DNA from: a virus
Reading direction: 5' to 3' (one strand)
IMG/VR virus record: IMGVR_UViG_3300013131_004463
Coordinates: 1-64,000 of that record
Length of the DNA: 64,000 nt
Part shown: one piece after another, positions 1 through 64,000 of the stretch
Position numbering within the stretch: position 1 is the first letter of the stretch
Layout of the letters: each line of letters begins with the position of its first letter
The notes under the pieces: generated by a model
Seen by the model: only the letters and a program-made list of their open reading frames with translations
Told to the model about the DNA's origin: nothing
Databases searched by the model: none
Made by a program: the position numbers and the translations under genes

Positions 1-2
1 AA

Positions 3-149
3 AAAACAAGAAGATCTTATCCATCAGAGAATATCTATTATTGGATTGCTAAAAATGGTTTTATAAATTCAAATAAAGAAGAAATATCAGATCATCTTAA
101 AGATTGGATTAAAGTATTAAGAACAATACATAATGAAGTTTGGTTTTGA
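3..149 (+). CDS. 3' end of a hypothetical protein, truncated by the window edge
   Basis: Open frame from nt 3 (KTRRSYPSEN...HNEVWF) to TGA at 147-149; converges on the next gene. Confidence 0.55.
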   Translation, partial: KTRRSYPSENIYYWIAKNGFINSNKEEISDHLKDWIKVLRTIHNEVWF

Positions 150-809
150 TTAATGTTCATAAAAATTAAAATACTCTTTCATCTCATCATAACACCAAGA
201 AATCATCAAGCTTTGTTTAGATTTTAAATTTTTAGTATAAACTTTATGAAAATATTCCATTTCCGTCAATGTCCATCTATATAAATTTGGCCAAATATCA
301 AAAAATATAGTATCAAATTTTTCTTTAAAATCTCTATGATAAGTAAAAGCATCCCCATGAAGAATAGTAACTTTATTATGGATATCTCTTTCTTTTATGT
401 ATGGTGATATTAATTCTATTAAATCTTTATCATATTCTATAATTTTTATAGATTTTATTGTTGGATCATTTAATAATGGAAATATTACCAGACCTAGACC
501 CAATCCAAAGTTTAAAATATCTCCATAAGCTTTATCTAAAAACTTTTTGCAAGATACAATTTCAAATGAAAGATTAGACATCATCGTTCCGTATTTTTTA
601 TGGATAAGAGCTACGCAATCTTTATCAATATCTTTTTCGTATTCTTTTTTATATATATGTCTTAATGGATATTCTTCGTTAAGTCCTGGCGCGTCTTTTG
701 GTACCTCAAAATCATAGTCTTCTTTTGTCCATCTAGCTTTAATTAATTTAAAATTTCTAGTCTCAGCGTTAGAGGTATATATTTTACTTATATCGATTAT
801 TTCTCTCAT
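150..809 (-). CDS. Class I SAM-dependent methyltransferase (spermidine-synthase-like fold)
   Basis: Motifs GDILNFGLGLG, IIEYD, GDAF and FDTIFFDIW. Confidence 0.75.
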   Translation of the reverse strand: MREIIDISKIYTSNAETRNFKLIKARWTKEDYDFEVPKDAPGLNEEYPLRHIYKKEYEKDIDKDCVALIHKKYGTMMSNLSFEIVSCKKFLDKAYGDILNFGLGLGLVIFPLLNDPTIKSIKIIEYDKDLIELISPYIKERDIHNKVTILHGDAFTYHRDFKEKFDTIFFDIWPNLYRWTLTEMEYFHKVYTKNLKSKQSLMISWCYDEMKEYFNFYEH

Positions 810-814
810 ATTAA

Positions 815-1124
815 CTTTTCTTTGATATCCAAAAGGGCTTTACCTTCATATTGTGTATTGTATGAAGTTTTTTTATATCAATCCAACTTTTCTTTTGACT
901 CCAAATTTATTGCAATTTCAGCAATAAATGGGCCATCGCACTTATGGATCAGAGGTAGCTTCGATCACTACATTCTGCGATGCCTATAGCTACATTCCCT
1001 TCATTAGCCATATTATGCACAAACGAAGGTTTTAATAGTCGTCAGCCCTTGGGACGTTGCTATCTCAAAGGATTGATAGTTGATTTTTTGACATCAACAA
1101 ACTGCTCTAATTGGAAGCTATGTT
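815..1124 (-). ncRNA. Candidate structured ncRNA or long 5' leader, family unrecognised
   Basis: ORF-free and GC-richer than flanks; at least 6 hairpins plus a 9-bp long-range helix (876-884 with 1070-1078); G-U pairs favour the minus strand; sigma70 promoter directly upstream. Confidence 0.6.
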
Positions 1125-1130
1125 AAGTAT

Positions 1131-1159
1131 ATAGTATTATTTTTTTATTTTTTTGTCAA
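1131..1159 (-). promoter_or_regulatory. Sigma70-type promoter
   Basis: TTGACA (1159-1154), 17-nt spacer, TACTAT (1136-1131). Confidence 0.75.
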
Positions 1160-1178
1160 ATTTTTTTATAATAAAGTA

Positions 1179-1388
1179 ATGGAAATAGTTAAAAATAAAG
1201 CAAGATGGTCGGTTTATGCTCAAAAATGTATACAGCATTATAATATTGATAATGATATTATTTCTGATGAACCAAATGAATATCCATGTATCGCCGTTCC
1301 TCAACTGATTTCGGATGTAAATGGAATAAGAATTAAATTTAATTTTGTTTATAAAAAAGATTGTCAAAGATTATTGAAAGCTTTATAA
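1179..1388 (+). CDS. Small hypothetical protein (69 aa)
   Basis: ORF with TATAAT just upstream of the ATG; no recognised motif. Confidence 0.6.
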   Translation: MEIVKNKARWSVYAQKCIQHYNIDNDIISDEPNEYPCIAVPQLISDVNGIRIKFNFVYKKDCQRLLKAL

Positions 1389-1418
1389 TGTGTAAGATAG
1401 AATAAGTTCTTTCTCATT

Positions 1419-1806
1419 GGGCCCGTACTGGTTTCGATTTTAGGAGTCGGAATTAAAATGCAGGTAGAGGTTTAGGTGGGACTCTTTAAAAAGCCTTAAA
1501 AGTATTAACTGCCAAAACAGCCAAATACAAAGGTCATATCTCTACTAGAGTTTCTCTAGTTGAGGAGACCACTTCTGTAGCCTAAGTTCTACAGCGTGAT
1601 TACCATGACGCATCTAATGGATAGTCGCGTATTTAGATGTCTTTGTCTTTAAAGTTTTTTTATTCTTTATTGGCTTTGTATTCAAAATAAAATCGCTGAG
1701 TATGTTTGTTGTTTATCTATATAAAGCTAAAAACAAAAACAACTAAACTTGTAGTATTTTAATTTAAATTCACTAAAAGACAAGAGTTCAATTCTCTTCG
1801 GGTCCA
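1419..1806 (+). ncRNA. ssrA: tmRNA (transfer-messenger RNA)
   Basis: 5' GGGCCCG-TACTGGTTTCGA; 3' GAC-AAGAG-TTCAATT-CTCTT-CGGGTCC-A (T arm plus acceptor stem with G3:U alanine determinant and discriminator A; CCA not encoded). Resume context TTAACT-GCC at 1511; tag ORF 1511-1585 reads AKTAKYKGHISTRVSLVEETTSVA*. Confidence 0.93.
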
Positions 1807-1872
1807 AGCAAACGAATCCCCCTGTCTGCATTTTTATTAGACAATCGTATGTATACTTCATACAATCTTTAC

Positions 1873-2427
1873 ATGAACATAAAAAAGATAAGAATAATTT
1901 GCGCTAATTGTAATAAAGAGCATGAAATAAGACAAGGTGACTTTAATAGAAAAATTAAAGCTGGTCAAAGTAAATTTTACTGCAGCCTAAAATGCTCTGG
2001 TAAAGCTGATTATAAAAATAATCCAAAAAAACTAGAAAAAAATAGAGGCAATATTAGCTTATTAAAAGGTTACGAAAGTAATAGGCTAGATGAATTTAGT
2101 CCTTTCAAATATCACGCGAACAAAGCAAGATCAAGAAGCAAGGCTAGAGGAGAAAAAACCAACCTAGACGTCCAATATTTAAAAGAAATTTGGGATAAAC
2201 AAAATGGAACTTGTCCATACACCAATATCAAAATGGAAATATCTAGGACAAGTCAAGATGAAGATATCAAAAAAGCTCCAACAAAAGCAAGCCTTGATAG
2301 AATTGATGCAAGTATAGGCTATGTTAAAGGTAATGTTGAGTTTGTATGTTATTGCATCAATGTAATGAAAAATGATTTTACAAAAGAACAGATGATAGAT
2401 TTTATAAATCAAATTAAAAATATTTAA
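1873..2427 (+). CDS. Free-standing HNH-type endonuclease with N-terminal Zn finger
   Basis: CANC...FYCSLKC finger; CPYT...SLDRID...GY..GNVEFVC..IN.MK core. Start moved from 1849 to 1873 because TAGACA-17-TACAAT (1838-1866) ends 6 nt before this ATG. Confidence 0.8.
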   Translation: MNIKKIRIICANCNKEHEIRQGDFNRKIKAGQSKFYCSLKCSGKADYKNNPKKLEKNRGNISLLKGYESNRLDEFSPFKYHANKARSRSKARGEKTNLDVQYLKEIWDKQNGTCPYTNIKMEISRTSQDEDIKKAPTKASLDRIDASIGYVKGNVEFVCYCINVMKNDFTKEQMIDFINQIKNI

Positions 2428-2452
2428 ATTTTAAACATTTATTTTTTTTTAA

Positions 2453-2458
2453 GTGTAA
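2453..2458 (+). promoter_or_regulatory. GTGTAA putative late-promoter element
   Basis: 8 nt upstream of ATG 2467; the same element precedes 8 other transcription units. Confidence 0.6.
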
Positions 2459-2466
2459 TACCAAGT

Positions 2467-3861
2467 ATGCCCAATAATCAAGGAAGCATAGGAAAAAATT
2501 TCGTCTTACCACCTGCGAAGGTAATACCACAATCCCCACAGAATAGTTACGCTGGAATGGGGCAAAGAGTCCTGAGAAGTTCCGAAAAATTGGGTTTTGG
2601 CGGGGGTGGGTACGAACTTGCAACTCCAGTTGTGATGCCATCCGCGCCAATAATTTCTCTTCTTTCAGTTGGAAATTCTCATATAGTTCTATCTGTAACT
2701 AATCATAATGCAAACGCAGCTAAATTACACTCTTATCAGGTCTATGTAAATAATGCTCTTTACGCAAATTTCGTAGCGAATTCAAATGAGATAAAAATTA
2801 CTGGCCTTCCTAATAATAGAGAGCATAGAATTAAAGTCAAGGCAGTAGGTGCAACCTATTCTGGTTCTGGAGCTGGAGCATCAATTACTAACTATGGCGA
2901 GACCGAGTTTAGCAACGAAGTATCAGGAACACCAACTATAGCATTAGCACCAAAATCAAGTCCATCAATGAATACTAACAAAATAGACGTCAAGTATGTT
3001 TCAAGCAATACATATGCAAATTCTTCTTTGGTTCCTACTTCGACATATTCAGAACTTTTCGAAGGAACGACTTATCCAACTAATCCTGTTTATTTTAAAA
3101 ACAATTTTTGCATTGGTAGCTTTAATGCAAACATTAAATTTAAAGCAAGAATGCAATATGGCGGAGCCGACAAACTTTACGCTGGTTCGATATTTGGTAT
3201 TTTTTCAGATGTAAATATAGACCTAAGCCCACTACCCTTTACCAGTCTTTTAAATTATGACGTGGCGGGGCAGGGGGTGGCTCTGCACAAAAAGTATGAT
3301 GATACATGGTATGGATTATGGAAGGCCGCTGGGTTCCCCGAAAATAGCCCGATCTTTGCTACCGCAGCGGGAGACTCTCAGCAAGGCCAGGATCATTTTG
3401 ATGTTGATATAGCTAGTCAATTAAGAAGAGAATTTATTCTTGCAAGGCCCTATATTGCTGAAAAACTTAGAAAATATATTAAAAATAATTTTAGTACTAT
3501 TCTTAGATCAGCAGATACAATGAGAGCTTATCTTGATGTAATTAATTTAAATACCCCAGGCATCACAACCTCATTTAAAGATTTTCTGCTTCCTTACGAA
3601 GGATTAGTTTTTATTACACCACATATTATTGCCTCAACTTTTCCAGTTGGAGTAAATCAAACCACTACTTTCTCTTACAAAATGGTAGATTCCAATAATG
3701 TAACTCAATTTACAAAAGAAAACGCTTCAACTTCAATAGTATTAGCTCCAACACAAACAGCTGATAGTTTTACTTTTCAAGAATTAAAAACAATACAAGA
3801 TGTAAGCGATATTTTTGGTCCAGCAACGGACGAGCTAGCGGAAGCAAATATAACAATCTAA
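2467..3861 (+). CDS. Fibronectin type III domain protein, probable virion decoration protein
   Basis: FN3 pattern PSAP...SYQVYVN...ITGLPNNREHRIKVKAVG...SNEVSGTP; GTGTAA upstream. Confidence 0.6.
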   Translation: MPNNQGSIGKNFVLPPAKVIPQSPQNSYAGMGQRVLRSSEKLGFGGGGYELATPVVMPSAPIISLLSVGNSHIVLSVTNHNANAAKLHSYQVYVNNALYANFVANSNEIKITGLPNNREHRIKVKAVGATYSGSGAGASITNYGETEFSNEVSGTPTIALAPKSSPSMNTNKIDVKYVSSNTYANSSLVPTSTYSELFEGTTYPTNPVYFKNNFCIGSFNANIKFKARMQYGGADKLYAGSIFGIFSDVNIDLSPLPFTSLLNYDVAGQGVALHKKYDDTWYGLWKAAGFPENSPIFATAAGDSQQGQDHFDVDIASQLRREFILARPYIAEKLRKYIKNNFSTILRSADTMRAYLDVINLNTPGITTSFKDFLLPYEGLVFITPHIIASTFPVGVNQTTTFSYKMVDSNNVTQFTKENASTSIVLAPTQTADSFTFQELKTIQDVSDIFGPATDELAEANITI

Positions 3862-3867
3862 TTCTTT

Positions 3868-4596
3868 ATGAGAACGAAAACATTAGATCAAATCTGGGAG
3901 GAAAATTTTGAATTTTTAACGCCAGAGCAAGCGAACATAGATATTGCCTCGTGTGGTAATGGTCAAGGAGGGGACCCTGCGGATAATCAAAAAAGCCCTA
4001 TGGACACTTTAGCAGATAAAATTGCTGCTATATTGAATGACCCAGCCATGTCTGAGGCTGCTAAACAGGCTAAAATTCAGCAACTCCTTAACAACTTTTT
4101 TAACCCCCCGCCCCAAGGAATAGGTCCAATTGCTCCAGGTCCTACTCCTGGTGGCCCAATTGCATATCCTGGTAATATAAATCCAACAAGGCCAGGTAAT
4201 ACTGACCCCACTAATGGACCTATCCCTCCTCCTCCTGGACTGCCAGAGTTTCCCGATATACAACCCGATATAGGGGGACGGATAAATTTAGATATTGATA
4301 ATGATGGAAATGTAGACGTAAGGTTAGAACCCATTTTGCCCGATGCAGCGAAAACCGCAAAACAAGTTCTTCACGCTGCTGTAGCAAAGATAAATGGACC
4401 CTGCAAAAACAATAAATCTGGTTCAAATGACCCTAGCGGTGGAAGTGGCAGTGGAGAGCCTACACCTCCAACACCAACAACTCCACTCGTTCCCCCGCCC
4501 ACCACACCTCCAGTCACCACCGTACCCTTTAGACCCGTCACTCCTCCCGGCGCTCGCCCTGGTGCTGGAGTAATTGGTGGAAGACCTGTTCAGTAA
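3868..4596 (+). CDS. Pro/Gly/Thr-rich low-complexity protein
   Basis: PGPTPGGP and PTPPTPTTPLVPPPTTPPVTT tracts; follows the FN3 gene after 6 nt. Confidence 0.7.
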   Translation: MRTKTLDQIWEENFEFLTPEQANIDIASCGNGQGGDPADNQKSPMDTLADKIAAILNDPAMSEAAKQAKIQQLLNNFFNPPPQGIGPIAPGPTPGGPIAYPGNINPTRPGNTDPTNGPIPPPPGLPEFPDIQPDIGGRINLDIDNDGNVDVRLEPILPDAAKTAKQVLHAAVAKINGPCKNNKSGSNDPSGGSGSGEPTPPTPTTPLVPPPTTPPVTTVPFRPVTPPGARPGAGVIGGRPVQ

Positions 4597-4709
4597 GATA
4601 ATAACCTATACGCAAGTGGATGGATAGTAAGATTAATTAATCCTGATGGAAGTGTTACATGGAACGGCGAGGCCGTGCTGGTGGTGGAGTAATTGGTGGA
4701 AGACCTGTT
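4559..4709 (+). repeat. 32-bp direct repeat (4559-4590 and 4678-4709), 31/32 identical
   Basis: CTGGTG(C/G)TGGAGTAATTGGTGGAAGACCTGTT occurs twice. Confidence 0.9.
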
Positions 4710-4785
4710 ATATCGCGACGCCACAGTACCCATAACGACAAAACTTTAGTTTTGATTTTTTATATTATGAAGATATAATAAGTTA

Positions 4786-5751
4786 TTGAACATTCTTTGG
4801 CCAGATATCCATAAAAATCTCACAAAAAATATAGCAAAAGCATTTTCTTTGCTTGGTCACAATCTCATATTACCAAGCAATGAATATATTCCATCTAATC
4901 TTCCACCAAAACAATTTAATCAATGGGTTTGGAACACTAATTGGACACAAGAAAAAGCAAATTTAGAATTTAATTCAAACAATGTCAAAGTTCTTAACAA
5001 AGAACAAATACTAGATCTTAAGCCAGAAATAGTATTTATAACAAGTTTTGAAAGTCAGTTTGAAATATTAAATGAAATTTGGCCTCACCTTAAAGATAAA
5101 AGTAAACTAGCTTGCTATAGTGGCAATGATTATTGGGACGGAGCATATCCTTTTTATATTATTAAAAATTATCTTTGTGCAGATTATGTAGGCTATATGC
5201 TAGCTAATAAATATAAAGTAAACCATCTTTATTATAAACCTTGGGTAGATTATGATAGATGTACTTTTAATGGACCAACTGATGGAAATATAGTTGGAGT
5301 TTATATTTCAGAATATGAAAAGAATTTTAATCAAGAATATAACATGAGCCGCGAACTTCAAAAAATAACACCATATATAGATTATCACTATCATACGAAT
5401 AGCACTCAAGAAGAACTTACAGAAACCCTTAAATCTAGTATTGCTACCCAGCACATTAAACACCTCGAAGGTTATGGCATAGCAATAATCGAAAGCATGG
5501 CCTGTGGCAAGCCAGTATTTATGCATCGTAGGATGGCTCAAAATAAAAGCCTTATGCAGTGGAGCATAGAAAATGTTACTGCATTATTTTTTGAAAGTGA
5601 ATATGAATATATAGCTAAACTAAAAGCATTATACGAAAGCAAAGATTATAGATATTTCCTTCAAAATACAACTGCAAATGTTATAAGACAAATTATTGAT
5701 AATAAAAGAGAAACTGAAAAGCTTGGACATTTTCTTAATAATTTAGTATAA
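4786..5751 (+). CDS. Glycosyltransferase, GT4-like (GT-B fold)
   Basis: EGYGIAIIESMACGKPV (E-x7-E motif); TTGATT-16-TATAAT promoter at 4752-4779. Confidence 0.8.
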   Translation: MNILWPDIHKNLTKNIAKAFSLLGHNLILPSNEYIPSNLPPKQFNQWVWNTNWTQEKANLEFNSNNVKVLNKEQILDLKPEIVFITSFESQFEILNEIWPHLKDKSKLACYSGNDYWDGAYPFYIIKNYLCADYVGYMLANKYKVNHLYYKPWVDYDRCTFNGPTDGNIVGVYISEYEKNFNQEYNMSRELQKITPYIDYHYHTNSTQEELTETLKSSIATQHIKHLEGYGIAIIESMACGKPVFMHRRMAQNKSLMQWSIENVTALFFESEYEYIAKLKALYESKDYRYFLQNTTANVIRQIIDNKRETEKLGHFLNNLV

Positions 5752-5760
5752 TTTTCAATA

Positions 5761-6597
5761 GTGAAAATCTGGCTCTGTGGCATTACCCAAAACGAGAAGC
5801 AGAATATTGATGATATGACAAAAGATATATATCAATATTTTGATGGTTTAATTTTTGTAGATGGCGGCTCAACTGATGGAACATTGGGTATATTAAATGC
5901 AAGAAAAGGTCAAGGAAAGATAATAAATAGAGAATGGTCAAATGATCATGACCTTCAAATGAATGGTTTTTTAAGATCAAATGTTATGCAAAATGGAGAT
6001 TGGTTTATTATAAGAGATAGCTGTGAAAGATTAAATATAGATTGGGCAAAAAATCTTAGATTATTTATAGAGGGATTTTTAACTCAAAATAATATTAATT
6101 CATGCGTTGATAGAGAAAAAGCTTTTCTAATTAAATATAATGATAATATGATATTTCAAGGTAGTCCTCATTGGGGGCTACAAGGCATGCAACCAAATTA
6201 TATAGATCTATATAAATACTATCAAGGCAATCAACAATTATTTGCGTGGGAGGAAAGACCAGCCCAAAGAAAACATTATATTGATAGTGATATGAAATAT
6301 TATTTTGTATATGGCAGATCGAATCACTGTGTCCTACATTATTATGATAATGGGAAAACTCCAGAAAGATATCATCAACAAGAAAATATAAGACAACAAT
6401 TTAGAGCTTATTGTCAATCATTAAATATTAAACTAGATTTAGATTCGCTAAAAACTTATTGGAAAGAGAATCAGCCAGATAATAATATGAAGTTATTTAT
6501 TAATAACGAAAGATTAATAAGAAGATTTTATAGATTAAATATCTTAAATCATTCATTAGAACAAATCGATTCATCAGAAGACTGGAGATTAGAATGA
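5761..6597 (+). CDS. Glycosyltransferase, GT2-like
   Basis: ITQNE...FVDGGSTDGT...WFIIRDSCE. Confidence 0.75.
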   Translation: MKIWLCGITQNEKQNIDDMTKDIYQYFDGLIFVDGGSTDGTLGILNARKGQGKIINREWSNDHDLQMNGFLRSNVMQNGDWFIIRDSCERLNIDWAKNLRLFIEGFLTQNNINSCVDREKAFLIKYNDNMIFQGSPHWGLQGMQPNYIDLYKYYQGNQQLFAWEERPAQRKHYIDSDMKYYFVYGRSNHCVLHYYDNGKTPERYHQQENIRQQFRAYCQSLNIKLDLDSLKTYWKENQPDNNMKLFINNERLIRRFYRLNILNHSLEQIDSSEDWRLE

Positions 6598-7493
6598 AGC
6601 TAATAGATTGTTTTATGTACTTTAATGAGAAAGATATTGCTTATCTTAGAATAAAAGAATTATATGATTCTGTAGATTATTTTGTAATAAATGAAGCCAC
6701 AAAAACTCATCAAGGACAAGACAAAGAATTATCATTTTGGAAAGATACTAGGCTACAAGAATTTAAAGATAAAATTATTTATTCACCAATAGAACTAGAT
6801 GGAAGATTTGATGCCTTGATGCCTAAATTTTTTCCAGATGCAAAAATTGGCGCAAAAGAACATGAGCAAAGAATAAGGCTTTTTGAACAAATCGAACCAC
6901 TCAATTTAGATGATTTGGATACGATTATGATTTCAGATTGTGATGAAATACCTAATAAAAATATTTTTCAAGACATGATTAAATATCCAATAGTAGCATT
7001 AAATCAAATGTTTTTTGTACATTATATTGATATTTATACAAATAAAAATGTAACTGGAACAGTAGCTTGTAAATATGAAGGACTAAAACATTTAAATACT
7101 CTAGGCTTTGGAATGGGTTTTCAACTTTTAAGAAGAGATAAAGATTTTATGCCAAGGCTGGAAAATGGAGGATGGCATTACTCTTATATGGGCGGAGCAA
7201 AATCGGTAAGCCAAAAAGTAGTCTCGACTTATGATGGTAATTTAAATTCTCAATGGAAAACAGAAGAAGCAGCTCAAAAATTAATTAATGAGAGCATTCA
7301 AAATAGACAAAGCCCATTCTCTCAAGAGCCAATTAATATTTTAGATTTTAAATACGCAACTATTGCTGATTTAAATTTCATAACAGCAAAACAAGGTGGA
7401 TGGCATAAATCATCAGCGAGATGTCAATTACATCCTAAAGTACTAGAATTAGATTTTAATGGAGATTTTGAAATCTTAAGGTATAAAAAATGA
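6594..7493 (+). CDS. Glycosyltransferase, GT17 (beta-1,4-GlcNAc transferase/MGAT3-like)
   Basis: IDCFMYFNE..I..LRI.EL...VDYFVI.E, ISDCDEIP and GGWHYSYMG. Confidence 0.8.
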   Translation: MKLIDCFMYFNEKDIAYLRIKELYDSVDYFVINEATKTHQGQDKELSFWKDTRLQEFKDKIIYSPIELDGRFDALMPKFFPDAKIGAKEHEQRIRLFEQIEPLNLDDLDTIMISDCDEIPNKNIFQDMIKYPIVALNQMFFVHYIDIYTNKNVTGTVACKYEGLKHLNTLGFGMGFQLLRRDKDFMPRLENGGWHYSYMGGAKSVSQKVVSTYDGNLNSQWKTEEAAQKLINESIQNRQSPFSQEPINILDFKYATIADLNFITAKQGGWHKSSARCQLHPKVLELDFNGDFEILRYKK

Positions 7494-8368
7494 CAGATAT
7501 AGATTTTATATTAGCCTACGAACAAAATCCATTAATTTATGATTATATCTATAAAAATGGTACTTTTTACAAAAATAGCACAAATCAAAGACAATATCAT
7601 TTCCCAGAAATAGATTTATTAAAAAATAAATTGGATATAGCAGACCAGAACATAAGTAATAATTCTATTATATATTTTTGCATGAATGAATTTGAAAATT
7701 TATTAAATATTTTAAACAACCATTCTAATAAAAAATATGTTTTACTTGCGGATGGAGGAGATGGGAATGTTGAAAATTTAAAATTATCAGATAATATTTT
7801 ACATGTATATTGCCCAAATTTACCATTTTATAATAATAAGTATAGCCCATTTCCAAGAGGAATTTTAAAAGATAATTATTTAAGAGGCACAAAAGATACA
7901 AAGAACTTAGAAAGATCAAAAAATATATATTGTAATTTTACAGTATATTCTTATTCTAATCACAGAATAAATGATTTTAATTATTGGTATAATTTATCAA
8001 AATCAAATGATTATATAACTATAAAAAAAATAAATCACTCAGACGATCAATCTTACTGGAAAGATTTATATGAACACAAATTTAATATATGCTCATCGCC
8101 AGCTTCAGTCGCAGACAAAAATCAGAATAGAGATACGTATAGACTTTGGGAGACTTTAGTCGCTGGCTGTATTCCAGTAATTAAAAGGAGTAAAATGGCA
8201 GAATTTTTCTATAGTTTAAATTTACCAATATTAATAGTTGATCAATGGGAGGAAGCATCTTTAGATTATTTGAATAAAATTTTACAAGAATTTTCCAATA
8301 AATCTTTAGAAGCCACAAAAGAACAATATTGGATAGATAAATTAAGAGGACACTTTAAACATGAATAA
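7490..8368 (+). CDS. Exostosin/GT47-like glycosyltransferase
   Basis: HKFNICS...DTYRLWETLVAGCIPVI...LPILIVDQW. Confidence 0.7.
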   Translation: MTDIDFILAYEQNPLIYDYIYKNGTFYKNSTNQRQYHFPEIDLLKNKLDIADQNISNNSIIYFCMNEFENLLNILNNHSNKKYVLLADGGDGNVENLKLSDNILHVYCPNLPFYNNKYSPFPRGILKDNYLRGTKDTKNLERSKNIYCNFTVYSYSNHRINDFNYWYNLSKSNDYITIKKINHSDDQSYWKDLYEHKFNICSSPASVADKNQNRDTYRLWETLVAGCIPVIKRSKMAEFFYSLNLPILIVDQWEEASLDYLNKILQEFSNKSLEATKEQYWIDKLRGHFKHE

Positions 8369-9065
8369 CCCATTTGATTTTTTTGAAGAAATTTATTGTA
8401 TTAATTTAAATTATCGCACAGATAAGTGGAAAGCCTGTTTAGAGCAATTCGAAAAAATAGGCATACACAATAGAGTAGAAAGATTCGAAGCAATAAAATT
8501 TGAAGGATCACATCCATATGTAAATATTCGTTCGGCTGGATGTTTTGCATCTCACAGAGCAGCAATTAACCTAATTAAAGAGCGTAATTTAAATAATGCT
8601 TTAATTTTTGAAGATGATGTAGAATTTGTAAATGATGTAAATAAACATTTATCTTTATCATTAAATGAATTAAAAAAACAAAATTCATGGGATATATTCT
8701 ACTTAGGCATGCATGTTGGAGAAAAAATGGATAATAATAGACCAAATCAAATTGCATTAGAAAGAGTTGATAAAAATTTATTAAAAGTTAACGTAGCTCT
8801 ATGCGCTCACGCTCAAGCGTATAGCAGAGAGGCATCAGAAATCATTAGCGCAAATATTCCAGAGGGCCAAGCCATCATACCTTGGCTTCAAACAAATGAA
8901 AGCGTAGATGGATGGCTAATGAGACATATTTTACCAAGAGGAAAATCATTTTCAACAAATGAAATATTAGCTACTCAGTCTGAATCTTTTTCAGATAATA
9001 ATTTAGTAATGACAAGATTAGATAAATATTTTGTAGAAGCTTTCTATAAATATAGACCAGCATGA
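8361..9065 (+). CDS. Glycosyltransferase, GT25
   Basis: YCINL..R.D, RFEAI, GCFASH, LIFEDD and AHAQAYS. Confidence 0.8.
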   Translation: MNNPFDFFEEIYCINLNYRTDKWKACLEQFEKIGIHNRVERFEAIKFEGSHPYVNIRSAGCFASHRAAINLIKERNLNNALIFEDDVEFVNDVNKHLSLSLNELKKQNSWDIFYLGMHVGEKMDNNRPNQIALERVDKNLLKVNVALCAHAQAYSREASEIISANIPEGQAIIPWLQTNESVDGWLMRHILPRGKSFSTNEILATQSESFSDNNLVMTRLDKYFVEAFYKYRPA

Positions 9066-9874
9066 TTACTTTTTCTAAACTTGGTCATTTGGGCGCAATT
9101 GGGAATCAACTTTTTCAATATTCTGCATTATATTCTATTGGCAAATTAAATGATTATAATATTAAGATACCAGATACAAAAGAACATTTTTGCGAAGGCA
9201 CAAAAAGAATCCAGCATTATTTTTTGAATTGTTTTAAGAATATTTACGCAGAAGTTTTAAATGAGAATGATTTAAATTCTGTAAAACATAAGGTTGATTG
9301 GGGATATCCCGCGCTTTTTAATCCAGAAGTATTAAGAATACCAGACAATACAGATCTAGAAGGTTATTTTCAATCATACAAGTTCTTTGAAAATTGTAAA
9401 AATGATTTATTAGATCAATTTAAATTTAAAGATTCAATAATAGATAAAGTCCATAAAAAATATAATTTTAATTTTAATGATTTTTCTTCTGTTCATTTAA
9501 GGTGCGGAGACTATATTGGTAGGGATAATCACCATCCAATAATGAATAAAAATTACTATCAAAAAGCATTTCAAATAATAAATGCTTCTAACTATTTAGT
9601 CTTTTCAGATACAATTGATTATGCAAAACAAATTTTTAGTGAATTTAAAGATATTAATTTTATATACATAGAAAATAATCATGCATTTGAAGACATGTAT
9701 CTTATGTCTAGTTGTCAAAATAATATCTTAGCTAATAGTAGTTTTGCTTGGTGGTCTGCATATATAAATAAAAATAATAATAAAGTTGTTGCACCCTCAA
9801 ATTGGTTTGGACCAGCTTATAATGGCCAATGGAAAATTGATGATCTTATGCCTAATAATTGGATTGTAATATGA
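9062..9874 (+). CDS. GT11 alpha-1,2-fucosyltransferase-like protein
   Basis: GAIGNQLFQY, GYFQS, VHLRCGDY, FSD and NSSFAWW. Confidence 0.88.
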   Translation: MITFSKLGHLGAIGNQLFQYSALYSIGKLNDYNIKIPDTKEHFCEGTKRIQHYFLNCFKNIYAEVLNENDLNSVKHKVDWGYPALFNPEVLRIPDNTDLEGYFQSYKFFENCKNDLLDQFKFKDSIIDKVHKKYNFNFNDFSSVHLRCGDYIGRDNHHPIMNKNYYQKAFQIINASNYLVFSDTIDYAKQIFSEFKDINFIYIENNHAFEDMYLMSSCQNNILANSSFAWWSAYINKNNNKVVAPSNWFGPAYNGQWKIDDLMPNNWIVI

Positions 9875-10740
9875 GTAGAGTAACTTGGAATATTTTAGAT
9901 GGTCATTTTGCGCATGAGAAATATTCAGTAGCCGGAAGAGATGCTGAATATGTAAATTGGGATAGAGAATTAAAAGATTTAAATAATCCAACATTCTATT
10001 CTCATATGGAAATGTTTAAAATAGATCAATTAAATACTCCTAAAGAAAATTCATATGGATTAATTTTTGAATCAAGAGGTATTGATTTGCAAACATATAA
10101 TTCTGCAGAACAATTGATTCCTAAATTTAACAAAGTATTTACTCATAATTCTGAATATTTAAAAAAGTACGAAAATTGTAAATGGATTCCAGGAGGAGGA
10201 ATTTGGGTAGGCGGAAGAAAAGATACTCCTCATGCAGAAGGCGAAATAAAAATGCAAGATAAAAATAAATTATGCTCCATGGTTTCATCTAATAAGCAAA
10301 TGTGCAGAGGTCATTTAACTAGATTACAAATAATGAATCTCGTAAAAGATAATACTAAAATAGATAAGTTTTTTGGAGTAGGCGGACCAAATGATAATTC
10401 TGGATGGATACCAATTTTTAGATCTTTAAAAGACTATATGTTTTCTATAGTTATTGAAAATTATATAGACGAGTTATATATAACAGAAAGAATATTAAAT
10501 TGTTTCGCTACTGGTACAATTCCAATATATTTAGGGGCATCAAATATAGGTCAAATTTTTAATATAGATGGAATTATTCATCTAAATTCATTAAATAGCA
10601 TGGAACAATTTAACTATTTAATTGAAAATTTAACCTCAGAGTATTATTATAATAGAATGGATGCAATTAAAGATAATTTTGAAAGATGTTTAAGATATAA
10701 ATCAATAGAAGATTATATATATATAAATTACCTAAAATGA
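9871..10740 (+). CDS. GT10 alpha-1,3-fucosyltransferase-like protein
   Basis: YMFSIVIEN....YITERI..CF..GTIPIYLG; ATG 9871 overlaps the upstream stop. Confidence 0.8.
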   Translation: MSRVTWNILDGHFAHEKYSVAGRDAEYVNWDRELKDLNNPTFYSHMEMFKIDQLNTPKENSYGLIFESRGIDLQTYNSAEQLIPKFNKVFTHNSEYLKKYENCKWIPGGGIWVGGRKDTPHAEGEIKMQDKNKLCSMVSSNKQMCRGHLTRLQIMNLVKDNTKIDKFFGVGGPNDNSGWIPIFRSLKDYMFSIVIENYIDELYITERILNCFATGTIPIYLGASNIGQIFNIDGIIHLNSLNSMEQFNYLIENLTSEYYYNRMDAIKDNFERCLRYKSIEDYIYINYLK

Positions 10741-11504
10741 ATCAAACAAGTATTAGTGATACTCAGAGATATAAAAATGCATGTAAAATGGCAACTATAA
10801 GTGATTTTCATTTTGATTTTTTTAAAAAAGATCAAGCCTATACAGAGATATTAGAGCACGTAAATCAAGAACAAGGTCAAATGTATAAAGATTATCTAGA
10901 CATACATTTTGCCGATTACAAAACTAAATTAGATAAGTTTAAAGAAAATGATATTTATGGTGGCCCAGCGATTTTTAATTATGGTGATTTAGGATTAATA
11001 TCACCAACAACATTAAGATATATTAAAGTATTATCAGATCTAAAAAATTTATATGGATCATTAGATAATTTTAATATTATAGAAATTGGCGTTGGGTATG
11101 GTGGTCAATGCAAGATCATAAGCGATTTTTTTAATATCAGTAAATATTATTTAGTTGATTTAGATGAGGCAACAGATTTAGCACTAAAATACCTTAATAA
11201 ACTTAATGTTAAAAATGTAGAACCAATTAGATTTGATGAAATACAGAATAAAGATTTGAAATTTGACTTAATTATAAGCAATTATGCTTTTACAGAATTA
11301 AACAGAGATATTCAAGATATATATCTAAGTAATATACTTACAAAATCTACGAGAGGCTATATGACCTGCAATTTTATTAGTCAATACTGTAATATTAATT
11401 CTTATTCTCTTCAAGAGTTAGAATTGCAGCTGAAACAATTTAATTTTAAAAAATTTCAAGAATTTCCATTAACTCATAAAGATAATCTAATTCTTTGCTG
11501 GTAA
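10737..11504 (+). CDS. Putative sugar O-methyltransferase
   Basis: SPTTLRYIKV, IIEIGVGYGG, LVDL and DLIISNYAFTEL. Confidence 0.75.
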   Translation: MNQTSISDTQRYKNACKMATISDFHFDFFKKDQAYTEILEHVNQEQGQMYKDYLDIHFADYKTKLDKFKENDIYGGPAIFNYGDLGLISPTTLRYIKVLSDLKNLYGSLDNFNIIEIGVGYGGQCKIISDFFNISKYYLVDLDEATDLALKYLNKLNVKNVEPIRFDEIQNKDLKFDLIISNYAFTELNRDIQDIYLSNILTKSTRGYMTCNFISQYCNINSYSLQELELQLKQFNFKKFQEFPLTHKDNLILCW

Positions 11505-11509
11505 AAAAT

Positions 11510-12211
11510 ATGGACTTTACTTTTGGCATTATAACGACCAAGCAAAATCCAGAATTGGAATTAGAAACAATTATCTCATCTATTAAAAACTTATTAATAC
11601 CAAATTATGAGATATTAATAATAGGCGGAAGCGCAAGTAAGCAAATAGAAAATATAAAAATCTTTTCATTTGATGAAAACCCAAATGGAGCATGGATTAC
11701 AAAAAAGAAAAATTTAATAACACAAAATGCTAAATATGATAATATTGTTTATATGCATGATTATATTATTTTTGATAAAGATTGGTATATAAATTTTTTA
11801 AATTTTGGTAATAATTTTAAAGTATGTATGAATCAAATAATAAATTTAGACGGCACAAGATTTAGAGATTGGACGCTCTGGGCAGAATCCGCAGAACAAG
11901 TAGGTATACCTAATCCATATTATTTAATACCTTATAGCATAAAAAATCTTTCTAAATTAATGTATTTCTCTGGAGCATATTGGGTTGCAAAAAAGAATGT
12001 TATGGAAGAGTTTCCATTAAATGAAAATCTATTTTGGGGCCAAGGAGAAGATGTAGAATGGTCTAAAAGAATTAGAGAAAAATATAATTTCTCTATTAAT
12101 CAAAATTCAATAGTTAGACTTTTAAAGTATAAAAATCCAGCCTTTTTAAGCTGCAATAACTTAGAAAAAATTAAAGAGATAAACGAAATAAAACAATATA
12201 ATAATATATGA
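11510..12211 (+). CDS. Glycosyltransferase, GT2/GT-A-like
   Basis: FTFGIIT, YEILIIG, WITKKKN...AKYDNIVYMHDY and GEDVEWS. Confidence 0.7.
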   Translation: MDFTFGIITTKQNPELELETIISSIKNLLIPNYEILIIGGSASKQIENIKIFSFDENPNGAWITKKKNLITQNAKYDNIVYMHDYIIFDKDWYINFLNFGNNFKVCMNQIINLDGTRFRDWTLWAESAEQVGIPNPYYLIPYSIKNLSKLMYFSGAYWVAKKNVMEEFPLNENLFWGQGEDVEWSKRIREKYNFSINQNSIVRLLKYKNPAFLSCNNLEKIKEINEIKQYNNI

Positions 12212-13164
12212 ATAAAGAAATAACGATAAATTATCTTCCTCATGGAAGATTTAGATATACTCCACATTTTGTTAATGAAATAATCAAAGTTAAAAATTCA
12301 GTTAAAGATTTAATTAAAATAAATTTGATGTTTTCTCATCCATTTAATGAAGAATGGCAAAAAATTGTAGATTTTTTAAAAAATCATGGAATATATTCTG
12401 AGTATTTTGTAACAGATGGCGGTCATTATATGACTAAAATAAAAACAGCTTCAGAAAATAGTGGAAAATATGCCATAAAATACGATGAAGATATCTTTTT
12501 AAATGCAAAAGGATGGGAGTATTTTCTAGAAAATTCAAAAGTTTTAGAAAATGATGAAAATCTTTTCCTTGCCCCAATTATCACAAATGGAATACCAACA
12601 GTTGATATTTTTATAGAGCAATTTTTTGACGAAAAAGCTAAAAAAGAAATTCATGATTTATTCTTAAAAGTACCATTTGCAAATGAATGGGGAGTTGATT
12701 ATTCTAGTTTAAGAAAATATGTAACAGAAGCAAGCGAATGGATTCCAGATAATTTTTATGAAGGAGTTAAAGGAATAAATCATCATTACAAAGGAATACA
12801 TCCTATTCGTTTATCTGGAGAAGCTCAATACTATATGGTAAATTATATACTAAATAATTTTGAAAGATTTATCGAGCCAAAAAATTATTCCATCTCCGAA
12901 GTTAAGAGACCATATCATTGTAATGGAATTATGATGATAAAGAATGAAACATGGAAAAAAATTCTTTATAATCAGTCTCTTTTTAGAGATGATTTTGACG
13001 AAGTTCCATTTAACTTATACAGAGAATCTAATAATTTAAAAATGTTATTTATTAATAACTGCTTTGCAGTTCATCCGTCTTATAATACAATTGATGGAAA
13101 AGGTTTTTTTTATACTCATCTTTCAGATGCATTCTTTAATTATCCATATTTTACTAAAAATTAA
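12208..13164 (+). CDS. Putative GT-A fold glycosyltransferase
   Basis: YAIKYDEDIF DxD-like motif; lies inside the GT cluster. Confidence 0.5.
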   Translation: MNKEITINYLPHGRFRYTPHFVNEIIKVKNSVKDLIKINLMFSHPFNEEWQKIVDFLKNHGIYSEYFVTDGGHYMTKIKTASENSGKYAIKYDEDIFLNAKGWEYFLENSKVLENDENLFLAPIITNGIPTVDIFIEQFFDEKAKKEIHDLFLKVPFANEWGVDYSSLRKYVTEASEWIPDNFYEGVKGINHHYKGIHPIRLSGEAQYYMVNYILNNFERFIEPKNYSISEVKRPYHCNGIMMIKNETWKKILYNQSLFRDDFDEVPFNLYRESNNLKMLFINNCFAVHPSYNTIDGKGFFYTHLSDAFFNYPYFTKN

Positions 13165-13808
13165 TGAAGAATGTTTGCTTTTATCATTTAGCAACAATAG
13201 GCAACTATCAAAAGATTACTAATGACATCTTTGCTTTATTAGATAAAAGTAGATTATATGAAAAATTAGATCATATATTTATTAATATAGCTGGAAATGA
13301 AAAAGTTATATTACCAAATAAAGAAAAAATTTCAATTTTTCAAGAAATAGCAGAATTAAATGAATTTGAATTTAGTTCTATAAATAGAATCAAAAAATAT
13401 GCAGACTTAGACTCAGACGAATCTAATATACTATATCTTCAAACGTTAGGATGTACGGCAGAATATAATATATGTATAAACGAAAGAAGAGATTATATGT
13501 TATATTTTAATATAGAAAAATATCAAAAAGCTTTAGATTCTTTAAAAGAAAACGATGCAATAAGCGTTGATCTTGTAGATTACCCAGTAAAACATTTTTC
13601 TGGTAATATTTGGTGGTCAAAATCATCTCATATTAAAAAATTGCCATATCCAGTAGAGTTGCCTTTTATATTTAGCGAAAGACATAAATGTGAATTTTGG
13701 ATATGCAGTAATCCAAATGGAAAATACGAAACAATGCATCAAACAAATATAAATGTACACGCAAGACATTTAAATAGATATCCTAGAGAGAAATACGCAA
13801 ATGATTAA
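13164..13808 (+). CDS. Hypothetical protein of glycosylation loci (possible glycosyltransferase)
   Basis: ILYLQTLG, HFSGNIWWSKSSHIKKL and RHKCEFWI motifs; cluster context. Confidence 0.45.
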   Translation: MKNVCFYHLATIGNYQKITNDIFALLDKSRLYEKLDHIFINIAGNEKVILPNKEKISIFQEIAELNEFEFSSINRIKKYADLDSDESNILYLQTLGCTAEYNICINERRDYMLYFNIEKYQKALDSLKENDAISVDLVDYPVKHFSGNIWWSKSSHIKKLPYPVELPFIFSERHKCEFWICSNPNGKYETMHQTNINVHARHLNRYPREKYAND

Positions 13809-15177
13809 ATTAATAGTTTTTGATCTTGATGGGGTATTAATTGACGCCAGAGAAATCCATTATGAAGCACTCAATAGAGCTATAGCTTTAATAGGAAAAG
13901 ATTTCATAATAAACAAAGAAGAGCATTTATCTACATATGATGGTTTACCAACTAAGAAAAAACTAGAATTACTTTCTAAAAATAAAAATTTACCAACAGA
14001 TAAACATAGTTTGATTTGGGATAATAAACAAAAATTTACAATAGAAGTAATTAACGAAACAGTAAAAGAAGACGAAAGAATTAAGTCTATACTAAAAGAA
14101 TTAAAAAAAAGTGGATATAAAATATATGTAGCATCTAATTCTATCAAAGAAACCATAAAAACTATATTGTTAAAAAAAGGGTTTATGGAGTATATTGATA
14201 ACTATTATTCTAATGAAGATGTTAAAAATCCTAAACCTAAAGCTGAAATATATTTAAAATGCATGATTGATGCTGGAGTTGATCCAGATGAATGTTTAAT
14301 AGTTGAAGATTCAATAGTAGGTAGAAAAGCCGCTGTAAAATCTGGAGGAAATCTGCATCCAGTACTAAACGCAAATGATATTAATCTAGAAACAATAATA
14401 GATAATATTAATAAAATCAATAATAATAAAATAATGAAGCCAAAATGGAAAGACGATAAAATGAAAGTATTAATTCCAATGGCTGGCGCAGGAACTAGAT
14501 TCGAAAAAGCTGGCTATACATTTCCTAAACCACTCATAGAAGTAAGAGGTAAACCAATGATTCAAGTTGTTATTGATTCTATTGGGATTGATGCAAAGCA
14601 CGTATTTATAGCTCAAAAAAGTCATTATGAAAAATATAATTTAAAAGATACATTAAATTTAATTAGTCCAAATTGCGAGATTGCTTTAACAGATGAGCTA
14701 ACTGAAGGAGCAGCATGCACAACTCTTTTAGCTAAAGAATATATTAATACAGACCAACCACTTCTTATTGCTAATTCAGATCAATATGTAGATTGGGATA
14801 GTAATGAATTCATGTACTCTATGATGGCAGATAATATAGATGCAGGTATTCTAGTTTTTGAGTCAACCCATCCTAAATGGAGTTTTGCTAAATTAGACGA
14901 AAATGGTTTTGTATCAGAGGTTGCAGAAAAAAAACCAATAAGTAATTTAGCTACAGTAGGTATATATTTCTGGAAAAAAGGTTCAGATTATGTTAAATAT
15001 GCAGAAAAAATGATATCTAGAAATATTAGAGTTAATAATGAATTTTATGTTTGTCCAGTATTTAATCAAGCAATTCAAGATGGTAAAAAAATAAAAATTT
15101 TTAAAATTGATAATGATAAAATGTGGGGAATTGGAACTCCAGAAGATTTAAATTACTTTTTGGAGAATAATAAATAA
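13801..15177 (+). CDS. Fusion of HAD phosphatase and sugar-phosphate nucleotidyltransferase (BcbE-like)
   Basis: N-terminal FDLDGVL, KPKAEIY, VEDS; C-terminal IPMAGAGTRF...PKPLI, AEKKPIS, NEFYVCP, GIGTPEDL. Confidence 0.85.
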   Translation: MIKLIVFDLDGVLIDAREIHYEALNRAIALIGKDFIINKEEHLSTYDGLPTKKKLELLSKNKNLPTDKHSLIWDNKQKFTIEVINETVKEDERIKSILKELKKSGYKIYVASNSIKETIKTILLKKGFMEYIDNYYSNEDVKNPKPKAEIYLKCMIDAGVDPDECLIVEDSIVGRKAAVKSGGNLHPVLNANDINLETIIDNINKINNNKIMKPKWKDDKMKVLIPMAGAGTRFEKAGYTFPKPLIEVRGKPMIQVVIDSIGIDAKHVFIAQKSHYEKYNLKDTLNLISPNCEIALTDELTEGAACTTLLAKEYINTDQPLLIANSDQYVDWDSNEFMYSMMADNIDAGILVFESTHPKWSFAKLDENGFVSEVAEKKPISNLATVGIYFWKKGSDYVKYAEKMISRNIRVNNEFYVCPVFNQAIQDGKKIKIFKIDNDKMWGIGTPEDLNYFLENNK

Positions 15178-15179
15178 TT

Positions 15180-15803
15180 ATGAATATAATACAATCAAAC
15201 TATCATCCAGAATGGCAAATTAATAGATTAATATTTATATTAAAAAAATACGGAGAAGATTTTTTTAAAAATAAAACAATTTTAGAATTAGGCTGCTTCA
15301 ATGGATATTTTGGAGAATCATTTAGACTACTTGGTGCAAACGTGTTATCTGTAGAAGGAAGAGAAGAGAACGTTCAAAATATAAAAATTAATTATCCTAA
15401 CCTTAATATTATTTGTAAAGATCTAGATACAAAAGATTGGGATTTTGATAATTATGATATAATTATAAATTTTGGTTTATTCTATCATCTTGAAAAATAT
15501 CATCAAGAACATTTAATAAATTGTATTGACCATTCAAAATTAATGTTGTTTGAAACAGTTATATTTGATTCTAATCAACCCGAAATTTATATGAATTCAG
15601 AACAAGGAATTGATCAATCTTTATCAAATAAAGGCGGTGTTCCAAGCGTTTCTTATGTGGAAAATATTTTTAAAAATAAAAAATGTAAATATCAAAAGTA
15701 TAGTGATTCTGTATTAAATGGAGGTGGACATTCTTACGATTGGGAAGAACGTAATACAAAAACGCTTTGTTCATCTTGCAGAAAATTTTGGATTGTTGAA
15801 TAA
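15180..15803 (+). CDS. SAM-dependent methyltransferase
   Basis: ILELGCFNG, VEGR and YDIIINFGLFYHL. Confidence 0.8.
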   Translation: MNIIQSNYHPEWQINRLIFILKKYGEDFFKNKTILELGCFNGYFGESFRLLGANVLSVEGREENVQNIKINYPNLNIICKDLDTKDWDFDNYDIIINFGLFYHLEKYHQEHLINCIDHSKLMLFETVIFDSNQPEIYMNSEQGIDQSLSNKGGVPSVSYVENIFKNKKCKYQKYSDSVLNGGGHSYDWEERNTKTLCSSCRKFWIVE

Positions 15804-15810
15804 ATATTTT

Positions 15811-15842
15811 TATTATATATTATATATTATATATTATATATT
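15811..15842. repeat. Tandem repeat (TATTATA)x4.5
   Basis: Intergenic, 12 nt upstream of ATG 15855. Confidence 0.85.
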
Positions 15843-15854
15843 GATACAATTAAT

Positions 15855-16283
15855 ATGAAAATAATATCCCACAGAGGAAATTTAAATGGTGAAAATTTAT
15901 CTACTGAAAATTCTATACCAGCAATTAATATAGCCTTATATCATGGATTTGACGTAGAAATAGATGTATGGTATAAAAACCACAATTGGTTCCTTGGTCA
16001 CGATAAACCTCAGCATCTTATAGAAGAATCTTTCTTACAAAATAAAAAATTATGGTGTCACGCAAAGAATCTAGAGGCTTTAAATTTTATGTTAAAAAAC
16101 AAATCAATACATTGTTTTTGGCATCAAAATGATGATTTTACAATAACTTCAAAAGGATATATTTGGACATATCCAAATAAAATTACCAGAGAAAATTCAG
16201 TAATAGTATTAAATAACAAAAAAGATAAGATTCCAAAAAAATGTTTTGGTATATGTACAGATTTTCCATTAAAATATATTTAA
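15855..16283 (+). CDS. Small GDPD/PLC-like phosphodiesterase
   Basis: IISHRGN, ENS, DVEIDVW, LGHD, WCHAKN and GICTD. Confidence 0.75.
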   Translation: MKIISHRGNLNGENLSTENSIPAINIALYHGFDVEIDVWYKNHNWFLGHDKPQHLIEESFLQNKKLWCHAKNLEALNFMLKNKSIHCFWHQNDDFTITSKGYIWTYPNKITRENSVIVLNNKKDKIPKKCFGICTDFPLKYI

Positions 16284-17257
16284 TGAAAATTATTGTAACT
16301 GGCGGACTTGGTTTTATCGGTTCTAATTTTATTAAATATATAATTAATAAAAAAGAAACAAATATTGTTATAAACATAGACACAACAACAAAACAATATT
16401 CGGCATCGAATAAAGATAACGTAAAAGCTTTTGAAGACAATCCAAAGTATAAATTTTATGATTTCTGGTTAGAAATGCTAGATAATCCTTCCGTTAAAAA
16501 TGAATTTAAACAAATAATAAAAGAAAACAATATAACTCACATAGCGCATTTTGCCGCCGAATCTCATGTTGATAATTCAATATCTAATCCAAGACGATTT
16601 ATTCAGTCAAATATATTCGGTACATTTAATCTATTAGAAATTATTAGAGATTTTCCAGAAATTAGATTTCATCATATTTCTACTGATGAAGTTTATGGCA
16701 GTTTAGGTGAAGAAGGTAAATTTACAGAAACAACAGCGTATGCTCCAAATTCCCCATATTCTGCATCAAAAGCGGCTAGTGATATGTTAGTCAGAGCTTA
16801 TAATCATACTTTTAAAAGTTTAATTACAATTTCTAATTGCTCTAACAATTATGGTCCAAATCAACATAATGAAAAATTTATACCAGTTGTTATAAATTCA
16901 ATACTAAATAATAAAAAAATACCTGTTTATGGCAACGGAAAAAACATAAGAGATTGGATTTTTGTTAATGATCATTGTGAAGCAGTATGGTCTGTATTAA
17001 ATAATGGCAAAATTGGTGAAACATATAATATAGGCGGAAATTGTGAAAAAACAAATTTAGAGATTATCAATGATATTTGCGAAATATTAAATGTTAATTC
17101 TCAAGATTATATATCTTTTGTAGAAGATCGTAAAGGTCATGATTTTAGATATGCTATAGACAACACTAAAATAAATAAAGAATTAAATTGGTATCCAATC
17201 ACATCTTTTAAAGACGGATTAAAACAAACAATTGATTTTTATAAAAATTTGTTATAA
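16283..17257 (+). CDS. rfbB: dTDP-glucose 4,6-dehydratase
   Basis: VTGGLGFIG, HFAAESHVDNS, STDEVYG, PYSASKA, NNYGP and DRKGHDFRYA. Confidence 0.93.
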   Translation: MKIIVTGGLGFIGSNFIKYIINKKETNIVINIDTTTKQYSASNKDNVKAFEDNPKYKFYDFWLEMLDNPSVKNEFKQIIKENNITHIAHFAAESHVDNSISNPRRFIQSNIFGTFNLLEIIRDFPEIRFHHISTDEVYGSLGEEGKFTETTAYAPNSPYSASKAASDMLVRAYNHTFKSLITISNCSNNYGPNQHNEKFIPVVINSILNNKKIPVYGNGKNIRDWIFVNDHCEAVWSVLNNGKIGETYNIGGNCEKTNLEIINDICEILNVNSQDYISFVEDRKGHDFRYAIDNTKINKELNWYPITSFKDGLKQTIDFYKNLL

Positions 17258-17266
17258 TATAACAAT

Positions 17267-18406
17267 ATGAGTTTGAACTTTCAAGAAACCTATTATGGTA
17301 AAAAGATAGATACTTCCAATATTTTAAATATTGAAGACGCTAGTAGAATAATTAATGGAAAAAAAACAGTAGTAATAACTGGCGTAACTGGTCAAGATGG
17401 AAGTCATATGGTTGATTTTTTACTTAAAAATACAGATTATCTTATTTTTGGTGGAGTAAGAAGGTTGAGCGTATATAATCATGAAAATATTAAACACATT
17501 AAATCTGATAGATTTCATCTTATTAATTTTGATCTAACTGATTCTCATGCTATATCTAGGACTGTAGAAAAACTTCAACCAGATTATTTTATTAACTTTG
17601 CTGCTCAAAGTTTTGTTGCAAGTAGTTGGGATTTTGCTAGACAAACTTGGCAAACTAACTCCACAGCAGTTCTTGATATTTTAGAAGCAATTAGGCTCTA
17701 TAAACCATCTTGCAGACTTTACCAAGCTGGATCAAGTGAGGAATTTGGAAATGTACAATATGCTCCTCAAGATGAAAATCATCCATTAAAACCAAGAAGT
17801 CCATATGGGGCAAGCAAAGCAGCTTCTAGACAATTAGTTAAAGTATACAGAGAATCTTACAATACTTATGCTATTCAAGGATGGCTATTCAATCACGAAG
17901 GAACTAGGCGAGGTGAGGAATTCGTTACAAGAAAAATTACAAAAAATGTAGCAAGGATTTATAATTCAATAAAAGAAAATAAAGAATTTAAACCTCTCGA
18001 ACTAGGAAATATAGACGCAAAAAGAGATTGGAGTGATGCAGAAGATTTTGTAGAGGGCGTCTGGATGATGTTAAATCAAGATAAATATAATCCAAATTAC
18101 GATGGAACACCAAAAGAATATATTTTCTCATCTAATGAAACTCACACAATCAGAGAGTTTGCAGAAAAAGCTTTTGCTTATGCTGGAATTAATGGAGAAT
18201 GGATTGGTGAAAAAGAACACGAAGTATACTTATCTAAAGATAAGAAAGTATTAATTCAAATTAATCCTAAATTTTATAGACCAGCAGAAGTAGAGGTTTT
18301 ACTTGGAGACTCTAATAAAGCTAGAAAAGAATTAAATTGGAAACCTAAATCATCATTAAATGATCTTATTGAAAAGATGGTAAAAAATGATATTAAAAAT
18401 TTATGA
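17267..18406 (+). CDS. gmd: GDP-mannose 4,6-dehydratase
   Basis: ITGVTGQDGS, AQSFV, SPYGASK, FNHE...RGEEFVTRKI, LGNIDAKRDW and YRPAEV. Confidence 0.93.
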   Translation: MSLNFQETYYGKKIDTSNILNIEDASRIINGKKTVVITGVTGQDGSHMVDFLLKNTDYLIFGGVRRLSVYNHENIKHIKSDRFHLINFDLTDSHAISRTVEKLQPDYFINFAAQSFVASSWDFARQTWQTNSTAVLDILEAIRLYKPSCRLYQAGSSEEFGNVQYAPQDENHPLKPRSPYGASKAASRQLVKVYRESYNTYAIQGWLFNHEGTRRGEEFVTRKITKNVARIYNSIKENKEFKPLELGNIDAKRDWSDAEDFVEGVWMMLNQDKYNPNYDGTPKEYIFSSNETHTIREFAEKAFAYAGINGEWIGEKEHEVYLSKDKKVLIQINPKFYRPAEVEVLLGDSNKARKELNWKPKSSLNDLIEKMVKNDIKNL

Positions 18407-19257
18407 TACTATTAATTGGATCTAGTGGCTACATTGGCACCGAATTCGTTAAACAATTAGATAAAAAAAATATAAAATATTATACTTTATCATATAAAGA
18501 AGCAAATTATAAAAATATAAAATCCCTATATGATCTTTATAATATAAAATACTTGATAAATTCAGCAGCTTTTGTTGGCAAACCAAATATTGAAGCGTGT
18601 GAGTCTCAAAAAGATAAATGCATAGAAGGTAATATTTTACTTCCCATTTTATTGAAAAATATATGTGAGCAATTTAATATAATTTATTGCCATATCTCAA
18701 CTGGATGCCTTTATAATGGTGCCACGTCTGAATTAAATGGATACAAAGAAATAGACGAACCTAATTTTAATTTTAAATATAATAACTGTGGTTTTTACAC
18801 AGGGACAAAAGCCTTAACAGAAGACTTGATTAAATCATATCCTCAAAATTATATCTGGAGAATAAGATTACCATTCGAACAATTTCATAACGATAGAAAT
18901 TATATATCAAAAATTATAAAGTATGATACTTTGATTACAGAAAAAAATTCACTAAGTAATAAAAGTGAATTTGTAAATGCATGCATAGAAAGTATATTGA
19001 AAGAAATACCATTTGGAATATATAATATAACCAATACAGGATCTATATCTGCATCTGATATTTTTGAAAAAATTAAAAAAACAATAATGCCAAACAAAAA
19101 AGCTAACTTTTTGACAATGGATGAATTTTATAATAAAATAAGTTCTATGCCTAGATCAAATTGTATCACAGATAATTCAAAAATAAGATCTACAGGTATT
19201 AAAATGTTAGATGTAAACGAATCCATAGATCTTTGTCTGAAACATTGGACTTGGTAA
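18403..19257 (+). CDS. NDP-4-keto-6-deoxyhexose 3,5-epimerase/4-reductase (RmlD or NRS/ER-like SDR)
   Basis: GSSGYIG, GKPNIEACE, STGCLY, FYTGTK, RIRLP and RSNC. Confidence 0.75.
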   Translation: MILLIGSSGYIGTEFVKQLDKKNIKYYTLSYKEANYKNIKSLYDLYNIKYLINSAAFVGKPNIEACESQKDKCIEGNILLPILLKNICEQFNIIYCHISTGCLYNGATSELNGYKEIDEPNFNFKYNNCGFYTGTKALTEDLIKSYPQNYIWRIRLPFEQFHNDRNYISKIIKYDTLITEKNSLSNKSEFVNACIESILKEIPFGIYNITNTGSISASDIFEKIKKTIMPNKKANFLTMDEFYNKISSMPRSNCITDNSKIRSTGIKMLDVNESIDLCLKHWTW

Positions 19258-19258
19258 T

Positions 19259-20386
19259 ATGAATACTATTATTGATCTAGGAGAGATACCTTTAGTTAAT
19301 AATCTATGCCTCTCTAAAGAAGAATCTTTAAATTGTAAAAAGTTTCCATTAAAAATAATTCAAAAAGAAGATCTAATTATGAAATTAGAGCTAGAAATTA
19401 ATTCTAATGATATGTTCTTTAATTATCTTTATAGAACAGCAGTAAACACTCCTTACATAGACCATTGTAAAAAAATGTGGAAACAATTAGAAAAATATAA
19501 TCCTAAAACCATAGTTGATATTGGCGGTAATGATGGATCTTTATTAAAATGCTTCAAATCAGAATCAAAAACTAATTTAAAATTAATAAATGTTGATGCT
19601 AGTTCATCTTTTAAAGAAGAAAATGAAAAAAATGGAATTATATATCATAATGCTTATTGGGGAGATTTTATACTTGATGAAAAAATAGATTTAATTACAT
19701 CTACGAATGTATTTCAGCATAATCCAGACTATCGTAAATTTTTAAAAGGTATAAAAGATAATTTAAATGGTATTTGGGTTTTAGAGTTTCCATATTTTTT
19801 ACATACAGTTAAAACTAATCAATTTGATCAAATTTATCACGAACATGTCTATTATTGGCTAGTAACACCTTTGATTAAATTGTTCAGAGAATATGATTTA
19901 AAAATACAATCAATCACGCAATATGATATGCATGGAGGATCTCTTAGAATCATATCTTCAAATAGAACAGAAGATCAAGAGAACAAAGAAATTATTAATT
20001 ATTATTTAAACATAGAAAGAGATTTTAATTTTAAAAATTGGGGCAAACAAATAAAAAATAGAATAATTCAAGATTTAAATTTTATAAACTCATTAAATGG
20101 TGAAATTGCTGTATTTGGTGCAGCTGCAAAAGGTTGTGTTTATTTAAACACATTAAATATCTCAAATAAAATATCATATATTGTAGATGATACAAAAGAA
20201 AAGCAAAACAAATTTTGTCCAGGAACTGGATTGAGAATTGTTGATAGGGAATATTTTTACAAAAATAATCCAGATTATTTGATTATTTTAGCTCATAATT
20301 TTAAGGATTATATTACTAAGTCAATTAGAAATGATGGATTTAAAAATAGAATCATAACTATGATACCCAATATACAAATATATTGA
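19259..20386 (+). CDS. NDP-hexose C-methyltransferase
   Basis: DLGEIPLVN, DIGGNDG, FDQIYHEH, HGGSLR, FGAAAKG and KQNKFCPG. Confidence 0.85.
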   Translation: MNTIIDLGEIPLVNNLCLSKEESLNCKKFPLKIIQKEDLIMKLELEINSNDMFFNYLYRTAVNTPYIDHCKKMWKQLEKYNPKTIVDIGGNDGSLLKCFKSESKTNLKLINVDASSSFKEENEKNGIIYHNAYWGDFILDEKIDLITSTNVFQHNPDYRKFLKGIKDNLNGIWVLEFPYFLHTVKTNQFDQIYHEHVYYWLVTPLIKLFREYDLKIQSITQYDMHGGSLRIISSNRTEDQENKEIINYYLNIERDFNFKNWGKQIKNRIIQDLNFINSLNGEIAVFGAAAKGCVYLNTLNISNKISYIVDDTKEKQNKFCPGTGLRIVDREYFYKNNPDYLIILAHNFKDYITKSIRNDGFKNRIITMIPNIQIY

Positions 20387-20411
20387 CATTTATATATAAA
20401 AATATTAAAAT
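20383..20411 (+). promoter_or_regulatory. Sigma70 promoter, predicted leaderless
   Basis: TTGACA-17-TAAAAT, 6 nt before ATG 20418. Confidence 0.7.
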
Positions 20412-20417
20412 TATACA

Positions 20418-21722
20418 ATGACAAAAAAAGACAAGATCTTAAATTTCATAAATTCTTTAGAACAAGAGGAAAACACTTTTATTCCTCAGTTTTGCCATAA
20501 TTTAAAAGATACAAAAAATAAAGTATACTATGGCGGACCATCATATACAAAAGAAGAACTTGTAGAAGCTATAGATACCCTTCTATTTGGCAAATGGTTA
20601 GCTAGTGGTGAAAATGTAGCCAGATTTGAAAAAGAATTTTCAAAGAGAATTAATGAAAAGTACTCTGTCATGGTTAATTCTGGTAGCTCTGCTAACCTAG
20701 TAATGATTGCAGCACTTAAGAAGTATTTTAATTGGAAAGATAATGATGAGATTTTAGTTTCAGTAGTAGGTTTTCCAACTACATTAAATCCTATTATTCA
20801 AAATAATCTAAAACCAGTATTTGTAGATATTGAGTTCGAAACGCTAAACTTTGATCTAGATCAACTAGAACAAAAGATCGGTAAAAATACGAAAGCTATA
20901 TTTATATCGCCAGTATTAGGAAATCCACCAGATTTTGATAAACTTATTGAAATTTCTGAAAAACATAATATTCAACTAATTTTAGATGGATGTGATAGCT
21001 TTGGAAGCAAATGGAAAGATAAACATTTAAATGAATATTGCATAGCTTCTAGTTGCTCATTCTACCCAGCGCATCATTTAACTACTGGAGAGGGAGGCAT
21101 GGTCTCTTCTAATATCGAAGAAATCATTAACTTAGCAAGAAGTTTTGCGTGGTGGGGAAGAGATTGTTATTGCATTGGTGCTTGTAATCTTTTGAAGAAT
21201 GGAAGTTGTAATTCTAGATTTTCCAACTGGATTAAAGAAGTACCATATAATATTGATCATAAATATTTCTTTACTCAAATTGGATACAATTTAAAACCGT
21301 TGGATTTACAAGGTTCAATTGGATTAGTTCAATTAAAAAAAATGCATGAATTTCATAGCGCAAGAGTATCAAATAAAAATAAAATTCAAAATATTTTATC
21401 TAAAATTCCTAATTTGAAATTTCCGTCTGTTTTTGAAAGTGCAGACGTTTCTTGGTTTGGAGTGCCAATTATTTGTGGTTGTTATCTATCTAAAAATAAT
21501 CTAGTAAATTATTTAGAAGAAAATGGAGTTCAAACTAGAAATTACTTTGCTGGAAATATACTTTTACATCCAGCCTATAAACATTTAGAAGATTGGAAAA
21601 ATTATCCTAACGCTAATACTGTTCTTGAAAAAGTATTTTTTGTCGGATGTTCTCCAACTATTAGTGAAAGTAACATAGAGTATCTAGAAGGTGTTATTCA
21701 TAGATATGATATCAAAAATTGA
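20418..21722 (+). CDS. rfbH: CDP-4-keto-6-deoxyglucose 3-dehydratase (RfbH/DdhC; PMP- and Fe-S-dependent)
   Basis: NSGSSANL, SFYPAHH (His at the PLP-Lys position), TGEGG, WGRDCYC Cys cluster and GYNLKP. Confidence 0.85.
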   Translation: MTKKDKILNFINSLEQEENTFIPQFCHNLKDTKNKVYYGGPSYTKEELVEAIDTLLFGKWLASGENVARFEKEFSKRINEKYSVMVNSGSSANLVMIAALKKYFNWKDNDEILVSVVGFPTTLNPIIQNNLKPVFVDIEFETLNFDLDQLEQKIGKNTKAIFISPVLGNPPDFDKLIEISEKHNIQLILDGCDSFGSKWKDKHLNEYCIASSCSFYPAHHLTTGEGGMVSSNIEEIINLARSFAWWGRDCYCIGACNLLKNGSCNSRFSNWIKEVPYNIDHKYFFTQIGYNLKPLDLQGSIGLVQLKKMHEFHSARVSNKNKIQNILSKIPNLKFPSVFESADVSWFGVPIICGCYLSKNNLVNYLEENGVQTRNYFAGNILLHPAYKHLEDWKNYPNANTVLEKVFFVGCSPTISESNIEYLEGVIHRYDIKN

Positions 21723-22527
21723 TCTTTTTGGCGGAACAGGTTTTGTAGGTAGTAATTTTTACAATTTATATAAATCAGAAACCTATATTCATCCAAGAGA
21801 AGACAATGTTCCACTTTATCGGGATGTTTTATACATGATTAGTACAACTGATAATTATAATGTTCTTGAGAATCCATATAAAGATATAGAAGTTAATTTA
21901 ACTAAATTAATTAAAGTGTTAGAAAGCTGTAAGAATAAAAATATTATTTTTAACTTTGTAAGTTCTTGGTTTGTCTATGGCGATGTTGAATTACCAGCGA
22001 AAGAAAGTTATTGCTGTAATCCTAAAGGATTTTATTCTATTACAAAGAAATGCGCAGAAGATTTACTTGTAAGCTATTGTAAAACATTTAATATAAATTA
22101 TAGAATATTCCGACTAGCAAATGTATATGGAAATAAAGATATTGGAGTATCTAAAAAGAAAAATGCTTTAACATATTTAATTAATGAAATAAGAAATAAT
22201 CAAAATATTAATTTATATTTTAATGGAGAATTTATAAGAGATTATATTCACGTAGAAGACGTTTGTAAAGCCATAAAACTCTGTATAGATAAGGGTAATT
22301 TAAATGAAGTATATAATATTGGAAATGGAGAACCTTTAATATTTAAAGATATTATAGATTATGTAATTAATAAAATTTCTTCAAAATCATTAGTAACTGC
22401 TATAGACCAACCAGAATTTCATAAAATAGTTCAAGTAAAAGATATGTATTTAGATAATAATAAAATTAAACAATTAGGTTTTAAAAAAGAAATTGACATT
22501 TATCAAGGAATTGATAGACTTATATAA
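21706..22527 (+). CDS. NAD-dependent epimerase/dehydratase (SDR)
   Basis: FGGTGFVG, SSWFVYG, YSITK, RLANVYG and RDYIHVED. Confidence 0.85.
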   Translation: MISKIDLFGGTGFVGSNFYNLYKSETYIHPREDNVPLYRDVLYMISTTDNYNVLENPYKDIEVNLTKLIKVLESCKNKNIIFNFVSSWFVYGDVELPAKESYCCNPKGFYSITKKCAEDLLVSYCKTFNINYRIFRLANVYGNKDIGVSKKKNALTYLINEIRNNQNINLYFNGEFIRDYIHVEDVCKAIKLCIDKGNLNEVYNIGNGEPLIFKDIIDYVINKISSKSLVTAIDQPEFHKIVQVKDMYLDNNKIKQLGFKKEIDIYQGIDRLI

Positions 22528-22853
22528 TGTCAAAACACAAGCTTTGCCAATTACTAGTAAAAAAATTTGTAAAAGGAGATGTTAATTGGCCAAGAGAAAT
22601 TAAAATAGCTCAAAAACTAGTTAAAAGATTTAAAGAATTTGAATTTTGGAATAATCTTAAAGAACTAGGAAGTCCACCGCCATCATTAGCTTGGTTTCTT
22701 AAAACTGAAGGGAAAGCTTTTTTATTAAAAGAATATGAGAGTTTTAATATAAAATTAAATATACCTAAAATAAAATTAAAAGAAAATAAAGTAGAAGATG
22801 ATAAAAAGATTTGCAAAAAACCAAAAACATTGTTAGACTTTATAAGAAGATAA
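22527..22853 (+). CDS. Hypothetical protein
   Basis: 108-aa ORF; promoter TTGACA-16-TAGACT at 22493-22520. Confidence 0.65.
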   Translation: MSKHKLCQLLVKKFVKGDVNWPREIKIAQKLVKRFKEFEFWNNLKELGSPPPSLAWFLKTEGKAFLLKEYESFNIKLNIPKIKLKENKVEDDKKICKKPKTLLDFIRR

Positions 22854-22854
22854 A

Positions 22855-23562
22855 ATGAAAAATACAGCTCTTACATCAGCAATAAACTATAATGATTATT
22901 TGAAAATTTTTAAACAACATAATTATGATTATTTTGATGAAATATATGTTGTAACAGATTTAAATAAAGATGAAGAGTTAGAGCAAATATGTAGCCAATC
23001 TAAATTTAAATTAATAAAAACAGATAAATTTTATAGTTTTCAAAATCAACCAGCTAAATTTAACAGGGGCGCAGCGTATACATACGCTATGAGTTTATTT
23101 GAAAATCCCGAAATAATTACTATAATAGACGCGGATACATTACTTCCAGAAATCTATCATCTTATATTTAAAGAATTAAAATCAAGAGGTAAATTTGATC
23201 AAATGATAAGCGCCAGAAGATTTGTTCTAGAAACTTATCAGGATTATTCAAAAGTTTTTATTGAAAAAGATGTTAATTATACTCCAGAAATGAGAAGTTT
23301 TGATTGGGGTTGGGGATATCTTCAAATTTTTCATGCAGGAAGTAAATGGTTAAAAAATGGACTAATATATCCAGAAAATTATGACTGCGCTGTTTCAGAT
23401 TTTATGTTTAGAAAACAATTCGGATGGCACATTTTTAGGCAAGATACAGAAGAGCATTATTGGGACCCAGAAGCACAAATTTGTTTAAGACAGCATTCAG
23501 TTTATGGACTTGGTCCGAATAATATAAATTCTAGAGGTAGAAACGCGCCAGCATTTAAATAA
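22855..23562 (+). CDS. Putative GT-A fold glycosyltransferase
   Basis: YVVTD, FNRG, IIDADTLL, GYLQIF and SDFMF. Confidence 0.6.
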   Translation: MKNTALTSAINYNDYLKIFKQHNYDYFDEIYVVTDLNKDEELEQICSQSKFKLIKTDKFYSFQNQPAKFNRGAAYTYAMSLFENPEIITIIDADTLLPEIYHLIFKELKSRGKFDQMISARRFVLETYQDYSKVFIEKDVNYTPEMRSFDWGWGYLQIFHAGSKWLKNGLIYPENYDCAVSDFMFRKQFGWHIFRQDTEEHYWDPEAQICLRQHSVYGLGPNNINSRGRNAPAFK

Positions 23563-23601
23563 TTTTCTTGCATTTTATTTAAAAAAAGATATAATAAAAT
23601 T

Positions 23602-24744
23602 ATGGGTAGGAAACCTAAAGAAGAAATTGTTGAATCTACTGGTCCAAGCGCATCAGATAGATTATTATCATTTTTAAAAGATAATAAAGAAGATCACTAT
23701 AACTTTGAAGAAGATACTTATTACAAAGTATCTACTGGCAGTCTTAATTTAGACATTATCACAGGAGGAGGACTATCTCCTGGGCTTCATAGATTTATTG
23801 GTCAAACAGAAGGCGGAAAAAGTAGTCAGTCTCTTGAGGTAGCTAAAAATTTTCTTAAAATAGTAAAAGAATCTAGAGCCTTGTTATTTAAAGCTGAAGG
23901 ACGATTAAGTAAAGAGATACAAGAAAGATCTGGAATTAAATTCGTTACAGACCCTAAAGAATGGGTAGACGGAACATGTTTTGTCTTTGAGTGCAATGTA
24001 TTTGAAACTGTATCTGAATTAATGAAAGATTTAATTCAGTCAAACGACGAAAATAAAAGATACATATTTATTCTTGATTCTGTTGATGGATTAATTACAA
24101 AAGGAGATAAAGAAAAAACATTAAGCGAAGCAACCAAAGTCGCGGGTGGAGCAGTAATTTCCTCTATGTTAATGAAAAAAATCTCTCTCGCGTTATCTAA
24201 ACGTGGTCACATGGCAATCTTTATCAGTCAGGTGAGGTCAGACATTAAGCTTGATCCTTACGCAGCAAATAAAGAAGTAAGACAAACTAGCGCTACTGGA
24301 GGAAATGCTTTATTGCATTTTGCAAATTGGATTCTTGAATTTGAACCTCGCTATAACAAAGACCTTATTCTTGAAAAACCAAATGAAAAATATGATCCAG
24401 TAAAAAATAAAATCATTGGACATAATGTAAAAATTGCTATTAAAAAATCCACAAATGAAACCACAAATTCTAAAGTTCAATATCCAATTAAATATGGTCG
24501 CAAAGATGGAACTTCAATATGGAAAGAATATGAAGTGATAGATCAAATTTTATCTTGGGAATTCGCAACAGCAAAAGGAGCATGGGTTACATTTTCAGAT
24601 GAAATTATAGACGAACTTAAAAAATCTAATATAGAACTTAAGAAACAACATCAGGGTATTGATAATCTAAGATCTTATCTAGAAGAGAATAAAGAAATTA
24701 CAAATTATTTCTATAATAAATTTATTAATACATTAGCTTCATGA
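23602..24744 (+). CDS. recA: RecA-family recombinase
   Basis: STGSLNLD..TGGG, Walker A GQTEGGKS, FILDSV, FISQVR and GGNAL.HFA; promoter TTGCAT-16-TATAAT at 23568-23595. Confidence 0.9.
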   Translation: MGRKPKEEIVESTGPSASDRLLSFLKDNKEDHYNFEEDTYYKVSTGSLNLDIITGGGLSPGLHRFIGQTEGGKSSQSLEVAKNFLKIVKESRALLFKAEGRLSKEIQERSGIKFVTDPKEWVDGTCFVFECNVFETVSELMKDLIQSNDENKRYIFILDSVDGLITKGDKEKTLSEATKVAGGAVISSMLMKKISLALSKRGHMAIFISQVRSDIKLDPYAANKEVRQTSATGGNALLHFANWILEFEPRYNKDLILEKPNEKYDPVKNKIIGHNVKIAIKKSTNETTNSKVQYPIKYGRKDGTSIWKEYEVIDQILSWEFATAKGAWVTFSDEIIDELKKSNIELKKQHQGIDNLRSYLEENKEITNYFYNKFINTLAS

Positions 24745-25160
24745 GACTTTTAAATATTAACGGCAAACTCGTTAATAAAAATGTAAGAAAAAATCTTATA
24801 AACTGGGAAGGCAAAAGTCGTAGTAAATTACAATTTAAATTTAAACAATTTTTTTATCCATATTGGAAAAATCATATTGTTTATGAGGAGTTCCCTGTAT
24901 ATGGAAGTATGCTTAAAGTTGATATATTAAATGCAACAAAAAAGATAGCCGTTGAGATACAAGGAGATCAGCACGAATCATTTAATGAATTTTTTCATGA
25001 TCATTCTAGATTAAAATATCTTCAAAGCATAAAAAGAGATGTAAAAAAAGAAAAATGGTTAGACATGAATGAATTTAAATTTCTTGAATTGTATGAAAAT
25101 GATTTGAAAAATTTATCACCACAATATATAGAAGAAAAAACTGGAATTTTAATTATTTAA
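24741..25160 (+). CDS. PD-(D/E)XK nuclease (DUF559/Vsr-like)
   Basis: EEFPV...KVDILN...IAVEIQGDQH...RDVKK. Confidence 0.7.
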   Translation: MRLLNINGKLVNKNVRKNLINWEGKSRSKLQFKFKQFFYPYWKNHIVYEEFPVYGSMLKVDILNATKKIAVEIQGDQHESFNEFFHDHSRLKYLQSIKRDVKKEKWLDMNEFKFLELYENDLKNLSPQYIEEKTGILII

Positions 25161-25175
25161 GTGTAAAACTTTTTA

Positions 25176-25454
25176 GTGATAAACAAAAAGAAAACTTTTA
25201 AAGTACCAGATTCTCTTTTAAAACAAATTGATGAGTGCAGCTTCGGCGGATATATAATGTTTAACTTTTCGAGTAAAGGCGAGCCTCAAGTATTTACAAA
25301 ATTTGATAATCAAATAAATGCCATGGCTCTTTTATATTATGTTAATACATGGAGTCAAAGCATAGATCAACTAAATTTAGAAGCAACAACAGACCAAATA
25401 GCAAAAACTAATCAAGACGACGATAATTTTGACGAACCAGAAAATAAAGATTAA
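25176..25454 (+). CDS. Small hypothetical protein with acidic tail
   Basis: 92-aa ORF; GTGTAA at 25161-25166. Confidence 0.65.
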   Translation: MINKKKTFKVPDSLLKQIDECSFGGYIMFNFSSKGEPQVFTKFDNQINAMALLYYVNTWSQSIDQLNLEATTDQIAKTNQDDDNFDEPENKD

Positions 25455-25495
25455 AACTTGACTTTTAATTTTTGTTCTGATATCATATATATTGG

Positions 25496-26980
25496 ATGAT
25501 TTACTCTTTACAAGTAGAAAGACATGTATTAAGCGGTTTATTAAAACACCAAGATCTTTTTGCAGATATTGATGTTTTTTTAACAGAAAATGATTTTTAT
25601 AACGATGTTCATTCCACAATATATACTGTGTTTAAAAATATAAAACACAAAGGAGAGAATGTAGATAAAATACTGTTAGCAGAAAAGATAAAAAATCTAG
25701 GCATCTCATTTAAAGATGAGATTAATATTTTTGATTATATTGATAATTTAAGCTTCTCTCAAATCACAGAACAAGCAACGATTAATTCTTGTAAAGAATT
25801 AATTAAATTAAGAATAAGAAGAGAGATATCTCAAACAGCGGATAAACTAAAAGAATATATTAATAAAAACTCAGAAGATTCTGTAGATCAGATCATTGGC
25901 AAAATAGATCAAATATACAATAAAAAAATATCATCATATTCTGAAAATGATGTGCCAATTAATATTTTTGAAGGAGTAGAAGATCTTGTTGAGGATATTG
26001 GAAATACGCCAAAAGATGAAACAGGATTAATTACTCCATATTCAGAATTTAATAGAATGTATGGTGGTTTAAAAAATAATAATATTTATGCTATTGCAAG
26101 TAGACCTGGTCAAGGAAAATCAACTTGGCTAAACGATATTTGTTTTAAAACTTCTATTAATCCAAAAAACAAAACTAAAACCCTAATTCTTGATACAGAA
26201 ATGCAAACTATAGACATTCAATTAAGAATGGTGGCTTCTTTAACTGATGTTCCAGTTTGGTATCTTGAAACTGGAAATTGGCGCAAAAATGAAGAGATGA
26301 CAAAAAAAGTAAGAGCAGCTTGGGAAAAAGTAAAAACGTACGAATATTTTCATTACCATGTAGGAAATAAAAATATAGATCAAGTATGCTCTATTATTCG
26401 TAGATGGTATCTTTCAAAAGTTGGCCGAGGAAATCAAGCAATGATTGCCTATGATTATATTAAATTAACTGGCGAAAAGGTCGGAGCAAATTGGGCAGAG
26501 CATCAAGCTATCGGAGAAAAGATTGATAAACTCAAAAGAGTTTCAGAGGAAATACATTGCCCCATTGTTACTGCTATGCAATTAAATAGAACTGGCGAAA
26601 GTTTTAATAGAAATTCTAATAATGTAGTAGATGACAGCTCTGTGATTTCTCTTTCAGATAGACTACAATGGTTTGCTTCATTTGTAGCCATCTTTAGAAG
26701 GAAAACTTTAGATGAAGTTACGCTAGATGGTCAAGCATTTGGAACGCATAAATTAATTCCAACAAAAACTAGATTCCAAGGTAAAGACGCAGCTGGGCAT
26801 CAAGATCTTGTTAGAAGACTAGACTCTTCTGGAAAAGAAATATGGGCCCAAAATTATCTTAATTATCAAGTAACAAATTTTAATATAGAAGAACGCGGGT
26901 CTTTAAGAGATGTTGCTGAAAGCCAAAGAGAGCAATATGAACTAAATGATTCGAATAGAAATGATGGAGAGTTACTATGA
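25496..26980 (+). CDS. dnaB: Replicative DNA helicase
   Basis: DnaB N-terminal domain, ASRPGQGKST, DTEM, YDYIKL and AMQLNR; promoter TTGACT-17-TATCAT at 25458-25486. Confidence 0.92.
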   Translation: MIYSLQVERHVLSGLLKHQDLFADIDVFLTENDFYNDVHSTIYTVFKNIKHKGENVDKILLAEKIKNLGISFKDEINIFDYIDNLSFSQITEQATINSCKELIKLRIRREISQTADKLKEYINKNSEDSVDQIIGKIDQIYNKKISSYSENDVPINIFEGVEDLVEDIGNTPKDETGLITPYSEFNRMYGGLKNNNIYAIASRPGQGKSTWLNDICFKTSINPKNKTKTLILDTEMQTIDIQLRMVASLTDVPVWYLETGNWRKNEEMTKKVRAAWEKVKTYEYFHYHVGNKNIDQVCSIIRRWYLSKVGRGNQAMIAYDYIKLTGEKVGANWAEHQAIGEKIDKLKRVSEEIHCPIVTAMQLNRTGESFNRNSNNVVDDSSVISLSDRLQWFASFVAIFRRKTLDEVTLDGQAFGTHKLIPTKTRFQGKDAAGHQDLVRRLDSSGKEIWAQNYLNYQVTNFNIEERGSLRDVAESQREQYELNDSNRNDGELL

Positions 26981-27633
26981 ACGTTGAATTAATATCTGTA
27001 ACAAAACCAGAAATTAAAGATATTAAAAAAGCAGAAGATTTAGTAGCTTATTGCGCTAGGGTAAGTAATCCTTCCAATCAATTAAATTTAGATACTGCGC
27101 CTAAATTATTAAAATTTTTAATAAACCATAAACATTGGTCGCCATTTGAGATGGTAGATATGTGCGTAGAGATTAAAACTAGTAGAGCTATTGCAGCTCA
27201 AATCTTAAGACACAAATCATTCTTTTTTCAAGAGTATAGTTTAAGATATAGCGCCGCCGTAGATTACGAAGATATTGAATTAAGATTACAAGGAGATAAA
27301 AATAGGCAAGTTGGAGAAAAATTATTGCCAACAGGCACAGACGCTTATGATAAAATTAATGAACTTTTGATAGAATCTTTATCCTTGTCTCAGCATTGTT
27401 ATGAAACTATGATAGAAAATGGCGTAGCAAAAGAAGTGGCGAGAATGATACTACCATTGACAACTCAAACAACAATGTACATGAAGGGGACTCTAAGAAG
27501 TTGGATCCATTATATAGAATTAAGAACAGAACAAAACACTCAGAAAGAGCACAGAGAAATTGCTGAAAAATGTAAAAAAATATTTGTTAAAGAATTTCCA
27601 ATAATTAGCGAGGCTTTAGAATGGAACAAATAA
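26977..27633 (+). CDS. thyX: FAD-dependent thymidylate synthase
   Basis: ARVS, HWSPFE, QILRHKSFFFQEYSLRY, EVARMILP and Q.EHR. Confidence 0.93.
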   Translation: MNVELISVTKPEIKDIKKAEDLVAYCARVSNPSNQLNLDTAPKLLKFLINHKHWSPFEMVDMCVEIKTSRAIAAQILRHKSFFFQEYSLRYSAAVDYEDIELRLQGDKNRQVGEKLLPTGTDAYDKINELLIESLSLSQHCYETMIENGVAKEVARMILPLTTQTTMYMKGTLRSWIHYIELRTEQNTQKEHREIAEKCKKIFVKEFPIISEALEWNK

Positions 27634-28526
27634 GCATTTACGAGATCCTAACAGAACTAGGATATCAATTAAAAGATTATGGTAAAGAGTTTAGAACAAA
27701 ACCTCTTTATAGAGATAGCGATAACGATACTGTATTAAGAATATACAAAGATACAGGAAAATGGTTTGACTTTAAACAAAATATTAGTGGAGATATAAAT
27801 TCATTAGTAAGATTAACTTTAAAAATTGATGATCCAGATAAAGCTCAAGAATGGTTAAAAAATAAAAATTTTACTACAAACTATAGCATAGAATATACAA
27901 AACCAATTCTTAAATCAACAAAGAAATTTGATATTAATTTATTAGAGAATCTTGAGTATAATCATTCATATTGGAATAAAAGATCTATCACTAACGATAC
28001 CTTAATTCAATTTAAAGGTGGAGTTGGAAAAGCTGGTAAAATGAAAAATAGATATGTTTTTCCAATTTTTGATATAAGAAATGATATAATCGGTTTTTCT
28101 GGTAGAGATATTACTAATTTATCTAAAATAAAATGGAAACATCTTGGAGAAAAAAATGATTTTTTATATCCTTTATTTTTAAATTCAAACATTATAGAAG
28201 AACAAAAAGAAATCATTCTTGTAGAAAGCATTGGGGATATGCTTAGCCTTTGGCAAAATAATATCAAAAATGTATTAGTTATTTTTGGCACAAATCTTAG
28301 TCTTTCAGTTTTAAATTATTGTTTAAAAACAGACATGAAGAAAATATATATAAGTTTAAATAATGATTCTGAAAAAAATAAAGCTGGAAATATTGCTGCA
28401 GAAAAAACCTACTTTAGATTAAAAAGATACTTTGACGACAAACAACTTAAAATAGCATTACCAATAAAAAAAGATTTTGGTGAAATGACCTCTGAGGAAA
28501 TATTACAATGGAAAAAGAGTCTTTAA
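27621..28526 (+). CDS. dnaG: DNA primase (DnaG-like TOPRIM)
   Basis: NRYVFPI, IGFSGR, ILVESIGD, FGT, LNND and KDFGEM. Confidence 0.8.
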   Translation: MEQISIYEILTELGYQLKDYGKEFRTKPLYRDSDNDTVLRIYKDTGKWFDFKQNISGDINSLVRLTLKIDDPDKAQEWLKNKNFTTNYSIEYTKPILKSTKKFDINLLENLEYNHSYWNKRSITNDTLIQFKGGVGKAGKMKNRYVFPIFDIRNDIIGFSGRDITNLSKIKWKHLGEKNDFLYPLFLNSNIIEEQKEIILVESIGDMLSLWQNNIKNVLVIFGTNLSLSVLNYCLKTDMKKIYISLNNDSEKNKAGNIAAEKTYFRLKRYFDDKQLKIALPIKKDFGEMTSEEILQWKKSL

Positions 28527-29482
28527 AAATATTATCTGCTTCGAGAATTAAAACTCTTGAAACTTGTTCTTGGGTTTATTGGAATAATTATCATATTAAA
28601 GTTCCCCAAACCCAAAACGATGGTAGTTTGAGAGGTACGATTTGCCACACAATTTTTGAGCTTCTTTTAAGTCCAAAGCATAAAAATCATTATAATAAAA
28701 TACTAAAAGCAAATTCTATTACTGGAAGTAAAGCTGTAACTAAATTAGTTAAAAAATTAAAATCAAAAGTAAAACTTGATGAGTCAAATTTTGAAATATT
28801 AGACCAAATGATTATGGTTGGATTAAAGCATGATTTTTTTGGAGAAAAAGATGGAAAGATTGTGTCTCCAGAATATGCTTTTGAGATTAAAAATGATAGA
28901 CCCAAATATCATATTAAGGGGTTTATTGATAAGCCTATAAAATCAAAAAATAAAATGGTTATAATTGACTACAAAAGCTCTAAAGCTAAATTTAGGGGAG
29001 ATGACCTAGAAGCCAATATTCAAGCTATGATGTATAGTTTAGCAAGTAAGAAATTATGGCCAAAATTAAAACCTATTATAAGATTTCTATTTCTTAGGTT
29101 TCCCAAACAACCAATACAAGAGCTAGAGTTTACAGAGGACCAAATAAAAGGATTTGAGCATTATTTAGAGCATATAAATGATTATATTAATAAATTTGAC
29201 GAAAGTTCAGCAAAAGCGAACTTCGCCATAGATAATGATAAGAGCAAATGGATGTGTGGTATTGGTAATTGGAAGTGTCCATATAAAGACCCTTATGATT
29301 ATTATGTTAAATTAAATAATAAAAACGAAATAGTAGAATCTAATTTTGATGGTAATTTTAAAAATATAGAGGGATTTACAATAGAGAAAAGAAAATATGA
29401 AGGATGTCCTAGATTTAATACTCAAACACCCAAAATGAAAGATGAATTTCTTGATCCAGATAAAGATGAGTTTTTAGATTGA
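28508..29482 (+). CDS. Cas4/AddB-like PD-(D/E)XK exonuclease
   Basis: LSASRI...C, RGT..H, GFIDK, IIDYKS, Q...Y and C-terminal cysteines. Confidence 0.8.
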   Translation: MEKESLKILSASRIKTLETCSWVYWNNYHIKVPQTQNDGSLRGTICHTIFELLLSPKHKNHYNKILKANSITGSKAVTKLVKKLKSKVKLDESNFEILDQMIMVGLKHDFFGEKDGKIVSPEYAFEIKNDRPKYHIKGFIDKPIKSKNKMVIIDYKSSKAKFRGDDLEANIQAMMYSLASKKLWPKLKPIIRFLFLRFPKQPIQELEFTEDQIKGFEHYLEHINDYINKFDESSAKANFAIDNDKSKWMCGIGNWKCPYKDPYDYYVKLNNKNEIVESNFDGNFKNIEGFTIEKRKYEGCPRFNTQTPKMKDEFLDPDKDEFLD

Positions 29483-29514
29483 AATTAAACTAAATCTATA
29501 ATATACTAAATAAA

Positions 29515-30261
29515 ATGATACCATTGTTTAAATCTCATTATTCATTAGGAAGATCTATATTAACTTTAGAGGACAAAAATGAATCTGATGATTATCCAGA
29601 TTCTATTATTCAAATAGCAAAAGAGCATAAATTAAAAGAAATATCTATTGTAGAAGATAATATGTCTTCTTTTTTAGAGGCGTATACTAATACAAAAAAT
29701 AATAATATTAAATTAAATTATGGATTAAGAATTTCTATTACCGAATCAATAAGCGAAAAGAGCGAAGAATCAATACAAAAAACATCAAAAATAATACTAT
29801 TTTTTAAGAACAAAAATGGCTATGAAAAGTTAACTAAACTATTTAGTATTGCTGCAAAATCTGGTTTTTATTATGGCCCTAGACTTGATTACAAAATTTT
29901 AAAAGAGAATTGGAATGAAGATTTAATTTTAGCTATACCATTTTATGATTCATTTATATTCAATAATACTTTAAAAAATATGATTTGTATACCTCAATTT
30001 GAATTCACAAAACCGATTATGTTTATTGAAGAGAATGATTTGCCGTTCAATGATATTATTAAAAATAAAGTAAAAAAATATGCAGAAGAAAACTCTCTAG
30101 AAGTTTATAAAGTCAAAAGCATATACTACAACAAAAAGAAAGACTTTAAATCTTATTTAACATTTAGATGCATTAATAATAGAAGCATATTAAACAAACC
30201 AGAATTAGAACATATGTCTAGCAATGATTTTTCTTTTGAGAGCTATATGAGGACAAAATAA
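29515..30261 (+). CDS. Stand-alone PHP domain of DNA polymerase III alpha
   Basis: PLFKSHYSLGRSIL, IKLNYGLR, KNKNGYEKL.KL.S.A and GFYYGPRLD match the DnaE N-terminus; promoter TTGAAA-17-TATACT at 29479-29507. Confidence 0.8.
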   Translation: MIPLFKSHYSLGRSILTLEDKNESDDYPDSIIQIAKEHKLKEISIVEDNMSSFLEAYTNTKNNNIKLNYGLRISITESISEKSEESIQKTSKIILFFKNKNGYEKLTKLFSIAAKSGFYYGPRLDYKILKENWNEDLILAIPFYDSFIFNNTLKNMICIPQFEFTKPIMFIEENDLPFNDIIKNKVKKYAEENSLEVYKVKSIYYNKKKDFKSYLTFRCINNRSILNKPELEHMSSNDFSFESYMRTK

Positions 30262-30899
30262 TGGACGAACACTTATTAAGATATGATAAGAAAAAGACTT
30301 TAGTTTTTGTTGATTGCGAGACTTTTAACTTATGTTTAAATTTTTGCCATAATTTACCGTGGCAAATAGCAATGATTAAAGTAATAGGAGATAAAAAAGT
30401 TGATGAGAAGAATTTTTATCTTAAATGGCAAACAGATTTAAAAATTAGTCAAGACGCAGCAAGAATAACAAGATATGATCATAAAAAAGTTCAAAAAGAA
30501 GGTCACGACCCAAAAGAAATATTCCCTACTATAAAAGATTGGCTAGATCATGCTGATTATATTATTGGACATAACACACTAGGCTTTGATATTTATCTAA
30601 TAAAAGAGTATTATAAATTCATGGGTTTAAAATCTAATCACCTAGTATCTAAATTTATTGATACAAATGCAATAGCAAGAGGTATTAAATATGGAACTCC
30701 TTTTAATAAAAGTGATAATTTAATTGAATACCAATACAAAATATATCACACAAAAAAGAAAAATGTAAAAAGCTCTTTAACTTTTTTAGGTAAAGAGAAT
30801 GGCATAGATCATGATTATGAGAAACTGCATGACGCTATTAATGATCTTGACTTAAATTTAAAAGTATGGAATAAATTGAAGTGGCAAATAGAGGTATGA
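30261..30899 (+). CDS. DEDDh 3'-5' exonuclease (DnaQ/epsilon-like)
   Basis: FVDCET, GHN..GFD, IDT and LHDAIND. Confidence 0.85.
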   Translation: MDEHLLRYDKKKTLVFVDCETFNLCLNFCHNLPWQIAMIKVIGDKKVDEKNFYLKWQTDLKISQDAARITRYDHKKVQKEGHDPKEIFPTIKDWLDHADYIIGHNTLGFDIYLIKEYYKFMGLKSNHLVSKFIDTNAIARGIKYGTPFNKSDNLIEYQYKIYHTKKKNVKSSLTFLGKENGIDHDYEKLHDAINDLDLNLKVWNKLKWQIEV

Positions 30900-30900
30900 T

Positions 30901-31116
30901 ATGGCTTCGCTAGATGATATATATGATATGATTCAAAAATTAGATGATTCTAATATTGAATATCTTCTTATTACTATTCAAAAAGGCAAGAAGAATGGCA
31001 AAGCAGATGTCTTTTATTCTTTAAAAGATAAAAATTCAATGAAAATATTAACTCAAGGATTAAAAGAATTTACAAAAGAAGTAGATAGGGCAGACGATGA
31101 AGGCAAATTTGATTAA
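30901..31116 (+). CDS. Small hypothetical protein inside the polymerase cluster
   Basis: 71 aa, tightly packed between the exonuclease and dnaE. Confidence 0.65.
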   Translation: MASLDDIYDMIQKLDDSNIEYLLITIQKGKKNGKADVFYSLKDKNSMKILTQGLKEFTKEVDRADDEGKFD

Positions 31117-33694
31117 TTATTCAGAAGACAAATCTTTCTTTTCTAAGTTCGAAGATATAGACTTAGGACTTCACGGTGTAAGATTGCCAGAATTTAATAT
31201 TGATAGTTCAGCAAAAAGACATTTAAATTTAAGCGAAGATGTATCAAATTATGAGTTTTTAAGAGCTTTATCTTTAAATGGATTTAAAGAACTAAAAATA
31301 GATAAGAATCAACCAGAATATAAAAAATATACAGATCGAGCAAAGCACGAACTAGAAACTTTAAAAGAGTTAGGGTTTATAGATTATATATTATTGGTTT
31401 GGGATGTTATTAATTTCTGCAAAACCAACAATATCCCAGTTGGGCTAGGTAGAGGTTCTGCGGCCGGATCATTAATATTTTATTTAATTGGAGTCACAAG
31501 AATAGACCCAGTTAAATATAACCTTTATTTTGAAAGATTTATATCTAAGATTAGAGCTAAAAAGCAAGTTATTAATAAGATAACATATTTGGATGGTAGT
31601 TTAATGTGCGACGTAGATCTTGATATATGTTATTATAATAGACATAAAGTTCTTGAATATCTTGAAAATAAATTTAAAGGCAAAACTAGCAAAATATTAA
31701 CTTTAAATACTCTTAGCGGAAAACTTCTTATAAAAGAATGCGGTAAAATTGTTGCAGAAAAATCAGAAGAAGAAATGACAACAATCTCATCATTAATCCC
31801 TAAGATATTTGGTCAAGTAAAAGATATTACATCTGCATATGAAGAAATACCCAAATTTAAAGAATGGTGCGATGATAATAAAGAAGCGTATGAAATTGCT
31901 TTAAAGTTAAGAGATTTAATTAAAAATAAGGGAGTTCATCCTTCTGGAGTATTGTTGTCTTATGATGACCTAGAAAAAGTTTGCCCAACAGAACTCTCTT
32001 CAGATAAAGAGGCAGTCTCCAGCTTTGATATGAATTGGGTCTCTTTATTTAATATTAAATTAGATATCTTAGGCTTAAGAAGCGTTTCTGTTGTTGATGA
32101 TGTATGTAAAAGAATAAATATAAAAATATCAGATATTGATCTTAATGATCCATCTATATATAGAGCCTTACAAGATTTAAGAAGTCCTCATGGTTTATTT
32201 CAGATAGAAGCAGATACAAATTTTAAAGTCTGCCAAAAAGTAAAGCCTAAAAATTTAGAAGAGTTAAGCGGGGTATTAGCTCTTGCAAGACCTGGCGCTT
32301 TACAGTTTGTTGATAAATATGCAGCACATACAAATCTTCAACAATCAGAAAGTATACATCCATTCTTCGATGATATTCTAAAACAAACTGGCGGTGTAGC
32401 GCTTTATCAAGAGCAGCTTATGCAAATGGCAAACAAGATTGGTTTTACTTTGGATGAAGCAGAAATTTTAAGAAGGATTGTAGGCAAAAAGAAGACTGAT
32501 GAAATTAAAACTTGGCAGAAAAAAATTGAAACAAAAGTAAAAGAAAATAGATTGCCAAAAGAAGTCGGAGATATCCTATGGAAAATTTTAGAAGATTCAG
32601 CAAATTATTCTTTCAACAAATCTCATTCGCTTGCCTATGCAGCTTTAGCGGCAGTTACAATTTATCTTAAGTTTAATTATCCACAAGAATTTTTCTTATC
32701 CTTATTAAAAATGAGCAGGAACGAACCAGATCCTATAGGTGAAATATCTAAAATACAGAAAGAAATGCAAGCATTTGCAATTGAACTATTACCTCCGCAC
32801 ATTATTAAATCAGAAATGGATTTTTCGCTAGAAAATAGAGATGTAAGATTTGGCTTGCTTTCAATTAAAGGTATTAGCGATAAATCAATAGAAAAATTAA
32901 ATAGTTTTAGAAATAAATATTCTAACAAATTTGAAATATTTCAAGCCGCAGAAGAAGCAGATCTTAATATTGGAGTATTATCTGCCTTAATTCAAGCTGG
33001 CGCGCTAAGCGGATTTAGTCAATCAAGAAGTAAAATAGTATTAGAAGCTCAACTATGGAACATCTTAACCACGAAAGAAAAGAAGTACTGCATTTCATTC
33101 GCTGATCAATTTGATTATGACTTGATTAAAATCATTAAACATTTAAATAAATTTACTGATGAAAAAAATCACGCTATTATTAAAGACAATAGACTTAAAA
33201 CAATTAAAAATAAATACGAACCTTATCTCCAAATATATAATCAAAACAATAAAAGCGAAAGCTTTGCTAACTGGTATTATGAGAAAAAGCTGTTAGGTTA
33301 TACTTACGATAAAACTTTAAAAGATATATTTAATGAAAAAAGACAAGACTTAATATATATTAATAATATATATAACTATCCAATTAATTCTAAGACTATC
33401 TTTGTTGGACAAGTAGAAGAAATATTTTCTGGGGTATCAAAAAGTGAAAAGAAAACTAGATATGTAAGATTAAAAATATCAGACGAAACAGGAACGATAA
33501 ATTGTTTATTATTTAATGATAATATAGAAAACAATAAATTACTTAATAACTCCAAAAACTTTGAAGAAGGCAATATTGTTATTGTTAAAGGCATGATAAA
33601 GCAAGATTGCTTATTTGCTGATTTAGCCGCAATACAAGATCATCAAATTTATATGAAATTAAATGATTTAAAAAAGATAGATAAAAATAATTGA
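31097..33694 (+). CDS. dnaE: DNA polymerase III alpha catalytic core, lacking the PHP domain
   Basis: GRGSAAGS, FERF, DVDLD, HPSGV, KLDILGL, FQIE, YQEQ.MQ, FNKSH and a C-terminal OB fold. Confidence 0.92.
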   Translation: MKANLINYSEDKSFFSKFEDIDLGLHGVRLPEFNIDSSAKRHLNLSEDVSNYEFLRALSLNGFKELKIDKNQPEYKKYTDRAKHELETLKELGFIDYILLVWDVINFCKTNNIPVGLGRGSAAGSLIFYLIGVTRIDPVKYNLYFERFISKIRAKKQVINKITYLDGSLMCDVDLDICYYNRHKVLEYLENKFKGKTSKILTLNTLSGKLLIKECGKIVAEKSEEEMTTISSLIPKIFGQVKDITSAYEEIPKFKEWCDDNKEAYEIALKLRDLIKNKGVHPSGVLLSYDDLEKVCPTELSSDKEAVSSFDMNWVSLFNIKLDILGLRSVSVVDDVCKRINIKISDIDLNDPSIYRALQDLRSPHGLFQIEADTNFKVCQKVKPKNLEELSGVLALARPGALQFVDKYAAHTNLQQSESIHPFFDDILKQTGGVALYQEQLMQMANKIGFTLDEAEILRRIVGKKKTDEIKTWQKKIETKVKENRLPKEVGDILWKILEDSANYSFNKSHSLAYAALAAVTIYLKFNYPQEFFLSLLKMSRNEPDPIGEISKIQKEMQAFAIELLPPHIIKSEMDFSLENRDVRFGLLSIKGISDKSIEKLNSFRNKYSNKFEIFQAAEEADLNIGVLSALIQAGALSGFSQSRSKIVLEAQLWNILTTKEKKYCISFADQFDYDLIKIIKHLNKFTDEKNHAIIKDNRLKTIKNKYEPYLQIYNQNNKSESFANWYYEKKLLGYTYDKTLKDIFNEKRQDLIYINNIYNYPINSKTIFVGQVEEIFSGVSKSEKKTRYVRLKISDETGTINCLLFNDNIENNKLLNNSKNFEEGNIVIVKGMIKQDCLFADLAAIQDHQIYMKLNDLKKIDKNN

Positions 33695-33727
33695 CATTTA
33701 CATATATAAATAGTAACATAAATTAAT

Positions 33728-34261
33728 ATGATATCATTTTATAAACCTAATAGTAAAAACAATGGAACTGCTTGTAGTTTTAGCGTAAATCCTAGAGACG
33801 GCTCTATTTGGAGCTCTTTGATTAAGCAAAGCGGCTGGAATGAAAAAACAAAAACTGGATCTTTTATGGACAACAAAGATAATCCACAAAAAAGCGCAAA
33901 GATTAAATATTCAATAACAGAAGCGGCGGGATTACTAGAAGCTCTAGATAAAAATACAGAGTTCTCAGCTTATCACTCTTCAGAACAACAAATAACAAAG
34001 ATTAAATTTGCGCCTTATATTAGAGATGAAAAACAAGTAGGATTTTCTTATAGTGTTCAAAAAGAAAGCAAAGAAAACGTAGAAAATAAACAATCATATT
34101 TAATTGGATTTTATTTTAACGAATCAAGACTATTAAAAGAATTTCTACAATATTCATTAAATTCTATATTTGAATCACAAAGAATAGAAACAATTAAAAA
34201 AATTAAAAATTCTTCCAAAGAAAAGCCTGTAGATAATCAAGAAGATAGCGAACTTTGGTAA
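33728..34261 (+). CDS. Hypothetical protein, possible ssDNA-binding protein
   Basis: Beta-rich; acidic/aromatic C-terminus QEDSELW; adjacent to dnaE; promoter TTGACA-17-TAACAT at 33691-33719. Confidence 0.4.
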   Translation: MISFYKPNSKNNGTACSFSVNPRDGSIWSSLIKQSGWNEKTKTGSFMDNKDNPQKSAKIKYSITEAAGLLEALDKNTEFSAYHSSEQQITKIKFAPYIRDEKQVGFSYSVQKESKENVENKQSYLIGFYFNESRLLKEFLQYSLNSIFESQRIETIKKIKNSSKEKPVDNQEDSELW

Positions 34262-34263
34262 TC

Positions 34264-36177
34264 GTGAGAAGAAAAAAGGTTTTATTTCAAAGCGATTTTT
34301 CTTTAGCTAAAACTGGCTTTGGCAGAAACGCCAGAGCTTTGTTAAAATATTTACATTCTACAGATAAATACGATATTGTTCATTATTCATGCGGAATGAC
34401 TTATGATCATCCAGAGTTTAAAAAAACTCCATGGAAATCAGTTGGATCATTACCAAACACCCAGCAGGAAATGGAGCAGCTGAATCGAGACCCTAATCTT
34501 GCAAGACTAGCTAGTTATGGCGCACATTTTGTAGATAGAGTAATTAATGAAGAAAAACCAGACGTCTATTTTGCTGTTCAAGATATATGGGGCGTAGATT
34601 TTGCTATAGAGAAACCATGGTTTAGTAAAATTAGTTCTGTTATATGGACAACTTTAGATTCGCTGCCTATTCTTGAGTCTGCCATTAAAAACGCTCCAAA
34701 GATAAAAAATTATTGGATTTGGAGTAGTTTTGCGACAAAAGCACTCAATAAGTTAGGATATAGCCATGTTAAAACTGTACATGGATGTTTAGAGGATAAA
34801 GATTTTTATCGTTTATCTGATTTTGATAGGAATCAACTAAGAAAAAAGAACAATATCCCACAAGATGCATTTATAATAGGATTTGTTTTCAGAAATCAAT
34901 TAAGAAAAAGCGTTCCAAATTTACTTCAAGGATATGCGCTTTGGAAAAAGCAAAATCCCGAAATTAAAAACACATATTTATTATTTCATACTCATTGGGG
35001 AGAAGGATGGAATATTTATAAACTCGCTACAGAAATAGGCGTTAATCCTCAAGAAATATTAACAACTTATGTATGTAAAAACTGTGGCGAATATGAAGTA
35101 AAACAATTTACAGGCCAAGATTTAAATTGTAAACATTGTGGGGCAGAAAAAAGTCAAATTACTACAAATGTTGGATTGGGAGTAACAGAGAATCAATTAA
35201 ATGAAGTATATAACTTAATGGATGTATACTGTCACCCATTTACAAGCGGGGGTCAAGAGATACCGATTCAAGAAGCTAAGCTAACAGAACTAATCACTCT
35301 TGTAACAAATTATAGTTGTGGAGAAGAAATGTGCGCTCCAGAAGCAAACTCATTACCCTTAGAATGGTCAGAATATAGAGAGCATGGAACAGAATTTATT
35401 AAAGCCTCAACCTCGCCAGAGTCAATAGCTAAACAATTAAATATTGTTTATAAAATGCCAATCCATAAAAGGATCGAAATTGGTAAAAAAGCAAGAGATT
35501 GGACAATTAAGAATTTTGGAGTAAAAAATGTAGCAAAAATTTTGGAAGATTTTATAGATTCTCAGCCATTTGCTGATTGGGATAAGATAAAAGAAAATCC
35601 AGAAGATAAAAAAGATCCATATTTTCAAATACCAAACATTATTGATGATTCTGAATGGCTAACATTTATGTATCATAATATATTAAAAATGAAAAATATT
35701 GATTCAAATGACTCTGGTCATCAATATTGGATGGGCGAATTAAGAAAGGGTGCAAAAAGGCAAGATATTGAAAACTATTTTAGAAATGTAGCCTTACAAG
35801 AAAACAATAAATCTAAAGAAGTAAAATTCGAAGATCTTCTAGATCAAAATAATAAAAATAGAATCTTATATGTTATGCCAGAAAGTGCTGGAGATGTATT
35901 TCTTAGCACAGCACTATTTAAGTCTATAAAAAATAGATATCCACAGCACGATTTGTATATTGCCACAAAACCTCAATACAAAGAAATTCTAGAAGGCAAC
36001 CCTTATATTCATAGATGGATTGAATATAATCCAATTATGGACAACTTAATTTGGCTAGAAGGCAATAATCAACACGATGGTCATTTTGATATTGCTTATT
36101 TACCATACACATGCACTCAAAGGAATTTAAATTATCTTCACAATGGCCTAGATAAGTTAGATTTTAGTTTAACTTAA
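34264..36177 (+). CDS. Multidomain glycosyltransferase: GT4 with Zn ribbon, helical domain and N-terminal half of a GT9
   Basis: TGFG, RNQLRK, CKNC...CKHC, GGQEIPIQEA; C-terminal PESAGDVFLST...NPYI; GTG start after the upstream stop. Confidence 0.75.
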   Translation: MRRKKVLFQSDFSLAKTGFGRNARALLKYLHSTDKYDIVHYSCGMTYDHPEFKKTPWKSVGSLPNTQQEMEQLNRDPNLARLASYGAHFVDRVINEEKPDVYFAVQDIWGVDFAIEKPWFSKISSVIWTTLDSLPILESAIKNAPKIKNYWIWSSFATKALNKLGYSHVKTVHGCLEDKDFYRLSDFDRNQLRKKNNIPQDAFIIGFVFRNQLRKSVPNLLQGYALWKKQNPEIKNTYLLFHTHWGEGWNIYKLATEIGVNPQEILTTYVCKNCGEYEVKQFTGQDLNCKHCGAEKSQITTNVGLGVTENQLNEVYNLMDVYCHPFTSGGQEIPIQEAKLTELITLVTNYSCGEEMCAPEANSLPLEWSEYREHGTEFIKASTSPESIAKQLNIVYKMPIHKRIEIGKKARDWTIKNFGVKNVAKILEDFIDSQPFADWDKIKENPEDKKDPYFQIPNIIDDSEWLTFMYHNILKMKNIDSNDSGHQYWMGELRKGAKRQDIENYFRNVALQENNKSKEVKFEDLLDQNNKNRILYVMPESAGDVFLSTALFKSIKNRYPQHDLYIATKPQYKEILEGNPYIHRWIEYNPIMDNLIWLEGNNQHDGHFDIAYLPYTCTQRNLNYLHNGLDKLDFSLT

Positions 36178-36191
36178 ATTATTATTCTAAA

Positions 36192-37343
36192 ATGAGACTT
36201 CTTGATACATACGCAACTAATACAGGATCAAAGATTGATCAACCTTTTATATACTCTAAATTCTTTCCTTTGCCTTTGAAAAAATTTGTTACTTTTCAAT
36301 CTCAAACTCCTTATGACTCAAGAAATTATTCTTATTGGCAAGAAGTCATTAATTTAATACATCCTTATTTAATAAAAAATGATATCCATATAATTCAACT
36401 AGGCGTAAAAGACGAGAAGCCTCTTAATGGAGTAGTTAATCTTTTGGGCCAAACCAACATTAATCAACTAGCATATGTTATTGAAAATGGCATTTTACAC
36501 TTTGGGCCAGACAGCTTAAGCGTTCATTTAGCTTCATATTATAATAAATTAATCGTGGCACTCTATAGCATAAGTAATCCTAATGTTGCCGGGCCACATT
36601 TTGGAGATAAAAACAAGCATCTTTTATTGAAAGGATACGAAAGAGTAGGTAATAAAAAACCTTCATATTCTCAAATAGAACGACCAAAATCAATAGACAC
36701 TATTAAACCAGAAGAAATCGCTATTGGAATATTAGATTTTCTTAATATAGAATATGCAAAATTACCAGAAACAATATATTTTGGACCAGATTATAACGTT
36801 AAAAGTTTTGAAGTGGTTCCAGACGATAATCTAGATGTAAATTCTATACCAATTGAAAATCCAATTATAAGAATGGATTATCTTTTTAACGAACAAACTT
36901 TTGAAAAAATAATTTCTTGTAAAAAATCAATAGTTTTTACTAATAAACCTATTAAAAAAGATCTTATACAAAAATACAAAAAGAATATAACTCAATTAAT
37001 ATATATTATAGATGAAAATAATGATGTTAATTTTGTTAAATTATTAAAGAATAATTCAATTAATTATGCGCTTCTTTCTTTTTTAGAAGAAGATATTTTA
37101 AATAAATATAAAATAGACTACATGGACTATAATCTAATAATTAATAGAAAATATAAAACAAAAGCAGATACAAGTATAAAAGATATTAATAATTTACACT
37201 ATAAATCTTCAAGAGTAATACATTCTTCAAAAGGACAATTTATTTCTAGATATGATTGGCTTCATGGAACAGGAGATAAAGTAGTAGAAGATCCTGATTT
37301 TTGGAAAGAAAGTGATAATTTTTATATTTTTAAATTGACTTAA
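36192..37343 (+). CDS. GT9 (heptosyltransferase-like) C-terminal domain protein
   Basis: RNYSYWQEV, IIQLG, NLLGQTNINQLAYVI and GPDS..VHLAS. Confidence 0.7.
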   Translation: MRLLDTYATNTGSKIDQPFIYSKFFPLPLKKFVTFQSQTPYDSRNYSYWQEVINLIHPYLIKNDIHIIQLGVKDEKPLNGVVNLLGQTNINQLAYVIENGILHFGPDSLSVHLASYYNKLIVALYSISNPNVAGPHFGDKNKHLLLKGYERVGNKKPSYSQIERPKSIDTIKPEEIAIGILDFLNIEYAKLPETIYFGPDYNVKSFEVVPDDNLDVNSIPIENPIIRMDYLFNEQTFEKIISCKKSIVFTNKPIKKDLIQKYKKNITQLIYIIDENNDVNFVKLLKNNSINYALLSFLEEDILNKYKIDYMDYNLIINRKYKTKADTSIKDINNLHYKSSRVIHSSKGQFISRYDWLHGTGDKVVEDPDFWKESDNFYIFKLT

Positions 37344-37369
37344 CTTAATAATTAAAGTATACTATTAAA

Positions 37370-38179
37370 ATGAGTCCAAAGATCAAAGACGACCAAAACA
37401 CAATTTCAATAGGTAGTTCAGAATTAAACGAAGCATTGTCTAATAATGAATTGATTATAGATAACACAATAACGCAAACTCCTCCAAATCTTATAACAAG
37501 AAATAAATACGGTCTTTTAGAAAATTCAAATGTTAATTATGTTTATCATGATGATGGTTCAATAAACTGGCGCAAAATGGTAAAAACAGAATATCTTGTA
37601 CCAAATCGTCAAAAAACTCAAGAAACAGATGTAACAAAGCTAGAGGATAAAGATTTGTTAATATTGCTTGGTGGGATTAAAGAACTAGCTCAAATTCGTG
37701 GATATTCTAAAGTTGAATACAAAGTCGTAGCAGCTTCAGAGAATTATTTTGCCACAAGCTGTAGAATTACTTGGTTGCCAAATTATGAAACAGGTGATAA
37801 AGAAATAGTTTTTGAAGCTCTTGCGGACGCAACAACTAATAACACAAAGTCTTTTGCCAGATTCTTTCTGGCTGCAATAGCAGAAAATAGAGCGTTTGTT
37901 CGTTGTGTGCGCAATTTTCTTAAGATTAATATTGTTTCTCAAGAAGAGCTTGGTGATGCTAAACTAGTTGACGATTCAAGTTTTGCTCAAGAAAATCCAA
38001 CTTCTCCTCAATCATTACTTGAAAAAGTAATGAAAGATAAGAATATAAATTTTGATCAATTGAAAAAAAGATTAATTAAAGAGAAATTTGATGGCGCAGA
38101 AAATCTAAACTCAATAACAGACATCTCAAAAGTAAAGATATTCGAACTAATTGATAGAATTAAAAAAATTAAAGATTAA
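37370..38179 (+). CDS. Putative Rad52/Sak-like ssDNA-annealing protein
   Basis: GIKELA and AIAENRAFVRCVR.FL...VSQEEL motifs; promoter TTGACT-17-TATACT at 37335-37363. Confidence 0.5.
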   Translation: MSPKIKDDQNTISIGSSELNEALSNNELIIDNTITQTPPNLITRNKYGLLENSNVNYVYHDDGSINWRKMVKTEYLVPNRQKTQETDVTKLEDKDLLILLGGIKELAQIRGYSKVEYKVVAASENYFATSCRITWLPNYETGDKEIVFEALADATTNNTKSFARFFLAAIAENRAFVRCVRNFLKINIVSQEELGDAKLVDDSSFAQENPTSPQSLLEKVMKDKNINFDQLKKRLIKEKFDGAENLNSITDISKVKIFELIDRIKKIKD

Positions 38180-38472
38180 TAATCTTTATATTTGACCAAG
38201 TGATTTCTAACAAAATATAAATTAATAAAAAACCCACAAAACGCGCTAAAAATATTACTTAAAAATGGATAAGTTAATCCAAAAAATGGATTAATAAAAA
38301 AACTAATAGCTAAAGATATCCAAAAACTAGAACATTCATGACAAAGCAAGGGTTTGTGAATATAAGGAATCTTAGCTATAAAGTTGCGAAAAGGTCTAGC
38401 TACTTCAGTATCGTTCCAACCGTAAGTTATACCAAGACAAATAAAAAGATAAACTATAAAAGTATAAAACAT
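38176..38472 (-). CDS. Small membrane protein (DUF1360-like)
   Basis: Hydrophobic segments and an LLCHECSSFW motif. Confidence 0.55.
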   Translation of the reverse strand: MFYTFIVYLFICLGITYGWNDTEVARPFRNFIAKIPYIHKPLLCHECSSFWISLAISFFINPFFGLTYPFLSNIFSAFCGFFINLYFVRNHLVKYKDY

Positions 38473-38759
38473 TATTTTCTCATAGATCCTATTCTTTGCT
38501 TTTTTTCTCTGCTTCTTTTGGCTACATTTTTTATATTTTCTTCTGAAAATATTTCAGAAAAAATATCTTTTTTGTTTTCAATCTTTGAAATAAGATAATT
38601 AATTGTTCTATACCTACAAGAACAATTCGGCGAGTTTCTTAGAGTTGTTAAATCCGCAAGGATTTCAGGAAACTTTTCTTTCAAAGAATTTAAAAAAATA
38701 TCGTCCTCTATAAAGACTTCCAAAAAAGTTCTAGATTTTATTATATCCTCTATAATCAT
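38472..38759 (-). CDS. Hypothetical protein
   Basis: 95 aa with PNCSC motif; TAGAAA-17-TATAAT upstream. Confidence 0.6.
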   Translation of the reverse strand: MIIEDIIKSRTFLEVFIEDDIFLNSLKEKFPEILADLTTLRNSPNCSCRYRTINYLISKIENKKDIFSEIFSEENIKNVAKRSREKKQRIGSMRK

Positions 38760-38829
38760 ATTAAATTATAATATTAAATATTAATATTTTCTAATATTTT
38801 AAACTCCACTTAATATATAGGTATATTTT

Positions 38830-39771
38830 TTATAAACCAATGAAACCAGGAGGTGATGTAGATGGATCGGTTTGTATACTTAATGAAGAGTCAGAATTTA
38901 AATCGTATCCATCTTGTCCATATGAAAATTGTGTTACTTGGTTATTATTCGCAGCAATATTAATATTTGCATTATTTGTAATTTGGGTAGTTAAATTTAT
39001 ATTTAATTTAGCATCATTATCTAATGAATAATTAAGGTCTCTTGATGTTTGTGTTAACTTAGAAAAATTAAATTTTAATAAATCTCTACTAGTATTATAG
39101 TCCTTAAAACCAATACTTAATGGACCTGTAGCGATTTGATTAAAGATATTTGTAATCCTTTCTTGATTATATTCGCTCATGGAAAAGTTAAAATTTAAAT
39201 TAATATTTATTGGATATTTAATAATTACTTCATCTGGTAAATAATTATTTATCGTATAAACCGGTTCTCGTGATACTTCAATACCTAAATCCAATGATTC
39301 TAATCTATTGTTATTTGCTTCATTTAAATTTAAATCAACATAATAATTATCTGCAGGGATAAAATTATTTAATCTAAACGGCGTATAAGAAAAGGTTCCA
39401 GATGTATTACCAAGTTCACCAAGTATTAAAGCCCTAATATTGACTCGAGGATATTCCCCTAATCTATAATTAATTGAATAATTTGTAAGATAGCCACTCG
39501 AAAATGTAAAAAATTTATTCCCATACTCTATTTTTCCAGAAAAAGCATCGCCAGTGACATATCCTATTAATGGATCATTTCTAGTTAGAAGATAATCTAA
39601 GCTTAAATTTGCAGCGATTGGTTTAGATATAAAATAATTTAAATTTCCATCACTTATAGCCAACGATGTTCCTATATTATTATTATATGATACTTGAACA
39701 TTTTGTATCCCAGAAATAATAGAATTATTTAGATAAAAATTTTGATTTTCTATAGAATAAACATTAAACAT
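38830..39771 (-). CDS. Tail-tube-like virion protein
   Basis: Shares pattern with 57489-58670 (GIQNVQVSY vs RIQTANYSF; REPVYTI...KYPININLN vs RTPIEKL...DFPLTVTLS); GTGTAA upstream. Confidence 0.55.
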   Translation of the reverse strand: MFNVYSIENQNFYLNNSIISGIQNVQVSYNNNIGTSLAISDGNLNYFISKPIAANLSLDYLLTRNDPLIGYVTGDAFSGKIEYGNKFFTFSSGYLTNYSINYRLGEYPRVNIRALILGELGNTSGTFSYTPFRLNNFIPADNYYVDLNLNEANNNRLESLDLGIEVSREPVYTINNYLPDEVIIKYPININLNFNFSMSEYNQERITNIFNQIATGPLSIGFKDYNTSRDLLKFNFSKLTQTSRDLNYSLDNDAKLNINLTTQITNNANINIAANNNQVTQFSYGQDGYDLNSDSSLSIQTDPSTSPPGFIGL

Positions 39772-39780
39772 TAAATATAA

Positions 39781-39802
39781 TTACACTTCTTTTTAAGTGT
39801 AA
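39781..39802. promoter_or_regulatory. Back-to-back GTGTAA elements (divergent late promoters)
   Basis: TTACACTT-CTTTTT-AAGTGTAA inverted repeat between divergent structural genes. Confidence 0.65.
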
Positions 39803-39823
39803 AATATAAGAGGTAAAAGGTAT

Positions 39824-40363
39824 ATGCCAAGTATTTACGACACAGTTCCGAATTGGACTACTAGTCCAACTAGTTTTGATAAGTATGCTATCGTCAAGGG
39901 TAGCGACAACAGATTTTATTATTCTGTTATAAATTCTAATGTTGGCAATAATCCCATCACGATTTCTAATTTACAATCCAGATGGGATGGATATATATCT
40001 CTAAACTCAGTTTTATATCCAAATTTTTGGTGGAAATCTTCTTATGGTATAGATTTTCTTAGTAACCCTAGAATTAAAATAAATCAATTTGGTAATGGTT
40101 ATCAACAAAGAGTACAAGAATCAATTAATAATAATCTGAAACAAATTAACATAAGTTTTGAAAACAGAAGTGAATTAGAGACCGTATCAATTTTACATTT
40201 TTTACAACAAAGAAATTCCAAAGAAAGTTTTGTTTATAATTTACCTACAATTTATTCGAGACCAAGCGTTAAAACTATGTTTACTTGCCCAACATGGGTG
40301 GTTCAGCCTGTTTCTTACAATGTTTATACTATAAAAGCTGAATTTTCTGAGGTACCAGAATAA
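39824..40363 (+). CDS. Minor tail protein, lambda gpM-like
   Basis: PRIKINQFGNGYQQR...INN, FL......SF and IKAEFSEV. Confidence 0.8.
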   Translation: MPSIYDTVPNWTTSPTSFDKYAIVKGSDNRFYYSVINSNVGNNPITISNLQSRWDGYISLNSVLYPNFWWKSSYGIDFLSNPRIKINQFGNGYQQRVQESINNNLKQINISFENRSELETVSILHFLQQRNSKESFVYNLPTIYSRPSVKTMFTCPTWVVQPVSYNVYTIKAEFSEVPE

Positions 40364-40364
40364 T

Positions 40365-41741
40365 ATGTCTGTATCCCAAAATCAAACTTATTTATCAATT
40401 GTAAGTGGAAGTAGAGATATTAGGGAAAATATTTTATCTTTAAATCCATCTTCATTAATAGAATTATTTGAAATAGATTTTTCTGAAGTTCATCCAATAA
40501 CGAAAACCTTAAGCTACGGAAATGATCAACCTACTAATATGGGGATATTGCGTATTTATAACAATTTTAATTTATTTAAAATGACAAATAATCCATATGG
40601 AATAATTAATTGGAGAAATAATTCATATTACCCATTTCCTATAAAAGCAGATGGATTTGAATATAATTCATCAACGACATTACCAACCCCAAAGATATCA
40701 ATATCAAACTCTTCTCCTGATCGTTCAAATAATTCTTTCTATAATTATCTTAGAATGCAGTTTCAATCTTTTGACGATATAATTGGGGCAAAATTTACAA
40801 GAATTAGAACATTTTTGAAATATCTAAATTCTTCAAATTTTGACGAAGGATACAATATATATACTACAAATACAGGTATCTACGAAATAGAACTTCCAAA
40901 AGATGTCTATTATATAGATAGAAAAACCATCGAAAATAGTGCTACGATCGAATATCAACTTAATACAATACTTGATTTAGAAAATTTAGTTTTTCCAGGA
41001 AGGACAATATATTCAAAAAAATGTCCATTTCAATATCGTGGAGAAGGATGCTGTTATGAGTATAATAATAGATTGACTTCATTGCATAGTGGAATTTATG
41101 CATATACAATAAATCCCAGTATTAGGGTATCAGGTCTTTTAACTGCTCCTCCAGTTGCAACAGAAAATAATCAATTATTTATTGGTGGAATTTTTCCCAC
41201 AGGACAAATTGGAGCTAGCGCAATACATAGAATCACTGGATCAAATCAAGGAAACAATGGTCCACTTGGTAATTCTGGAGCTTGGAACATAAATAATACA
41301 TATATTTCGGGTGATTTTGTTTTTTTAGAAAATAGAAATTTAAAAAACTATTTTGTTTGCATTAAGAATCATACCTCAAATGCTTTCGATACACCTTTAA
41401 ATAATAATTATTGGACACCAGATGTTTGCGCTAAAGATATTCGCTCGTGTAGACTGAGATGGTTAAAAAATCCTGCATTTAGACCAATTATTTGGCCCGA
41501 GAATAGAGGTGGAGAAAATTTTAATGCTACAGCTTCAAGAATACACTGGACGTATTATAACAATGAAAGTCTTTTTGTCACTGGTGTTACTGGACAAGCA
41601 GTAAATTTTCCTAGAAGACCTGGAGCTGAAAATCCTAGTTCACCCGAAGCGCATGGAATTCCTAAAGATGCAAATGGAAATTATTTAAATGGATTTTTAC
41701 CATTTGGAGGATTTCCTGGCACAAATAAACCAAATGTTTAA
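40365..41741 (+). CDS. Minor tail protein, lambda gpL-like
   Basis: LIELFEID, PFPIKADGFE, CPFQYRGEGC, DVCAK...SC.LR and LPFGGFPG. Confidence 0.85.
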   Translation: MSVSQNQTYLSIVSGSRDIRENILSLNPSSLIELFEIDFSEVHPITKTLSYGNDQPTNMGILRIYNNFNLFKMTNNPYGIINWRNNSYYPFPIKADGFEYNSSTTLPTPKISISNSSPDRSNNSFYNYLRMQFQSFDDIIGAKFTRIRTFLKYLNSSNFDEGYNIYTTNTGIYEIELPKDVYYIDRKTIENSATIEYQLNTILDLENLVFPGRTIYSKKCPFQYRGEGCCYEYNNRLTSLHSGIYAYTINPSIRVSGLLTAPPVATENNQLFIGGIFPTGQIGASAIHRITGSNQGNNGPLGNSGAWNINNTYISGDFVFLENRNLKNYFVCIKNHTSNAFDTPLNNNYWTPDVCAKDIRSCRLRWLKNPAFRPIIWPENRGGENFNATASRIHWTYYNNESLFVTGVTGQAVNFPRRPGAENPSSPEAHGIPKDANGNYLNGFLPFGGFPGTNKPNV

Positions 41742-42126
41742 TAAAAAAATTAAAAATTTTATAAAAGAGGAGTGCTTAAAAAATAGCTCAGAAGAGTCTT
41801 GTGGTTTTATAGTTTTTAAAAATGATTTCATTTGCGTTCCATGTAAGAATATATCTTCTGATCCAACCAATTTTTTTAAAATTTCTTCACTTGATTTTTT
41901 AAAAACAAAATATTTATATAATGAAATACATTACATATACCATAGTCATATAAGCGAAAATTGCGAATTTTCTGAATTAGATAAAAAATGTTCTGATTTT
42001 TTGATGATACCAATCATATTATATAATATTCAAAAAAATATATTTAAACTTTATAGTTCTACTAATTTAAAAAATTCTAATATAGAAAAAGATTTTGCAT
42101 GTAATCATTTAGAGGTAAAAATATGA
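41734..42126 (+). CDS. Tail assembly protein, gpK-like (JAB/MPN domain only)
   Basis: EESCGFI...N...F...YHSH...FS..D. Confidence 0.75.
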   Translation: MFNKKIKNFIKEECLKNSSEESCGFIVFKNDFICVPCKNISSDPTNFFKISSLDFLKTKYLYNEIHYIYHSHISENCEFSELDKKCSDFLMIPIILYNIQKNIFKLYSSTNLKNSNIEKDFACNHLEVKI

Positions 42127-42938
42127 TAAAAGTTAATTTACATGGTAAATTAGGACAAGAGATTGGACAAGTTTGGGATTTAGAAGTCTCAAGCGTTGCA
42201 GAGGCTCTAAGGGCAATAGAAATAAATACAAAAAAATTTAGAAAGCATTTAATAGATAATATGGACTATGGATATGAAATATTAATTAATAGTAGTCCTC
42301 TCTTTTCTGAGGTTCCAAATATTAAAAGTATAGAAGAAATTAAAAATACAGAATTATTTATTATTCTAGATGAAAAAATTGAAACAATAGACATTGTTCC
42401 ATGTTTAATTGGCGCCGATTTTTTTCAAAGTGTTGCTAATTTCTTTACTAAAACTATACCCAAATTCGCTAGTAGCCCAGTAGGTCAAATAGTGATAGGT
42501 GGAATTGGATTAGCGGCTGGATTTGGAATTGGTTACGCTTACCCTCAATTTATGCCACTTGCAGTTGGTATTGGTTATGCTAGCATAGGTTTAATAGCTA
42601 ATGGTACTAGTGCGCTATTATCTAAGCCTCCACCACCCGTACCATTCACAGCTAACCAAGCTGATCCAATAGGTGGATCAGCAGGTGGTGCAAATTCATA
42701 CCTTTTTAATGGTCCATCTAATACAGTAGGCGAAGGTGGCCCAGTGCCAGTCGGATATGGAACTCTACTAGTTGGAGGAAATAATATTTTTGCAAATTAT
42801 GATATACTATATAAAACATATGTTGGCACTTATGATAGCGCAACTGAACAATCTATTCTTGAAGGAGATAATCAATATATATTTAATTCGAAATGTTATC
42901 TAATAGATCAGAAATCTCTATCTTCAATTCCTTTTTAA
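42123..42938 (+). CDS. Tail assembly protein, lambda gpI-like
   Basis: VNLHGKLG, SVAEALRAI and SYLFNG..NT..EG.PVPVGYG. Confidence 0.85.
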   Translation: MIKVNLHGKLGQEIGQVWDLEVSSVAEALRAIEINTKKFRKHLIDNMDYGYEILINSSPLFSEVPNIKSIEEIKNTELFIILDEKIETIDIVPCLIGADFFQSVANFFTKTIPKFASSPVGQIVIGGIGLAAGFGIGYAYPQFMPLAVGIGYASIGLIANGTSALLSKPPPPVPFTANQADPIGGSAGGANSYLFNGPSNTVGEGGPVPVGYGTLLVGGNNIFANYDILYKTYVGTYDSATEQSILEGDNQYIFNSKCYLIDQKSLSSIPF

Positions 42939-42941
42939 TTT

Positions 42942-45900
42942 ATGCCAATTAATAAATATGCAGATGGTTTGGCTTATGTACTGTTTCCTGGAAATATTGG
43001 ATATGGACCTGCTGGATATAATTTTCCAGAAAGTACGGCTCAAGATGATGGTGGTGGTGTTGGAGCTATATCTTTATCTTTTAGCGGTTCTACTGTACCA
43101 TATCTTAGTTCTACCGATGTAAGTGGCTGGGGATATGGACCAAGTGGCTTTTACTCTGCTTATACTCCTCTAGCGACATTAAGTAGTCACACTTATAATC
43201 CTTTCACTTCACATCCAACGCTTCCAACTAGTAGAATATACTCAGGTGTAGATCCTGACACGCCAAATTTAAGATCTATTTTTTCTGTAGATACACGTGC
43301 AGCAACTGAGGCTAGTTATGGAGATAGAAAGAAGCGAACAGCAATAAGCTCTATTTCAGAAATTAATATTTTAGATTTGGTTTGCGAAGGCCCAATTGAA
43401 GGTTTTCCTACTGGAAAATATTATTATAGTTTAAGCGGTAAAACTACTGGAGATATTGGATATACTTCAGCCATCTTTGAGCCTTATGGTTCCACGAATA
43501 GCGTACCACAAGCAAGATCCATATTTTGGGACGACACACCTTTAGCAGATCAAAATGGTTTTAATAATTTTCAATATTCAAATTATAAATTTTCTTATGG
43601 GGAAAAAACTAATGATCACACGATATTTAATCCATATTTAAATATTTACGAAGAAAGAAGGAATTATTTTGGAAGACAAGTAGATAATAATAAAATACCA
43701 CTTCAGACTTCTGTAACTAAGCAAATTAATGAAAGAATTTATGGATATTATCTTATAAGTGGTAGTAATAGAATAGTTACTCCAAAAACATATTATATAT
43801 ATAATACAGACGTTTCTTCTATACAAATTAATATTAAAATAAACAGTCTATACGAACAAATAGTGAAAGGTAGTAACGCTGGAGATATAGAGCAACAAGA
43901 GATGCAGTTTCAATTTATAATCTATAGAGTTTTAAAAGATTACTCATTAGTGCGATTAGATACCTCAAAATATCCACCTTTTGAATCAGATGCTTGGTCA
44001 AGTGATGAGATTACATTAAAAGGTAAAGTCACAAGTTCACCTGTAATTTGGACATATCATATTACATTAAGACCATTCGCAGAGAATAGACCAACTTTTA
44101 AATTATTTGACGACCAAATTGGCTGGGCGATAGACATTATCAAACAAAGCAGAGAAGCTACATCTACCAGTTTAAAAAGTGAGAGCTCTATAGATAGCAT
44201 AACTGAAGTCTATTCTGATAGATTTGTTTATCCAGATTCTGCATTAGTTTTTTCTAAATTTGACGCAAGATATTTCAGCGCAATTCCAACTAGATCTTAT
44301 CTCTTAAAACTTTTAAAAGTTAAAATTCCTGTTAATTATGATCCAATAGCAAGAAATTACAATGGTCCTTGGAATGGCAAATTTAAAGTCGCATGGACAG
44401 ATAATCCAGCTTGGTGTTTTTATGATATTATAACAAATAATAGATTTGGATTAGGTAAATATATAGACGAAAAATTAGCAGATAAATGGAATTTATATGA
44501 AATAAGCCAATATTGCGATCAATTGGTAAGCGACGGGGTTGGCGGACTAGAACCAAGATTTACATGCAATGTTATGTTTAATACAAAAGAAGAGGCGTAT
44601 AAAGTTTTAAATGATATGGCCAGTTTATTTCTAGGAATACTTTATTATTCTGCTGGTCAAATCTTTTTATCACAAGATTCACCAAGAGATTCAGTTTATT
44701 TATTTAGTAATAGCAATGTAATCGCCCCTGGATTCTCTTATTCTGATGCTTCAAAAAAATCAAGAAAAACAGTAGCTATAGTAAGATATAATGATGAAAA
44801 TGATAATTATAAACCCGCGATAGAGGTAGTTGAAGATGTAAGTGCGATGCTTAAACTTGGAGTCAGAGAAACAGAAATTACATCCTTTGGTTGTACCAAT
44901 AGAAATCAAGCAAGAAGAGCGGGCAAATGGCTTCTTGCTACTCAAAATTCAAACACAGAAATTGTAGAATTTCAAGCTGGTTTAGAGGGAAGTCTGATAC
45001 GACCTGGAGATGTTATATCTATTTATGATCAAGCAAGAAAAAATTTAAGTTATGCAGGTAGAACATTAGAATTAACAACTGGATATGCGGTATTAGATTT
45101 ACCATATGATTCTATAAATACATATGCTCTAACTGGAGTTAATGCAAATAATTCATTTATATTTGATGTTATAACCCCAACTTATAACCTAGATTTCGGA
45201 ACAGATCTAGGTGATCTTTATGCTACGGGTTATAGCTCTGTAAACTCTTCTGGAGTTAGTGGTTTAAATAGTTCATTTTTCAAAAGAAGTCAAATACAAT
45301 CTATTAGAATTAATAATCCAAGAAATTTTATAACTAGCGGATCTGGTATATACACCAACAACATAAGGTTAAATTTTAGTTCTTCTTTAGGTAATTTAAC
45401 TAGTGGATATATATTACCTCAAAGTGCACCTTGGATTATAAACATAGATACTACTGGATATTTGGCCGCAGGTATTAATACAAAATCTAATATCAATAAT
45501 GATGCTCAAAATCTTTATCCAGGATACTATCTAGAATCTTACTTAAATAAACCTCAAAAATATAAAGTTTTAAATATTACAGAAAATGACAACGCTTTAT
45601 TTACAATTAGCGCCTTAGAATATAATGATAAAAAATTTAAAGATATAGATAATATTGGACAACTTGTAAATACACCAATAAGACCGGCTTCGCCTACTAC
45701 TCCTAATTTAATACTTAGTACAATATTTAGGGATAAAAATGGTTGTTATTACACACCATATCTTAATGATTATGCAACATATGGATGTGGCTCACCAGTA
45801 TACGGAGACTTACCTTATTCTACAAATCAAAATGGTATTAACAGTATAATGTATAACATAATTCCACCAGCAAATTCTTCGAATACAATTTATTATACAT

Positions 45901-46181
45901 ATGTTAAAACTGGGACAAATTTTGATTCAACTACTCCATTAGAATCTTTTGTGAGTGCAATTTCGAGCGAAAATTTACAAACAGGAATATCACATAATAA
46001 TATATTAAACGCTCCGATATTTCCTCCTTTTATAACTCCACTTCGTACTGGTTCTTATTTTTTCAGAGTATTTGCACAAAATAGTATAGGCGAAAGATCT
46101 TCTGCTGCTACAGGATTATTAATTCTTAGGAATCAGATAAAAGCTGCAGATGTAGAGGCTTCAGGAATTAATGTATATTAA
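42942..46181 (+). CDS. Tail tip/host-specificity protein, lambda gpJ-like
   Basis: DLVCEGPIEG, KVKIPVNYDP, WTDNPAWCFYD, EPRFTCN, GCT...QARRAGKW and C-terminal FN3-like strands. Confidence 0.88.
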   Translation: MPINKYADGLAYVLFPGNIGYGPAGYNFPESTAQDDGGGVGAISLSFSGSTVPYLSSTDVSGWGYGPSGFYSAYTPLATLSSHTYNPFTSHPTLPTSRIYSGVDPDTPNLRSIFSVDTRAATEASYGDRKKRTAISSISEINILDLVCEGPIEGFPTGKYYYSLSGKTTGDIGYTSAIFEPYGSTNSVPQARSIFWDDTPLADQNGFNNFQYSNYKFSYGEKTNDHTIFNPYLNIYEERRNYFGRQVDNNKIPLQTSVTKQINERIYGYYLISGSNRIVTPKTYYIYNTDVSSIQINIKINSLYEQIVKGSNAGDIEQQEMQFQFIIYRVLKDYSLVRLDTSKYPPFESDAWSSDEITLKGKVTSSPVIWTYHITLRPFAENRPTFKLFDDQIGWAIDIIKQSREATSTSLKSESSIDSITEVYSDRFVYPDSALVFSKFDARYFSAIPTRSYLLKLLKVKIPVNYDPIARNYNGPWNGKFKVAWTDNPAWCFYDIITNNRFGLGKYIDEKLADKWNLYEISQYCDQLVSDGVGGLEPRFTCNVMFNTKEEAYKVLNDMASLFLGILYYSAGQIFLSQDSPRDSVYLFSNSNVIAPGFSYSDASKKSRKTVAIVRYNDENDNYKPAIEVVEDVSAMLKLGVRETEITSFGCTNRNQARRAGKWLLATQNSNTEIVEFQAGLEGSLIRPGDVISIYDQARKNLSYAGRTLELTTGYAVLDLPYDSINTYALTGVNANNSFIFDVITPTYNLDFGTDLGDLYATGYSSVNSSGVSGLNSSFFKRSQIQSIRINNPRNFITSGSGIYTNNIRLNFSSSLGNLTSGYILPQSAPWIINIDTTGYLAAGINTKSNINNDAQNLYPGYYLESYLNKPQKYKVLNITENDNALFTISALEYNDKKFKDIDNIGQLVNTPIRPASPTTPNLILSTIFRDKNGCYYTPYLNDYATYGCGSPVYGDLPYSTNQNGINSIMYNIIPPANSSNTIYYTYVKTGTNFDSTTPLESFVSAISSENLQTGISHNNILNAPIFPPFITPLRTGSYFFRVFAQNSIGERSSAATGLLILRNQIKAADVEASGINVY

Positions 46182-46183
46182 TT

Positions 46184-47599
46184 ATGAAAATAAATAATTT
46201 TAATTTAACTTTTAAATGGGATACTTTGAGGTCAATACCTGATTATTTTGGGGAATATGAAGATTTCCCTAGTTATGATGTTATTATAAAAAATGGCGAA
46301 GATGAATTAGTGCAGGAGTTTAAAAATGTTGAAGGTTATGAACCACACCTAGATCAAACTGCCAGAAGGATACCTGGCTGTCCCAAGATAAAATTCTATA
46401 GTAGTGTCTCTAAAAATAAAGCTAAAAATATTTTTAAATATAATTTTTTAAATAATTTTTTAAAATATAAAGAATTAAAAAATAAATTAGGATTCTTTAA
46501 AAAATTAAAATTTCAAATTAAATACAATAATTCAATTAATAATTTTGAAAAAGAAATAGAATATGATGAAATAGAAAATTTAAATAAAAATACCTTGTTT
46601 AATAAAATATACAGAAGCGCAGATTATATGAGCGCAAAAGTGTTAATAAATAAAAATTATTTTGATGAAAAAAACATACATTCTTTTCTAATTCTAAGTC
46701 AAATTTCTAATAAAATTTTAAAGAATAAAAAATTAAATAATTTATTTGTAGAGAATGTTAAAGAAAAATGGTTGGATGTTAGCGATTCAATAACTTTACT
46801 TACTATACCTTTTATGGAAACTGATATAGTAGAGATCTCAGAAAATTTAAACATTAAAATTATCCCATTAAACTATTTTCAGTCTGAAGTTTATAAATTT
46901 TTAATAGAACAAAACGAAAAACAAGAAGACATAAATAATTTATATGAGGATTTCTTCCCTAATCAAGTATTTGATATAGGTAAAATATATAAACAAGTAT
47001 CTAATAATGAAACTGTAGCATTTTATCAAAATTATATTTACTTATTTAATACAGACAGTATTGAGACTAGTTCTTTACAAACAGATTTAACTATTAATGG
47101 TATTGTTTTTAATAAATATCTACCCTTGCTTAACAAGGGTCAAGAAAACAAAACGGTATGTTTATCTGATGATTTAAACACGGACAATGTTCTTGATAAC
47201 CCTTATAATTTACAAAAAGACTATTTGGGTTATTATGATAAAAATCTAATTGATTACGAAGATATTGCTATGGATGTTGATTATCTTCAAAATGAAGGTA
47301 TAAGTAGGGTAAAAATACTTGAAGTTGAAGAATTAGCTAATACTTGTAATATTTATATCGAATTTATAACATCTTTCTATAACAATGAGAAGTTCTATAT
47401 AGAAACTAGTAATAATCTTAAATTTTATGAAAAATATAAAACAACAATCGAAGATAAAGAATATATAACTTTGTTGTTTAAATATTCCTATAATTTAGAA
47501 TACTTGAATCAATATTTATCACAAAATCTTAATATCAATAAGAATCAAATAATAGCTGAAAAAGATTTAATTAATTTTTCTGCTAAACTAATAGTTTAA
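46184..47599 (+). CDS. Hypothetical Asn/Lys/Ile-rich protein
   Basis: 471-aa ORF starting 2 nt after gpJ; no recognised motif. Confidence 0.6.
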   Translation: MKINNFNLTFKWDTLRSIPDYFGEYEDFPSYDVIIKNGEDELVQEFKNVEGYEPHLDQTARRIPGCPKIKFYSSVSKNKAKNIFKYNFLNNFLKYKELKNKLGFFKKLKFQIKYNNSINNFEKEIEYDEIENLNKNTLFNKIYRSADYMSAKVLINKNYFDEKNIHSFLILSQISNKILKNKKLNNLFVENVKEKWLDVSDSITLLTIPFMETDIVEISENLNIKIIPLNYFQSEVYKFLIEQNEKQEDINNLYEDFFPNQVFDIGKIYKQVSNNETVAFYQNYIYLFNTDSIETSSLQTDLTINGIVFNKYLPLLNKGQENKTVCLSDDLNTDNVLDNPYNLQKDYLGYYDKNLIDYEDIAMDVDYLQNEGISRVKILEVEELANTCNIYIEFITSFYNNEKFYIETSNNLKFYEKYKTTIEDKEYITLLFKYSYNLEYLNQYLSQNLNINKNQIIAEKDLINFSAKLIV

Positions 47600-50500
47600 T
47601 TATTTTCTGAGTATACCGCCAGGTCTTTGCTGCTGAGTAATTACTTCTATTACTTGATTTTTAATTAAAGCAGCCAAAGATTTAGCTTCTTGATTTTTTT
47701 GTTGATTTTGCTCTTGAGCGCTTTGACTAGAGTCTTGACTAGTTTCGCCTACTGCTTGTCCATTAGCAACATTTACAGTTATGTTTATATTATTCGTAGG
47801 ATTAGATGCTATATTTTTATTTAGTTCATTTAATGAATTACCAGCTATACCACCATTAGCAAATTTCTTAACTCTACCTGTATTTAAATCGTCAAAGAAT
47901 TTTCTGCCGTAAGAATTAACCGCTTGTTTTCTCATTACAAATTCACCGTCCATTAATAGAGCTGGAATATCATCTTTACCACTAGAACCCCCATTTGCAA
48001 AACCTTGAATATATCCTCCGCTAGCTCTGCCGAATTTTAATCTTCCTCCAGAATATGGAGCAGTTTGAGTAGGTTTATAGGCAGTATTACCATCATCCGC
48101 TGGTCTTAGGTTCACATCGTGAACAGGACGAGCTCTTCTTACTTCTTTCGAACCCAAAGCTTCCCCTGCGCCGAATATACCTTTGAATCCTCCCATCTCA
48201 CCAAACTGATTCATACCTGCGCCTAATAAGCCTAATCCAAAACTATATAATCCTCCTCGAAGTTTAGCATTTTTTTGTCGATTATATTCATCTCTAATCT
48301 CTCTGTTAATTCTTTGGTTTTCAGCATAAGCCTTTCGATTTTCCTCTTGGACACTCTCTACATAGTTTAAATAATCGTACAGAGCGGCTTCTCTATCTAT
48401 TCGTCTTTGATTCTGTGGGTTATTTTCGTCAATTATAGCTCTTATACTTAATCTTTCATCAATAACGTCTTCTCCAGCAGTCGGGCGATTAGCGTCATTA
48501 TATCTATAATTATTTGCTCCTATAAATTTAGCTTCACCACCATTAGCAAATTTTTTAACTTTCTTCTCTTTAAGATCAGTAGTAGGTGTTACAGCTCCAG
48601 GCATTTCTGAAATAGTCGCTTTTCCTCCTCCTCCCCCTGATAATGAGCCAATTGCCTGACCAAGAATTCCTTGAAAAATCGGCATCCCTACTAGCTGTCC
48701 TCCGAAAAAATTCTTCTGGACTTTTCCTTCATTTAACATTTGTAAATATTCTGGACCATATTTCTTAACAGCACTTTTTCTTATAACATACTCACCAGCG
48801 CTTAGCATAGCTGGGATATCATCTTTTGTGCCTGATCCACCAGTTACATTGCCACCAGACGAATAACCTTTTATCATTCCACCTTTTGATTTAAACAAAG
48901 AACTAAAGAAGTCTCCAATACCCTCACTACCATTAACACCAAAAATATTGCTAGTGCTACCGAAAAGGGAACCAAAAATTTGATTACTAGCAAATTCAAG
49001 CGACAATTGTTGTATTTTATCGCTTATATTTAAAGCCATTTTTGTAAATGCATCACTAGCGTTTTCTGTTCCATTAGCAAAAGATAAAAATGCGTTATTG
49101 AATTCGCTTTTTATTGTTCTAGCTGTATCAATTGTGCTATTTTGAACATCTCTAAAGAATGTAGATGTATTATAATCAAAAGCATCAGTAAAGGCGTCTA
49201 CGAAATCCATAGGTTTAGTATTTCCAAGTTTTATATCTTTTTCTCTAACTGCTTGTCTTCCGCTTAAAAATTCATCTGAAAATATTGAGCCTTCCGCGCT
49301 TTGAGCTAATAAAGCTAAGTTTTCTGCCGCAGCTTGCGTGGCAAGATCTAGTTTTACAAGATTATCTTTATATTTAGTTTCTAAACCAGCTCTAATTGTT
49401 TGGAGTTTATTACCAGCATCTTGCTGTCGTTTTGAATCTAGAATAGAAGTGTTTAATATATTAAATCCATTTGTTAAAGAAGTATTACTAGCATTTAACG
49501 CTTTTAATCTTGATTGGTAATCAGCCATTTGTCTTGTAGTTAACCCTCCCTGAGTCTTTATTAGATTTAATTGTTCTTGCTCAAGAGCTTTTAATCTTTC
49601 TTTTGCTAAAATTTTTGCTTGATCATCTAATGTGTTTTCATTTATTGAATTAATGCCTTGTAAAGTTAAATCTGCAATTTCTTTTCGATAATCTGATGTT
49701 GTTTTTGTTGTTAATTCTTCTATATCTAAACCTTCAAATCTGTTAGATCTTATGCTATCAATAGAGTCTTTAATAAGTTGTGAATTTTTTTCTTCTAAAA
49801 ATATCTCGCCACTTCTGGCTTGTTGAATAACGCTTAAACTTTTTACAGCGTTTGATAAAGCAGGGATTAATAAATTGACGTTTCCATTTAGTTTTTGAGT
49901 TAAGTCTGCTTCTATAGCTTTATATTTATTAACCGCTTCTTGTCTTAAAGCCGAGTCTGAAATACTTGAATTTAAAATATCAAAATTATTAGAAGAAATA
50001 GAAGCTTTTTGACCAGCTTTATCTAACCCAACTCTGAGTTTAGAGAGTTGTTCGTCTGTTAGTTTTCCTTCCTTAGCAAGTGCATCTAATTCTGTTTTAA
50101 ATTCATTTGAAAATTCGGTTATTAAACTTGTTCGTTTTAAATCTTCTTGAGTCCCTTCTGCAATTTTCGTTGCTGCAGATTTTGTTAAATTTTCAAGTAT
50201 AGTTTGAGGGCTATATTGTTGTATAAATTGTGGATCTTTGAAAAGCTCAGCAAAGTTTGCTTGTTTTAATATTTCTGCTCCAGCTAATCTTCGCGCTTTT
50301 GCTTTAGCATTACCTTCTTCTGTTCCATCTCCTTGAGCGAAAAGTTCAGTTAAGGTTCTTGATAACTTTGTAAAAGAAAATATCCCTTTTGCAGCATTAT
50401 CCATTGCTCTACCGGCTAGCTCTATGCTACCGCCTAATTCTAAAAATTTTGCTATTACTTTATCTATTTTTTCTCTTGGATCTCCATCTCCTTCTAATAT

Positions 50501-53500
50501 AGTTTTAATAGATTCTTTTATGCCTTTACTATTTCTTTCTGTTATTTCTCCAGAAGTAACTAAACCACCAACAAAATTATCTAATTCGGCATTAAAATTC
50601 TTTAAGCTTTCTGCTGCTAAATCCGATGATAGTTTTTGAATAGCAACGTTCTCTTTTTCTCCTTGAGTTAATTTTGCATAATTTTTTGGTACCGCATATT
50701 TTTCGAAAACTCCTCCGAAACCTTGAGATGATCGAGTAATAGCTTCTGCATATGCAATATCCATTTGTTTTATTTTCTTATCTATTTGTTCTTGTGAAAA
50801 TGGTAACATTCCTGTCTCCATAACACTTTTTGGTCCATTTTGAATACTAGTTAAATTTGTAAAGCCAAATGGATCACGAACATCGCCAAAAGGAAGTCCG
50901 TCTGCCAATGATTTCTCTAAATCTTTCATACCTTTAGACGTAGTAAATGAAACTAATTCAACAGCATTAGCATATCCAGATAATGATCCAATTAATTTTT
51001 CATTATTAGAAAATAATTCTGCAAAAGTTTCTCCAGATTTTGTTCGTAACATGCCAAAAGCAGTAATATTTTCATCAAATGTATTTTTTAAATTTCCATC
51101 TTTTTTAAGTTGAGCTATTTTACTTGTGAATTCATCTATACTTTTTGTAGACTCTTTTATTACAGAAGCTCTTCCTAAAGCTTCTCTTAATCTTTCTTCA
51201 TCTCCAGATTCTATAGAGTTTATGATTTGATCTTTTAGTTCAGGACCAACGTCATTAAGTATTCTTCCCAAGCTTGCTCGAGACTCTTTCTCTGCTCTTT
51301 GCAAGTCTTTATTTGTACCTTTTATTTCTCCAGTTTGTAGTCCTCGAATTTGGTCTCTAGAAGTTAAAAACCCTTGAACATTTTCATTAAATCTAGATAA
51401 ATTATTTAAGGACTCAGCCGCTTGTTTCGCAAATTCTCCAGTTTTATCATTAACTATATCTAAAGCTTTTCTAAATCCTAAAACTGCCCCCGTTGCAGCA
51501 CCGATAGCAATCCCCCATGGTCCAAATAAAGCTCCTGCTCCAGCAAAACTTGCAAATGTCCCAAGCCCTTCTGCCGCAGCTTGCGCATTTTTATCTCCTG
51601 GCCTAGAAGCAGCAATTGTTTGAGCAAGTATTGGTGCGCCTATGCTTAAACCAATTCCAGCAGTCTGTAATCTTGCTCCACCAGCTTGTCTCGCTTGTTG
51701 GGCTCTACCTAAAGCTTCGGATGCTCTCTGTGCCCTTTCACCAGTTGTAGTGTCTCTAATTCTTTCTAATTCTCTTAATTGCCTACCTCCACCGATACCT
51801 AATCCTAAAAATCCTCCAGCAGATCTTTCTAAATTAGAAACATTTTGATTAAATGATTTTGTAGCATTTGCAACGCCTTGTAAACTACGATTCATATTTG
51901 TAGCGCTTTGATTTGTTAAATTATATTTTAAAGCTAGCGCGTCAACCTGCTTATTTGCATTTTTTAAACTTATTTGTTGATTTCTTAATTGATCTACGAT
52001 TCCACGGAATTCTTTCTGTGCATCTGCTAGAAAAGTTTTTTGATATTGAAGCGCTGCTTGTTGGCTTGACATTCCGCCTCCGGCCATTGAAGCAACCATT
52101 GCGGGATTAACTTGCATAAATGGAGAAGCAAAATTAGGAATAAATCCTTCAGAAAAAGATCCTGCTTTTTTCGCAACATTAATATTTTTTTGCGCCGCAA
52201 TTCCTTGTTTAATTCCATTTGGCTCATCTTCTGTATTATAAACTCCTACTCCTAATGGGTTATATGAACTTGTTAATCTATTATCCTGTCCAATTCTAAT
52301 TTTGGAAGATGGTACTCCTGCGGCTAATTCTCTTTCTATTGCTGCATCAAGTGCGGAAAAATTAGGTATAAAACCAGAGTTTTTTAATCTTGGGGTAGGC
52401 AATAAAGGACGAGTAGTAGCGTCTCTATAAGCTTTATCTATTATTTCTCTCGCTTGTTCCGAAGTAATAGTTCTCTTTGCGTCAGCTTTTATTACAGGGG
52501 GAGTAAATCCAAATTTACTATTAAAAGATGTTGCTGGAGGAGAACTTTCTTCAAAATCAAACGGTTTTTGAGAAGCATCTTGATTAAAAGCTTGCTCTAA
52601 CGCTCCTCCTCTTTTTGTTCCTAAATTTACTGCAGCTTCAAAAATAGATCCCTCGGCGCCAGGAGGGAAAAGATTAATGCCTGGTTTTCTTGTATTAGAA
52701 ACTAGTGTTGATTTAAATTTTGGATCAGGACTAATTGGCCCAAAAATACTATTTGCTAAATTTGCTAAAGGATCTACGAATAATTTATTAATTTCTGTTG
52801 AAAAAGCGCCTTTACTATTAATTGTGCTATTTTTTAAATCTTCTAATGTTCGAGCTTGAATTCCTTCAAATCTTATAATTCTTGGATCATTCTGATACCC
52901 TAAAGTATTAAATGAAGTTTGGGCGTTAATTGCGCCTCTTCTTCCAGTCACGCCAACTATACCAAGATTTTGCGCTTTAAATGAAACAGTCTCTTTTGGT
53001 CCATTTTTCTTAAGCAAAGCTGGACTAGCTTTAATAGAGTCTAATTCTTTTCTTACTTCTGGAGATATATTATAACCTCTTTTTTTAATTAATTCTTCTA
53101 CATCTATTTTAGATCTACTCGCTTCTGTTATATATCTTTGAGCTTGTTGAAATGGATTTGCTGCAAAATTAGGAATAAATCCATCTGAAGCATAAGGATC
53201 AAAACCATTTTGATTAGTAAAATCTTTTTGATATTGTTTTCCAGCTTTACTATTTTTAGGAGGAATAATCGCTGGTTGAGACATTCCAGGAAATTTTTTG
53301 ACTTTTTCTGCAGAGTTATATATTACTCTGCCTTCTCCAGAAATATTCATTTCTTTTATTTTACCTGGTTTGTAACCTCCAGATAAAGCACCATATACTT
53401 CTGATAATGAGTAATTTGGTATAAATCCAGAAGATTTGGTAGTTATCTGACCACCTTTAACTCCTACGCCTCTTGTAACTAATGAAGCGCCAATAGTTGA

Positions 53501-55045
53501 AGATAATGCTGCAGCCTGGGTTCTTAAAGCATTTTGCTCTTTCAATATTCTTAATATTTGATTTTCTACAGATAAAACCGTGACTTGTTTTGCATTAATC
53601 GCTGCAAGTAATTGAGGCTCTTGACTTAAAACTTGATTAATTTTTGTTTGTAATTGAGCTCTAGCCTCAGCTTGTTGATTTATACCTAATAAAGCTTTTG
53701 CTCCAGACGCTGCAAATTTAGATAAATCTAAAGCAAGTTTTCCAATAACAGCAGTAATTAAAACTATTCCAGGACCAGATATAAATGTTGAAAGACCCTT
53801 TAATATACCCTCTCCTAGTCTACCTCCAATACTTTCACTATCTTGACTATTTATAAATTCTAAAACTTTATTAACGCTTTTTAAAACATTCTCTATAGCT
53901 GGTTGAAAAGCTCCAGAGCCTATTGTAGCGCTAAGTTGTGCAGTATTTGCTACAGTTCTATTAAATAAAGCAGCTATAGTTTCGTTTAAAGCTTGATTTC
54001 TTCTAATAGCTTCATCTGTAGATGATGTAGAAGTTTTTAGAGCTCTATCATATACAGAATATTCTTTACCTAGATCTCCTAAGGCAGCTTTTAGGACGTT
54101 AATTTGAAAAACTCCTCCAACACTTTCAGCAACTTGTGCTCTTTGAGAGTCTCCAAGAGTATCAAATGTTACGCCTAATTCTCTTAATATTTGTAGTGCT
54201 GGTAAAGTATTTCCTTCTAAATCTCTTACAGTTATTCCTAAAGATTGAAGTTGATCTAAGACGTCTGTTCTTTGTATTCTTGTAAAAATAGTTTTTAAAG
54301 AATTTCCAATAACTGCACCACCTCTAGCAGTAGTTTGCTGTACGCTAGTAACAATAGCTAATAATTCATCAAAATCAACATTAACATCTTGAGCCGAACT
54401 TCCTACTCGTTTAATTGCTTCTGCAAGATCCGCAGAACTTACGGCAAATGCAGCATCAACATTAGCTAATTTATTAATAATAGCAGTTGAATCTAAAGCT
54501 GATTTACTAAAGCTATTTATCGTTGCAGTCAAAGCTTCTACTGCGCTTAGAGTATCTAAACCGCTAAGACGAGTTAATATAAGAGCATCTCTGGTCCTTT
54601 TTAATGTTTCCTCTGCGCCGAGACCTTGACGAGCAAGTTCTGTTGCAGCTTCTGCTACAGAGCGAAATGATTGGCCGGTATCTTTAGCTATATTAAATAC
54701 TTCTGCACCAAATTTAGCTAGACCTTGGGTAGTCGTATTTAATATAACATTAATATCTGTGAGTGATTTTTGAACATCTACAGTTGTTCTAATTAAATCT
54801 GTAAAAGCTTTTTGTACTGTATAGATTAAACCTGCGCTTGCTCCGAATGCAATAACGCGCGCATTTGATGCATCTAACGATTTTTGAAACTCATTTGCAG
54901 CGCCAGTAATTCTACCTAAAGGCTGAGTAAAATTCTTTTCGTTTAGTCCTTTAAATTTAAAATCACGAGATAACGCATTTTGTATATCTCTTTCGAGTTG
55001 TCTCGTGTCTGCACCTACTGAAATTGTAGCCGAAGTCCTAGCCAT
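47600..55045 (-). CDS. Tail tape measure protein (2481 aa)
   Basis: N-terminal TP901-type TMP domain (ELARQG, AVSSADLAEAI, GNSLKTIFTR), long Ala/Gly-rich helical regions and GE(Y/F)V.RK.AV C-terminal motifs. Confidence 0.92.
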   Translation of the reverse strand: MARTSATISVGADTRQLERDIQNALSRDFKFKGLNEKNFTQPLGRITGAANEFQKSLDASNARVIAFGASAGLIYTVQKAFTDLIRTTVDVQKSLTDINVILNTTTQGLAKFGAEVFNIAKDTGQSFRSVAEAATELARQGLGAEETLKRTRDALILTRLSGLDTLSAVEALTATINSFSKSALDSTAIINKLANVDAAFAVSSADLAEAIKRVGSSAQDVNVDFDELLAIVTSVQQTTARGGAVIGNSLKTIFTRIQRTDVLDQLQSLGITVRDLEGNTLPALQILRELGVTFDTLGDSQRAQVAESVGGVFQINVLKAALGDLGKEYSVYDRALKTSTSSTDEAIRRNQALNETIAALFNRTVANTAQLSATIGSGAFQPAIENVLKSVNKVLEFINSQDSESIGGRLGEGILKGLSTFISGPGIVLITAVIGKLALDLSKFAASGAKALLGINQQAEARAQLQTKINQVLSQEPQLLAAINAKQVTVLSVENQILRILKEQNALRTQAAALSSTIGASLVTRGVGVKGGQITTKSSGFIPNYSLSEVYGALSGGYKPGKIKEMNISGEGRVIYNSAEKVKKFPGMSQPAIIPPKNSKAGKQYQKDFTNQNGFDPYASDGFIPNFAANPFQQAQRYITEASRSKIDVEELIKKRGYNISPEVRKELDSIKASPALLKKNGPKETVSFKAQNLGIVGVTGRRGAINAQTSFNTLGYQNDPRIIRFEGIQARTLEDLKNSTINSKGAFSTEINKLFVDPLANLANSIFGPISPDPKFKSTLVSNTRKPGINLFPPGAEGSIFEAAVNLGTKRGGALEQAFNQDASQKPFDFEESSPPATSFNSKFGFTPPVIKADAKRTITSEQAREIIDKAYRDATTRPLLPTPRLKNSGFIPNFSALDAAIERELAAGVPSSKIRIGQDNRLTSSYNPLGVGVYNTEDEPNGIKQGIAAQKNINVAKKAGSFSEGFIPNFASPFMQVNPAMVASMAGGGMSSQQAALQYQKTFLADAQKEFRGIVDQLRNQQISLKNANKQVDALALKYNLTNQSATNMNRSLQGVANATKSFNQNVSNLERSAGGFLGLGIGGGRQLRELERIRDTTTGERAQRASEALGRAQQARQAGGARLQTAGIGLSIGAPILAQTIAASRPGDKNAQAAAEGLGTFASFAGAGALFGPWGIAIGAATGAVLGFRKALDIVNDKTGEFAKQAAESLNNLSRFNENVQGFLTSRDQIRGLQTGEIKGTNKDLQRAEKESRASLGRILNDVGPELKDQIINSIESGDEERLREALGRASVIKESTKSIDEFTSKIAQLKKDGNLKNTFDENITAFGMLRTKSGETFAELFSNNEKLIGSLSGYANAVELVSFTTSKGMKDLEKSLADGLPFGDVRDPFGFTNLTSIQNGPKSVMETGMLPFSQEQIDKKIKQMDIAYAEAITRSSQGFGGVFEKYAVPKNYAKLTQGEKENVAIQKLSSDLAAESLKNFNAELDNFVGGLVTSGEITERNSKGIKESIKTILEGDGDPREKIDKVIAKFLELGGSIELAGRAMDNAAKGIFSFTKLSRTLTELFAQGDGTEEGNAKAKARRLAGAEILKQANFAELFKDPQFIQQYSPQTILENLTKSAATKIAEGTQEDLKRTSLITEFSNEFKTELDALAKEGKLTDEQLSKLRVGLDKAGQKASISSNNFDILNSSISDSALRQEAVNKYKAIEADLTQKLNGNVNLLIPALSNAVKSLSVIQQARSGEIFLEEKNSQLIKDSIDSIRSNRFEGLDIEELTTKTTSDYRKEIADLTLQGINSINENTLDDQAKILAKERLKALEQEQLNLIKTQGGLTTRQMADYQSRLKALNASNTSLTNGFNILNTSILDSKRQQDAGNKLQTIRAGLETKYKDNLVKLDLATQAAAENLALLAQSAEGSIFSDEFLSGRQAVREKDIKLGNTKPMDFVDAFTDAFDYNTSTFFRDVQNSTIDTARTIKSEFNNAFLSFANGTENASDAFTKMALNISDKIQQLSLEFASNQIFGSLFGSTSNIFGVNGSEGIGDFFSSLFKSKGGMIKGYSSGGNVTGGSGTKDDIPAMLSAGEYVIRKSAVKKYGPEYLQMLNEGKVQKNFFGGQLVGMPIFQGILGQAIGSLSGGGGGKATISEMPGAVTPTTDLKEKKVKKFANGGEAKFIGANNYRYNDANRPTAGEDVIDERLSIRAIIDENNPQNQRRIDREAALYDYLNYVESVQEENRKAYAENQRINREIRDEYNRQKNAKLRGGLYSFGLGLLGAGMNQFGEMGGFKGIFGAGEALGSKEVRRARPVHDVNLRPADDGNTAYKPTQTAPYSGGRLKFGRASGGYIQGFANGGSSGKDDIPALLMDGEFVMRKQAVNSYGRKFFDDLNTGRVKKFANGGIAGNSLNELNKNIASNPTNNINITVNVANGQAVGETSQDSSQSAQEQNQQKNQEAKSLAALIKNQVIEVITQQQRPGGILRK

Positions 55046-55069
55046 ACCTTATTCCTTTGCTACTATAAA

Positions 55070-55075
55070 TTACAC
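55070..55075 (-). promoter_or_regulatory. GTGTAA element before the tape measure gene
   Basis: TTACAC on the plus strand, followed by AAGG-rich leader. Confidence 0.6.
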
Positions 55076-55104
55076 AAAATATACTTAATTATGATAGTTT
55101 TAAC

Positions 55105-56118
55105 TTATTTAACACCATGTAATTTCATTAGATCTTCCATACTTAAAACTCCACCCTTTTTTAAAGCCTCTTGATGTAAACTTACACCTTTTTGATTTTT
55201 GTTTATTTTTTCAAGATCTTCTTTGCTTGCTCCAATAATAGAAGTACCTACAGCGCCTTCGCTCTTTTTATTTTCTTTTGAGACGTTTTTATCTAAAACC
55301 TCTTCTAAATTTCTTGAACTTTCTAACCAATCAATTAATTTATCTGGATCTTCGTATAGGTCATCAGAAGGTTTATTCTTTGCTTCAGTTATAATACTCT
55401 TAAAATATCTTGCATATCCAAATACCTCAACTTGATAAAAAGTAAGATGCATAATTGGTTTACCATAAAAATAATAAGGATTATCTTCGCTAATATTGAA
55501 AAGATTTAAATAAAAAGGAGACAACGCTATCTTCTTAAGGTTTTTATCAAAGAAATCTTTATTAAATTCATCATATATTTTTAATATATTTACAATATCT
55601 TTATCTTCTAATTCATCGAATTCGTTTTCGGAAAAATATGTATTTTTTAAATTTTCATCTTTATATAATGAATTCTTTATGTAATATTCATTTATTTTTT
55701 TGTTAGCATAGTCTTCTGCTGTAAATCCAATTAATTCTTTCTTTTCTGATTTTAATTTATTTAATTTTAAATTTTCTTCATTAATTTGAACATTTATGGA
55801 TTTAATTTCTTCACTTCTAAATAATTTTGATTTTGTAGTTTTCAAGTTAGATATATAAAAGCCTATTTTGTCTATCTCTTTGTTTTTTTCTTCTGACCAT
55901 AGTTTTTCTTTAATAATATATTTATCTTGATCTTCTATAGTTGGAAGTCCCCCTTGAATTGCTTTATTTTTAAATTCTTCTTTTTTGTGATCAGCATCGC
56001 CAGAATCAAAACTTGTTTGATGTTTGATGAATATTTTATCTTTACCAAACGCTCTAATAGAATATCCTCTAAGGACATCTATAAAAATTAATCTTAATTT
56101 ATTCTTGTCATGAATCAA
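55105..56118 (-). CDS. Probable tail assembly chaperone
   Basis: Charged helical protein located immediately upstream of the TMP gene. Confidence 0.5.
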   Translation of the reverse strand: MIHDKNKLRLIFIDVLRGYSIRAFGKDKIFIKHQTSFDSGDADHKKEEFKNKAIQGGLPTIEDQDKYIIKEKLWSEEKNKEIDKIGFYISNLKTTKSKLFRSEEIKSINVQINEENLKLNKLKSEKKELIGFTAEDYANKKINEYYIKNSLYKDENLKNTYFSENEFDELEDKDIVNILKIYDEFNKDFFDKNLKKIALSPFYLNLFNISEDNPYYFYGKPIMHLTFYQVEVFGYARYFKSIITEAKNKPSDDLYEDPDKLIDWLESSRNLEEVLDKNVSKENKKSEGAVGTSIIGASKEDLEKINKNQKGVSLHQEALKKGGVLSMEDLMKLHGVK

Positions 56119-56894
56119 GTTGCAACTTCCGCTTTATCATTTTTATCTTCGTCAGAATCAATTAGTTTGACTAATTTTTCAAATTCTTCTTGAGAAGAAG
56201 CTCTTCCAGTATACCAAAAGCTTATCAGGTATACAAATTTCGATAGAGCTTTTCTTTCCCAAGAATCTTCGCTTTTTTCTTCTACTAAATCGTATGCTTC
56301 TAATTTTTCCTCATAAGATGATCCTTTGAATAAATCTTGAAATTTTCCTTCATCGTCTTGCAATTGGCTTAACTGCAAAACCCACCACATAATAGTTTTA
56401 TTTCTAGCTCTATTTTCGGCAGTTTGCTCGAATAGACTTGCTTGAGCAAATTCATAGTCTTGCAATTTTTCTCTTGTTTGCGCGATTTCTTTTATAATTC
56501 TTTTGTATTCACTTTTTTCAGATTCGCTTCTATCTTTTTCTTCTTTTAAAGAAACCCTTTGGAATTCTGTTTGTAATTCAAAGAGTTTAACGTATAGCTT
56601 TGTGTATTCTTCTTTATCAGAATCACTAAATACTCCTCCGTCATTGCTAAATCTTTTAGCTAAAAGAGCTCTAGTTAAAAGGCCAGCTTTAATGCCTTCT
56701 GAAAGACGAACTCCGAAAAATAGCTCCGCTTCATCAAAAAGGCCTCTGCTAGGTTTTTTAATTGATAGCTTTATTGGCGCATTGACTTTTATTTTAGAAG
56801 TAATTTTAACTTCTTCGCCTTTTTCATTTGTAGAAACATCTACTTTTTCGACTTCTTTTTCTTGATTAATAGTAAATTCATACATTGTTTTCAT
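56115..56894 (-). CDS. Probable tail assembly chaperone
   Basis: Acidic coiled-coil protein between the tube and TMP genes. Confidence 0.5.
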   Translation of the reverse strand: MKTMYEFTINQEKEVEKVDVSTNEKGEEVKITSKIKVNAPIKLSIKKPSRGLFDEAELFFGVRLSEGIKAGLLTRALLAKRFSNDGGVFSDSDKEEYTKLYVKLFELQTEFQRVSLKEEKDRSESEKSEYKRIIKEIAQTREKLQDYEFAQASLFEQTAENRARNKTIMWWVLQLSQLQDDEGKFQDLFKGSSYEEKLEAYDLVEEKSEDSWERKALSKFVYLISFWYTGRASSQEEFEKLVKLIDSDEDKNDKAEVAT

Positions 56895-57166
56895 ATTTTT
56901 TCTCCGTTATTTTCAACTATTTCATTAAGGTATCTTTTTATTTTACCATAATAGACTACTCCACCAATTGTTTTAATAAATTGGTGTTTTTTATTTTCAT
57001 CCCAATTTTTATAATTATTAATAAAATTAGGATTTTTAAAAATTGTTAAACTAGGTTTTAGTATACCAAAATTATCTTTTAAACTTTTTTGTATGCTTTG
57101 GATAGACAAGTTGCCCTCTATTATCTTATCTACTGGAAAATTATAGTTTATTCTTTTAGGTCTCAT
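56891..57166 (-). CDS. Hypothetical protein
   Basis: 91 aa; 4-nt overlaps with both neighbours. Confidence 0.65.
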   Translation of the reverse strand: MRPKRINYNFPVDKIIEGNLSIQSIQKSLKDNFGILKPSLTIFKNPNFINNYKNWDENKKHQFIKTIGGVVYYGKIKRYLNEIVENNGEKI

Positions 57167-57387
57167 TTTATTGATATATTTAATTTACTGAAACTTTCTT
57201 CTATTTCTCTAATAGCATCATTTGCATTATCGAGAATTCTTTTGCGTATTTTTTGATAAGTTTCATCATTTATATTATAGCCTGAATCACCTAGATCTTC
57301 AAGTATAAAAAAGAAATTTTTATATATATTTGTAATTTTTCTCTTTATCTGAAAAAGAGTAATATCTTTTATAGGATCATTTTCCAT
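57163..57387 (-). CDS. Hypothetical protein
   Basis: 74 aa; GTGTAA at 57432-57427 and AGG-rich leader. Confidence 0.65.
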   Translation of the reverse strand: MENDPIKDITLFQIKRKITNIYKNFFFILEDLGDSGYNINDETYQKIRKRILDNANDAIREIEESFSKLNISIK

Positions 57388-57432
57388 AATCTTTTACCTT
57401 TATTTTAACCTTTAACCTAAACTGAATTACAC

Positions 57433-57467
57433 AAAAAATAACCCCCGCGAGAAGCGAGGGTTATTTT
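57433..57467 (-). terminator. Intrinsic terminator after the major tail gene
   Basis: Minus strand AAAATAACCCTCGC-TTCTC-GCGGGGGTTATTTTTT. Confidence 0.85.
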
Positions 57468-57488
57468 ATAATTTTATTTAATTATTTA

Positions 57489-58670
57489 TTAGAACTGACC
57501 GTTAATAAATAATCCATTAGTTGTATCTTGAGGACCACCAACTTGAGTACTAAATGTTAATGTAACAGTTTTGTTAGCGCCAATATCAGAACTAAATTCT
57601 TGACTATCTAATCTAGAGCCTTTAAGCTTAAATTTAGCCATAGTCAAGGTAGAGTCTGTTGGACTTTTGATTGTTATTGATGGCTCATAAGTTGTAGAAT
57701 CATTTGCAACTATATTTGCAAGACTTCCGGTTACCATATCTGTTACTTGAGCGTCTACGCTTAATGTAACAGTTAATGGGAAGTCAATCTCTCTAGAGAA
57801 TGCAAACTTATTTCCAAGTTTTTCAATTGGAGTACGAGCAAGATCAAAGCTTAATGTATAGCTTTGAATGTTAATAGCATTAACATCTGCGCCACCAGCA
57901 GTAGTATTACTTAAACTTAATGTAATATCACCTGGACGAAGAGCGCTAATAGTATTTCCATTTGAAATTCCAACATTTTGTAAAGCTTGTGGAAGCTGAT
58001 AATAGTTAGTAAGGGGTAGTCCATTAATTGGGTTAACTGCTGGTACAAAATTACCACTTGATGCTGCCCCGTCTGTGCCAATACCAGTTTGGAAATTCAT
58101 ATTTAATCCTTCAACATTAATTGTAGTTGTTGGGAAATTACCAACAGAAGCTTCTGTTGAATAAGAGGTTATGAATGCATTTCCAATTCCAATAACACCA
58201 TTATTTGGATTTGTATTATCTGTATTACCTACTGCATCTGTTCCTTCTGGAGTTGTGCGGATAAAATAATTTCTTTCATCACTTGTTTTATTTAAGAATC
58301 CAGAGATTGCAGAAATGTTAGAATCTGTACCGCCAGAAACAATTGTGAATCCAAGAATATTTTCATTCGCAAGACTAGCATTAATATAGCTAAAATCAAG
58401 AGCAACAGTTGGATTTGTTAGAATTACGCGATCAATTGCTGCGAGTTGACCGAATTGATTTACGTCTGTGCGATCAACAGTAAAACTATAATTTGCAGTT
58501 TGAATTCTTTGAAGTTGTTTGACTAAGTTACCGCTAATGCGCGCCCAATTATTACCAGCAACAGCGTCATTTGTTCTTGCTCCGTTTGCGTCTTGAAAGT
58601 GAAAACCTGTTGCTGGTGCTGGGCCAGCGTAAAGAGCTTCTGATTGATAAATTATTCTATTTCTAGGCAT
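57489..58670 (-). CDS. Major tail tube protein
   Basis: T/S/N/G-rich beta protein (MPRNRIIYQS...), with its own GTGTAA (58699-58694), GGAG RBS and terminator; sits between neck and chaperone genes. Confidence 0.7.
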   Translation of the reverse strand: MPRNRIIYQSEALYAGPAPATGFHFQDANGARTNDAVAGNNWARISGNLVKQLQRIQTANYSFTVDRTDVNQFGQLAAIDRVILTNPTVALDFSYINASLANENILGFTIVSGGTDSNISAISGFLNKTSDERNYFIRTTPEGTDAVGNTDNTNPNNGVIGIGNAFITSYSTEASVGNFPTTTINVEGLNMNFQTGIGTDGAASSGNFVPAVNPINGLPLTNYYQLPQALQNVGISNGNTISALRPGDITLSLSNTTAGGADVNAINIQSYTLSFDLARTPIEKLGNKFAFSREIDFPLTVTLSVDAQVTDMVTGSLANIVANDSTTYEPSITIKSPTDSTLTMAKFKLKGSRLDSQEFSSDIGANKTVTLTFSTQVGGPQDTTNGLFINGQF

Positions 58671-58723
58671 ATTAAATTCTCCATTTATCTTTATTACACC
58701 TTATTTTTAGGTTTTTCCTTTTT

Positions 58724-59587
58724 TTATTGATGAGGGTATCTATTTTGGCTTAGTTCAAAATCAATAAAAGCTGTAAAGAGATTAGGATTTAATTTATTAT
58801 AATTATTACTTAATCTATTATCTATTTTAGATATAGTAACATTATCTATATATAAATACTCATAATCTGGCTGTTTATTTGATATTAATTCTTGATAATT
58901 AAAGCAATGTCCAGTGCAGCTCCCAAGCATATTAAATGGCATCTCATTATCATATATTAATGGCACAAGATCCCTAGAAGTATCTCTAAATATGCTAGTT
59001 ACAGCGTCTAATTTAAATATATTATCAGATAATACGATTGCTCTTACATTAATGTTAGTTTTATCTAAACCACCAAAAGCCAAAGGTTCATTTGCTCCGC
59101 CTTGATATTTTAAATATATAACAGGATATGTTTCAAAATTAGGAGCTAGTCCGGTTGGATTTTGATAAGTTTGAGGTTTAAGTTGAAACTGAGTTTCAAA
59201 CAATAAATCCTCTTCTGTTTCACTTGTTAGGTATACATTAAAGTCTTTAACTGCATAATTTCCACTTATAGATGTTGGCGTGCCAGCTATTGGCTGACTA
59301 AAATATAACTGCCCTTGACTAGCATTTATGCCGCTTAGATAGTTTTGTCCTACGGTAGTAAATGTATTATTAATATATACTCCGCTAATAATATTTGCAT
59401 TTGGCACAGATTCGTCAATTACCATCTGTTTAAATGGCGCGCCATAAGTATAATATCCATAATATCTTGTTTCTATTGGCCAAAAATTACTTGAATAATT
59501 AGTAAAAGCTTCTCCTTTAGTAAGTAATTTATTATCAAACCAAAATAGCATACTGGTCATTGCGACGTTATTAAATTGAACTTTCAT
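58724..59587 (-). CDS. Probable tail terminator/completion protein
   Basis: Synteny upstream of the tube gene; YPVIYL...PLAFGG motif. Confidence 0.45.
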   Translation of the reverse strand: MKVQFNNVAMTSMLFWFDNKLLTKGEAFTNYSSNFWPIETRYYGYYTYGAPFKQMVIDESVPNANIISGVYINNTFTTVGQNYLSGINASQGQLYFSQPIAGTPTSISGNYAVKDFNVYLTSETEEDLLFETQFQLKPQTYQNPTGLAPNFETYPVIYLKYQGGANEPLAFGGLDKTNINVRAIVLSDNIFKLDAVTSIFRDTSRDLVPLIYDNEMPFNMLGSCTGHCFNYQELISNKQPDYEYLYIDNVTISKIDNRLSNNYNKLNPNLFTAFIDFELSQNRYPHQ

Positions 59588-59588
59588 T

Positions 59589-60170
59589 TTATTTAAAACT
59601 TCCTATAAAATTTTTGTATAACAAGCTAAAGTATTTTGCTGGTTTATAAGATGCTCTTCTAACTTTATTCTGACTTTGTATGCCTCTTCCAGATCTGCTT
59701 GAAGAAAACATAAGTCCATATAAATAATTACTAAATCCAGATATACCTTTTTCTATACTCTTTAACCAACTATTGCCGCCTTCAAAAGGCATTGGTGTAT
59801 AAGCTTGAAGTTCTTCTAAAGAAGGCGAAGAGACTCTAAAATTAAATATTCCATCTTTAAATTCGCCTTTTTCTATTCTTGTGTTTTTATCTATTAAATC
59901 TGTAAGATCTTCTATAGGTTTTTCGCCCTGATTAAATCCTATAAAAGTGTATAAATTTCCTTCTCCATTTAAAGTTCTTGAAATATTTTCAGAATCTGGT
60001 CCATTCATTAATTCTTGAGAAATTGGATGATTATTTATGTTATTTAAATATTCTTTTTTTTGATCTTCTAAGATTTTATTAGCAATAATATTAGCTTCTT
60101 TTTCTAAAGATCTTGCTTTAGTTTTAGATATTTCATCTTTAAGGATTAATCTGTTAATTCTACCAGCCAT
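59589..60170 (-). CDS. Probable neck/tail completion protein
   Basis: Synteny; basic protein. Confidence 0.4.
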   Translation of the reverse strand: MAGRINRLILKDEISKTKARSLEKEANIIANKILEDQKKEYLNNINNHPISQELMNGPDSENISRTLNGEGNLYTFIGFNQGEKPIEDLTDLIDKNTRIEKGEFKDGIFNFRVSSPSLEELQAYTPMPFEGGNSWLKSIEKGISGFSNYLYGLMFSSSRSGRGIQSQNKVRRASYKPAKYFSLLYKNFIGSFK

Positions 60171-60607
60171 TATTTTGTTTCCTCTAAATAGTATTGATAG
60201 TAAGTATTATTCAAATATTTTCTTACTCCTGCTGTGGTAATTTGATTAAAAGTTTTGCCATCTAATTGAATATTTATTACTTTGCCTTGATCCATGTAAT
60301 CTCTTGCGTCTTGTTTAACTACTAAAGTGATAATACCACGAGCGATAGACAATCTAACATCCGCTAATATATCTTCGCTTTGTTTTTTATTATAAGATAT
60401 TCTACCTTTGAAAGTAGCTTGAACAGGAATATAATTATAAGCTTCTGGTACAGATTGAGTATCATAGCCGAATAATGGTGTGGTTGCAGGAGAAACAAGA
60501 ACTTTAATTGGTTCTTTGTTTACGGTGAACTCTCTAGAAAAATAATCAAAGAATTTATCAAACTCTTTAGAGAATTTATCTGCTACGCTGGGATCTATAA
60601 AGCTCAT
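60170..60607 (-). CDS. Probable head closure (stopper) protein
   Basis: Synteny, size and beta-rich pattern. Confidence 0.4.
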   Translation of the reverse strand: MSFIDPSVADKFSKEFDKFFDYFSREFTVNKEPIKVLVSPATTPLFGYDTQSVPEAYNYIPVQATFKGRISYNKKQSEDILADVRLSIARGIITLVVKQDARDYMDQGKVINIQLDGKTFNQITTAGVRKYLNNTYYQYYLEETK

Positions 60608-60609
60608 TT

Positions 60610-61119
60610 TTAACCAGCATTATATACTGTGCGAATATTATATAACGCATCTCTTTCTGAGTTGTAAGATCCTGCTATAGTATCATCTCCAGCGACTTGT
60701 AATGGAGACGCTTCATTTATATTATATTTATCAACTAAAGACTTTAATTCTTCATGCTCCTGCTTACGGATTTGATAAAAGCTTTTTAAGACTTCATTAG
60801 TATTTAGTTTTTGTACGCTGCCAAAATCATCTTTGATTGAAGTATAATCAGCAGAAGCAAGGCTACCAATACTCTTTATTTTAATATCAAAAAAGTATAT
60901 GGAATACATTTTTTTAAATATATATTTTTGTACATCTGTAAGACTTGGACTAATTTCTAAAGTTGAACTATCAATTACAAACTCTATATTCAAAAGATTT
61001 CCAAGACCACCAATATTTCTTCTTACCCAAGCAGCAATCGCAGCTATACTAAAATCGCTTGGTTCGCCCATTTCTTCATATATTTCTTGCGCAATAGATG
61101 GTACGGTATTAATAATCAT
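60610..61119 (-). CDS. Probable head-tail adaptor protein
   Basis: First gene of the neck cluster; GTGTAA at 61133-61128. Confidence 0.4.
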   Translation of the reverse strand: MIINTVPSIAQEIYEEMGEPSDFSIAAIAAWVRRNIGGLGNLLNIEFVIDSSTLEISPSLTDVQKYIFKKMYSIYFFDIKIKSIGSLASADYTSIKDDFGSVQKLNTNEVLKSFYQIRKQEHEELKSLVDKYNINEASPLQVAGDDTIAGSYNSERDALYNIRTVYNAG

Positions 61120-61150
61120 ACCTTAAATTACACTTTAAATTATTGTAAAT

Positions 61151-62017
61151 TTAAAGCAAAGTTGATAATATTTCTTCTGTATTAAATGCTTCTGCTATAT
61201 TATAATTACACTGATGAGGCAATCCAACAAACTCTTTTTCAAGTATAATCCCATCTATGTTATGAGTGAAAACTTTAGCTTGATCTTTGGCTAATATATT
61301 AGAATGTATATTATAACCAAGTCTGTCTGGACGAGTGCCTATCCAACAAACAGTAGATGGAAGCATTAACGCAGCTGCGGCATGTTGAGCAAAAGAATCT
61401 ATAAATAATCTTTTTTGACTTAAACCTATCAAACAAAACATGTCTCTCCAATTTGCATTAACTTTTTCTGTATTTTCAAATGATATCTGATCATCCCTAG
61501 CAATATGAAATATATGATATTTATCTTTTAATCTACTCACTAAATTATTAACTAAAAATTCTGGAAGATCTCTTGCCCAACTATAATTATTTCCTTCTCC
61601 ACCGCCATTAGTTTGTAGAAGTAGAATTGGTTTTTCTCTTTTGAACTTCTTTATATTTTCATAAATTTCTGGATAGTTTAAGAATAATCTTGGATTTTCT
61701 CCACTATATTTTAGTCCAAACATGCCACACCAAGCTTCAATTAAATGTTTATTTTCAACTACATATTCATTGCTTTGATATACTTCATTGCCTAAAAATA
61801 TAGTATCTTTATCTTTTATAAAATCTTCATGAAAATATTGAACAGTGTTTGATCTGTATACTCTATGCACAAATGGATTATTAAGAAACGCCTCTGGATA
61901 AGGACAAATTATTATTAATTTTCTATCTGGATAATTTTTATTTATATTTTCAGCAACTGCAGTTGCAGCTATATGTTTACCAATTCCACCTTGAAGAAAA
62001 AATACTACAGTTTTCAA
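61151..62017 (-). CDS. GT9-like glycosyltransferase
   Basis: GGIGKHIAAT, YPEAFLNNPFV, SWARD and IDSFAQHAAAAL. Confidence 0.75.
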   Translation of the reverse strand: MKTVVFFLQGGIGKHIAATAVAENINKNYPDRKLIIICPYPEAFLNNPFVHRVYRSNTVQYFHEDFIKDKDTIFLGNEVYQSNEYVVENKHLIEAWCGMFGLKYSGENPRLFLNYPEIYENIKKFKREKPILLLQTNGGGEGNNYSWARDLPEFLVNNLVSRLKDKYHIFHIARDDQISFENTEKVNANWRDMFCLIGLSQKRLFIDSFAQHAAAALMLPSTVCWIGTRPDRLGYNIHSNILAKDQAKVFTHNIDGIILEKEFVGLPHQCNYNIAEAFNTEEILSTLL

Positions 62018-62018
62018 T

Positions 62019-62765
62019 TTATGCTAATAAAATTTCATTTGCGAATGAAGAATGACCATTATCTCCATTTCTTTCGGTTTGAAAACTAACATCAATTCCA
62101 TAACAATTAATATTAGGATATATTGTTGATAAATATTCATCTACTGGACCGATTATAGTTGATTCTGATAATTTTTTAGCAATTTCTCCTTTTATTATGT
62201 AAGCTTGTAAATATAATGCTGCATTTATTTTATATATATTCTGTGAGTGAGAACGTATCTTAAAATCAGTTGGTTCAAAACTTAAAAAGTTATTTTTATT
62301 ACCCCAGCCAAGTAAAAATATATCAAAATTTAGCTTATTTTTAATATTTTCTAAATCATTAAATAATTCGTTTAGTCTCAGGAAGAAGGTAACATCGTCT
62401 TCCATAATTAATGAATATTCATAATTTTGCGCTAATTTCCAAGCTTTTCTATGACTTTGCGCCACGCAAGCTTCTGAGATAGATATATTAACTAAATCTT
62501 TTTCATAATCATAAGATTTAAGCTTCATTAACTCACTTTGACTAGTAGTTGTGCAGAAATATTCTTTTTGTATTAAATTAAGAAGATTAGCATTCTTGAC
62601 TTTATCTTGATCAACGTATTCTTTACCGTCTTTATTAATAGATATAAAATCTTTATAGTCAATAGCTGGGACTCTTTCAAATTCAACTTCGTGAAAATTT
62701 AAAAGCCCAGTACTATGAATTAGTCTATCTTGTCTTCTATCAAGATTAATAACAAAAGTTTTCAT
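62019..62765 (-). CDS. GT25 glycosyltransferase (paralog A)
   Basis: VINLDRRQDR, CVAQSH, IMEDD, AYII and PVDE. Confidence 0.8.
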   Translation of the reverse strand: MKTFVINLDRRQDRLIHSTGLLNFHEVEFERVPAIDYKDFISINKDGKEYVDQDKVKNANLLNLIQKEYFCTTTSQSELMKLKSYDYEKDLVNISISEACVAQSHRKAWKLAQNYEYSLIMEDDVTFFLRLNELFNDLENIKNKLNFDIFLLGWGNKNNFLSFEPTDFKIRSHSQNIYKINAALYLQAYIIKGEIAKKLSESTIIGPVDEYLSTIYPNINCYGIDVSFQTERNGDNGHSSFANEILLA

Positions 62766-62766
62766 A

Positions 62767-62787
62767 TATTATATATTATATATTATA
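62767..62787. repeat. Tandem repeat (TATTATA)x3
   Basis: Abuts the ATG of 62765; reads as stacked TATAAT boxes on the minus strand. Confidence 0.8.
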
Positions 62788-62815
62788 TATATTTTATATC
62801 AAAATTATTTTATAA

Positions 62816-63559
62816 TTAAATTATTAATCTACTTTTTACTGGATCTGAAGAGTGGGCGTTATCTATTAAATCATTTTCAGTTTGTAGAGAGGCATACATT
62901 CCATAACAATTTATATTTTCATATAGCGCCGCCACATGTTCATCTACTGGACCAATAATAGTAGATTCATAAAGTTTTTTAGCCATATCTTTGGTTACTA
63001 TATATGCATGCAAGCATAATGCATAATTAATTTTTTGTATGAGATATGAAGTATTAATATTTTCTAAAAAAAACATATTCGTTGCATATCCAATAGCCCA
63101 GCCTAATAAAAATATATCAAAATTAACATTAAACTCATTTTCTATATGGTTTAATAAAGGTGGAATTCTTTGAGTAAATGTAATATCATCTTCTAATATC
63201 AAAGAGTAATCATAATTCATGGCTTCTTTCCAAACTTTCTTATGACTTTTAGCAACACAAACTTCTGATAATGTCATCTTTAAAAGATCATTTTCTTTAT
63301 CATAATGTTTTAATTGTAACAATTCATCTTGGCCTCTATGCAAGCAAACATATTCTGTTTGGATCTTTTCTAGTAAATCTGTTTTATTTATTTTTTGATA
63401 ATCTATATATTCTTGATTATTTTCATCTATAGAAATAAAATCTTTATAATCTATTCCTGATATTTTTTCAAAAGATGGAATACCATGAAATTCAAGATGT
63501 TTTTTCATATACTCAAGCCTATCTTGTCTTCTGTCTAAATTAATAACAAAAGTTTTCAT
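62816..63559 (-). CDS. GT25 glycosyltransferase (paralog B)
   Basis: Same N-terminus MKTFVINLDRRQDRL; CVAKSH, ILEDD, HAYIV and ESTIIGPVDE. Confidence 0.8.
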   Translation of the reverse strand: MKTFVINLDRRQDRLEYMKKHLEFHGIPSFEKISGIDYKDFISIDENNQEYIDYQKINKTDLLEKIQTEYVCLHRGQDELLQLKHYDKENDLLKMTLSEVCVAKSHKKVWKEAMNYDYSLILEDDITFTQRIPPLLNHIENEFNVNFDIFLLGWAIGYATNMFFLENINTSYLIQKINYALCLHAYIVTKDMAKKLYESTIIGPVDEHVAALYENINCYGMYASLQTENDLIDNAHSSDPVKSRLII

Positions 63560-63568
63560 ATTTTATAT

Positions 63569-64000
63569 TTATATAGCAGTATTCCCATATATTATGTATC
63601 CGTTATCTCCGCTATGCAATAATGAGATTGTTGCATATTGACCTGCGGTTCTAAATTGATTATTATAACTATTTAGAGTTACTCCTGCTGAACCAGTAAT
63701 TTGAACTTGACCTGCTCCAATTTGTATAATTGATGTATTAAATCCAGTAGGATTTCCAAAACTTATTGTGCCAGTTAACATTGATCCAGAGTTTGCAAGA
63801 ACAATTCTACTATTATATCCTGTGCCAATTGAAAAATTTGTATTTGCATTTAATATATTTGATGTAGCATTAATTAAATTACTATCACAAAAATCAACTC
63901 TTCCAGGAAGTGGAGATGGAGATAAAGTTATATTACTGCCTGTTAAAAATATTCCACCATTAAAATCTAACGATAAAGAGCAAGCGCCTCTTGATGCTTT
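63569..64000 (-). CDS. C-terminal part of a tail-fibre or virion protein, truncated by the window edge
   Basis: Frame is open to nt 64000; IIQIGAGQVQI...GVTLNS...AGQYA pattern resembles fibre C-termini. Confidence 0.6.
   Translation of the reverse strand, partial: KASRGACSLSLDFNGGIFLTGSNITLSPSPLPGRVDFCDSNLINATSNILNANTNFSIGTGYNSRIVLANSGSMLTGTISFGNPTGFNTSIIQIGAGQVQITGSAGVTLNSYNNQFRTAGQYATISLLHSGDNGYIIYGNTAI

What the first reader, a model, noticed from the sequence alone, without database searches (positions are those of the whole stretch)
815..1159. Unassigned ~310-nt multi-branched RNA with its own sigma70 promoter, next to tmRNA
Seen: an ORF-free, GC-enriched stretch on the minus strand downstream of TTGACA-17-TACTAT. 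Helices (plus-strand coordinates) are 1079-1084/1093-1098; 1046-1055/1062-1071 (GCAA-containing loop); 998-1005/1022-1029; 934-940/976-982, enclosing GUAG/CUAC and two GAUC segments that could pseudoknot; 905-913/921-929 (UGAAA loop); and 844-850/861-867. A perfect 9-bp long-range helix (876-884/1070-1078) encloses most of them. Imperfect pairs are G-U only on the minus strand, which matches the promoter. I do not recognise it as RNase P, SRP, 6S, a group I intron or a known riboswitch. The other sigma70 promoters here sit a few nt from a start codon, so a 310-nt leader is anomalous. Inference: a novel phage ncRNA, or a cis-regulator or partner of the downstream SAM methyltransferase.
Basis: partly seen in the sequence, partly recalled or inferred. 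Interest (0 to 1): 0.75.

Follow-up and report, generated by a model that had tools for sequence, protein, structure and literature searches.

The report
New knotted twin-box phage RNA gene
The gene-free stretch beside this uncultured lake phage's tmRNA is a separately transcribed gene for a 311-base, doubly knotted non-coding RNA of no catalogued family; it carries two exposed sequence boxes that differ between related phages yet are always identical within one RNA, and its job is still unknown.

Summary
Window 813-1123 (minus strand) is a 311-nt structured RNA gene behind a TTGACA-17-TAnnnT promoter that 89 of 90 copies keep. Across 92 distinct copies from lake phage contigs, 94.7% of cells pair, against 34-49% in slid controls, and 48 of 68 pairs show compensatory change. 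Helix 1046-1055/1062-1071 is wrong: a 4-bp hairpin sits there, and its loop forms a long-range pseudoknot. A second pseudoknot is also supported. No Rfam family matches.

The methyltransferase link fails. Only 3 of 86 copies have that gene downstream, 70 have none, and one relative keeps only its wreck.

- The covariance model also finds diverged siblings upstream of nrdA in sister phages.
- Across this superfamily the two single-stranded boxes occur in about 10 versions, such as AAAGAAAAGU, AUUGGGAAGU and AGGGAAAAAGUUU.
- Both boxes are identical within every RNA examined.

That pattern points to one co-evolving partner with two equivalent binding sites. I found no such partner. Function remains unknown.

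This scan has reported the same family before on other DNA (e1-5893685, e1-5728418, e1-5908578, e1-5964537).

The parts
1154..1159 (-). -35 box TTGACA of the RNA gene's promoter
   Evidence: Exact TTGACA in 89 of 90 homologues.
1131..1136 (-). -10 box TACTAT, 17 nt from the -35 box
   Evidence: A TAnnnT box at an exact 17-nt spacing in 89 of 90 copies, with a variable spacer sequence. It lies 7-11 nt before the conserved ACAUAG start.
813..1123 (-). The 311-nt structured non-coding RNA (conserved block ACAUAG...AAAGAAAAGUU)
   Evidence: Covariance model R1 matches 813-1123 at 347 bits. Homology to other phages begins and ends here. On 92 distinct copies 94.7% of cells are paired and 48 of 68 pairs show changes on both sides.
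1104..1118 (-). H1 hairpin (GCUU/GAGC, 7-nt loop)
   Evidence: 99.7% paired; 3 of 4 pairs have compensatory changes.
1079..1098 (-). H2 hairpin (GUUGAU/AUCAAC)
Evidence: It is 88% paired in the model alignment, and each clade forms a hairpin here from a different sequence.
1070..1078 (-). H3 long-range helix, 5' strand (UAUCAAUCC)
   Evidence: It pairs with 876-884. In other clades the pairing is replaced by UUUAGUAUAUAGUUCC/GGGACUAUAUACUAGA or by UUUAGUC.UUUGUCU/AGACAAAAGACUAAA. The five core pairs are 96.7% paired, and all five have compensatory changes.
876..884 (-). H3 long-range helix, 3' strand (GGAUUGAUA)
   Evidence: As for the 5' strand.
1040..1056 (-). H5 hairpin (CGUC/GACG); its loop carries the 5' strand of pseudoknot PK1 (AAGGGCU, 1044-1050)
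   Evidence: The closing pair is C-G in 49 copies and U-A in 43, and the third pair is U-A in 77 and C-G in 15.
833..839 (-). Pseudoknot PK1, 3' strand (AGCCCUU), pairing with 1044-1050
   Evidence: 99.7% paired; 4 of 7 pairs have compensatory changes. PK1 was not part of model R1. Sister lineages carry CGGAGCU/AGCUCCG, CGAAGCU/AGCUUCG, CAAAGCU/AGCUUUG and GCAAGCU/AGCUUGC at the same place.
998..1029 (-). H6 hairpin (CCUUCGUU/AAUGAAGG) with a conserved ~16-nt loop
   Evidence: 92% paired; 4 of 5 pairs have compensatory changes.
988..993 (-). Pseudoknot PK2, 5' strand (GUAGCU), pairing with AGCUAC at 955-960
   Evidence: 97.3% paired, with A-U changing to G-C and C-G changing to G-C or A-U. It crosses helices b, m and c, and it was not part of model R1.
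934..982 (-). Interrupted stem b/m/c (CAUCGC/GCGAUG, AUG/CAU, GAUC/GAUC); its loop holds the 3' strand of PK2 (955-960)
   Evidence: 97-98% paired; helices b and c each have 3 pairs with compensatory changes. Coordinates are; m 3' lies at 944-946.
905..929 (-). H11 hairpin (AUUUAUUGC/GCAAUAAAU)
   Evidence: All 9 pairs have compensatory changes. In clade 2 and the sister lineages it is a GNRA-capped hairpin.
886..902 (-). Twin box 1: GGAGUC-A-AAAGAAAAGU, single-stranded, between H11 and the H3 3' strand
   Evidence: Invariant apart from one Y position, which always matches box 2 (72 C/C, 20 U/U, 0 mixed). In sister lineages it is replaced by other box sequences that are again identical to their own box 2.
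844..867 (-). H12 hairpin (CUUCAUA/UAUGAAG)
   Evidence: 90% paired; 5 of 7 pairs have compensatory changes.
814..830 (-). Twin box 2: GGAUAUC-AAAGAAAAGU, the single-stranded 3' tail; conservation ends at 813
   Evidence: In the window the inserted methyltransferase's ATG (809-807) follows 4 nt later.
150..809 (-). Methyltransferase-like ORF (219 aa). It is not part of the RNA; it is an accessory gene inserted behind it in a few phages
   Evidence: PF01564 at E 1e-07 and phrog_15480 at 7e-18. It is present in 3 of 86 copies and is a decayed remnant in L002.
1419..1807 (+). Phage tmRNA, a frequent neighbour transcribed divergently from the RNA
   Evidence: RF00023 at 102 bits; ARAGORN. It is adjacent in clades 1 and 2 and 6-16 kb away in clade 3.

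Best explanation
Window 813-1123 (minus strand) is a stand-alone gene for a 311-nt non-coding RNA of an uncatalogued family.

Shown:
- The gene has its own conserved sigma70-type promoter.
- The fold is compact. Hairpins H1 and H2 come first. A 9-16-bp long-range helix (H3) then closes a multi-branched domain containing H5, H6, the b/m/c stem and H11, and hairpin H12 follows. Two pseudoknots lock the fold: the H5 loop pairs with a 3' segment (PK1), and a 5' segment pairs with the loop of stem b/m/c (PK2).
- Two single-stranded elements lie outside all helices. These 'twin boxes' are UCA-A-AAAGAAAAGU after H11 and UCA-AAAGAAAAGU at the 3' end.
- Diverged homologues sit upstream of nrdA in sister phages. 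Across this wider superfamily the box sequence drifts into about 10 versions, but the two boxes within one RNA are always identical.

Inferred:
- The knotted core is a rigid scaffold that displays the two boxes.
- The boxes are the specificity elements. They are read by one partner that has two equivalent binding sites or binds as two copies, most likely a protein dimer and otherwise a nucleic acid.
- That partner co-evolves with the RNA, and the RNA acts in trans early in infection.
- It is not a leader of the methyltransferase or of nrdA.

What the partner is, and what binding achieves, is not known.
For: Real, structured and on this strand:
- On 92 distinct copies and 68 pairs, 94.7% of cells are paired, against 34-49% when partners are slid by 1-3 columns.
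- 48 pairs change on both sides, against 15-20 in the slid controls, and 0 of 500 shuffles reach the observed values (on the MAFFT alignment).
- Both pseudoknots were left out of model R1, yet they are 97-99.7% paired with compensatory changes. PK1 also covaries in the sister lineages.
- G-U pairs fit only this strand.

Own gene:
- TTGACA-17-TAnnnT is kept in 89 of 90 copies.
- Homology starts at ACAUAG and stops at AAAGAAAAGUU.
- There is one copy per genome, including the complete 172-kb genome G001.
- In G001 it is the only plus-strand gene inside a 50-kb block of minus-strand genes.

Not a leader: 70 of 86 copies have no same-strand ORF within 250 nt downstream.

Present in RNA libraries: metatranscriptome contigs from two studies cover 811-1112 as well as the tmRNA. 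This is weak support, because contigs cannot show ends or strand.

Twin boxes:
- Within the family the single variable position is C/C in 72 copies and U/U in 20, never mixed, across 2-3 independent changes on the tree.
- Across the superfamily the boxes read AAAGAAAAGU, AUUGGGAAGU, AUUGGGAAAAU, AUUGGGAAAU(A), AUUGGGAAUUU, AUUGGGAAGA, AUUGGAAAGUA, ACUGGGAAGU or AGGGAAAAAGUUU. They are identical in both boxes of every RNA examined, and box 1 always carries one extra A.
- The sequences flanking the boxes differ, so identity is confined to 12-16 nt.

Superfamily: R1 finds the nrdA-upstream RNAs at E 1e-7 to 1e-18 with the same architecture.
Against: - No partner was found.
- No complement of the box exists inside the RNA.
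- The complete genome G001 holds one antisense site, against 1.0 expected by chance, and that site is not conserved in the window's phage.
- The phage tmRNA offers no cognate-specific pairing.
- The three phage records searched (G000 53% complete, G001 100% complete, G002 87% complete) encode no Hfq, CsrA or SmpB, and the neighbouring proteins have no Pfam domain.
- Identity of two short direct repeats could in principle be kept by gene conversion, or could act at the DNA level.
- The mature ends, the strand and the abundance of the transcript have not been measured.
- RNA-library contigs run past the conserved 3' end.
- In 11 of 86 family copies (clade 3), and in the sister-lineage RNAs examined, nrdA follows 120-150 nt downstream. 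A cis effect on nrdAB in those phages is therefore not excluded.
Confidence: 0.55

Rival explanations
1. Origin or primer RNA. The promoter-driven transcript forms an R-loop and primes DNA replication, as ColE1 RNA II or the T4 oriF/oriG transcripts do. On this reading the twin boxes act at the DNA level as iteron-like binding sites for a phage initiator, which would explain why they drift between phages while staying identical within one genome.
For: - Iterons and their initiator are the textbook case of repeats that stay identical within a replicon and differ between relatives (established knowledge of lambdoid O protein and its iterons).
- The locus sits beside the nucleotide-metabolism (nrdAB) module, has a strong constitutive-type promoter and no visible terminator.
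- The window's boxes are polypurine tracts.
- Earlier scan notes on the sister RNAs raised the same analogy.
Against: - In the complete genome G001 the RNA is not at a GC-skew turning point. The extremes lie near 29 kb and 80 kb, and the RNA is at 71 kb.
- Box spacing varies from 66 to 75 bp, so there is no fixed helical phase.
- There are only two copies, and they always fall in the unpaired regions of an RNA fold supported by 48 covarying pairs. A primer would not need such a fold.
- Box 1 carries a conserved extra A.
Confidence: 0.12
2. Cis-acting leader or riboswitch. The RNA senses a ligand or protein and controls the gene transcribed behind it: the methyltransferase in this window and nrdAB in other phages.
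For: - In the window the methyltransferase ATG lies 4 nt behind box 2, with no intervening terminator or strong promoter.
- In clade 3, and in the sister-lineage RNAs examined, nrdA follows 120-150 nt downstream on the same strand.
Against: - 70 of 86 copies have no downstream same-strand gene and instead run head-on into a convergent gene.
- The methyltransferase is present in 3 of 86 copies and is decayed in L002, while the RNA stays intact.
- No Rfam riboswitch class matches the window, including at a permissive E-value threshold over 700-1300.
- Conservation ends before any expression platform, and the 120-150-nt spacer before nrdA has its own conserved motifs.
Confidence: 0.07
3. RNA-only assembly or ribozyme. 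Like ROOL, GOLLD and OLE, the RNA works as a homo-oligomeric architecture, or it is a self-processing ribozyme with the boxes as cleavage or ligation sites that define two identical 3' ends.
For: - Large ornate phage-associated RNAs form RNA-only homo-oligomers (PMC12286853).
- The fold is complex for its size, with two pseudoknots.
- A 6-nt palindrome directly precedes box 2 in most lineages (GAUAUC here, GAGCUC or AGAUCU elsewhere), which could pair between molecules.
- Conservation ends exactly at the end of box 2.
Against: - There is no similarity to any Rfam ribozyme, ROOL or GOLLD model.
- At 311 nt it is much smaller than ROOL (~580 nt) or GOLLD (~800 nt).
- The palindrome is absent in the L262 and L314 lineage. 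Given the fixed GA..UC flanks it has a 1-in-4 chance of arising, so this is only a lead.
- Oligomerisation or self-cleavage does not by itself explain why two non-complementary boxes must be identical.
Confidence: 0.12
4. RNA-RNA specificity device of the phage-immunity type. As with seqA and seqC of phage P4 or a1/a2 and b1/b2 of P1/P7, the twin boxes would be two target sites for one complementary RNA encoded elsewhere. Alternatively they would be two guides for one repeated target in host or rival-phage RNA, setting lineage-specific (hetero-immune or host-specific) control.
For: - The RNA behaves as an exchangeable allele. NrdA of L262 is 96% identical to that of clade-3 L056, yet L262's RNA scores only 60 bits against R1 and carries a different box.
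- Box versions differ between otherwise close phages.
- Twin identical sites that co-vary with one complementary sequence are how P4 CI and P1 c4 immunity work (established knowledge).
Against: - No complementary sequence was found in the RNA or in the complete genome G001 beyond chance.
- None was found in the partial genomes of the sister lineage, and none in the tmRNA.
- The candidate sites in two genomes are not homologous.
- Host RNAs could not be searched because the host is unknown.
Confidence: 0.12

Closest known systems
ROOL (RF03087) and GOLLD (RF01998): large ornate non-coding RNAs of phages and prophages
   Same: Phage-borne, promoter-driven and pseudoknot-rich. Usually found among RNA genes (tRNAs there, tmRNA here). 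Not tied to one protein gene, and of unknown function.
   Different: No sequence or model similarity. This RNA is about half to a third of their size. It is restricted to one group of lake phages and absent from the cellular genomes searched by pattern. Twin co-evolving boxes are not a described feature of ROOL or GOLLD.
Phage P4 CI RNA with seqA/seqC, and P1/P7 c4 RNA with a1/a2 and b1/b2 (RNA-based immunity)
   Same: Short direct repeats in one transcript that stay identical to each other and differ between related phages, lying around a structured RNA.
   Different: Those systems contain a complementary element (seqB, or a' and b') in the same locus. None exists here. Those RNAs are about 70-80 nt and lack a double-pseudoknotted core. 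The comparison rests on recalled knowledge and is not a model-based test.
Lambda-type nutL/nutR boxB sites read by N protein
   Same: Two RNA sites per genome that are identical within a phage and diverge between relatives together with their protein reader. This is the best precedent for 'one partner, two identical RNA sites'.
   Different: nut sites are small hairpins in two different operons. Here both sites are single-stranded and sit 66-75 nt apart in one folded RNA. No N-like protein was identified.
ColE1 RNA II and T4 oriF/oriG origin transcripts
   Same: A promoter-driven, structured, untranslated transcript without an obvious terminator, lying in a replication and nucleotide-metabolism neighbourhood.
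   Different: There is no skew or strand-switch signature of an origin at the locus in the complete genome. The degree of compensatory change across two pseudoknots points to a function of the folded RNA itself.
tmRNA (RF00023), the neighbouring gene
   Same: Similar size and G+C content, several pseudoknots, a long-range helix enclosing them, and co-occurrence in all 7 genomes tested.
   Different: It has no tRNA-like domain, no tag reading frame and no Rfam tmRNA score. The true tmRNA is complete and lies next door.

Membership tests
Any Rfam 15 family (4227 models, including RNase P, 6S, SRP, group I/II introns, HEARO, ROOL, GOLLD, raiA, OLE and all riboswitch classes) | Score at or above the family's gathering threshold, or at least a consistent sub-threshold match | tested here: not met
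   The only hit in the window is tmRNA at 1419-1807. In 700-1300 at E<=10 the only match is a chance miRNA hit in the A/T-rich promoter region. Nothing was found in clade 1, 2 and 3 representatives or in the sister-lineage RNA.
SAM or other riboswitch / cis-regulatory leader | Consistent position in the 5' UTR of the regulated gene | tested here: not met
   70 of 86 copies have no same-strand ORF within 250 nt; 3 of 86 have the methyltransferase and 11 of 86 have nrdA.
SAM or other riboswitch / cis-regulatory leader | An expression platform (terminator or SD-sequestering helix) coupled to the aptamer | tested here: not met
   No intrinsic terminator was found in 1-3000. Conservation ends at box 2 and the downstream sequence is unrelated between loci.
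ROOL / GOLLD ornate RNAs | Match to the family covariance model | tested here: not met
ROOL / GOLLD ornate RNAs | Homo-oligomeric RNA-only cage | not testable with these tools
   This needs native gels or cryo-EM. The only sequence lead is a 6-nt palindrome before box 2.
RNase P RNA | P4 pseudoknot built from conserved regions CR-I and CR-V, and a match to RF00010/RF00011 | tested here: not met
   No Rfam score. The conserved single-stranded motifs (GAGAUAGCAACG, ACUAUUAAAAC, AUAAGUGC) are not the RNase P signatures; that comparison is from recalled consensus and is only a lead.
P4 CI / P1 c4-type immunity RNA | A sequence complementary to the twin repeats in the same RNA or locus | tested here: not met
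   No complement was found in the RNA. G001 holds one antisense 10-mer against 1.0 expected, and it is not conserved. In the L262 lineage the H1 loop (CCCAAUU) could pair with the box, but the same loop occurs with non-matching boxes in other lineages.
Type III antitoxin (ToxI-like) RNA | Tandem repeats of a whole ~34-36-nt unit next to an endoribonuclease toxin gene | tested here: not met
   Only 12-16 nt are repeated and the 50-60 nt between them are unique. No adjacent toxin-like gene was found; the neighbours are an HNH endonuclease, a 69-aa ORF and ORFs without domains.
Replication-origin primer RNA (ColE1 RNA II-like) | Location at the replication origin | tested here: inconclusive
   In G001 the locus is not at a cumulative GC-skew extreme. 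However, skew in this genome follows the direction of transcription, and phages of this size may use several origins.
Twin-box RNA superfamily of lake phages (defined in this scan, not published) | Conserved architecture (H3, H5 with PK1, PK2 over stem b/c, H11, H12) plus two identical UCA(A)-box elements 66-75 nt apart | tested here: met
   The window RNA is the query. R1 detects the nrdA-upstream siblings at E 1e-7 to 1e-18, with aligned helices and twin boxes in every member.

The most novel reading that the evidence does not exclude
The twin boxes are a programmable specificity code. On this reading, a new class of phage RNA uses a constant knotted scaffold to present two copies of a short, freely evolvable 'address' sequence. 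That address recognises a repeated or dimeric target in the host, in a rival phage or in the phage's own machinery. Different box alleles would then define functionally incompatible lineages, as immunity or host-specificity types do. The finding that near-identical phages (NrdA 96% identical) carry different RNA alleles fits such an arms-race or specificity role.
Probability: 0.2. Interest if true: 0.9.

Novelty: categorically new. Interest (0 to 1): 0.78.

Why it matters
Few large, intricately folded bacterial or phage RNAs are known, and each one found (RNase P, tmRNA, riboswitches, OLE, ROOL, GOLLD) has opened new biology.

This RNA is a compact 311-nt fold with two pseudoknots. It is backed by unusually clean covariation, it is expressed from a host-type early promoter, and it has been seen only in one group of abundant freshwater phages.

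Its twin boxes give a concrete experimental handle that most orphan RNAs lack. Two exposed 12-16-nt elements have been rewritten about ten times in evolution, always in step. This predicts a single co-evolving partner with two equivalent sites. The partner can be sought by pull-down, by box-swap genetics, or by association across genomes.

They form one superfamily that behaves as an exchangeable allele. For annotation, it removes a false regulatory link to the methyltransferase.

Tried and rejected
- **Rfam.** The whole window at gathering score, 700-1300 at E<=10, three other family members and one sister RNA gave nothing but tmRNA.
- **INPHARED phage genomes.** blastn in distant mode with 780-1180 found no match.
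- **Cellular genomes.** Two pattern scans of 185,579 species representatives gave 0 hits and 4 hits. The covariance model rejects all 4. This covers pattern-level sensitivity only.
- **Pattern hits elsewhere.** Five pattern hits in IMG/VR (L008, L009, L013, L024, L026) and the G+C-rich hits are chance or coding sequence.
Rejected.
- **Box target inside the phage.** The complement ACTTTTCTTTKA is at chance level in the window. No consistent site occurs within 7 kb in 60 loci. G001 has one antisense 10-mer against 1.0 expected, and the G001 and window candidates are not homologous.
- **Box pairing with the phage tmRNA.** Cognate duplexes are no better than non-cognate ones, and their positions are inconsistent.
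- **Box as the usual ribosome-binding site.** Motifs enriched upstream of genes are GTGTAA, AGGAG/AAGGA and TATAAT, not AAAGAAA or GAAAAG.
- **Phage-encoded Hfq, CsrA or SmpB.** None in G000, G001 or G002.
- **Pfam on five neighbouring proteins.** No domain found.
- **Origin of replication.** There is no skew turning point at the locus.
- **Sequencing runs.** Parts of the window without cover in the RNA libraries (for example 1192-1396) cannot be used as evidence.
- **Published catalogue.** The 2023 catalogue of about 10,000 candidate viral structured RNAs (PMC10690425) could not be checked for this RNA, because no supplementary files are held.
- **Codon reading of the boxes.** GGG/GGA and AAG/AAA changes look synonymous in one frame. 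I dropped this idea: there are too few events, no start codon, and box 1 is shifted by the extra A.
Full report
**1. What is in the window**

The window is the first 64 kb of a 79-kb IMG/VR virus record that is about 53% complete. Between the methyltransferase-like ORF (150-809, minus strand) and a small plus-strand ORF (1179-1388) lies a stretch with no ORF of 30 aa or more on the minus strand. At 901-1100 it has 39.5% G+C, against 23-29% in the flanks. That matches the G+C of the tmRNA gene at 1419-1807.

TTGACA (1154-1159) and TACTAT (1131-1136) lie 17 nt apart on the minus strand. Taken alone this proves nothing, because promoter-like sites are not enriched in the region (20 found, 16 +/- 4 expected). 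Folding one sequence gives z = -2.9 on either strand. Rfam 15 finds only the tmRNA, and nothing in 700-1300 even at E<=10.

**2. Homologues**

The methyltransferase brought in one related contig, L002. There the methyltransferase is a wreck (ATG changed to ATA plus an internal deletion). The stretch upstream of it is kept at about 68% identity, with visible compensatory changes.

Pattern scans built from invariant motifs then gave about 65 IMG/VR contigs and about 80 JGI lake or freshwater metagenome contigs. After removing duplicates there are 92 distinct full-length copies in three clades. Two pattern scans of one genome from each of 185,579 prokaryote species gave no true hit. INPHARED phage genomes gave none either.

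Homology begins at the promoter and ends exactly at ...GGAUAUYAAAGAAAAGU(U). Beyond that point the loci are unrelated. There is one copy per genome, including the complete 172-kb genome G001.

**3. Promoter and strand**

89 of 90 copies have an exact TTGACA, an exact 17-nt spacer of variable sequence and a TAnnnT box. These lie 7-11 nt before the conserved ACAUAG.

Many pairs are G-U in most copies, which fits only the minus strand of the window. In G001 the RNA is the only plus-strand gene within a 50-kb block of minus-strand genes.

Metatranscriptome contigs from two studies (2017 and 2025) cover 811-1112 and the tmRNA. Contigs cannot give ends, strand or level, so this is only weak support for transcription.

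**4. Structure**

I wrote the structure by hand from the three clades and tested it on a MAFFT alignment of 49 copies. There, 92.2% of cells pair, against 33-50% for slid partners. 39 pairs change on both sides, against 10-17 in the slid controls, and 0 of 500 shuffles reach the observed values.

I then built covariance model R1 from the nested part only and used it to align all 92 copies. On that alignment 94.7% of cells pair, against 34-49% slid. 48 of 68 pairs change on both sides, against 15-20, and again 0 of 500 shuffles reach the observed values.

The two pseudoknots were not in the model, so they are the least biased part of the test:
- PK1 (1044-1050 with 833-839) is 99.7% paired, with 4 of 7 pairs compensated.
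- PK2 (988-993 with 955-960) is 97.3% paired.

Window coordinates of all elements are given.

It shows mismatches instead of compensation and is replaced by hairpin H5 plus PK1. The GAUC/GAUC pairing is real but nested.

**5. Not a methyltransferase leader**

The 86 distinct copies with at least 350 nt of downstream sequence divide as follows:
- 70 have no same-strand ORF within 250 nt. They run into the 3' end of a convergent 171-aa gene at the tail of the nrdA-nrdB operon.
- 11 (clade 3) have nrdA 120-146 nt downstream.
- 3 (the window, L075 and L171) have the methyltransferase at +4 to +7.
- 2 have other genes.

So the methyltransferase (PF01564-like, phrog_15480) is an accessory gene dropped in behind the RNA. 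It probably exploits read-through transcription and uses box 2 as its upstream region.

The tmRNA is adjacent in clades 1 and 2, but it lies 6.6, 10 and 16 kb away in clade-3 genomes. All 7 genomes tested carry both RNAs.

**6. The twin boxes within the family**

Two stretches lie outside every helix: GGAGUY-A-AAAGAAAAGU (886-902) and GGAUAUY-AAAGAAAAGU (814-830). They are invariant in the family except for Y. Y is C in both boxes (72 copies) or U in both (20 copies) and is never mixed. On a tree built without those columns this needs 3 changes, of which 2 are forced by well-supported branches. That is too few for a significance test on its own.

Earlier notes of this scan describe ~285-nt 'twin-box' RNAs before nrdA in lake phages. 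To follow that lead I fetched 80 loci encoding relatives of the clade-3 NrdA. R1 finds a 280-296-nt RNA 120-150 nt upstream of nrdA in 12 of them, at E 1e-7 to 1e-18. They share these features:
- the same ACAUA start and a TTGACA promoter;
- GCAACG-H5-CGAC;
- GUGUAGGU...CCUAC (PK2) over a b/c stem;
- a GNRA-capped H11;
- the long-range H3 and hairpin H12.

PK1 covaries further in these RNAs: CGGAGCU/AGCUCCG, CGAAGCU/AGCUUCG, CAAAGCU/AGCUUUG and GCAAGCU/AGCUUGC. No Rfam family matches these siblings either.

A further pattern scan raised the sister lineages to about 29 IMG/VR contigs.

In every one of these RNAs two boxes sit at the same two places, 66-75 nt apart. Box 1 has the form UCA-A-box and box 2 the form UCA-box. 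The box sequence itself differs between lineages:
- AUUGGGAAGU
- AUUGGGAAGUU
- AUUGGGAAAAU
- AUUGGGAAAU(A)
- AUUGGGAAUUU
- AUUGGGAAGA
- AUUGGAAAGUA
- ACUGGGAAGU
- AGGGAAAAAGUUU

Both copies within one RNA are always the same. Together with the window family's two versions, that makes about 10 haplotypes. By my count from those lists, at least nine substitution or indel events are each mirrored in both boxes. The immediate flanks of the boxes stay different.

The RNA also behaves as an exchangeable allele. L262's NrdA is 96% identical to that of clade-3 L056, yet L262's RNA scores only 60 bits against R1 and carries another box.

**8. What the boxes could bind**

Every direct test came back negative:
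- There is no complement inside the RNA. The H1 loop CCCAAUU could pair with AAUUGGG in one lineage, but the same loop co-occurs with non-matching boxes elsewhere.
- There is no excess of complementary sites in the window, in 60 loci or in the complete genome G001. The two best candidate sites are not homologous.
- There is no cognate-specific pairing with the phage tmRNA.
- The boxes do not resemble the phage's usual ribosome-binding sites.
- The three phage records searched encode no Hfq, CsrA or SmpB, and the neighbouring proteins have no known domain.
- GC skew does not mark the locus as an origin.

**9. Reading**

What is shown:
- This is a real, stand-alone RNA gene with its own promoter and a double-pseudoknotted fold.
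- It belongs to a superfamily confined, as far as these searches reach, to a group of freshwater phages.
- Two exposed boxes evolve in concert.

What is inferred: the fold is a scaffold, and the boxes are the specificity elements for one co-evolving partner with two equivalent sites. The closest precedents for such concerted evolution are all from established knowledge: nutL/nutR with N protein, iterons with their initiator, and seqA/seqC with P4 CI RNA. None of them fits as a family here (see the membership tests).

I put 0.55 on this reading as a whole. About 0.95 of that is for 'real stand-alone structured RNA'. The kind of partner is left open. The rivals are an origin or primer RNA with DNA-level iterons (0.12), an RNA-only assembly or ribozyme (0.12), an RNA-RNA immunity-like device (0.12) and a cis leader (0.07).

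**10. Novelty and earlier scan notes**

No Rfam family and no paper found in three full-text searches describes this RNA. A 2023 catalogue of candidate viral structured RNAs could not be checked.

This scan has met the same family before on other genomes and reached the same basic verdict (e1-5893685, e1-5728418, e1-5728431, e1-5908578, e1-6076517; e1-5964537). I re-derived those claims independently here.

- the model-based link to the nrdA-upstream twin-box RNAs;
- the catalogue of box haplotypes;
- the negative tests for a partner.

Noticed in passing
window 150-809 (-); L002 1067-1412: The methyltransferase-like gene behind the RNA is an accessory insertion found in only 3 of 86 copies. 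In L002/L019 its first ~100 nt are ~99% identical to the window, but the ATG is ATA and about 450 nt are deleted, which suggests recent decay. Two other phages (L044, L145) carry different genes at the same spot, so the 3' end of the RNA gene looks like a hot spot for gene insertion.
   Followed up: partly
window 1419-1807 (+) and tmRNAs of L003-L145: The phage tmRNA is one-piece and encodes an unusually long 24-residue tag: AKTAKYKGHIS[T/A]RVSLVE.T.SVA in clades 1 and 3, and AK.AKLKGSFSLRVSH....LIAA in clade 2. No smpB is present in the three phage records searched (53%, 100% and 87% complete).
   Followed up: partly
G001 (complete 172-kb relative), upstream of predicted genes: GTGTA/TGTAA (GTGTAA) is enriched about 24-fold in the 20 nt before start codons, alongside AGGAG-type Shine-Dalgarno motifs and TATAAT boxes. 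It is probably a phage-specific (middle or late) promoter or leader motif.
   Followed up: no
window 1849-2427 (+): A 192-aa HNH / endonuclease VII-like protein (phrog_3322, 1.6e-24) sits directly after the tmRNA. It is a probable homing-type nuclease at the RNA gene island.
   Followed up: no
L056 1604-1744, L262 2369-2501 and equivalents: The 120-150-nt spacer between the RNA and nrdA carries its own conserved words in all lineages: GUACAC(U)U about 40-60 nt after box 2, followed by a U-rich run and AAGGA. This is probably nrdA's own promoter or leader.
   Followed up: no
L262 vs L056 (nrdA loci): Phages whose NrdA proteins are 96% identical carry very different alleles of the upstream RNA (60 bits versus 247 bits against R1, 44% versus 38% G+C, different boxes). 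The RNA locus is therefore exchanged by recombination independently of its neighbours.
   Followed up: partly
window 1179-1388 (+): A 69-aa ORF without any family match lies between the RNA promoter and the tmRNA in most clade 1 and 2 loci, with a 71-aa homologue in L002. It is absent in L059, L012/L020 and clade 3, so it is not an obligatory partner of the RNA.
   Followed up: partly

Follow-up and report, generated by a model that had tools for sequence, protein, structure and literature searches.

In an uncultured lake-water phage, approximately one third of the known DNA codes for soluble enzymes that synthesize unusual sugars and join these in chains, raising the question of which glycan is made and to what it is attached. 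The window analyzed comprises 64,000 nucleotides of its contig (IMG/VR record IMGVR_UViG_3300013131_004463). The contig is linear, incomplete, and corresponds to approximately 53% of a siphovirus genome whose full size is roughly 130-170 kb; the lineage is abundant in freshwater and has no cultured relative. As proposed in a first-pass annotation, the virus is a tailed phage, since the contig encodes a lambda-like tail tip, a tape measure protein of 2481 residues, a capsid protein, and a DnaE-type replisome. The capsid and portal had no match among GenBank phages. No integrase was detected in the contig or in four near-complete relatives, suggesting a lytic life style.

Gene content and conservation of the island

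The island (4786-23562) consists of 23 genes in one tightly packed run on the plus strand, with many 4-bp overlaps between start and stop codons from the first start (4786) to the last end (23562). It is located directly upstream of the replication genes, in the same orientation, and has no copy of its own of the intergenic motif GTGTAA.

Glycosyltransferases were assigned with Pfam profiles and curated cut-offs, supplemented by PHROG, NCBIfam, ESM Atlas features, and Foldseek. Five island genes exceeded the Pfam cut-offs. They belong to families GT4 (GT-B fold; 4786-5751; Glycos_transf_1, 29.3 bits), GT17 (6594-7493; Glyco_transf_17, 56.6 bits), GT25 (8361-9065; Glyco_transf_25, 40.9 bits), GT11, the α-1,2-fucosyltransferase family (9062-9874; 73.3 bits), and GT10, the α-1,3/4-fucosyltransferase family (9859-10740; Glyco_transf_10, 49.8 bits). 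Three or four additional GT-like genes are sub-threshold, including a GT2-like gene (5761-6597; Glycos_transf_2, 17.5 bits; PHROG 13126 'beta-1,4-glycosyltransferase', E 9e-9), a weak GT47/RXYLT1-like gene (7490-8368; 19 and 18.6 bits, below the cut-offs), and a GT2_4-like gene (22855-23562; Glyco_tranf_2_4, 24.7 bits for a cut-off of 27.5). The relative G002 harbors a firm GT47 gene (72 bits) elsewhere within its island, an 88% identical homologue of the GT4 gene at the island end, and an 88% identical counterpart of the GT2_4-like gene. The GT11 gene is 32-37% identical to GT11 genes in approximately 100 cyanophage records, and the GT11 matches among GenBank phages were nearly all from cyanophages.

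The first-pass annotation had counted about ten glycosyltransferases in the island. Five families are above cut-off, the two GT2-like and the GT47 assignments stand below threshold, and the two proposed GT-A enzymes were not recovered: three ORFs of 238, 318, and 214 residues (11495-13808, with starts at 11495, 12208, and 13164) had no Pfam or PHROG match. The ORF at 12208-13164 lies near GT2 clusters at 0.97 in ESM Atlas language-model features and is possibly GT2-like, which we treat as a lead only. On the whole contig, family assignment identified at least 11 soluble Leloir glycosyltransferases, among them GT17, GT25, GT11, and GT10.

Three methyltransferases and several nucleotide-sugar enzymes had also been noticed, and both observations were borne out. 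The methyltransferases are a sugar O-methyltransferase of the NanM family (10737-11504; NCBIfam TIGR04371, 84.9 bits for a cut-off of 44), an NDP-sugar C-methyltransferase (19259-20386; Methyltransf_14, 83.5 bits, plus Methyltransf_23), and a weakly assigned class-I enzyme (15180-15803; several Pfam methyltransferase models, 21-26 bits, near or below cut-offs). Six nucleotide-sugar enzymes were assigned by Pfam or NCBIfam. A HAD/β-phosphoglucomutase-like domain fused to a sugar-1-phosphate nucleotidyltransferase (13801-15177; HAD_2, 99 bits; NTP_transferase, 44 bits), which also matches the NCBIfam bPGM family and rmlA_long, is predicted from these families to make an NDP-sugar. The others are a dTDP-glucose 4,6-dehydratase, RmlB (16241-17257; TIGR01181, 420 bits for a cut-off of 365), a GDP-mannose 4,6-dehydratase, GMD (17267-18406; Pfam, 354.6 bits; NCBIfam gmd, 333 bits), an RmlD-like 4-ketoreductase (18403-19257; RmlD_sub_bind, 57.8 bits; NCBIfam rmlD, 57 bits, below cut-off), a DegT-family PLP enzyme closest to the RfbH (3-dehydrase) type (20418-21722; DegT_DnrJ_EryC1, 236.5 bits; RfbH, 372 bits for a cut-off of 423), and an SDR epimerase/reductase with a divergent N-terminus (21691-22527; Epimerase, 103 bits, model positions 81-240) that has equal-length counterparts in G015, G018, and G020. 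The island additionally encodes a 142-residue protein of the function-unknown family PHROG 34507 (15855-16283; E 3e-23) and, beside the RecA-like gene, a conserved 108-residue protein (22527-22853) that matched no family and has identically placed counterparts in G002 and G003 (64-76% identity).

According to these assignments, the fusion protein and RmlB would provide dTDP-4-keto-6-deoxyhexose, and GMD would provide GDP-4-keto-6-deoxymannose. The activated sugars may then be tailored by the reductases and epimerases, the 3-dehydrase-type PLP enzyme, and the C-methyltransferase. The glycosyltransferases would build stepwise a fucosylated, methylated, deoxysugar-containing oligosaccharide, for which a LacNAc-like core bearing two fucoses is one possible product.

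In line with the first-pass annotation, a hydropathy scan revealed no membrane span in any island ORF, and the contig and two relatives were devoid of polytopic membrane proteins. Wzx, Wzy, Bac_transf, a WecA-type initiating transferase, GtrA, and ABC exporters were all absent from the contig, including outside the island, and from relatives G002, G003, G004, and G014 (86-100% complete, G003 being at 100%), in searches that included positive controls. Absence of these families rules out a Wzx/Wzy or ABC O-antigen or capsule locus and, together with the lack of an integrase, GtrABC-type seroconversion, as had been proposed. These results support a soluble machinery predicted to work wholly in the cytoplasm. 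The earlier proposal that methylated, deoxysugar-containing glycans are made in this compartment fits the enzyme families, fucose included, and is well founded as a prediction.

Bacterial-type genes on a linear, incomplete contig might reflect a polysaccharide locus mis-assembled onto phage DNA, an eventuality already raised in the first-pass annotation, or a prophage flank. We give either almost no credence. A homologous island is present in independent IMG/VR records at the same site beside the RecA-like gene, with end genes 82-88% identical, and lake metagenomes from several studies also contain pieces of the island. Its GC content (0.26-0.28) is that of the phage, and phage genes border it on both sides. 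GMD is 84-88% identical in G002 and G003 and forms a conserved anchor of the islands of the lineage, while the glycosyltransferase set is swapped between close relatives. The glycan is therefore presumably strain-specific.

Glycosyltransferases and candidate acceptors outside the island

Five additional glycosyltransferases reported at 34-37 kb and 61-63.5 kb were recovered, four by Pfam and the one starting at 61151 by fold only. Two are plus-strand core genes of the lineage. The first, located within the replication module, encodes a 640-residue GT4/zinc-ribbon/DUF4214 protein (34255-36177; Glycos_transf_1, 30.4 bits), and ORFs of 636-653 residues with the same match are found in most relatives. 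The second encodes a GT9-like protein (36192-37343; Glyco_transf_9, 25.8 bits for a cut-off of 22) with 519 homologues, all from the present lineage among the matches listed. Foldseek matched it to WaaF, WaaC, and other GT9 structures.

The three others are on the minus strand, behind the fiber gene. The latter encodes 1228 residues with beta-helix-like repeats (BppL_N, 46 bits); its 3' end occupies 63569-64000 of the window, and it extends to contig position 67255. A run in the same orientation begins 9 bp after the fiber gene with two tandem GT25 paralogues (62816-63559, 60.7 bits; 62019-62765, 46.7 bits) and ends with a GT-B, GT9-like gene (61151-62017). The product of this last gene was matched by Foldseek to WaaF (1psw, E 1e-8), GT9 (3tov), TibC, and WaaC, based on a low-confidence model (pLDDT 56), and its homologues are located near structural genes in 8 relatives. 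The GTGTAA motif, which precedes most structural genes, is present 93 nt upstream of the fiber gene (contig position 67349), and the next copy occurs only at 61128. Thus, the fiber gene and the three glycosyltransferase genes occupy one interval between two intergenic copies, which suggests a link of glycosylation to the virion. The order fiber, GT9-like gene, GTGTAA is also found in G002.

Two proteins are possible acceptors owing to their composition. A Pro/Gly/Thr-rich protein of 242 residues with a mucin-like C-terminal PT tract is encoded 189 bp upstream of the island (3868-4596, plus strand). It contains the only PTS-rich window of the contig, has no Pfam match, and is a candidate acceptor as a lead only. 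In G003, a protein encoded between capsid and fiber contains a (TAPTVAP)n tract of approximately 200 residues.

Acceptor of the glycan

The best explanation of the whole, which we adopt tentatively, is a phage-encoded cytoplasmic glycan assembly line with the virion as the most likely acceptor. Sugars would be added, within the infected cell and prior to particle assembly, to the fiber and to further exposed proteins that are rich in Pro/Thr or contain a beta-helix. The three glycosyltransferases behind the fiber gene would act on the fiber, and the large island would supply donors and extend the chain. Such intracellular glycosylation of virion proteins ahead of assembly is documented in mycobacteriophages and giant viruses, and, to our knowledge, every soluble glycosyltransferase set from a lytic virus that has been put to the test acted on the virion or on DNA. 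The first-pass annotation had proposed a glycosylated virion; the soluble cytoplasmic machinery and the gene order behind the fiber agree with this proposal, while the case for a capsid or tail acceptor is circumstantial, resting mainly on these three genes. Several observations count against it. Glycosyltransferase genes occur only sporadically within 10 kb of the capsid gene (in 10 of 80 relatives), the GT25 pair behind the fiber gene is found only in the present contig as compared with 80 relatives, just 7 of 80 related loci contain a Pro/Thr/Ser-rich tract, inspection of the capsid and putative tube proteins revealed no obvious glycosylation tail, and the fold models of the GT9-like proteins match protein-modifying (TibC-type) and LPS-modifying enzymes alike.

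It is also conceivable, if somewhat unlikely, that the soluble glycosyltransferases remodel the host envelope by extending a host glycolipid on the inner membrane, at its cytoplasmic face. Lipid A-core of the lipo-oligosaccharide type or an undecaprenyl-linked unit begun by host WecA would serve as the substrate. The altered glycan would reach the surface via host MsbA/Lpt or Wzx/WaaL, and could block superinfection or prevent the attachment of progeny to debris and already infected cells. LPS-core and lipo-oligosaccharide extension relies on soluble or peripheral GT9, GT25, GT8, and GT4 enzymes at this face, the product being exported by host MsbA/Lpt. Since no dedicated phage exporter is needed, the missing spans and exporters are no argument against envelope remodeling, contrary to their earlier use to exclude host-surface glycans. 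Families typical of LPS-core building (GT9, GT25, GT4, and GT2 here, GT8 and HtrL_YibB in relatives) and the placement of the island with replication rather than late genes argue for the envelope and against the virion. The lack of a GTGTAA motif at the island likewise counts against the virion. Envelope remodeling is also what has been hypothesized to date for homologous cyanomyovirus clusters (PMC1079782, PMC9602691, PMC12801897). In addition, a PEP-CTERM surface protein with PATR repeats and a pilin-like protein are encoded by relatives, and their genes directly adjoin the island in G003; as far as predicted proteins can, the two show that the host envelope is another target of the lineage, which again counts against the virion. 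In contrast, the phage has no integrase or lysogeny module, LPS made during lytic infection would merely dilute the old surface, the host may not even possess LPS, and three glycosyltransferase genes lie within the fiber-gene run. We know of no lytic phage experimentally proven to remodel LPS with soluble glycosyltransferases.

A division of labor, in which only the late glycosyltransferases modify the virion, appears quite improbable. The island would then glycosylate secreted or surface proteins of the phage before export, the candidates being the PEP-CTERM/PATR and pilin-like proteins of complete relatives and the 242-residue protein, or make a free or small-molecule glycoside. GT9-like TibC/AAH enzymes attach heptose to beta-helix proteins of the autotransporter type in the cytoplasm, ahead of Sec export. 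TibC, an autotransporter heptosyltransferase, is among the fold matches of the GT9-like protein encoded behind the fiber gene, a PATR-repeat protein is present in relatives, and glycosylated natural products, too, typically involve C-methyl and 3-deoxy/amino sugar enzymes. However, the PEP-CTERM and pilin-like genes are missing from the present contig, no aglycone-synthesis gene was seen on it, and the argument is entirely circumstantial. Addition of sugars to modified DNA bases, as a means of evading restriction, is very improbable. 5hmC is a known substrate of phage glycosyltransferases akin to LPS enzymes, some of them heptosyltransferase-like (bioRxiv 10.1101/2023.12.21.572611), and the core GT4/GT9-like pair sits within the replication module. 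Yet DNA glycosylation needs base preparation by ThyA-type, TET/JBP, or C5-methylase enzymes (bioRxiv 10.1101/2023.12.21.572611; PMC13326640). Searches of the contig and four near-complete relatives recovered no ThyA-type hydroxylase/hydroxymethylase, TET/JBP dioxygenase, or C5 DNA methylase, ThyX being the only thymidylate-type enzyme encoded, so DNA is an unlikely acceptor. Moreover, DNA is known to carry mono- to trisaccharide modifications, for which fucosyltransferases, sugar methyltransferases of the O- and C-type, and over 10 glycosyltransferases would be far in excess.

Comparison with known systems

Lewis-antigen LPS of the Helicobacter pylori type and lipo-oligosaccharide outer cores are assembled by GT25 galactosyltransferases, GT11/GT10 fucosyltransferases, GT9, GT8, and GT4. 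The families are the same as here, and the enzymes are likewise soluble or peripheral, although theirs extend a lipid-linked acceptor within the cytoplasm; assembly there depends on an initiating transferase, a flippase, and a ligase that the same genome supplies, and the phage encodes none of these three. Among giant viruses, chlorovirus PBCV-1 has capsid glycans and a viral GMD, and Mimivirus/Megavirinae have fibril clusters. They share with the present phage GMD, other sugar-nucleotide enzymes, many soluble glycosyltransferases, methyltransferases, strain-variable clusters, and the rare methylated or deoxy sugars predicted here. They differ as eukaryotic viruses with proven virion glycans, whereas in the present case, a tailed phage, the virion is a putative acceptor.

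Mycobacteriophages reportedly glycosylate their own capsid and tail-tube subunits on C-terminal tails, as detected by mass spectrometry in work attributed to Freeman et al. (2023, Cell Host Microbe). That work is cited in PMC12619734, as a precedent for virion glycosylation, and in PMC12801897. Going by these mentions, mycobacteriophages resemble the present phage as lytic or temperate siphoviruses with soluble glycosyltransferases, a methyltransferase, and cytoplasmic glycosylation, but have few glycosyltransferase genes and actinobacterial hosts, as opposed to at least 11 glycosyltransferases plus donor synthesis here.

Similar gene content is found in the ocean cyanomyovirus clusters for 'LPS' or cell-wall synthesis and modification (P-SSM2 genes 257-271, S-SCSM1, and S-SCSM2R; PMC1079782, PMC9602691, PMC12801897). 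Cyanomyoviruses with 13 glycosyltransferases or 24 'LPS' genes (PMC12801897, PMC1079782) do not support the earlier view that the scale of the island is more typical of giant viruses. These clusters, whose function is likewise hypothetical, belong to lytic aquatic phages without exporters and combine packed, co-oriented NDP-sugar SDR enzymes, soluble glycosyltransferases (GT1/4, GT2, GT10, GT11, GT25), and a methyltransferase. Identity to P-SSM2 is 42% for GMD (PSSM2_257), 34% for GT11, and 31% for GT25. The present phage is nevertheless unrelated (lambda-like tail tip, long tape measure, DnaE replisome) and from freshwater. Its island is anchored next to the RecA-like gene, varies in glycosyltransferase content between close relatives, is complemented by extra glycosyltransferases behind the fiber gene, and adds GT17, GT47-like, C-methyl, and 3-dehydrase functions.

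A phage lineage of lakes and fresh water

The IMG/VR record is a single linear sequence of 79,230 bp, of which the window covers the first 64 kb. Its GC content is about 29%, terminal repeats are absent, and completeness was estimated at 53% by CheckV. The record is that of a tailed phage with a long tail of the non-contractile type. The tail genes are lambda-like (gpM, gpL, gpK with a JAB module, and gpJ), the tape measure protein comprises 2481 residues, and the fibre (gene at 63569-67255) comprises 1228 residues and carries a BppL_N motif; the capsid match was weak. Ten proteins of the structural region were compared with PHROGs and matched no family, so the tube, portal, and adaptors were named from position alone. 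The replication module encodes a RecA-like protein, DnaB, ThyX, a primase, a PD-(D/E)XK nuclease, and a split DnaE. This family-C DNA polymerase (window 29515-33694, + strand) is spread over separate genes for the PHP domain and for a DEDD exonuclease, an ORF of 71 aa, and a core of 865 aa, a split shared by the related IMG/VR phage records G002 and G003. No tyrosine integrase (PF00589) was found.

The capsid and the putative portal had no match among 50,697 GenBank phage records. In IMG/VR, 378 relatives were recovered through the capsid, the longest of their contigs reaching 172 kb, one core glycosyltransferase (GT) had 519 metagenome homologues, and the island sequence was present in lake and freshwater metagenomes from several studies. 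Together, these results indicate that the phage belongs to an abundant uncultured freshwater lineage, which is very common in lakes. Full genomes of the lineage are about 130-170 kb in size (G002, 133.6 kb and 87% complete; G003, 171.9 kb and 100% complete; G004, 136 kb and 87% complete). Assignment of a host from the bins of capsid homologues was rejected: the low-GC bins were labelled Proteobacteria, 'Rickettsiales', and Flavobacteriales, an inconsistent set that is probably driven by composition.

Gene content and variation of the island

The block at 4786-23562 (+ strand) contains 23 ORFs, all co-oriented and many with 4-bp overlaps. Pfam and PHROG searches established that it is a real feature and that the first-pass annotation had correctly described it as a set of GTs, methyltransferases, and sugar-nucleotide enzymes. 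GT4, GT17, GT25, GT11, and GT10 proteins were detected above the Pfam cut-offs. Matches below threshold, yet coherent, were obtained for a GT2-like protein, which also matched a PHROG named beta-1,4-glycosyltransferase, for a GT47/RXYLT1-like protein, and for a GT2_4-like protein. Two additional GT-A proteins had been proposed in the block, a claim that was not borne out: ORFs 11495, 12208, and 13164 (named by their start) matched nothing in Pfam or PHROGs, and one of them had a language-model lead to GT2. The three proposed methyltransferases were recovered as a NanM-type sugar O-methyltransferase, an NDP-sugar C-methyltransferase, and a weakly matching class-I enzyme. The sugar-nucleotide enzymes comprise a HAD-mutase/nucleotidyltransferase fusion, RmlB (above the equivalog cut-off), GDP-mannose 4,6-dehydratase (GMD), an RmlD-like reductase, an RfbH/DegT-type PLP enzyme, and one more SDR.

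The five GTs proposed outside the block are also real. A 640-aa GT4/zinc-ribbon/DUF4214 protein and a GT9-like protein are encoded at 34-37 kb, two GT25 genes are located at 62-63.5 kb (ORFs 62019 and 62816, - strand), and the product of 61151-62017 (- strand) is a GT9-like GT-B protein recognized by fold alone, from a low-confidence model. Sequence searches of ORFs 34255, 36192, and 61151 against solved structures returned nothing useful. The total is 11 firm GTs and up to about 16 possible ones, and glycan genes occupy about 24 kb of the 79-kb contig.

The GT17, GT25, GT11, and GT10 genes are nearly consecutive and are followed by the O-methyltransferase gene. Based on what is known of the families, RmlB and GMD would produce the 4-keto-6-deoxy intermediates of dTDP-glucose and GDP-mannose, respectively, which the reductases and epimerases, the 3-dehydrase-type PLP enzyme, and the C-methyltransferase may convert into fucose or into other sugars of 6-deoxy, dideoxy, or branched type. 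A candidate product of the GT17, GT25, GT11, and GT10 enzymes would be a LacNAc-like unit bearing alpha-1,2- and alpha-1,3-linked fucose.

A chimeric assembly, in which a bacterial locus would have been joined to a phage, had to be considered. G002 is syntenic with the contig along its whole length and harbors an island of 13 kb in the corresponding position, flanked by the RecA-like gene and a GT4 gene, with end genes 82-88% identical; in G003, the same anchor carries an island of about 9 kb, and the GC content of the island is that of the phage. The island is therefore not chimeric.

The content of the island differs between relatives. GMD is conserved (84-88% identity) and the GTs vary. The island of G002 lacks the stretch containing the unassigned ORFs, the HAD fusion, the C-methyltransferase, and the RfbH-type enzyme, and has instead a second GT11, a GT8, a firm GT47, and a GT32-type enzyme. 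The island of G003 encodes a UDP-glucose/GDP-mannose dehydrogenase, an HtrL_YibB protein, a GT2, and a GT4. SDR sugar enzymes were present in 13 of the 21 records that reached 60 kb or more, GT1-type domains in 14, and GT2 in 11; GT25 and GT11 were found in only four and three of them, respectively. The GT4/DUF4214 and GT9-like pair of the replication module belongs to the core of the lineage. By analogy, the combination of a fixed anchor and a donor gene with variable transferases resembles the pattern of serotype loci.

Export functions and comparison with known systems

The first-pass annotation had described the GTs as devoid of obvious membrane spans and the block as neither an O-antigen or capsule locus nor a classical seroconversion locus. 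Both statements held. A Kyte-Doolittle scan of all block ORFs detected zero membrane spans, and no protein with more than four predicted spans was encoded by the contig, G002, or G003. Profile searches, each with positive controls in well-known genomes, were performed on the contig and on four related phage records (G002, G003, G004, and G014). Neither the contig nor these relatives had a match for initiating phosphoglycosyl transferases (PF02397, Bac_transf; PF00953, WecA/MraY type), for which the controls were positive in 10-13 of 14 genomes, for Wzx (PF01943) and Wzy (PF04932), or for the GtrA flippase (PF04138). The sole signal for an ABC exporter (PF00005) in the same set was a sub-threshold P-loop match within DnaB. 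Export machinery was thus found nowhere else in the contig, and its absence extends to complete relatives, beyond the half genome. The locus is not of the GtrABC seroconversion type since GtrA is missing, every GT is span-free, and no integrase is present, nor is it a Wzx/Wzy- or ABC-dependent O-antigen or capsule locus since it has neither an initiating transferase nor a flippase, polymerase, or exporter. A 222-aa one-span protein of the relatives was considered as a small PglC-like initiating transferase and rejected, as it is pilin-like (N_methyl).

Judged by its genes, the island is a further case of a known kind of phage cluster and is closest to the 'LPS' or cell-wall modification clusters of cyanomyoviruses. 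P-SSM2 carries 24 'LPS' genes in two clusters (PMC1079782), and S-SCSM1 encodes GMD, fucose synthase, fucosyltransferases, GTs, and RmlB (PMC9602691). S-SCSM2R encodes 13 GTs, among them GT10, GT11, and GT25, a number that its authors consider perhaps unsurpassed among marine phages (PMC12801897). With at least 11 firm GTs and up to about 16, versus these 13, the set described here is one of the largest reported for a phage. Like genes 257-271 of P-SSM2, the island belongs to a lytic tailed phage and brings NDP-sugar SDRs together with several soluble GTs and a methyltransferase in one contiguous run, and homologues are common to both (GMD, 42% identity; GT11, 34%; GT25, 31%). GT11 homologues were found in 104 GenBank phage records, nearly all of them cyanophages. 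Unlike P-SSM2, the phage does not have a T4-like myovirus backbone: it has the lambda-like gpM/gpL/gpK/gpJ tail tip and tape measure, and its capsid and portal are those lacking a GenBank phage match. The present case is set apart from the cyanomyovirus clusters in four respects: its phage backbone, its habitat, a layout that is both anchored and swappable, and the GTs located behind the fibre gene.

Candidate acceptors and the contig ends

To our knowledge, the literature on large soluble glycan-building clusters of lytic aquatic phages begins with P-SSM2 (2005), and the question of their acceptor dates from then. The virion had been proposed as the probable acceptor in the first-pass annotation. 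This interpretation stands as plausible; its exclusion of host-surface targets was incomplete, since GT9, GT25, GT8, GT4, and HtrL enzymes need no phage exporter. Glycosylation of the virion is the most likely single reading, which we favor tentatively, and the genes behind the fibre argue for it. The two GT25 genes and the GT9-like gene begin 9 bp past the fibre gene, in the same direction. The hexamer GTGTAA is strongly enriched between genes: non-coding sequence makes up 3.6% of the contig and contains 13 of its 25 copies, and 33 of the 45 copies of G002 and 31 of the 60 copies of G003 are likewise intergenic. Copies in the window are located, for example, at 2453, 25161, 39781, 39797, 55070, 57427, 58694, and 61128. 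The copies are mostly in the sense orientation, typically 8-40 nt upstream of a start codon, and chiefly at structural genes. The hexamer may serve as a promoter or translation-start element specific to the phage, and is not strictly 'late' since a copy is also present upstream of a small replication-module gene. One copy is located 93 nt upstream of the fibre gene and the next only beyond the three GTs, so that the four genes look like one unit. The same arrangement was observed in G002 with its GT9-like gene.

Candidate acceptor proteins are also encoded. A mucin-like Pro/Thr-rich protein is encoded just upstream of the island, and G003 encodes, between the capsid and fibre genes, a 461-aa protein with a mucin-like (TAPTVAP)n tract of about 200 residues (L049:11554-12939, + strand, in a numbered sequence stretch; contig 153372-154757); its homologue in the contig (68556-68930) is 124 aa long and does not contain the tract. 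The fibre and a neighboring 488-aa protein are beta-helix/beta-roll repeat proteins, and bacterial GT9-like TibC/AAH enzymes modify substrates of this type. The TibC/AAH autotransporter heptosyltransferases share with the 61151-62017 protein the predicted GT9-like GT-B fold (Foldseek probability of 1.0 to WaaF, GT9 (3tov), TibC, and WaaC; TM-scores of 0.36-0.47 for a model with a pLDDT of 56). LPS heptosyltransferases rank level with TibC in the fold matches of the GT9-like proteins, and the models are poor for TibC-specific parts (iron-finger Cys cluster, dodecamer); the models could not separate TibC-type enzymes, acting on protein, from WaaC-type enzymes, acting on LPS. In mycobacteriophages and giant viruses, the glycan is covalently bound to capsid, tail, or fibril proteins; here, the pointers to a virion glycan are gene position and Pro/Thr-rich candidate acceptors. 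Two counts speak against the virion. GTs were found close to structural genes only sporadically, at 10 of 80 loci, and Pro/Thr/Ser-rich tracts occur at only seven of 80 loci and were rejected as a lineage-wide acceptor signature. The Ser/Thr content of virion proteins exceeds that of the enzymes and was discarded as a signal, being generic to beta-rich proteins. Collagen-like G-X-Y runs, a possible GT25 target, were not found in the fibre. A fragment of a related phage encodes a 195-aa protein with long poly-Thr/Ala-Pro runs (L059:4174-4761, + strand), convergent with a GT32-like gene (L059:5713-6129, - strand).

Remodelling of the host envelope ranks next, only a little less likely than the virion reading. 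GT9, GT25, GT8, GT4, and HtrL are classic LPS-core families, with soluble or peripheral members relying on general host export, so the lack of exporters in the phage does not decide the acceptor. The main island contains no GTGTAA copy and continues directly into the replication genes, which speaks against the virion or for an envelope target. The relatives encode a protein of about 835 aa (L101:9253-12404, + strand, in G002; L095:203-3342, - strand, in G003) that starts with a signal-like N-terminus and carries both a PATR repeat and a PEP-CTERM sorting motif; the 222-aa pilin-like protein follows it. This pair is 94-96% conserved between G002 and G003 and island-adjacent in the latter; it implies that the host is Gram-negative and has an exosortase, and that the phage acts at the host surface. 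The location of the GT25, GT25, and GT9-like genes in the fibre unit argues against an envelope target. A scan of positions 1-20000 for sigma-70 promoters and terminators revealed no excess over shuffled sequences, so a TTGATT-16-TATAAT site at 4752-4779, just ahead of the island, carries no weight. DNA as the acceptor is unlikely because the enzymes providing a hydroxyl handle are absent: glycosyl-hypermodification requires such a handle on the base, made by a ThyA homologue or by a C5 methylase with TET/5mYOX (bioRxiv 10.1101/2023.12.21.572611; PMC13326640), and ThyA (PF00303), TET/5mYOX (PF12851), and C5 methylase (PF00145) were absent from the contig and the four relatives.

If the virion is the acceptor, lake phage particles would bear strain-specific glycan coats, with a bearing on adsorption, grazing, stickiness, and phage-host recognition. 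In a fuller version, the lineage would draw on approximately 16 soluble GTs and its own sugar-nucleotide pathways to build a complex oligosaccharide, fucosylated, methylated, and specific to the strain, as a coat on its fibres or decoration proteins. This would amount to autonomous glycosylation of giant-virus grade in a tailed phage, with the GT cassette acting as a virion 'serotype' locus; it is possible and should be regarded with somewhat more reserve than virion glycosylation as such. If the host envelope is the acceptor, this would be the first LPS remodelling by a lytic phage with soluble enzymes only. The lineage provides a natural comparison series, with one backbone, swapped GT cassettes, and GTs directly behind the fibre gene, and thereby makes the twenty-year-old question of the acceptor experimentally approachable.

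The contig ends carry several other features. At the right end, a 427-aa BspA-type leucine-rich-repeat protein (LRR_5, 189 bits; Ser+Thr, 25%; L001:14195-15478, - strand; contig 77195-78478) adjoins a lysozyme and an ORF for a lipoprotein-like product of 138 aa; G002 and G003 contain no homologue of the leucine-rich-repeat protein. The left 4.8 kb (window 1-4786), comprising the tmRNA, a 464-aa fn3-like protein, and the Pro/Thr-rich protein, also has no homologue in these relatives and has a higher GC content (0.35), in part through Pro/Gly codons. The gene for the 464-aa protein is preceded by GTGTAA; the protein was rejected as the counterpart of a 471-aa protein at the same relative place in G002, the two being unrelated. 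A spermidine-synthase-fold protein (window 150-809, - strand; 32 bits), not found in G002 or G003, has a faint match to the N-terminal domain of Maf flagellin glycosyltransferases. The ORF-free stretch at 815-1159 had no Rfam match at the gathering threshold. The phage-encoded tmRNA (window 1419-1807, + strand; Rfam RF00023, 102 bits) specifies, according to ARAGORN, the tag peptide AKTAKYKGHISTRVSLVEETTSVA, which does not have the usual ...LAA ending, and a GTGTAA copy is located at 1390, 29 nt upstream of this RNA.
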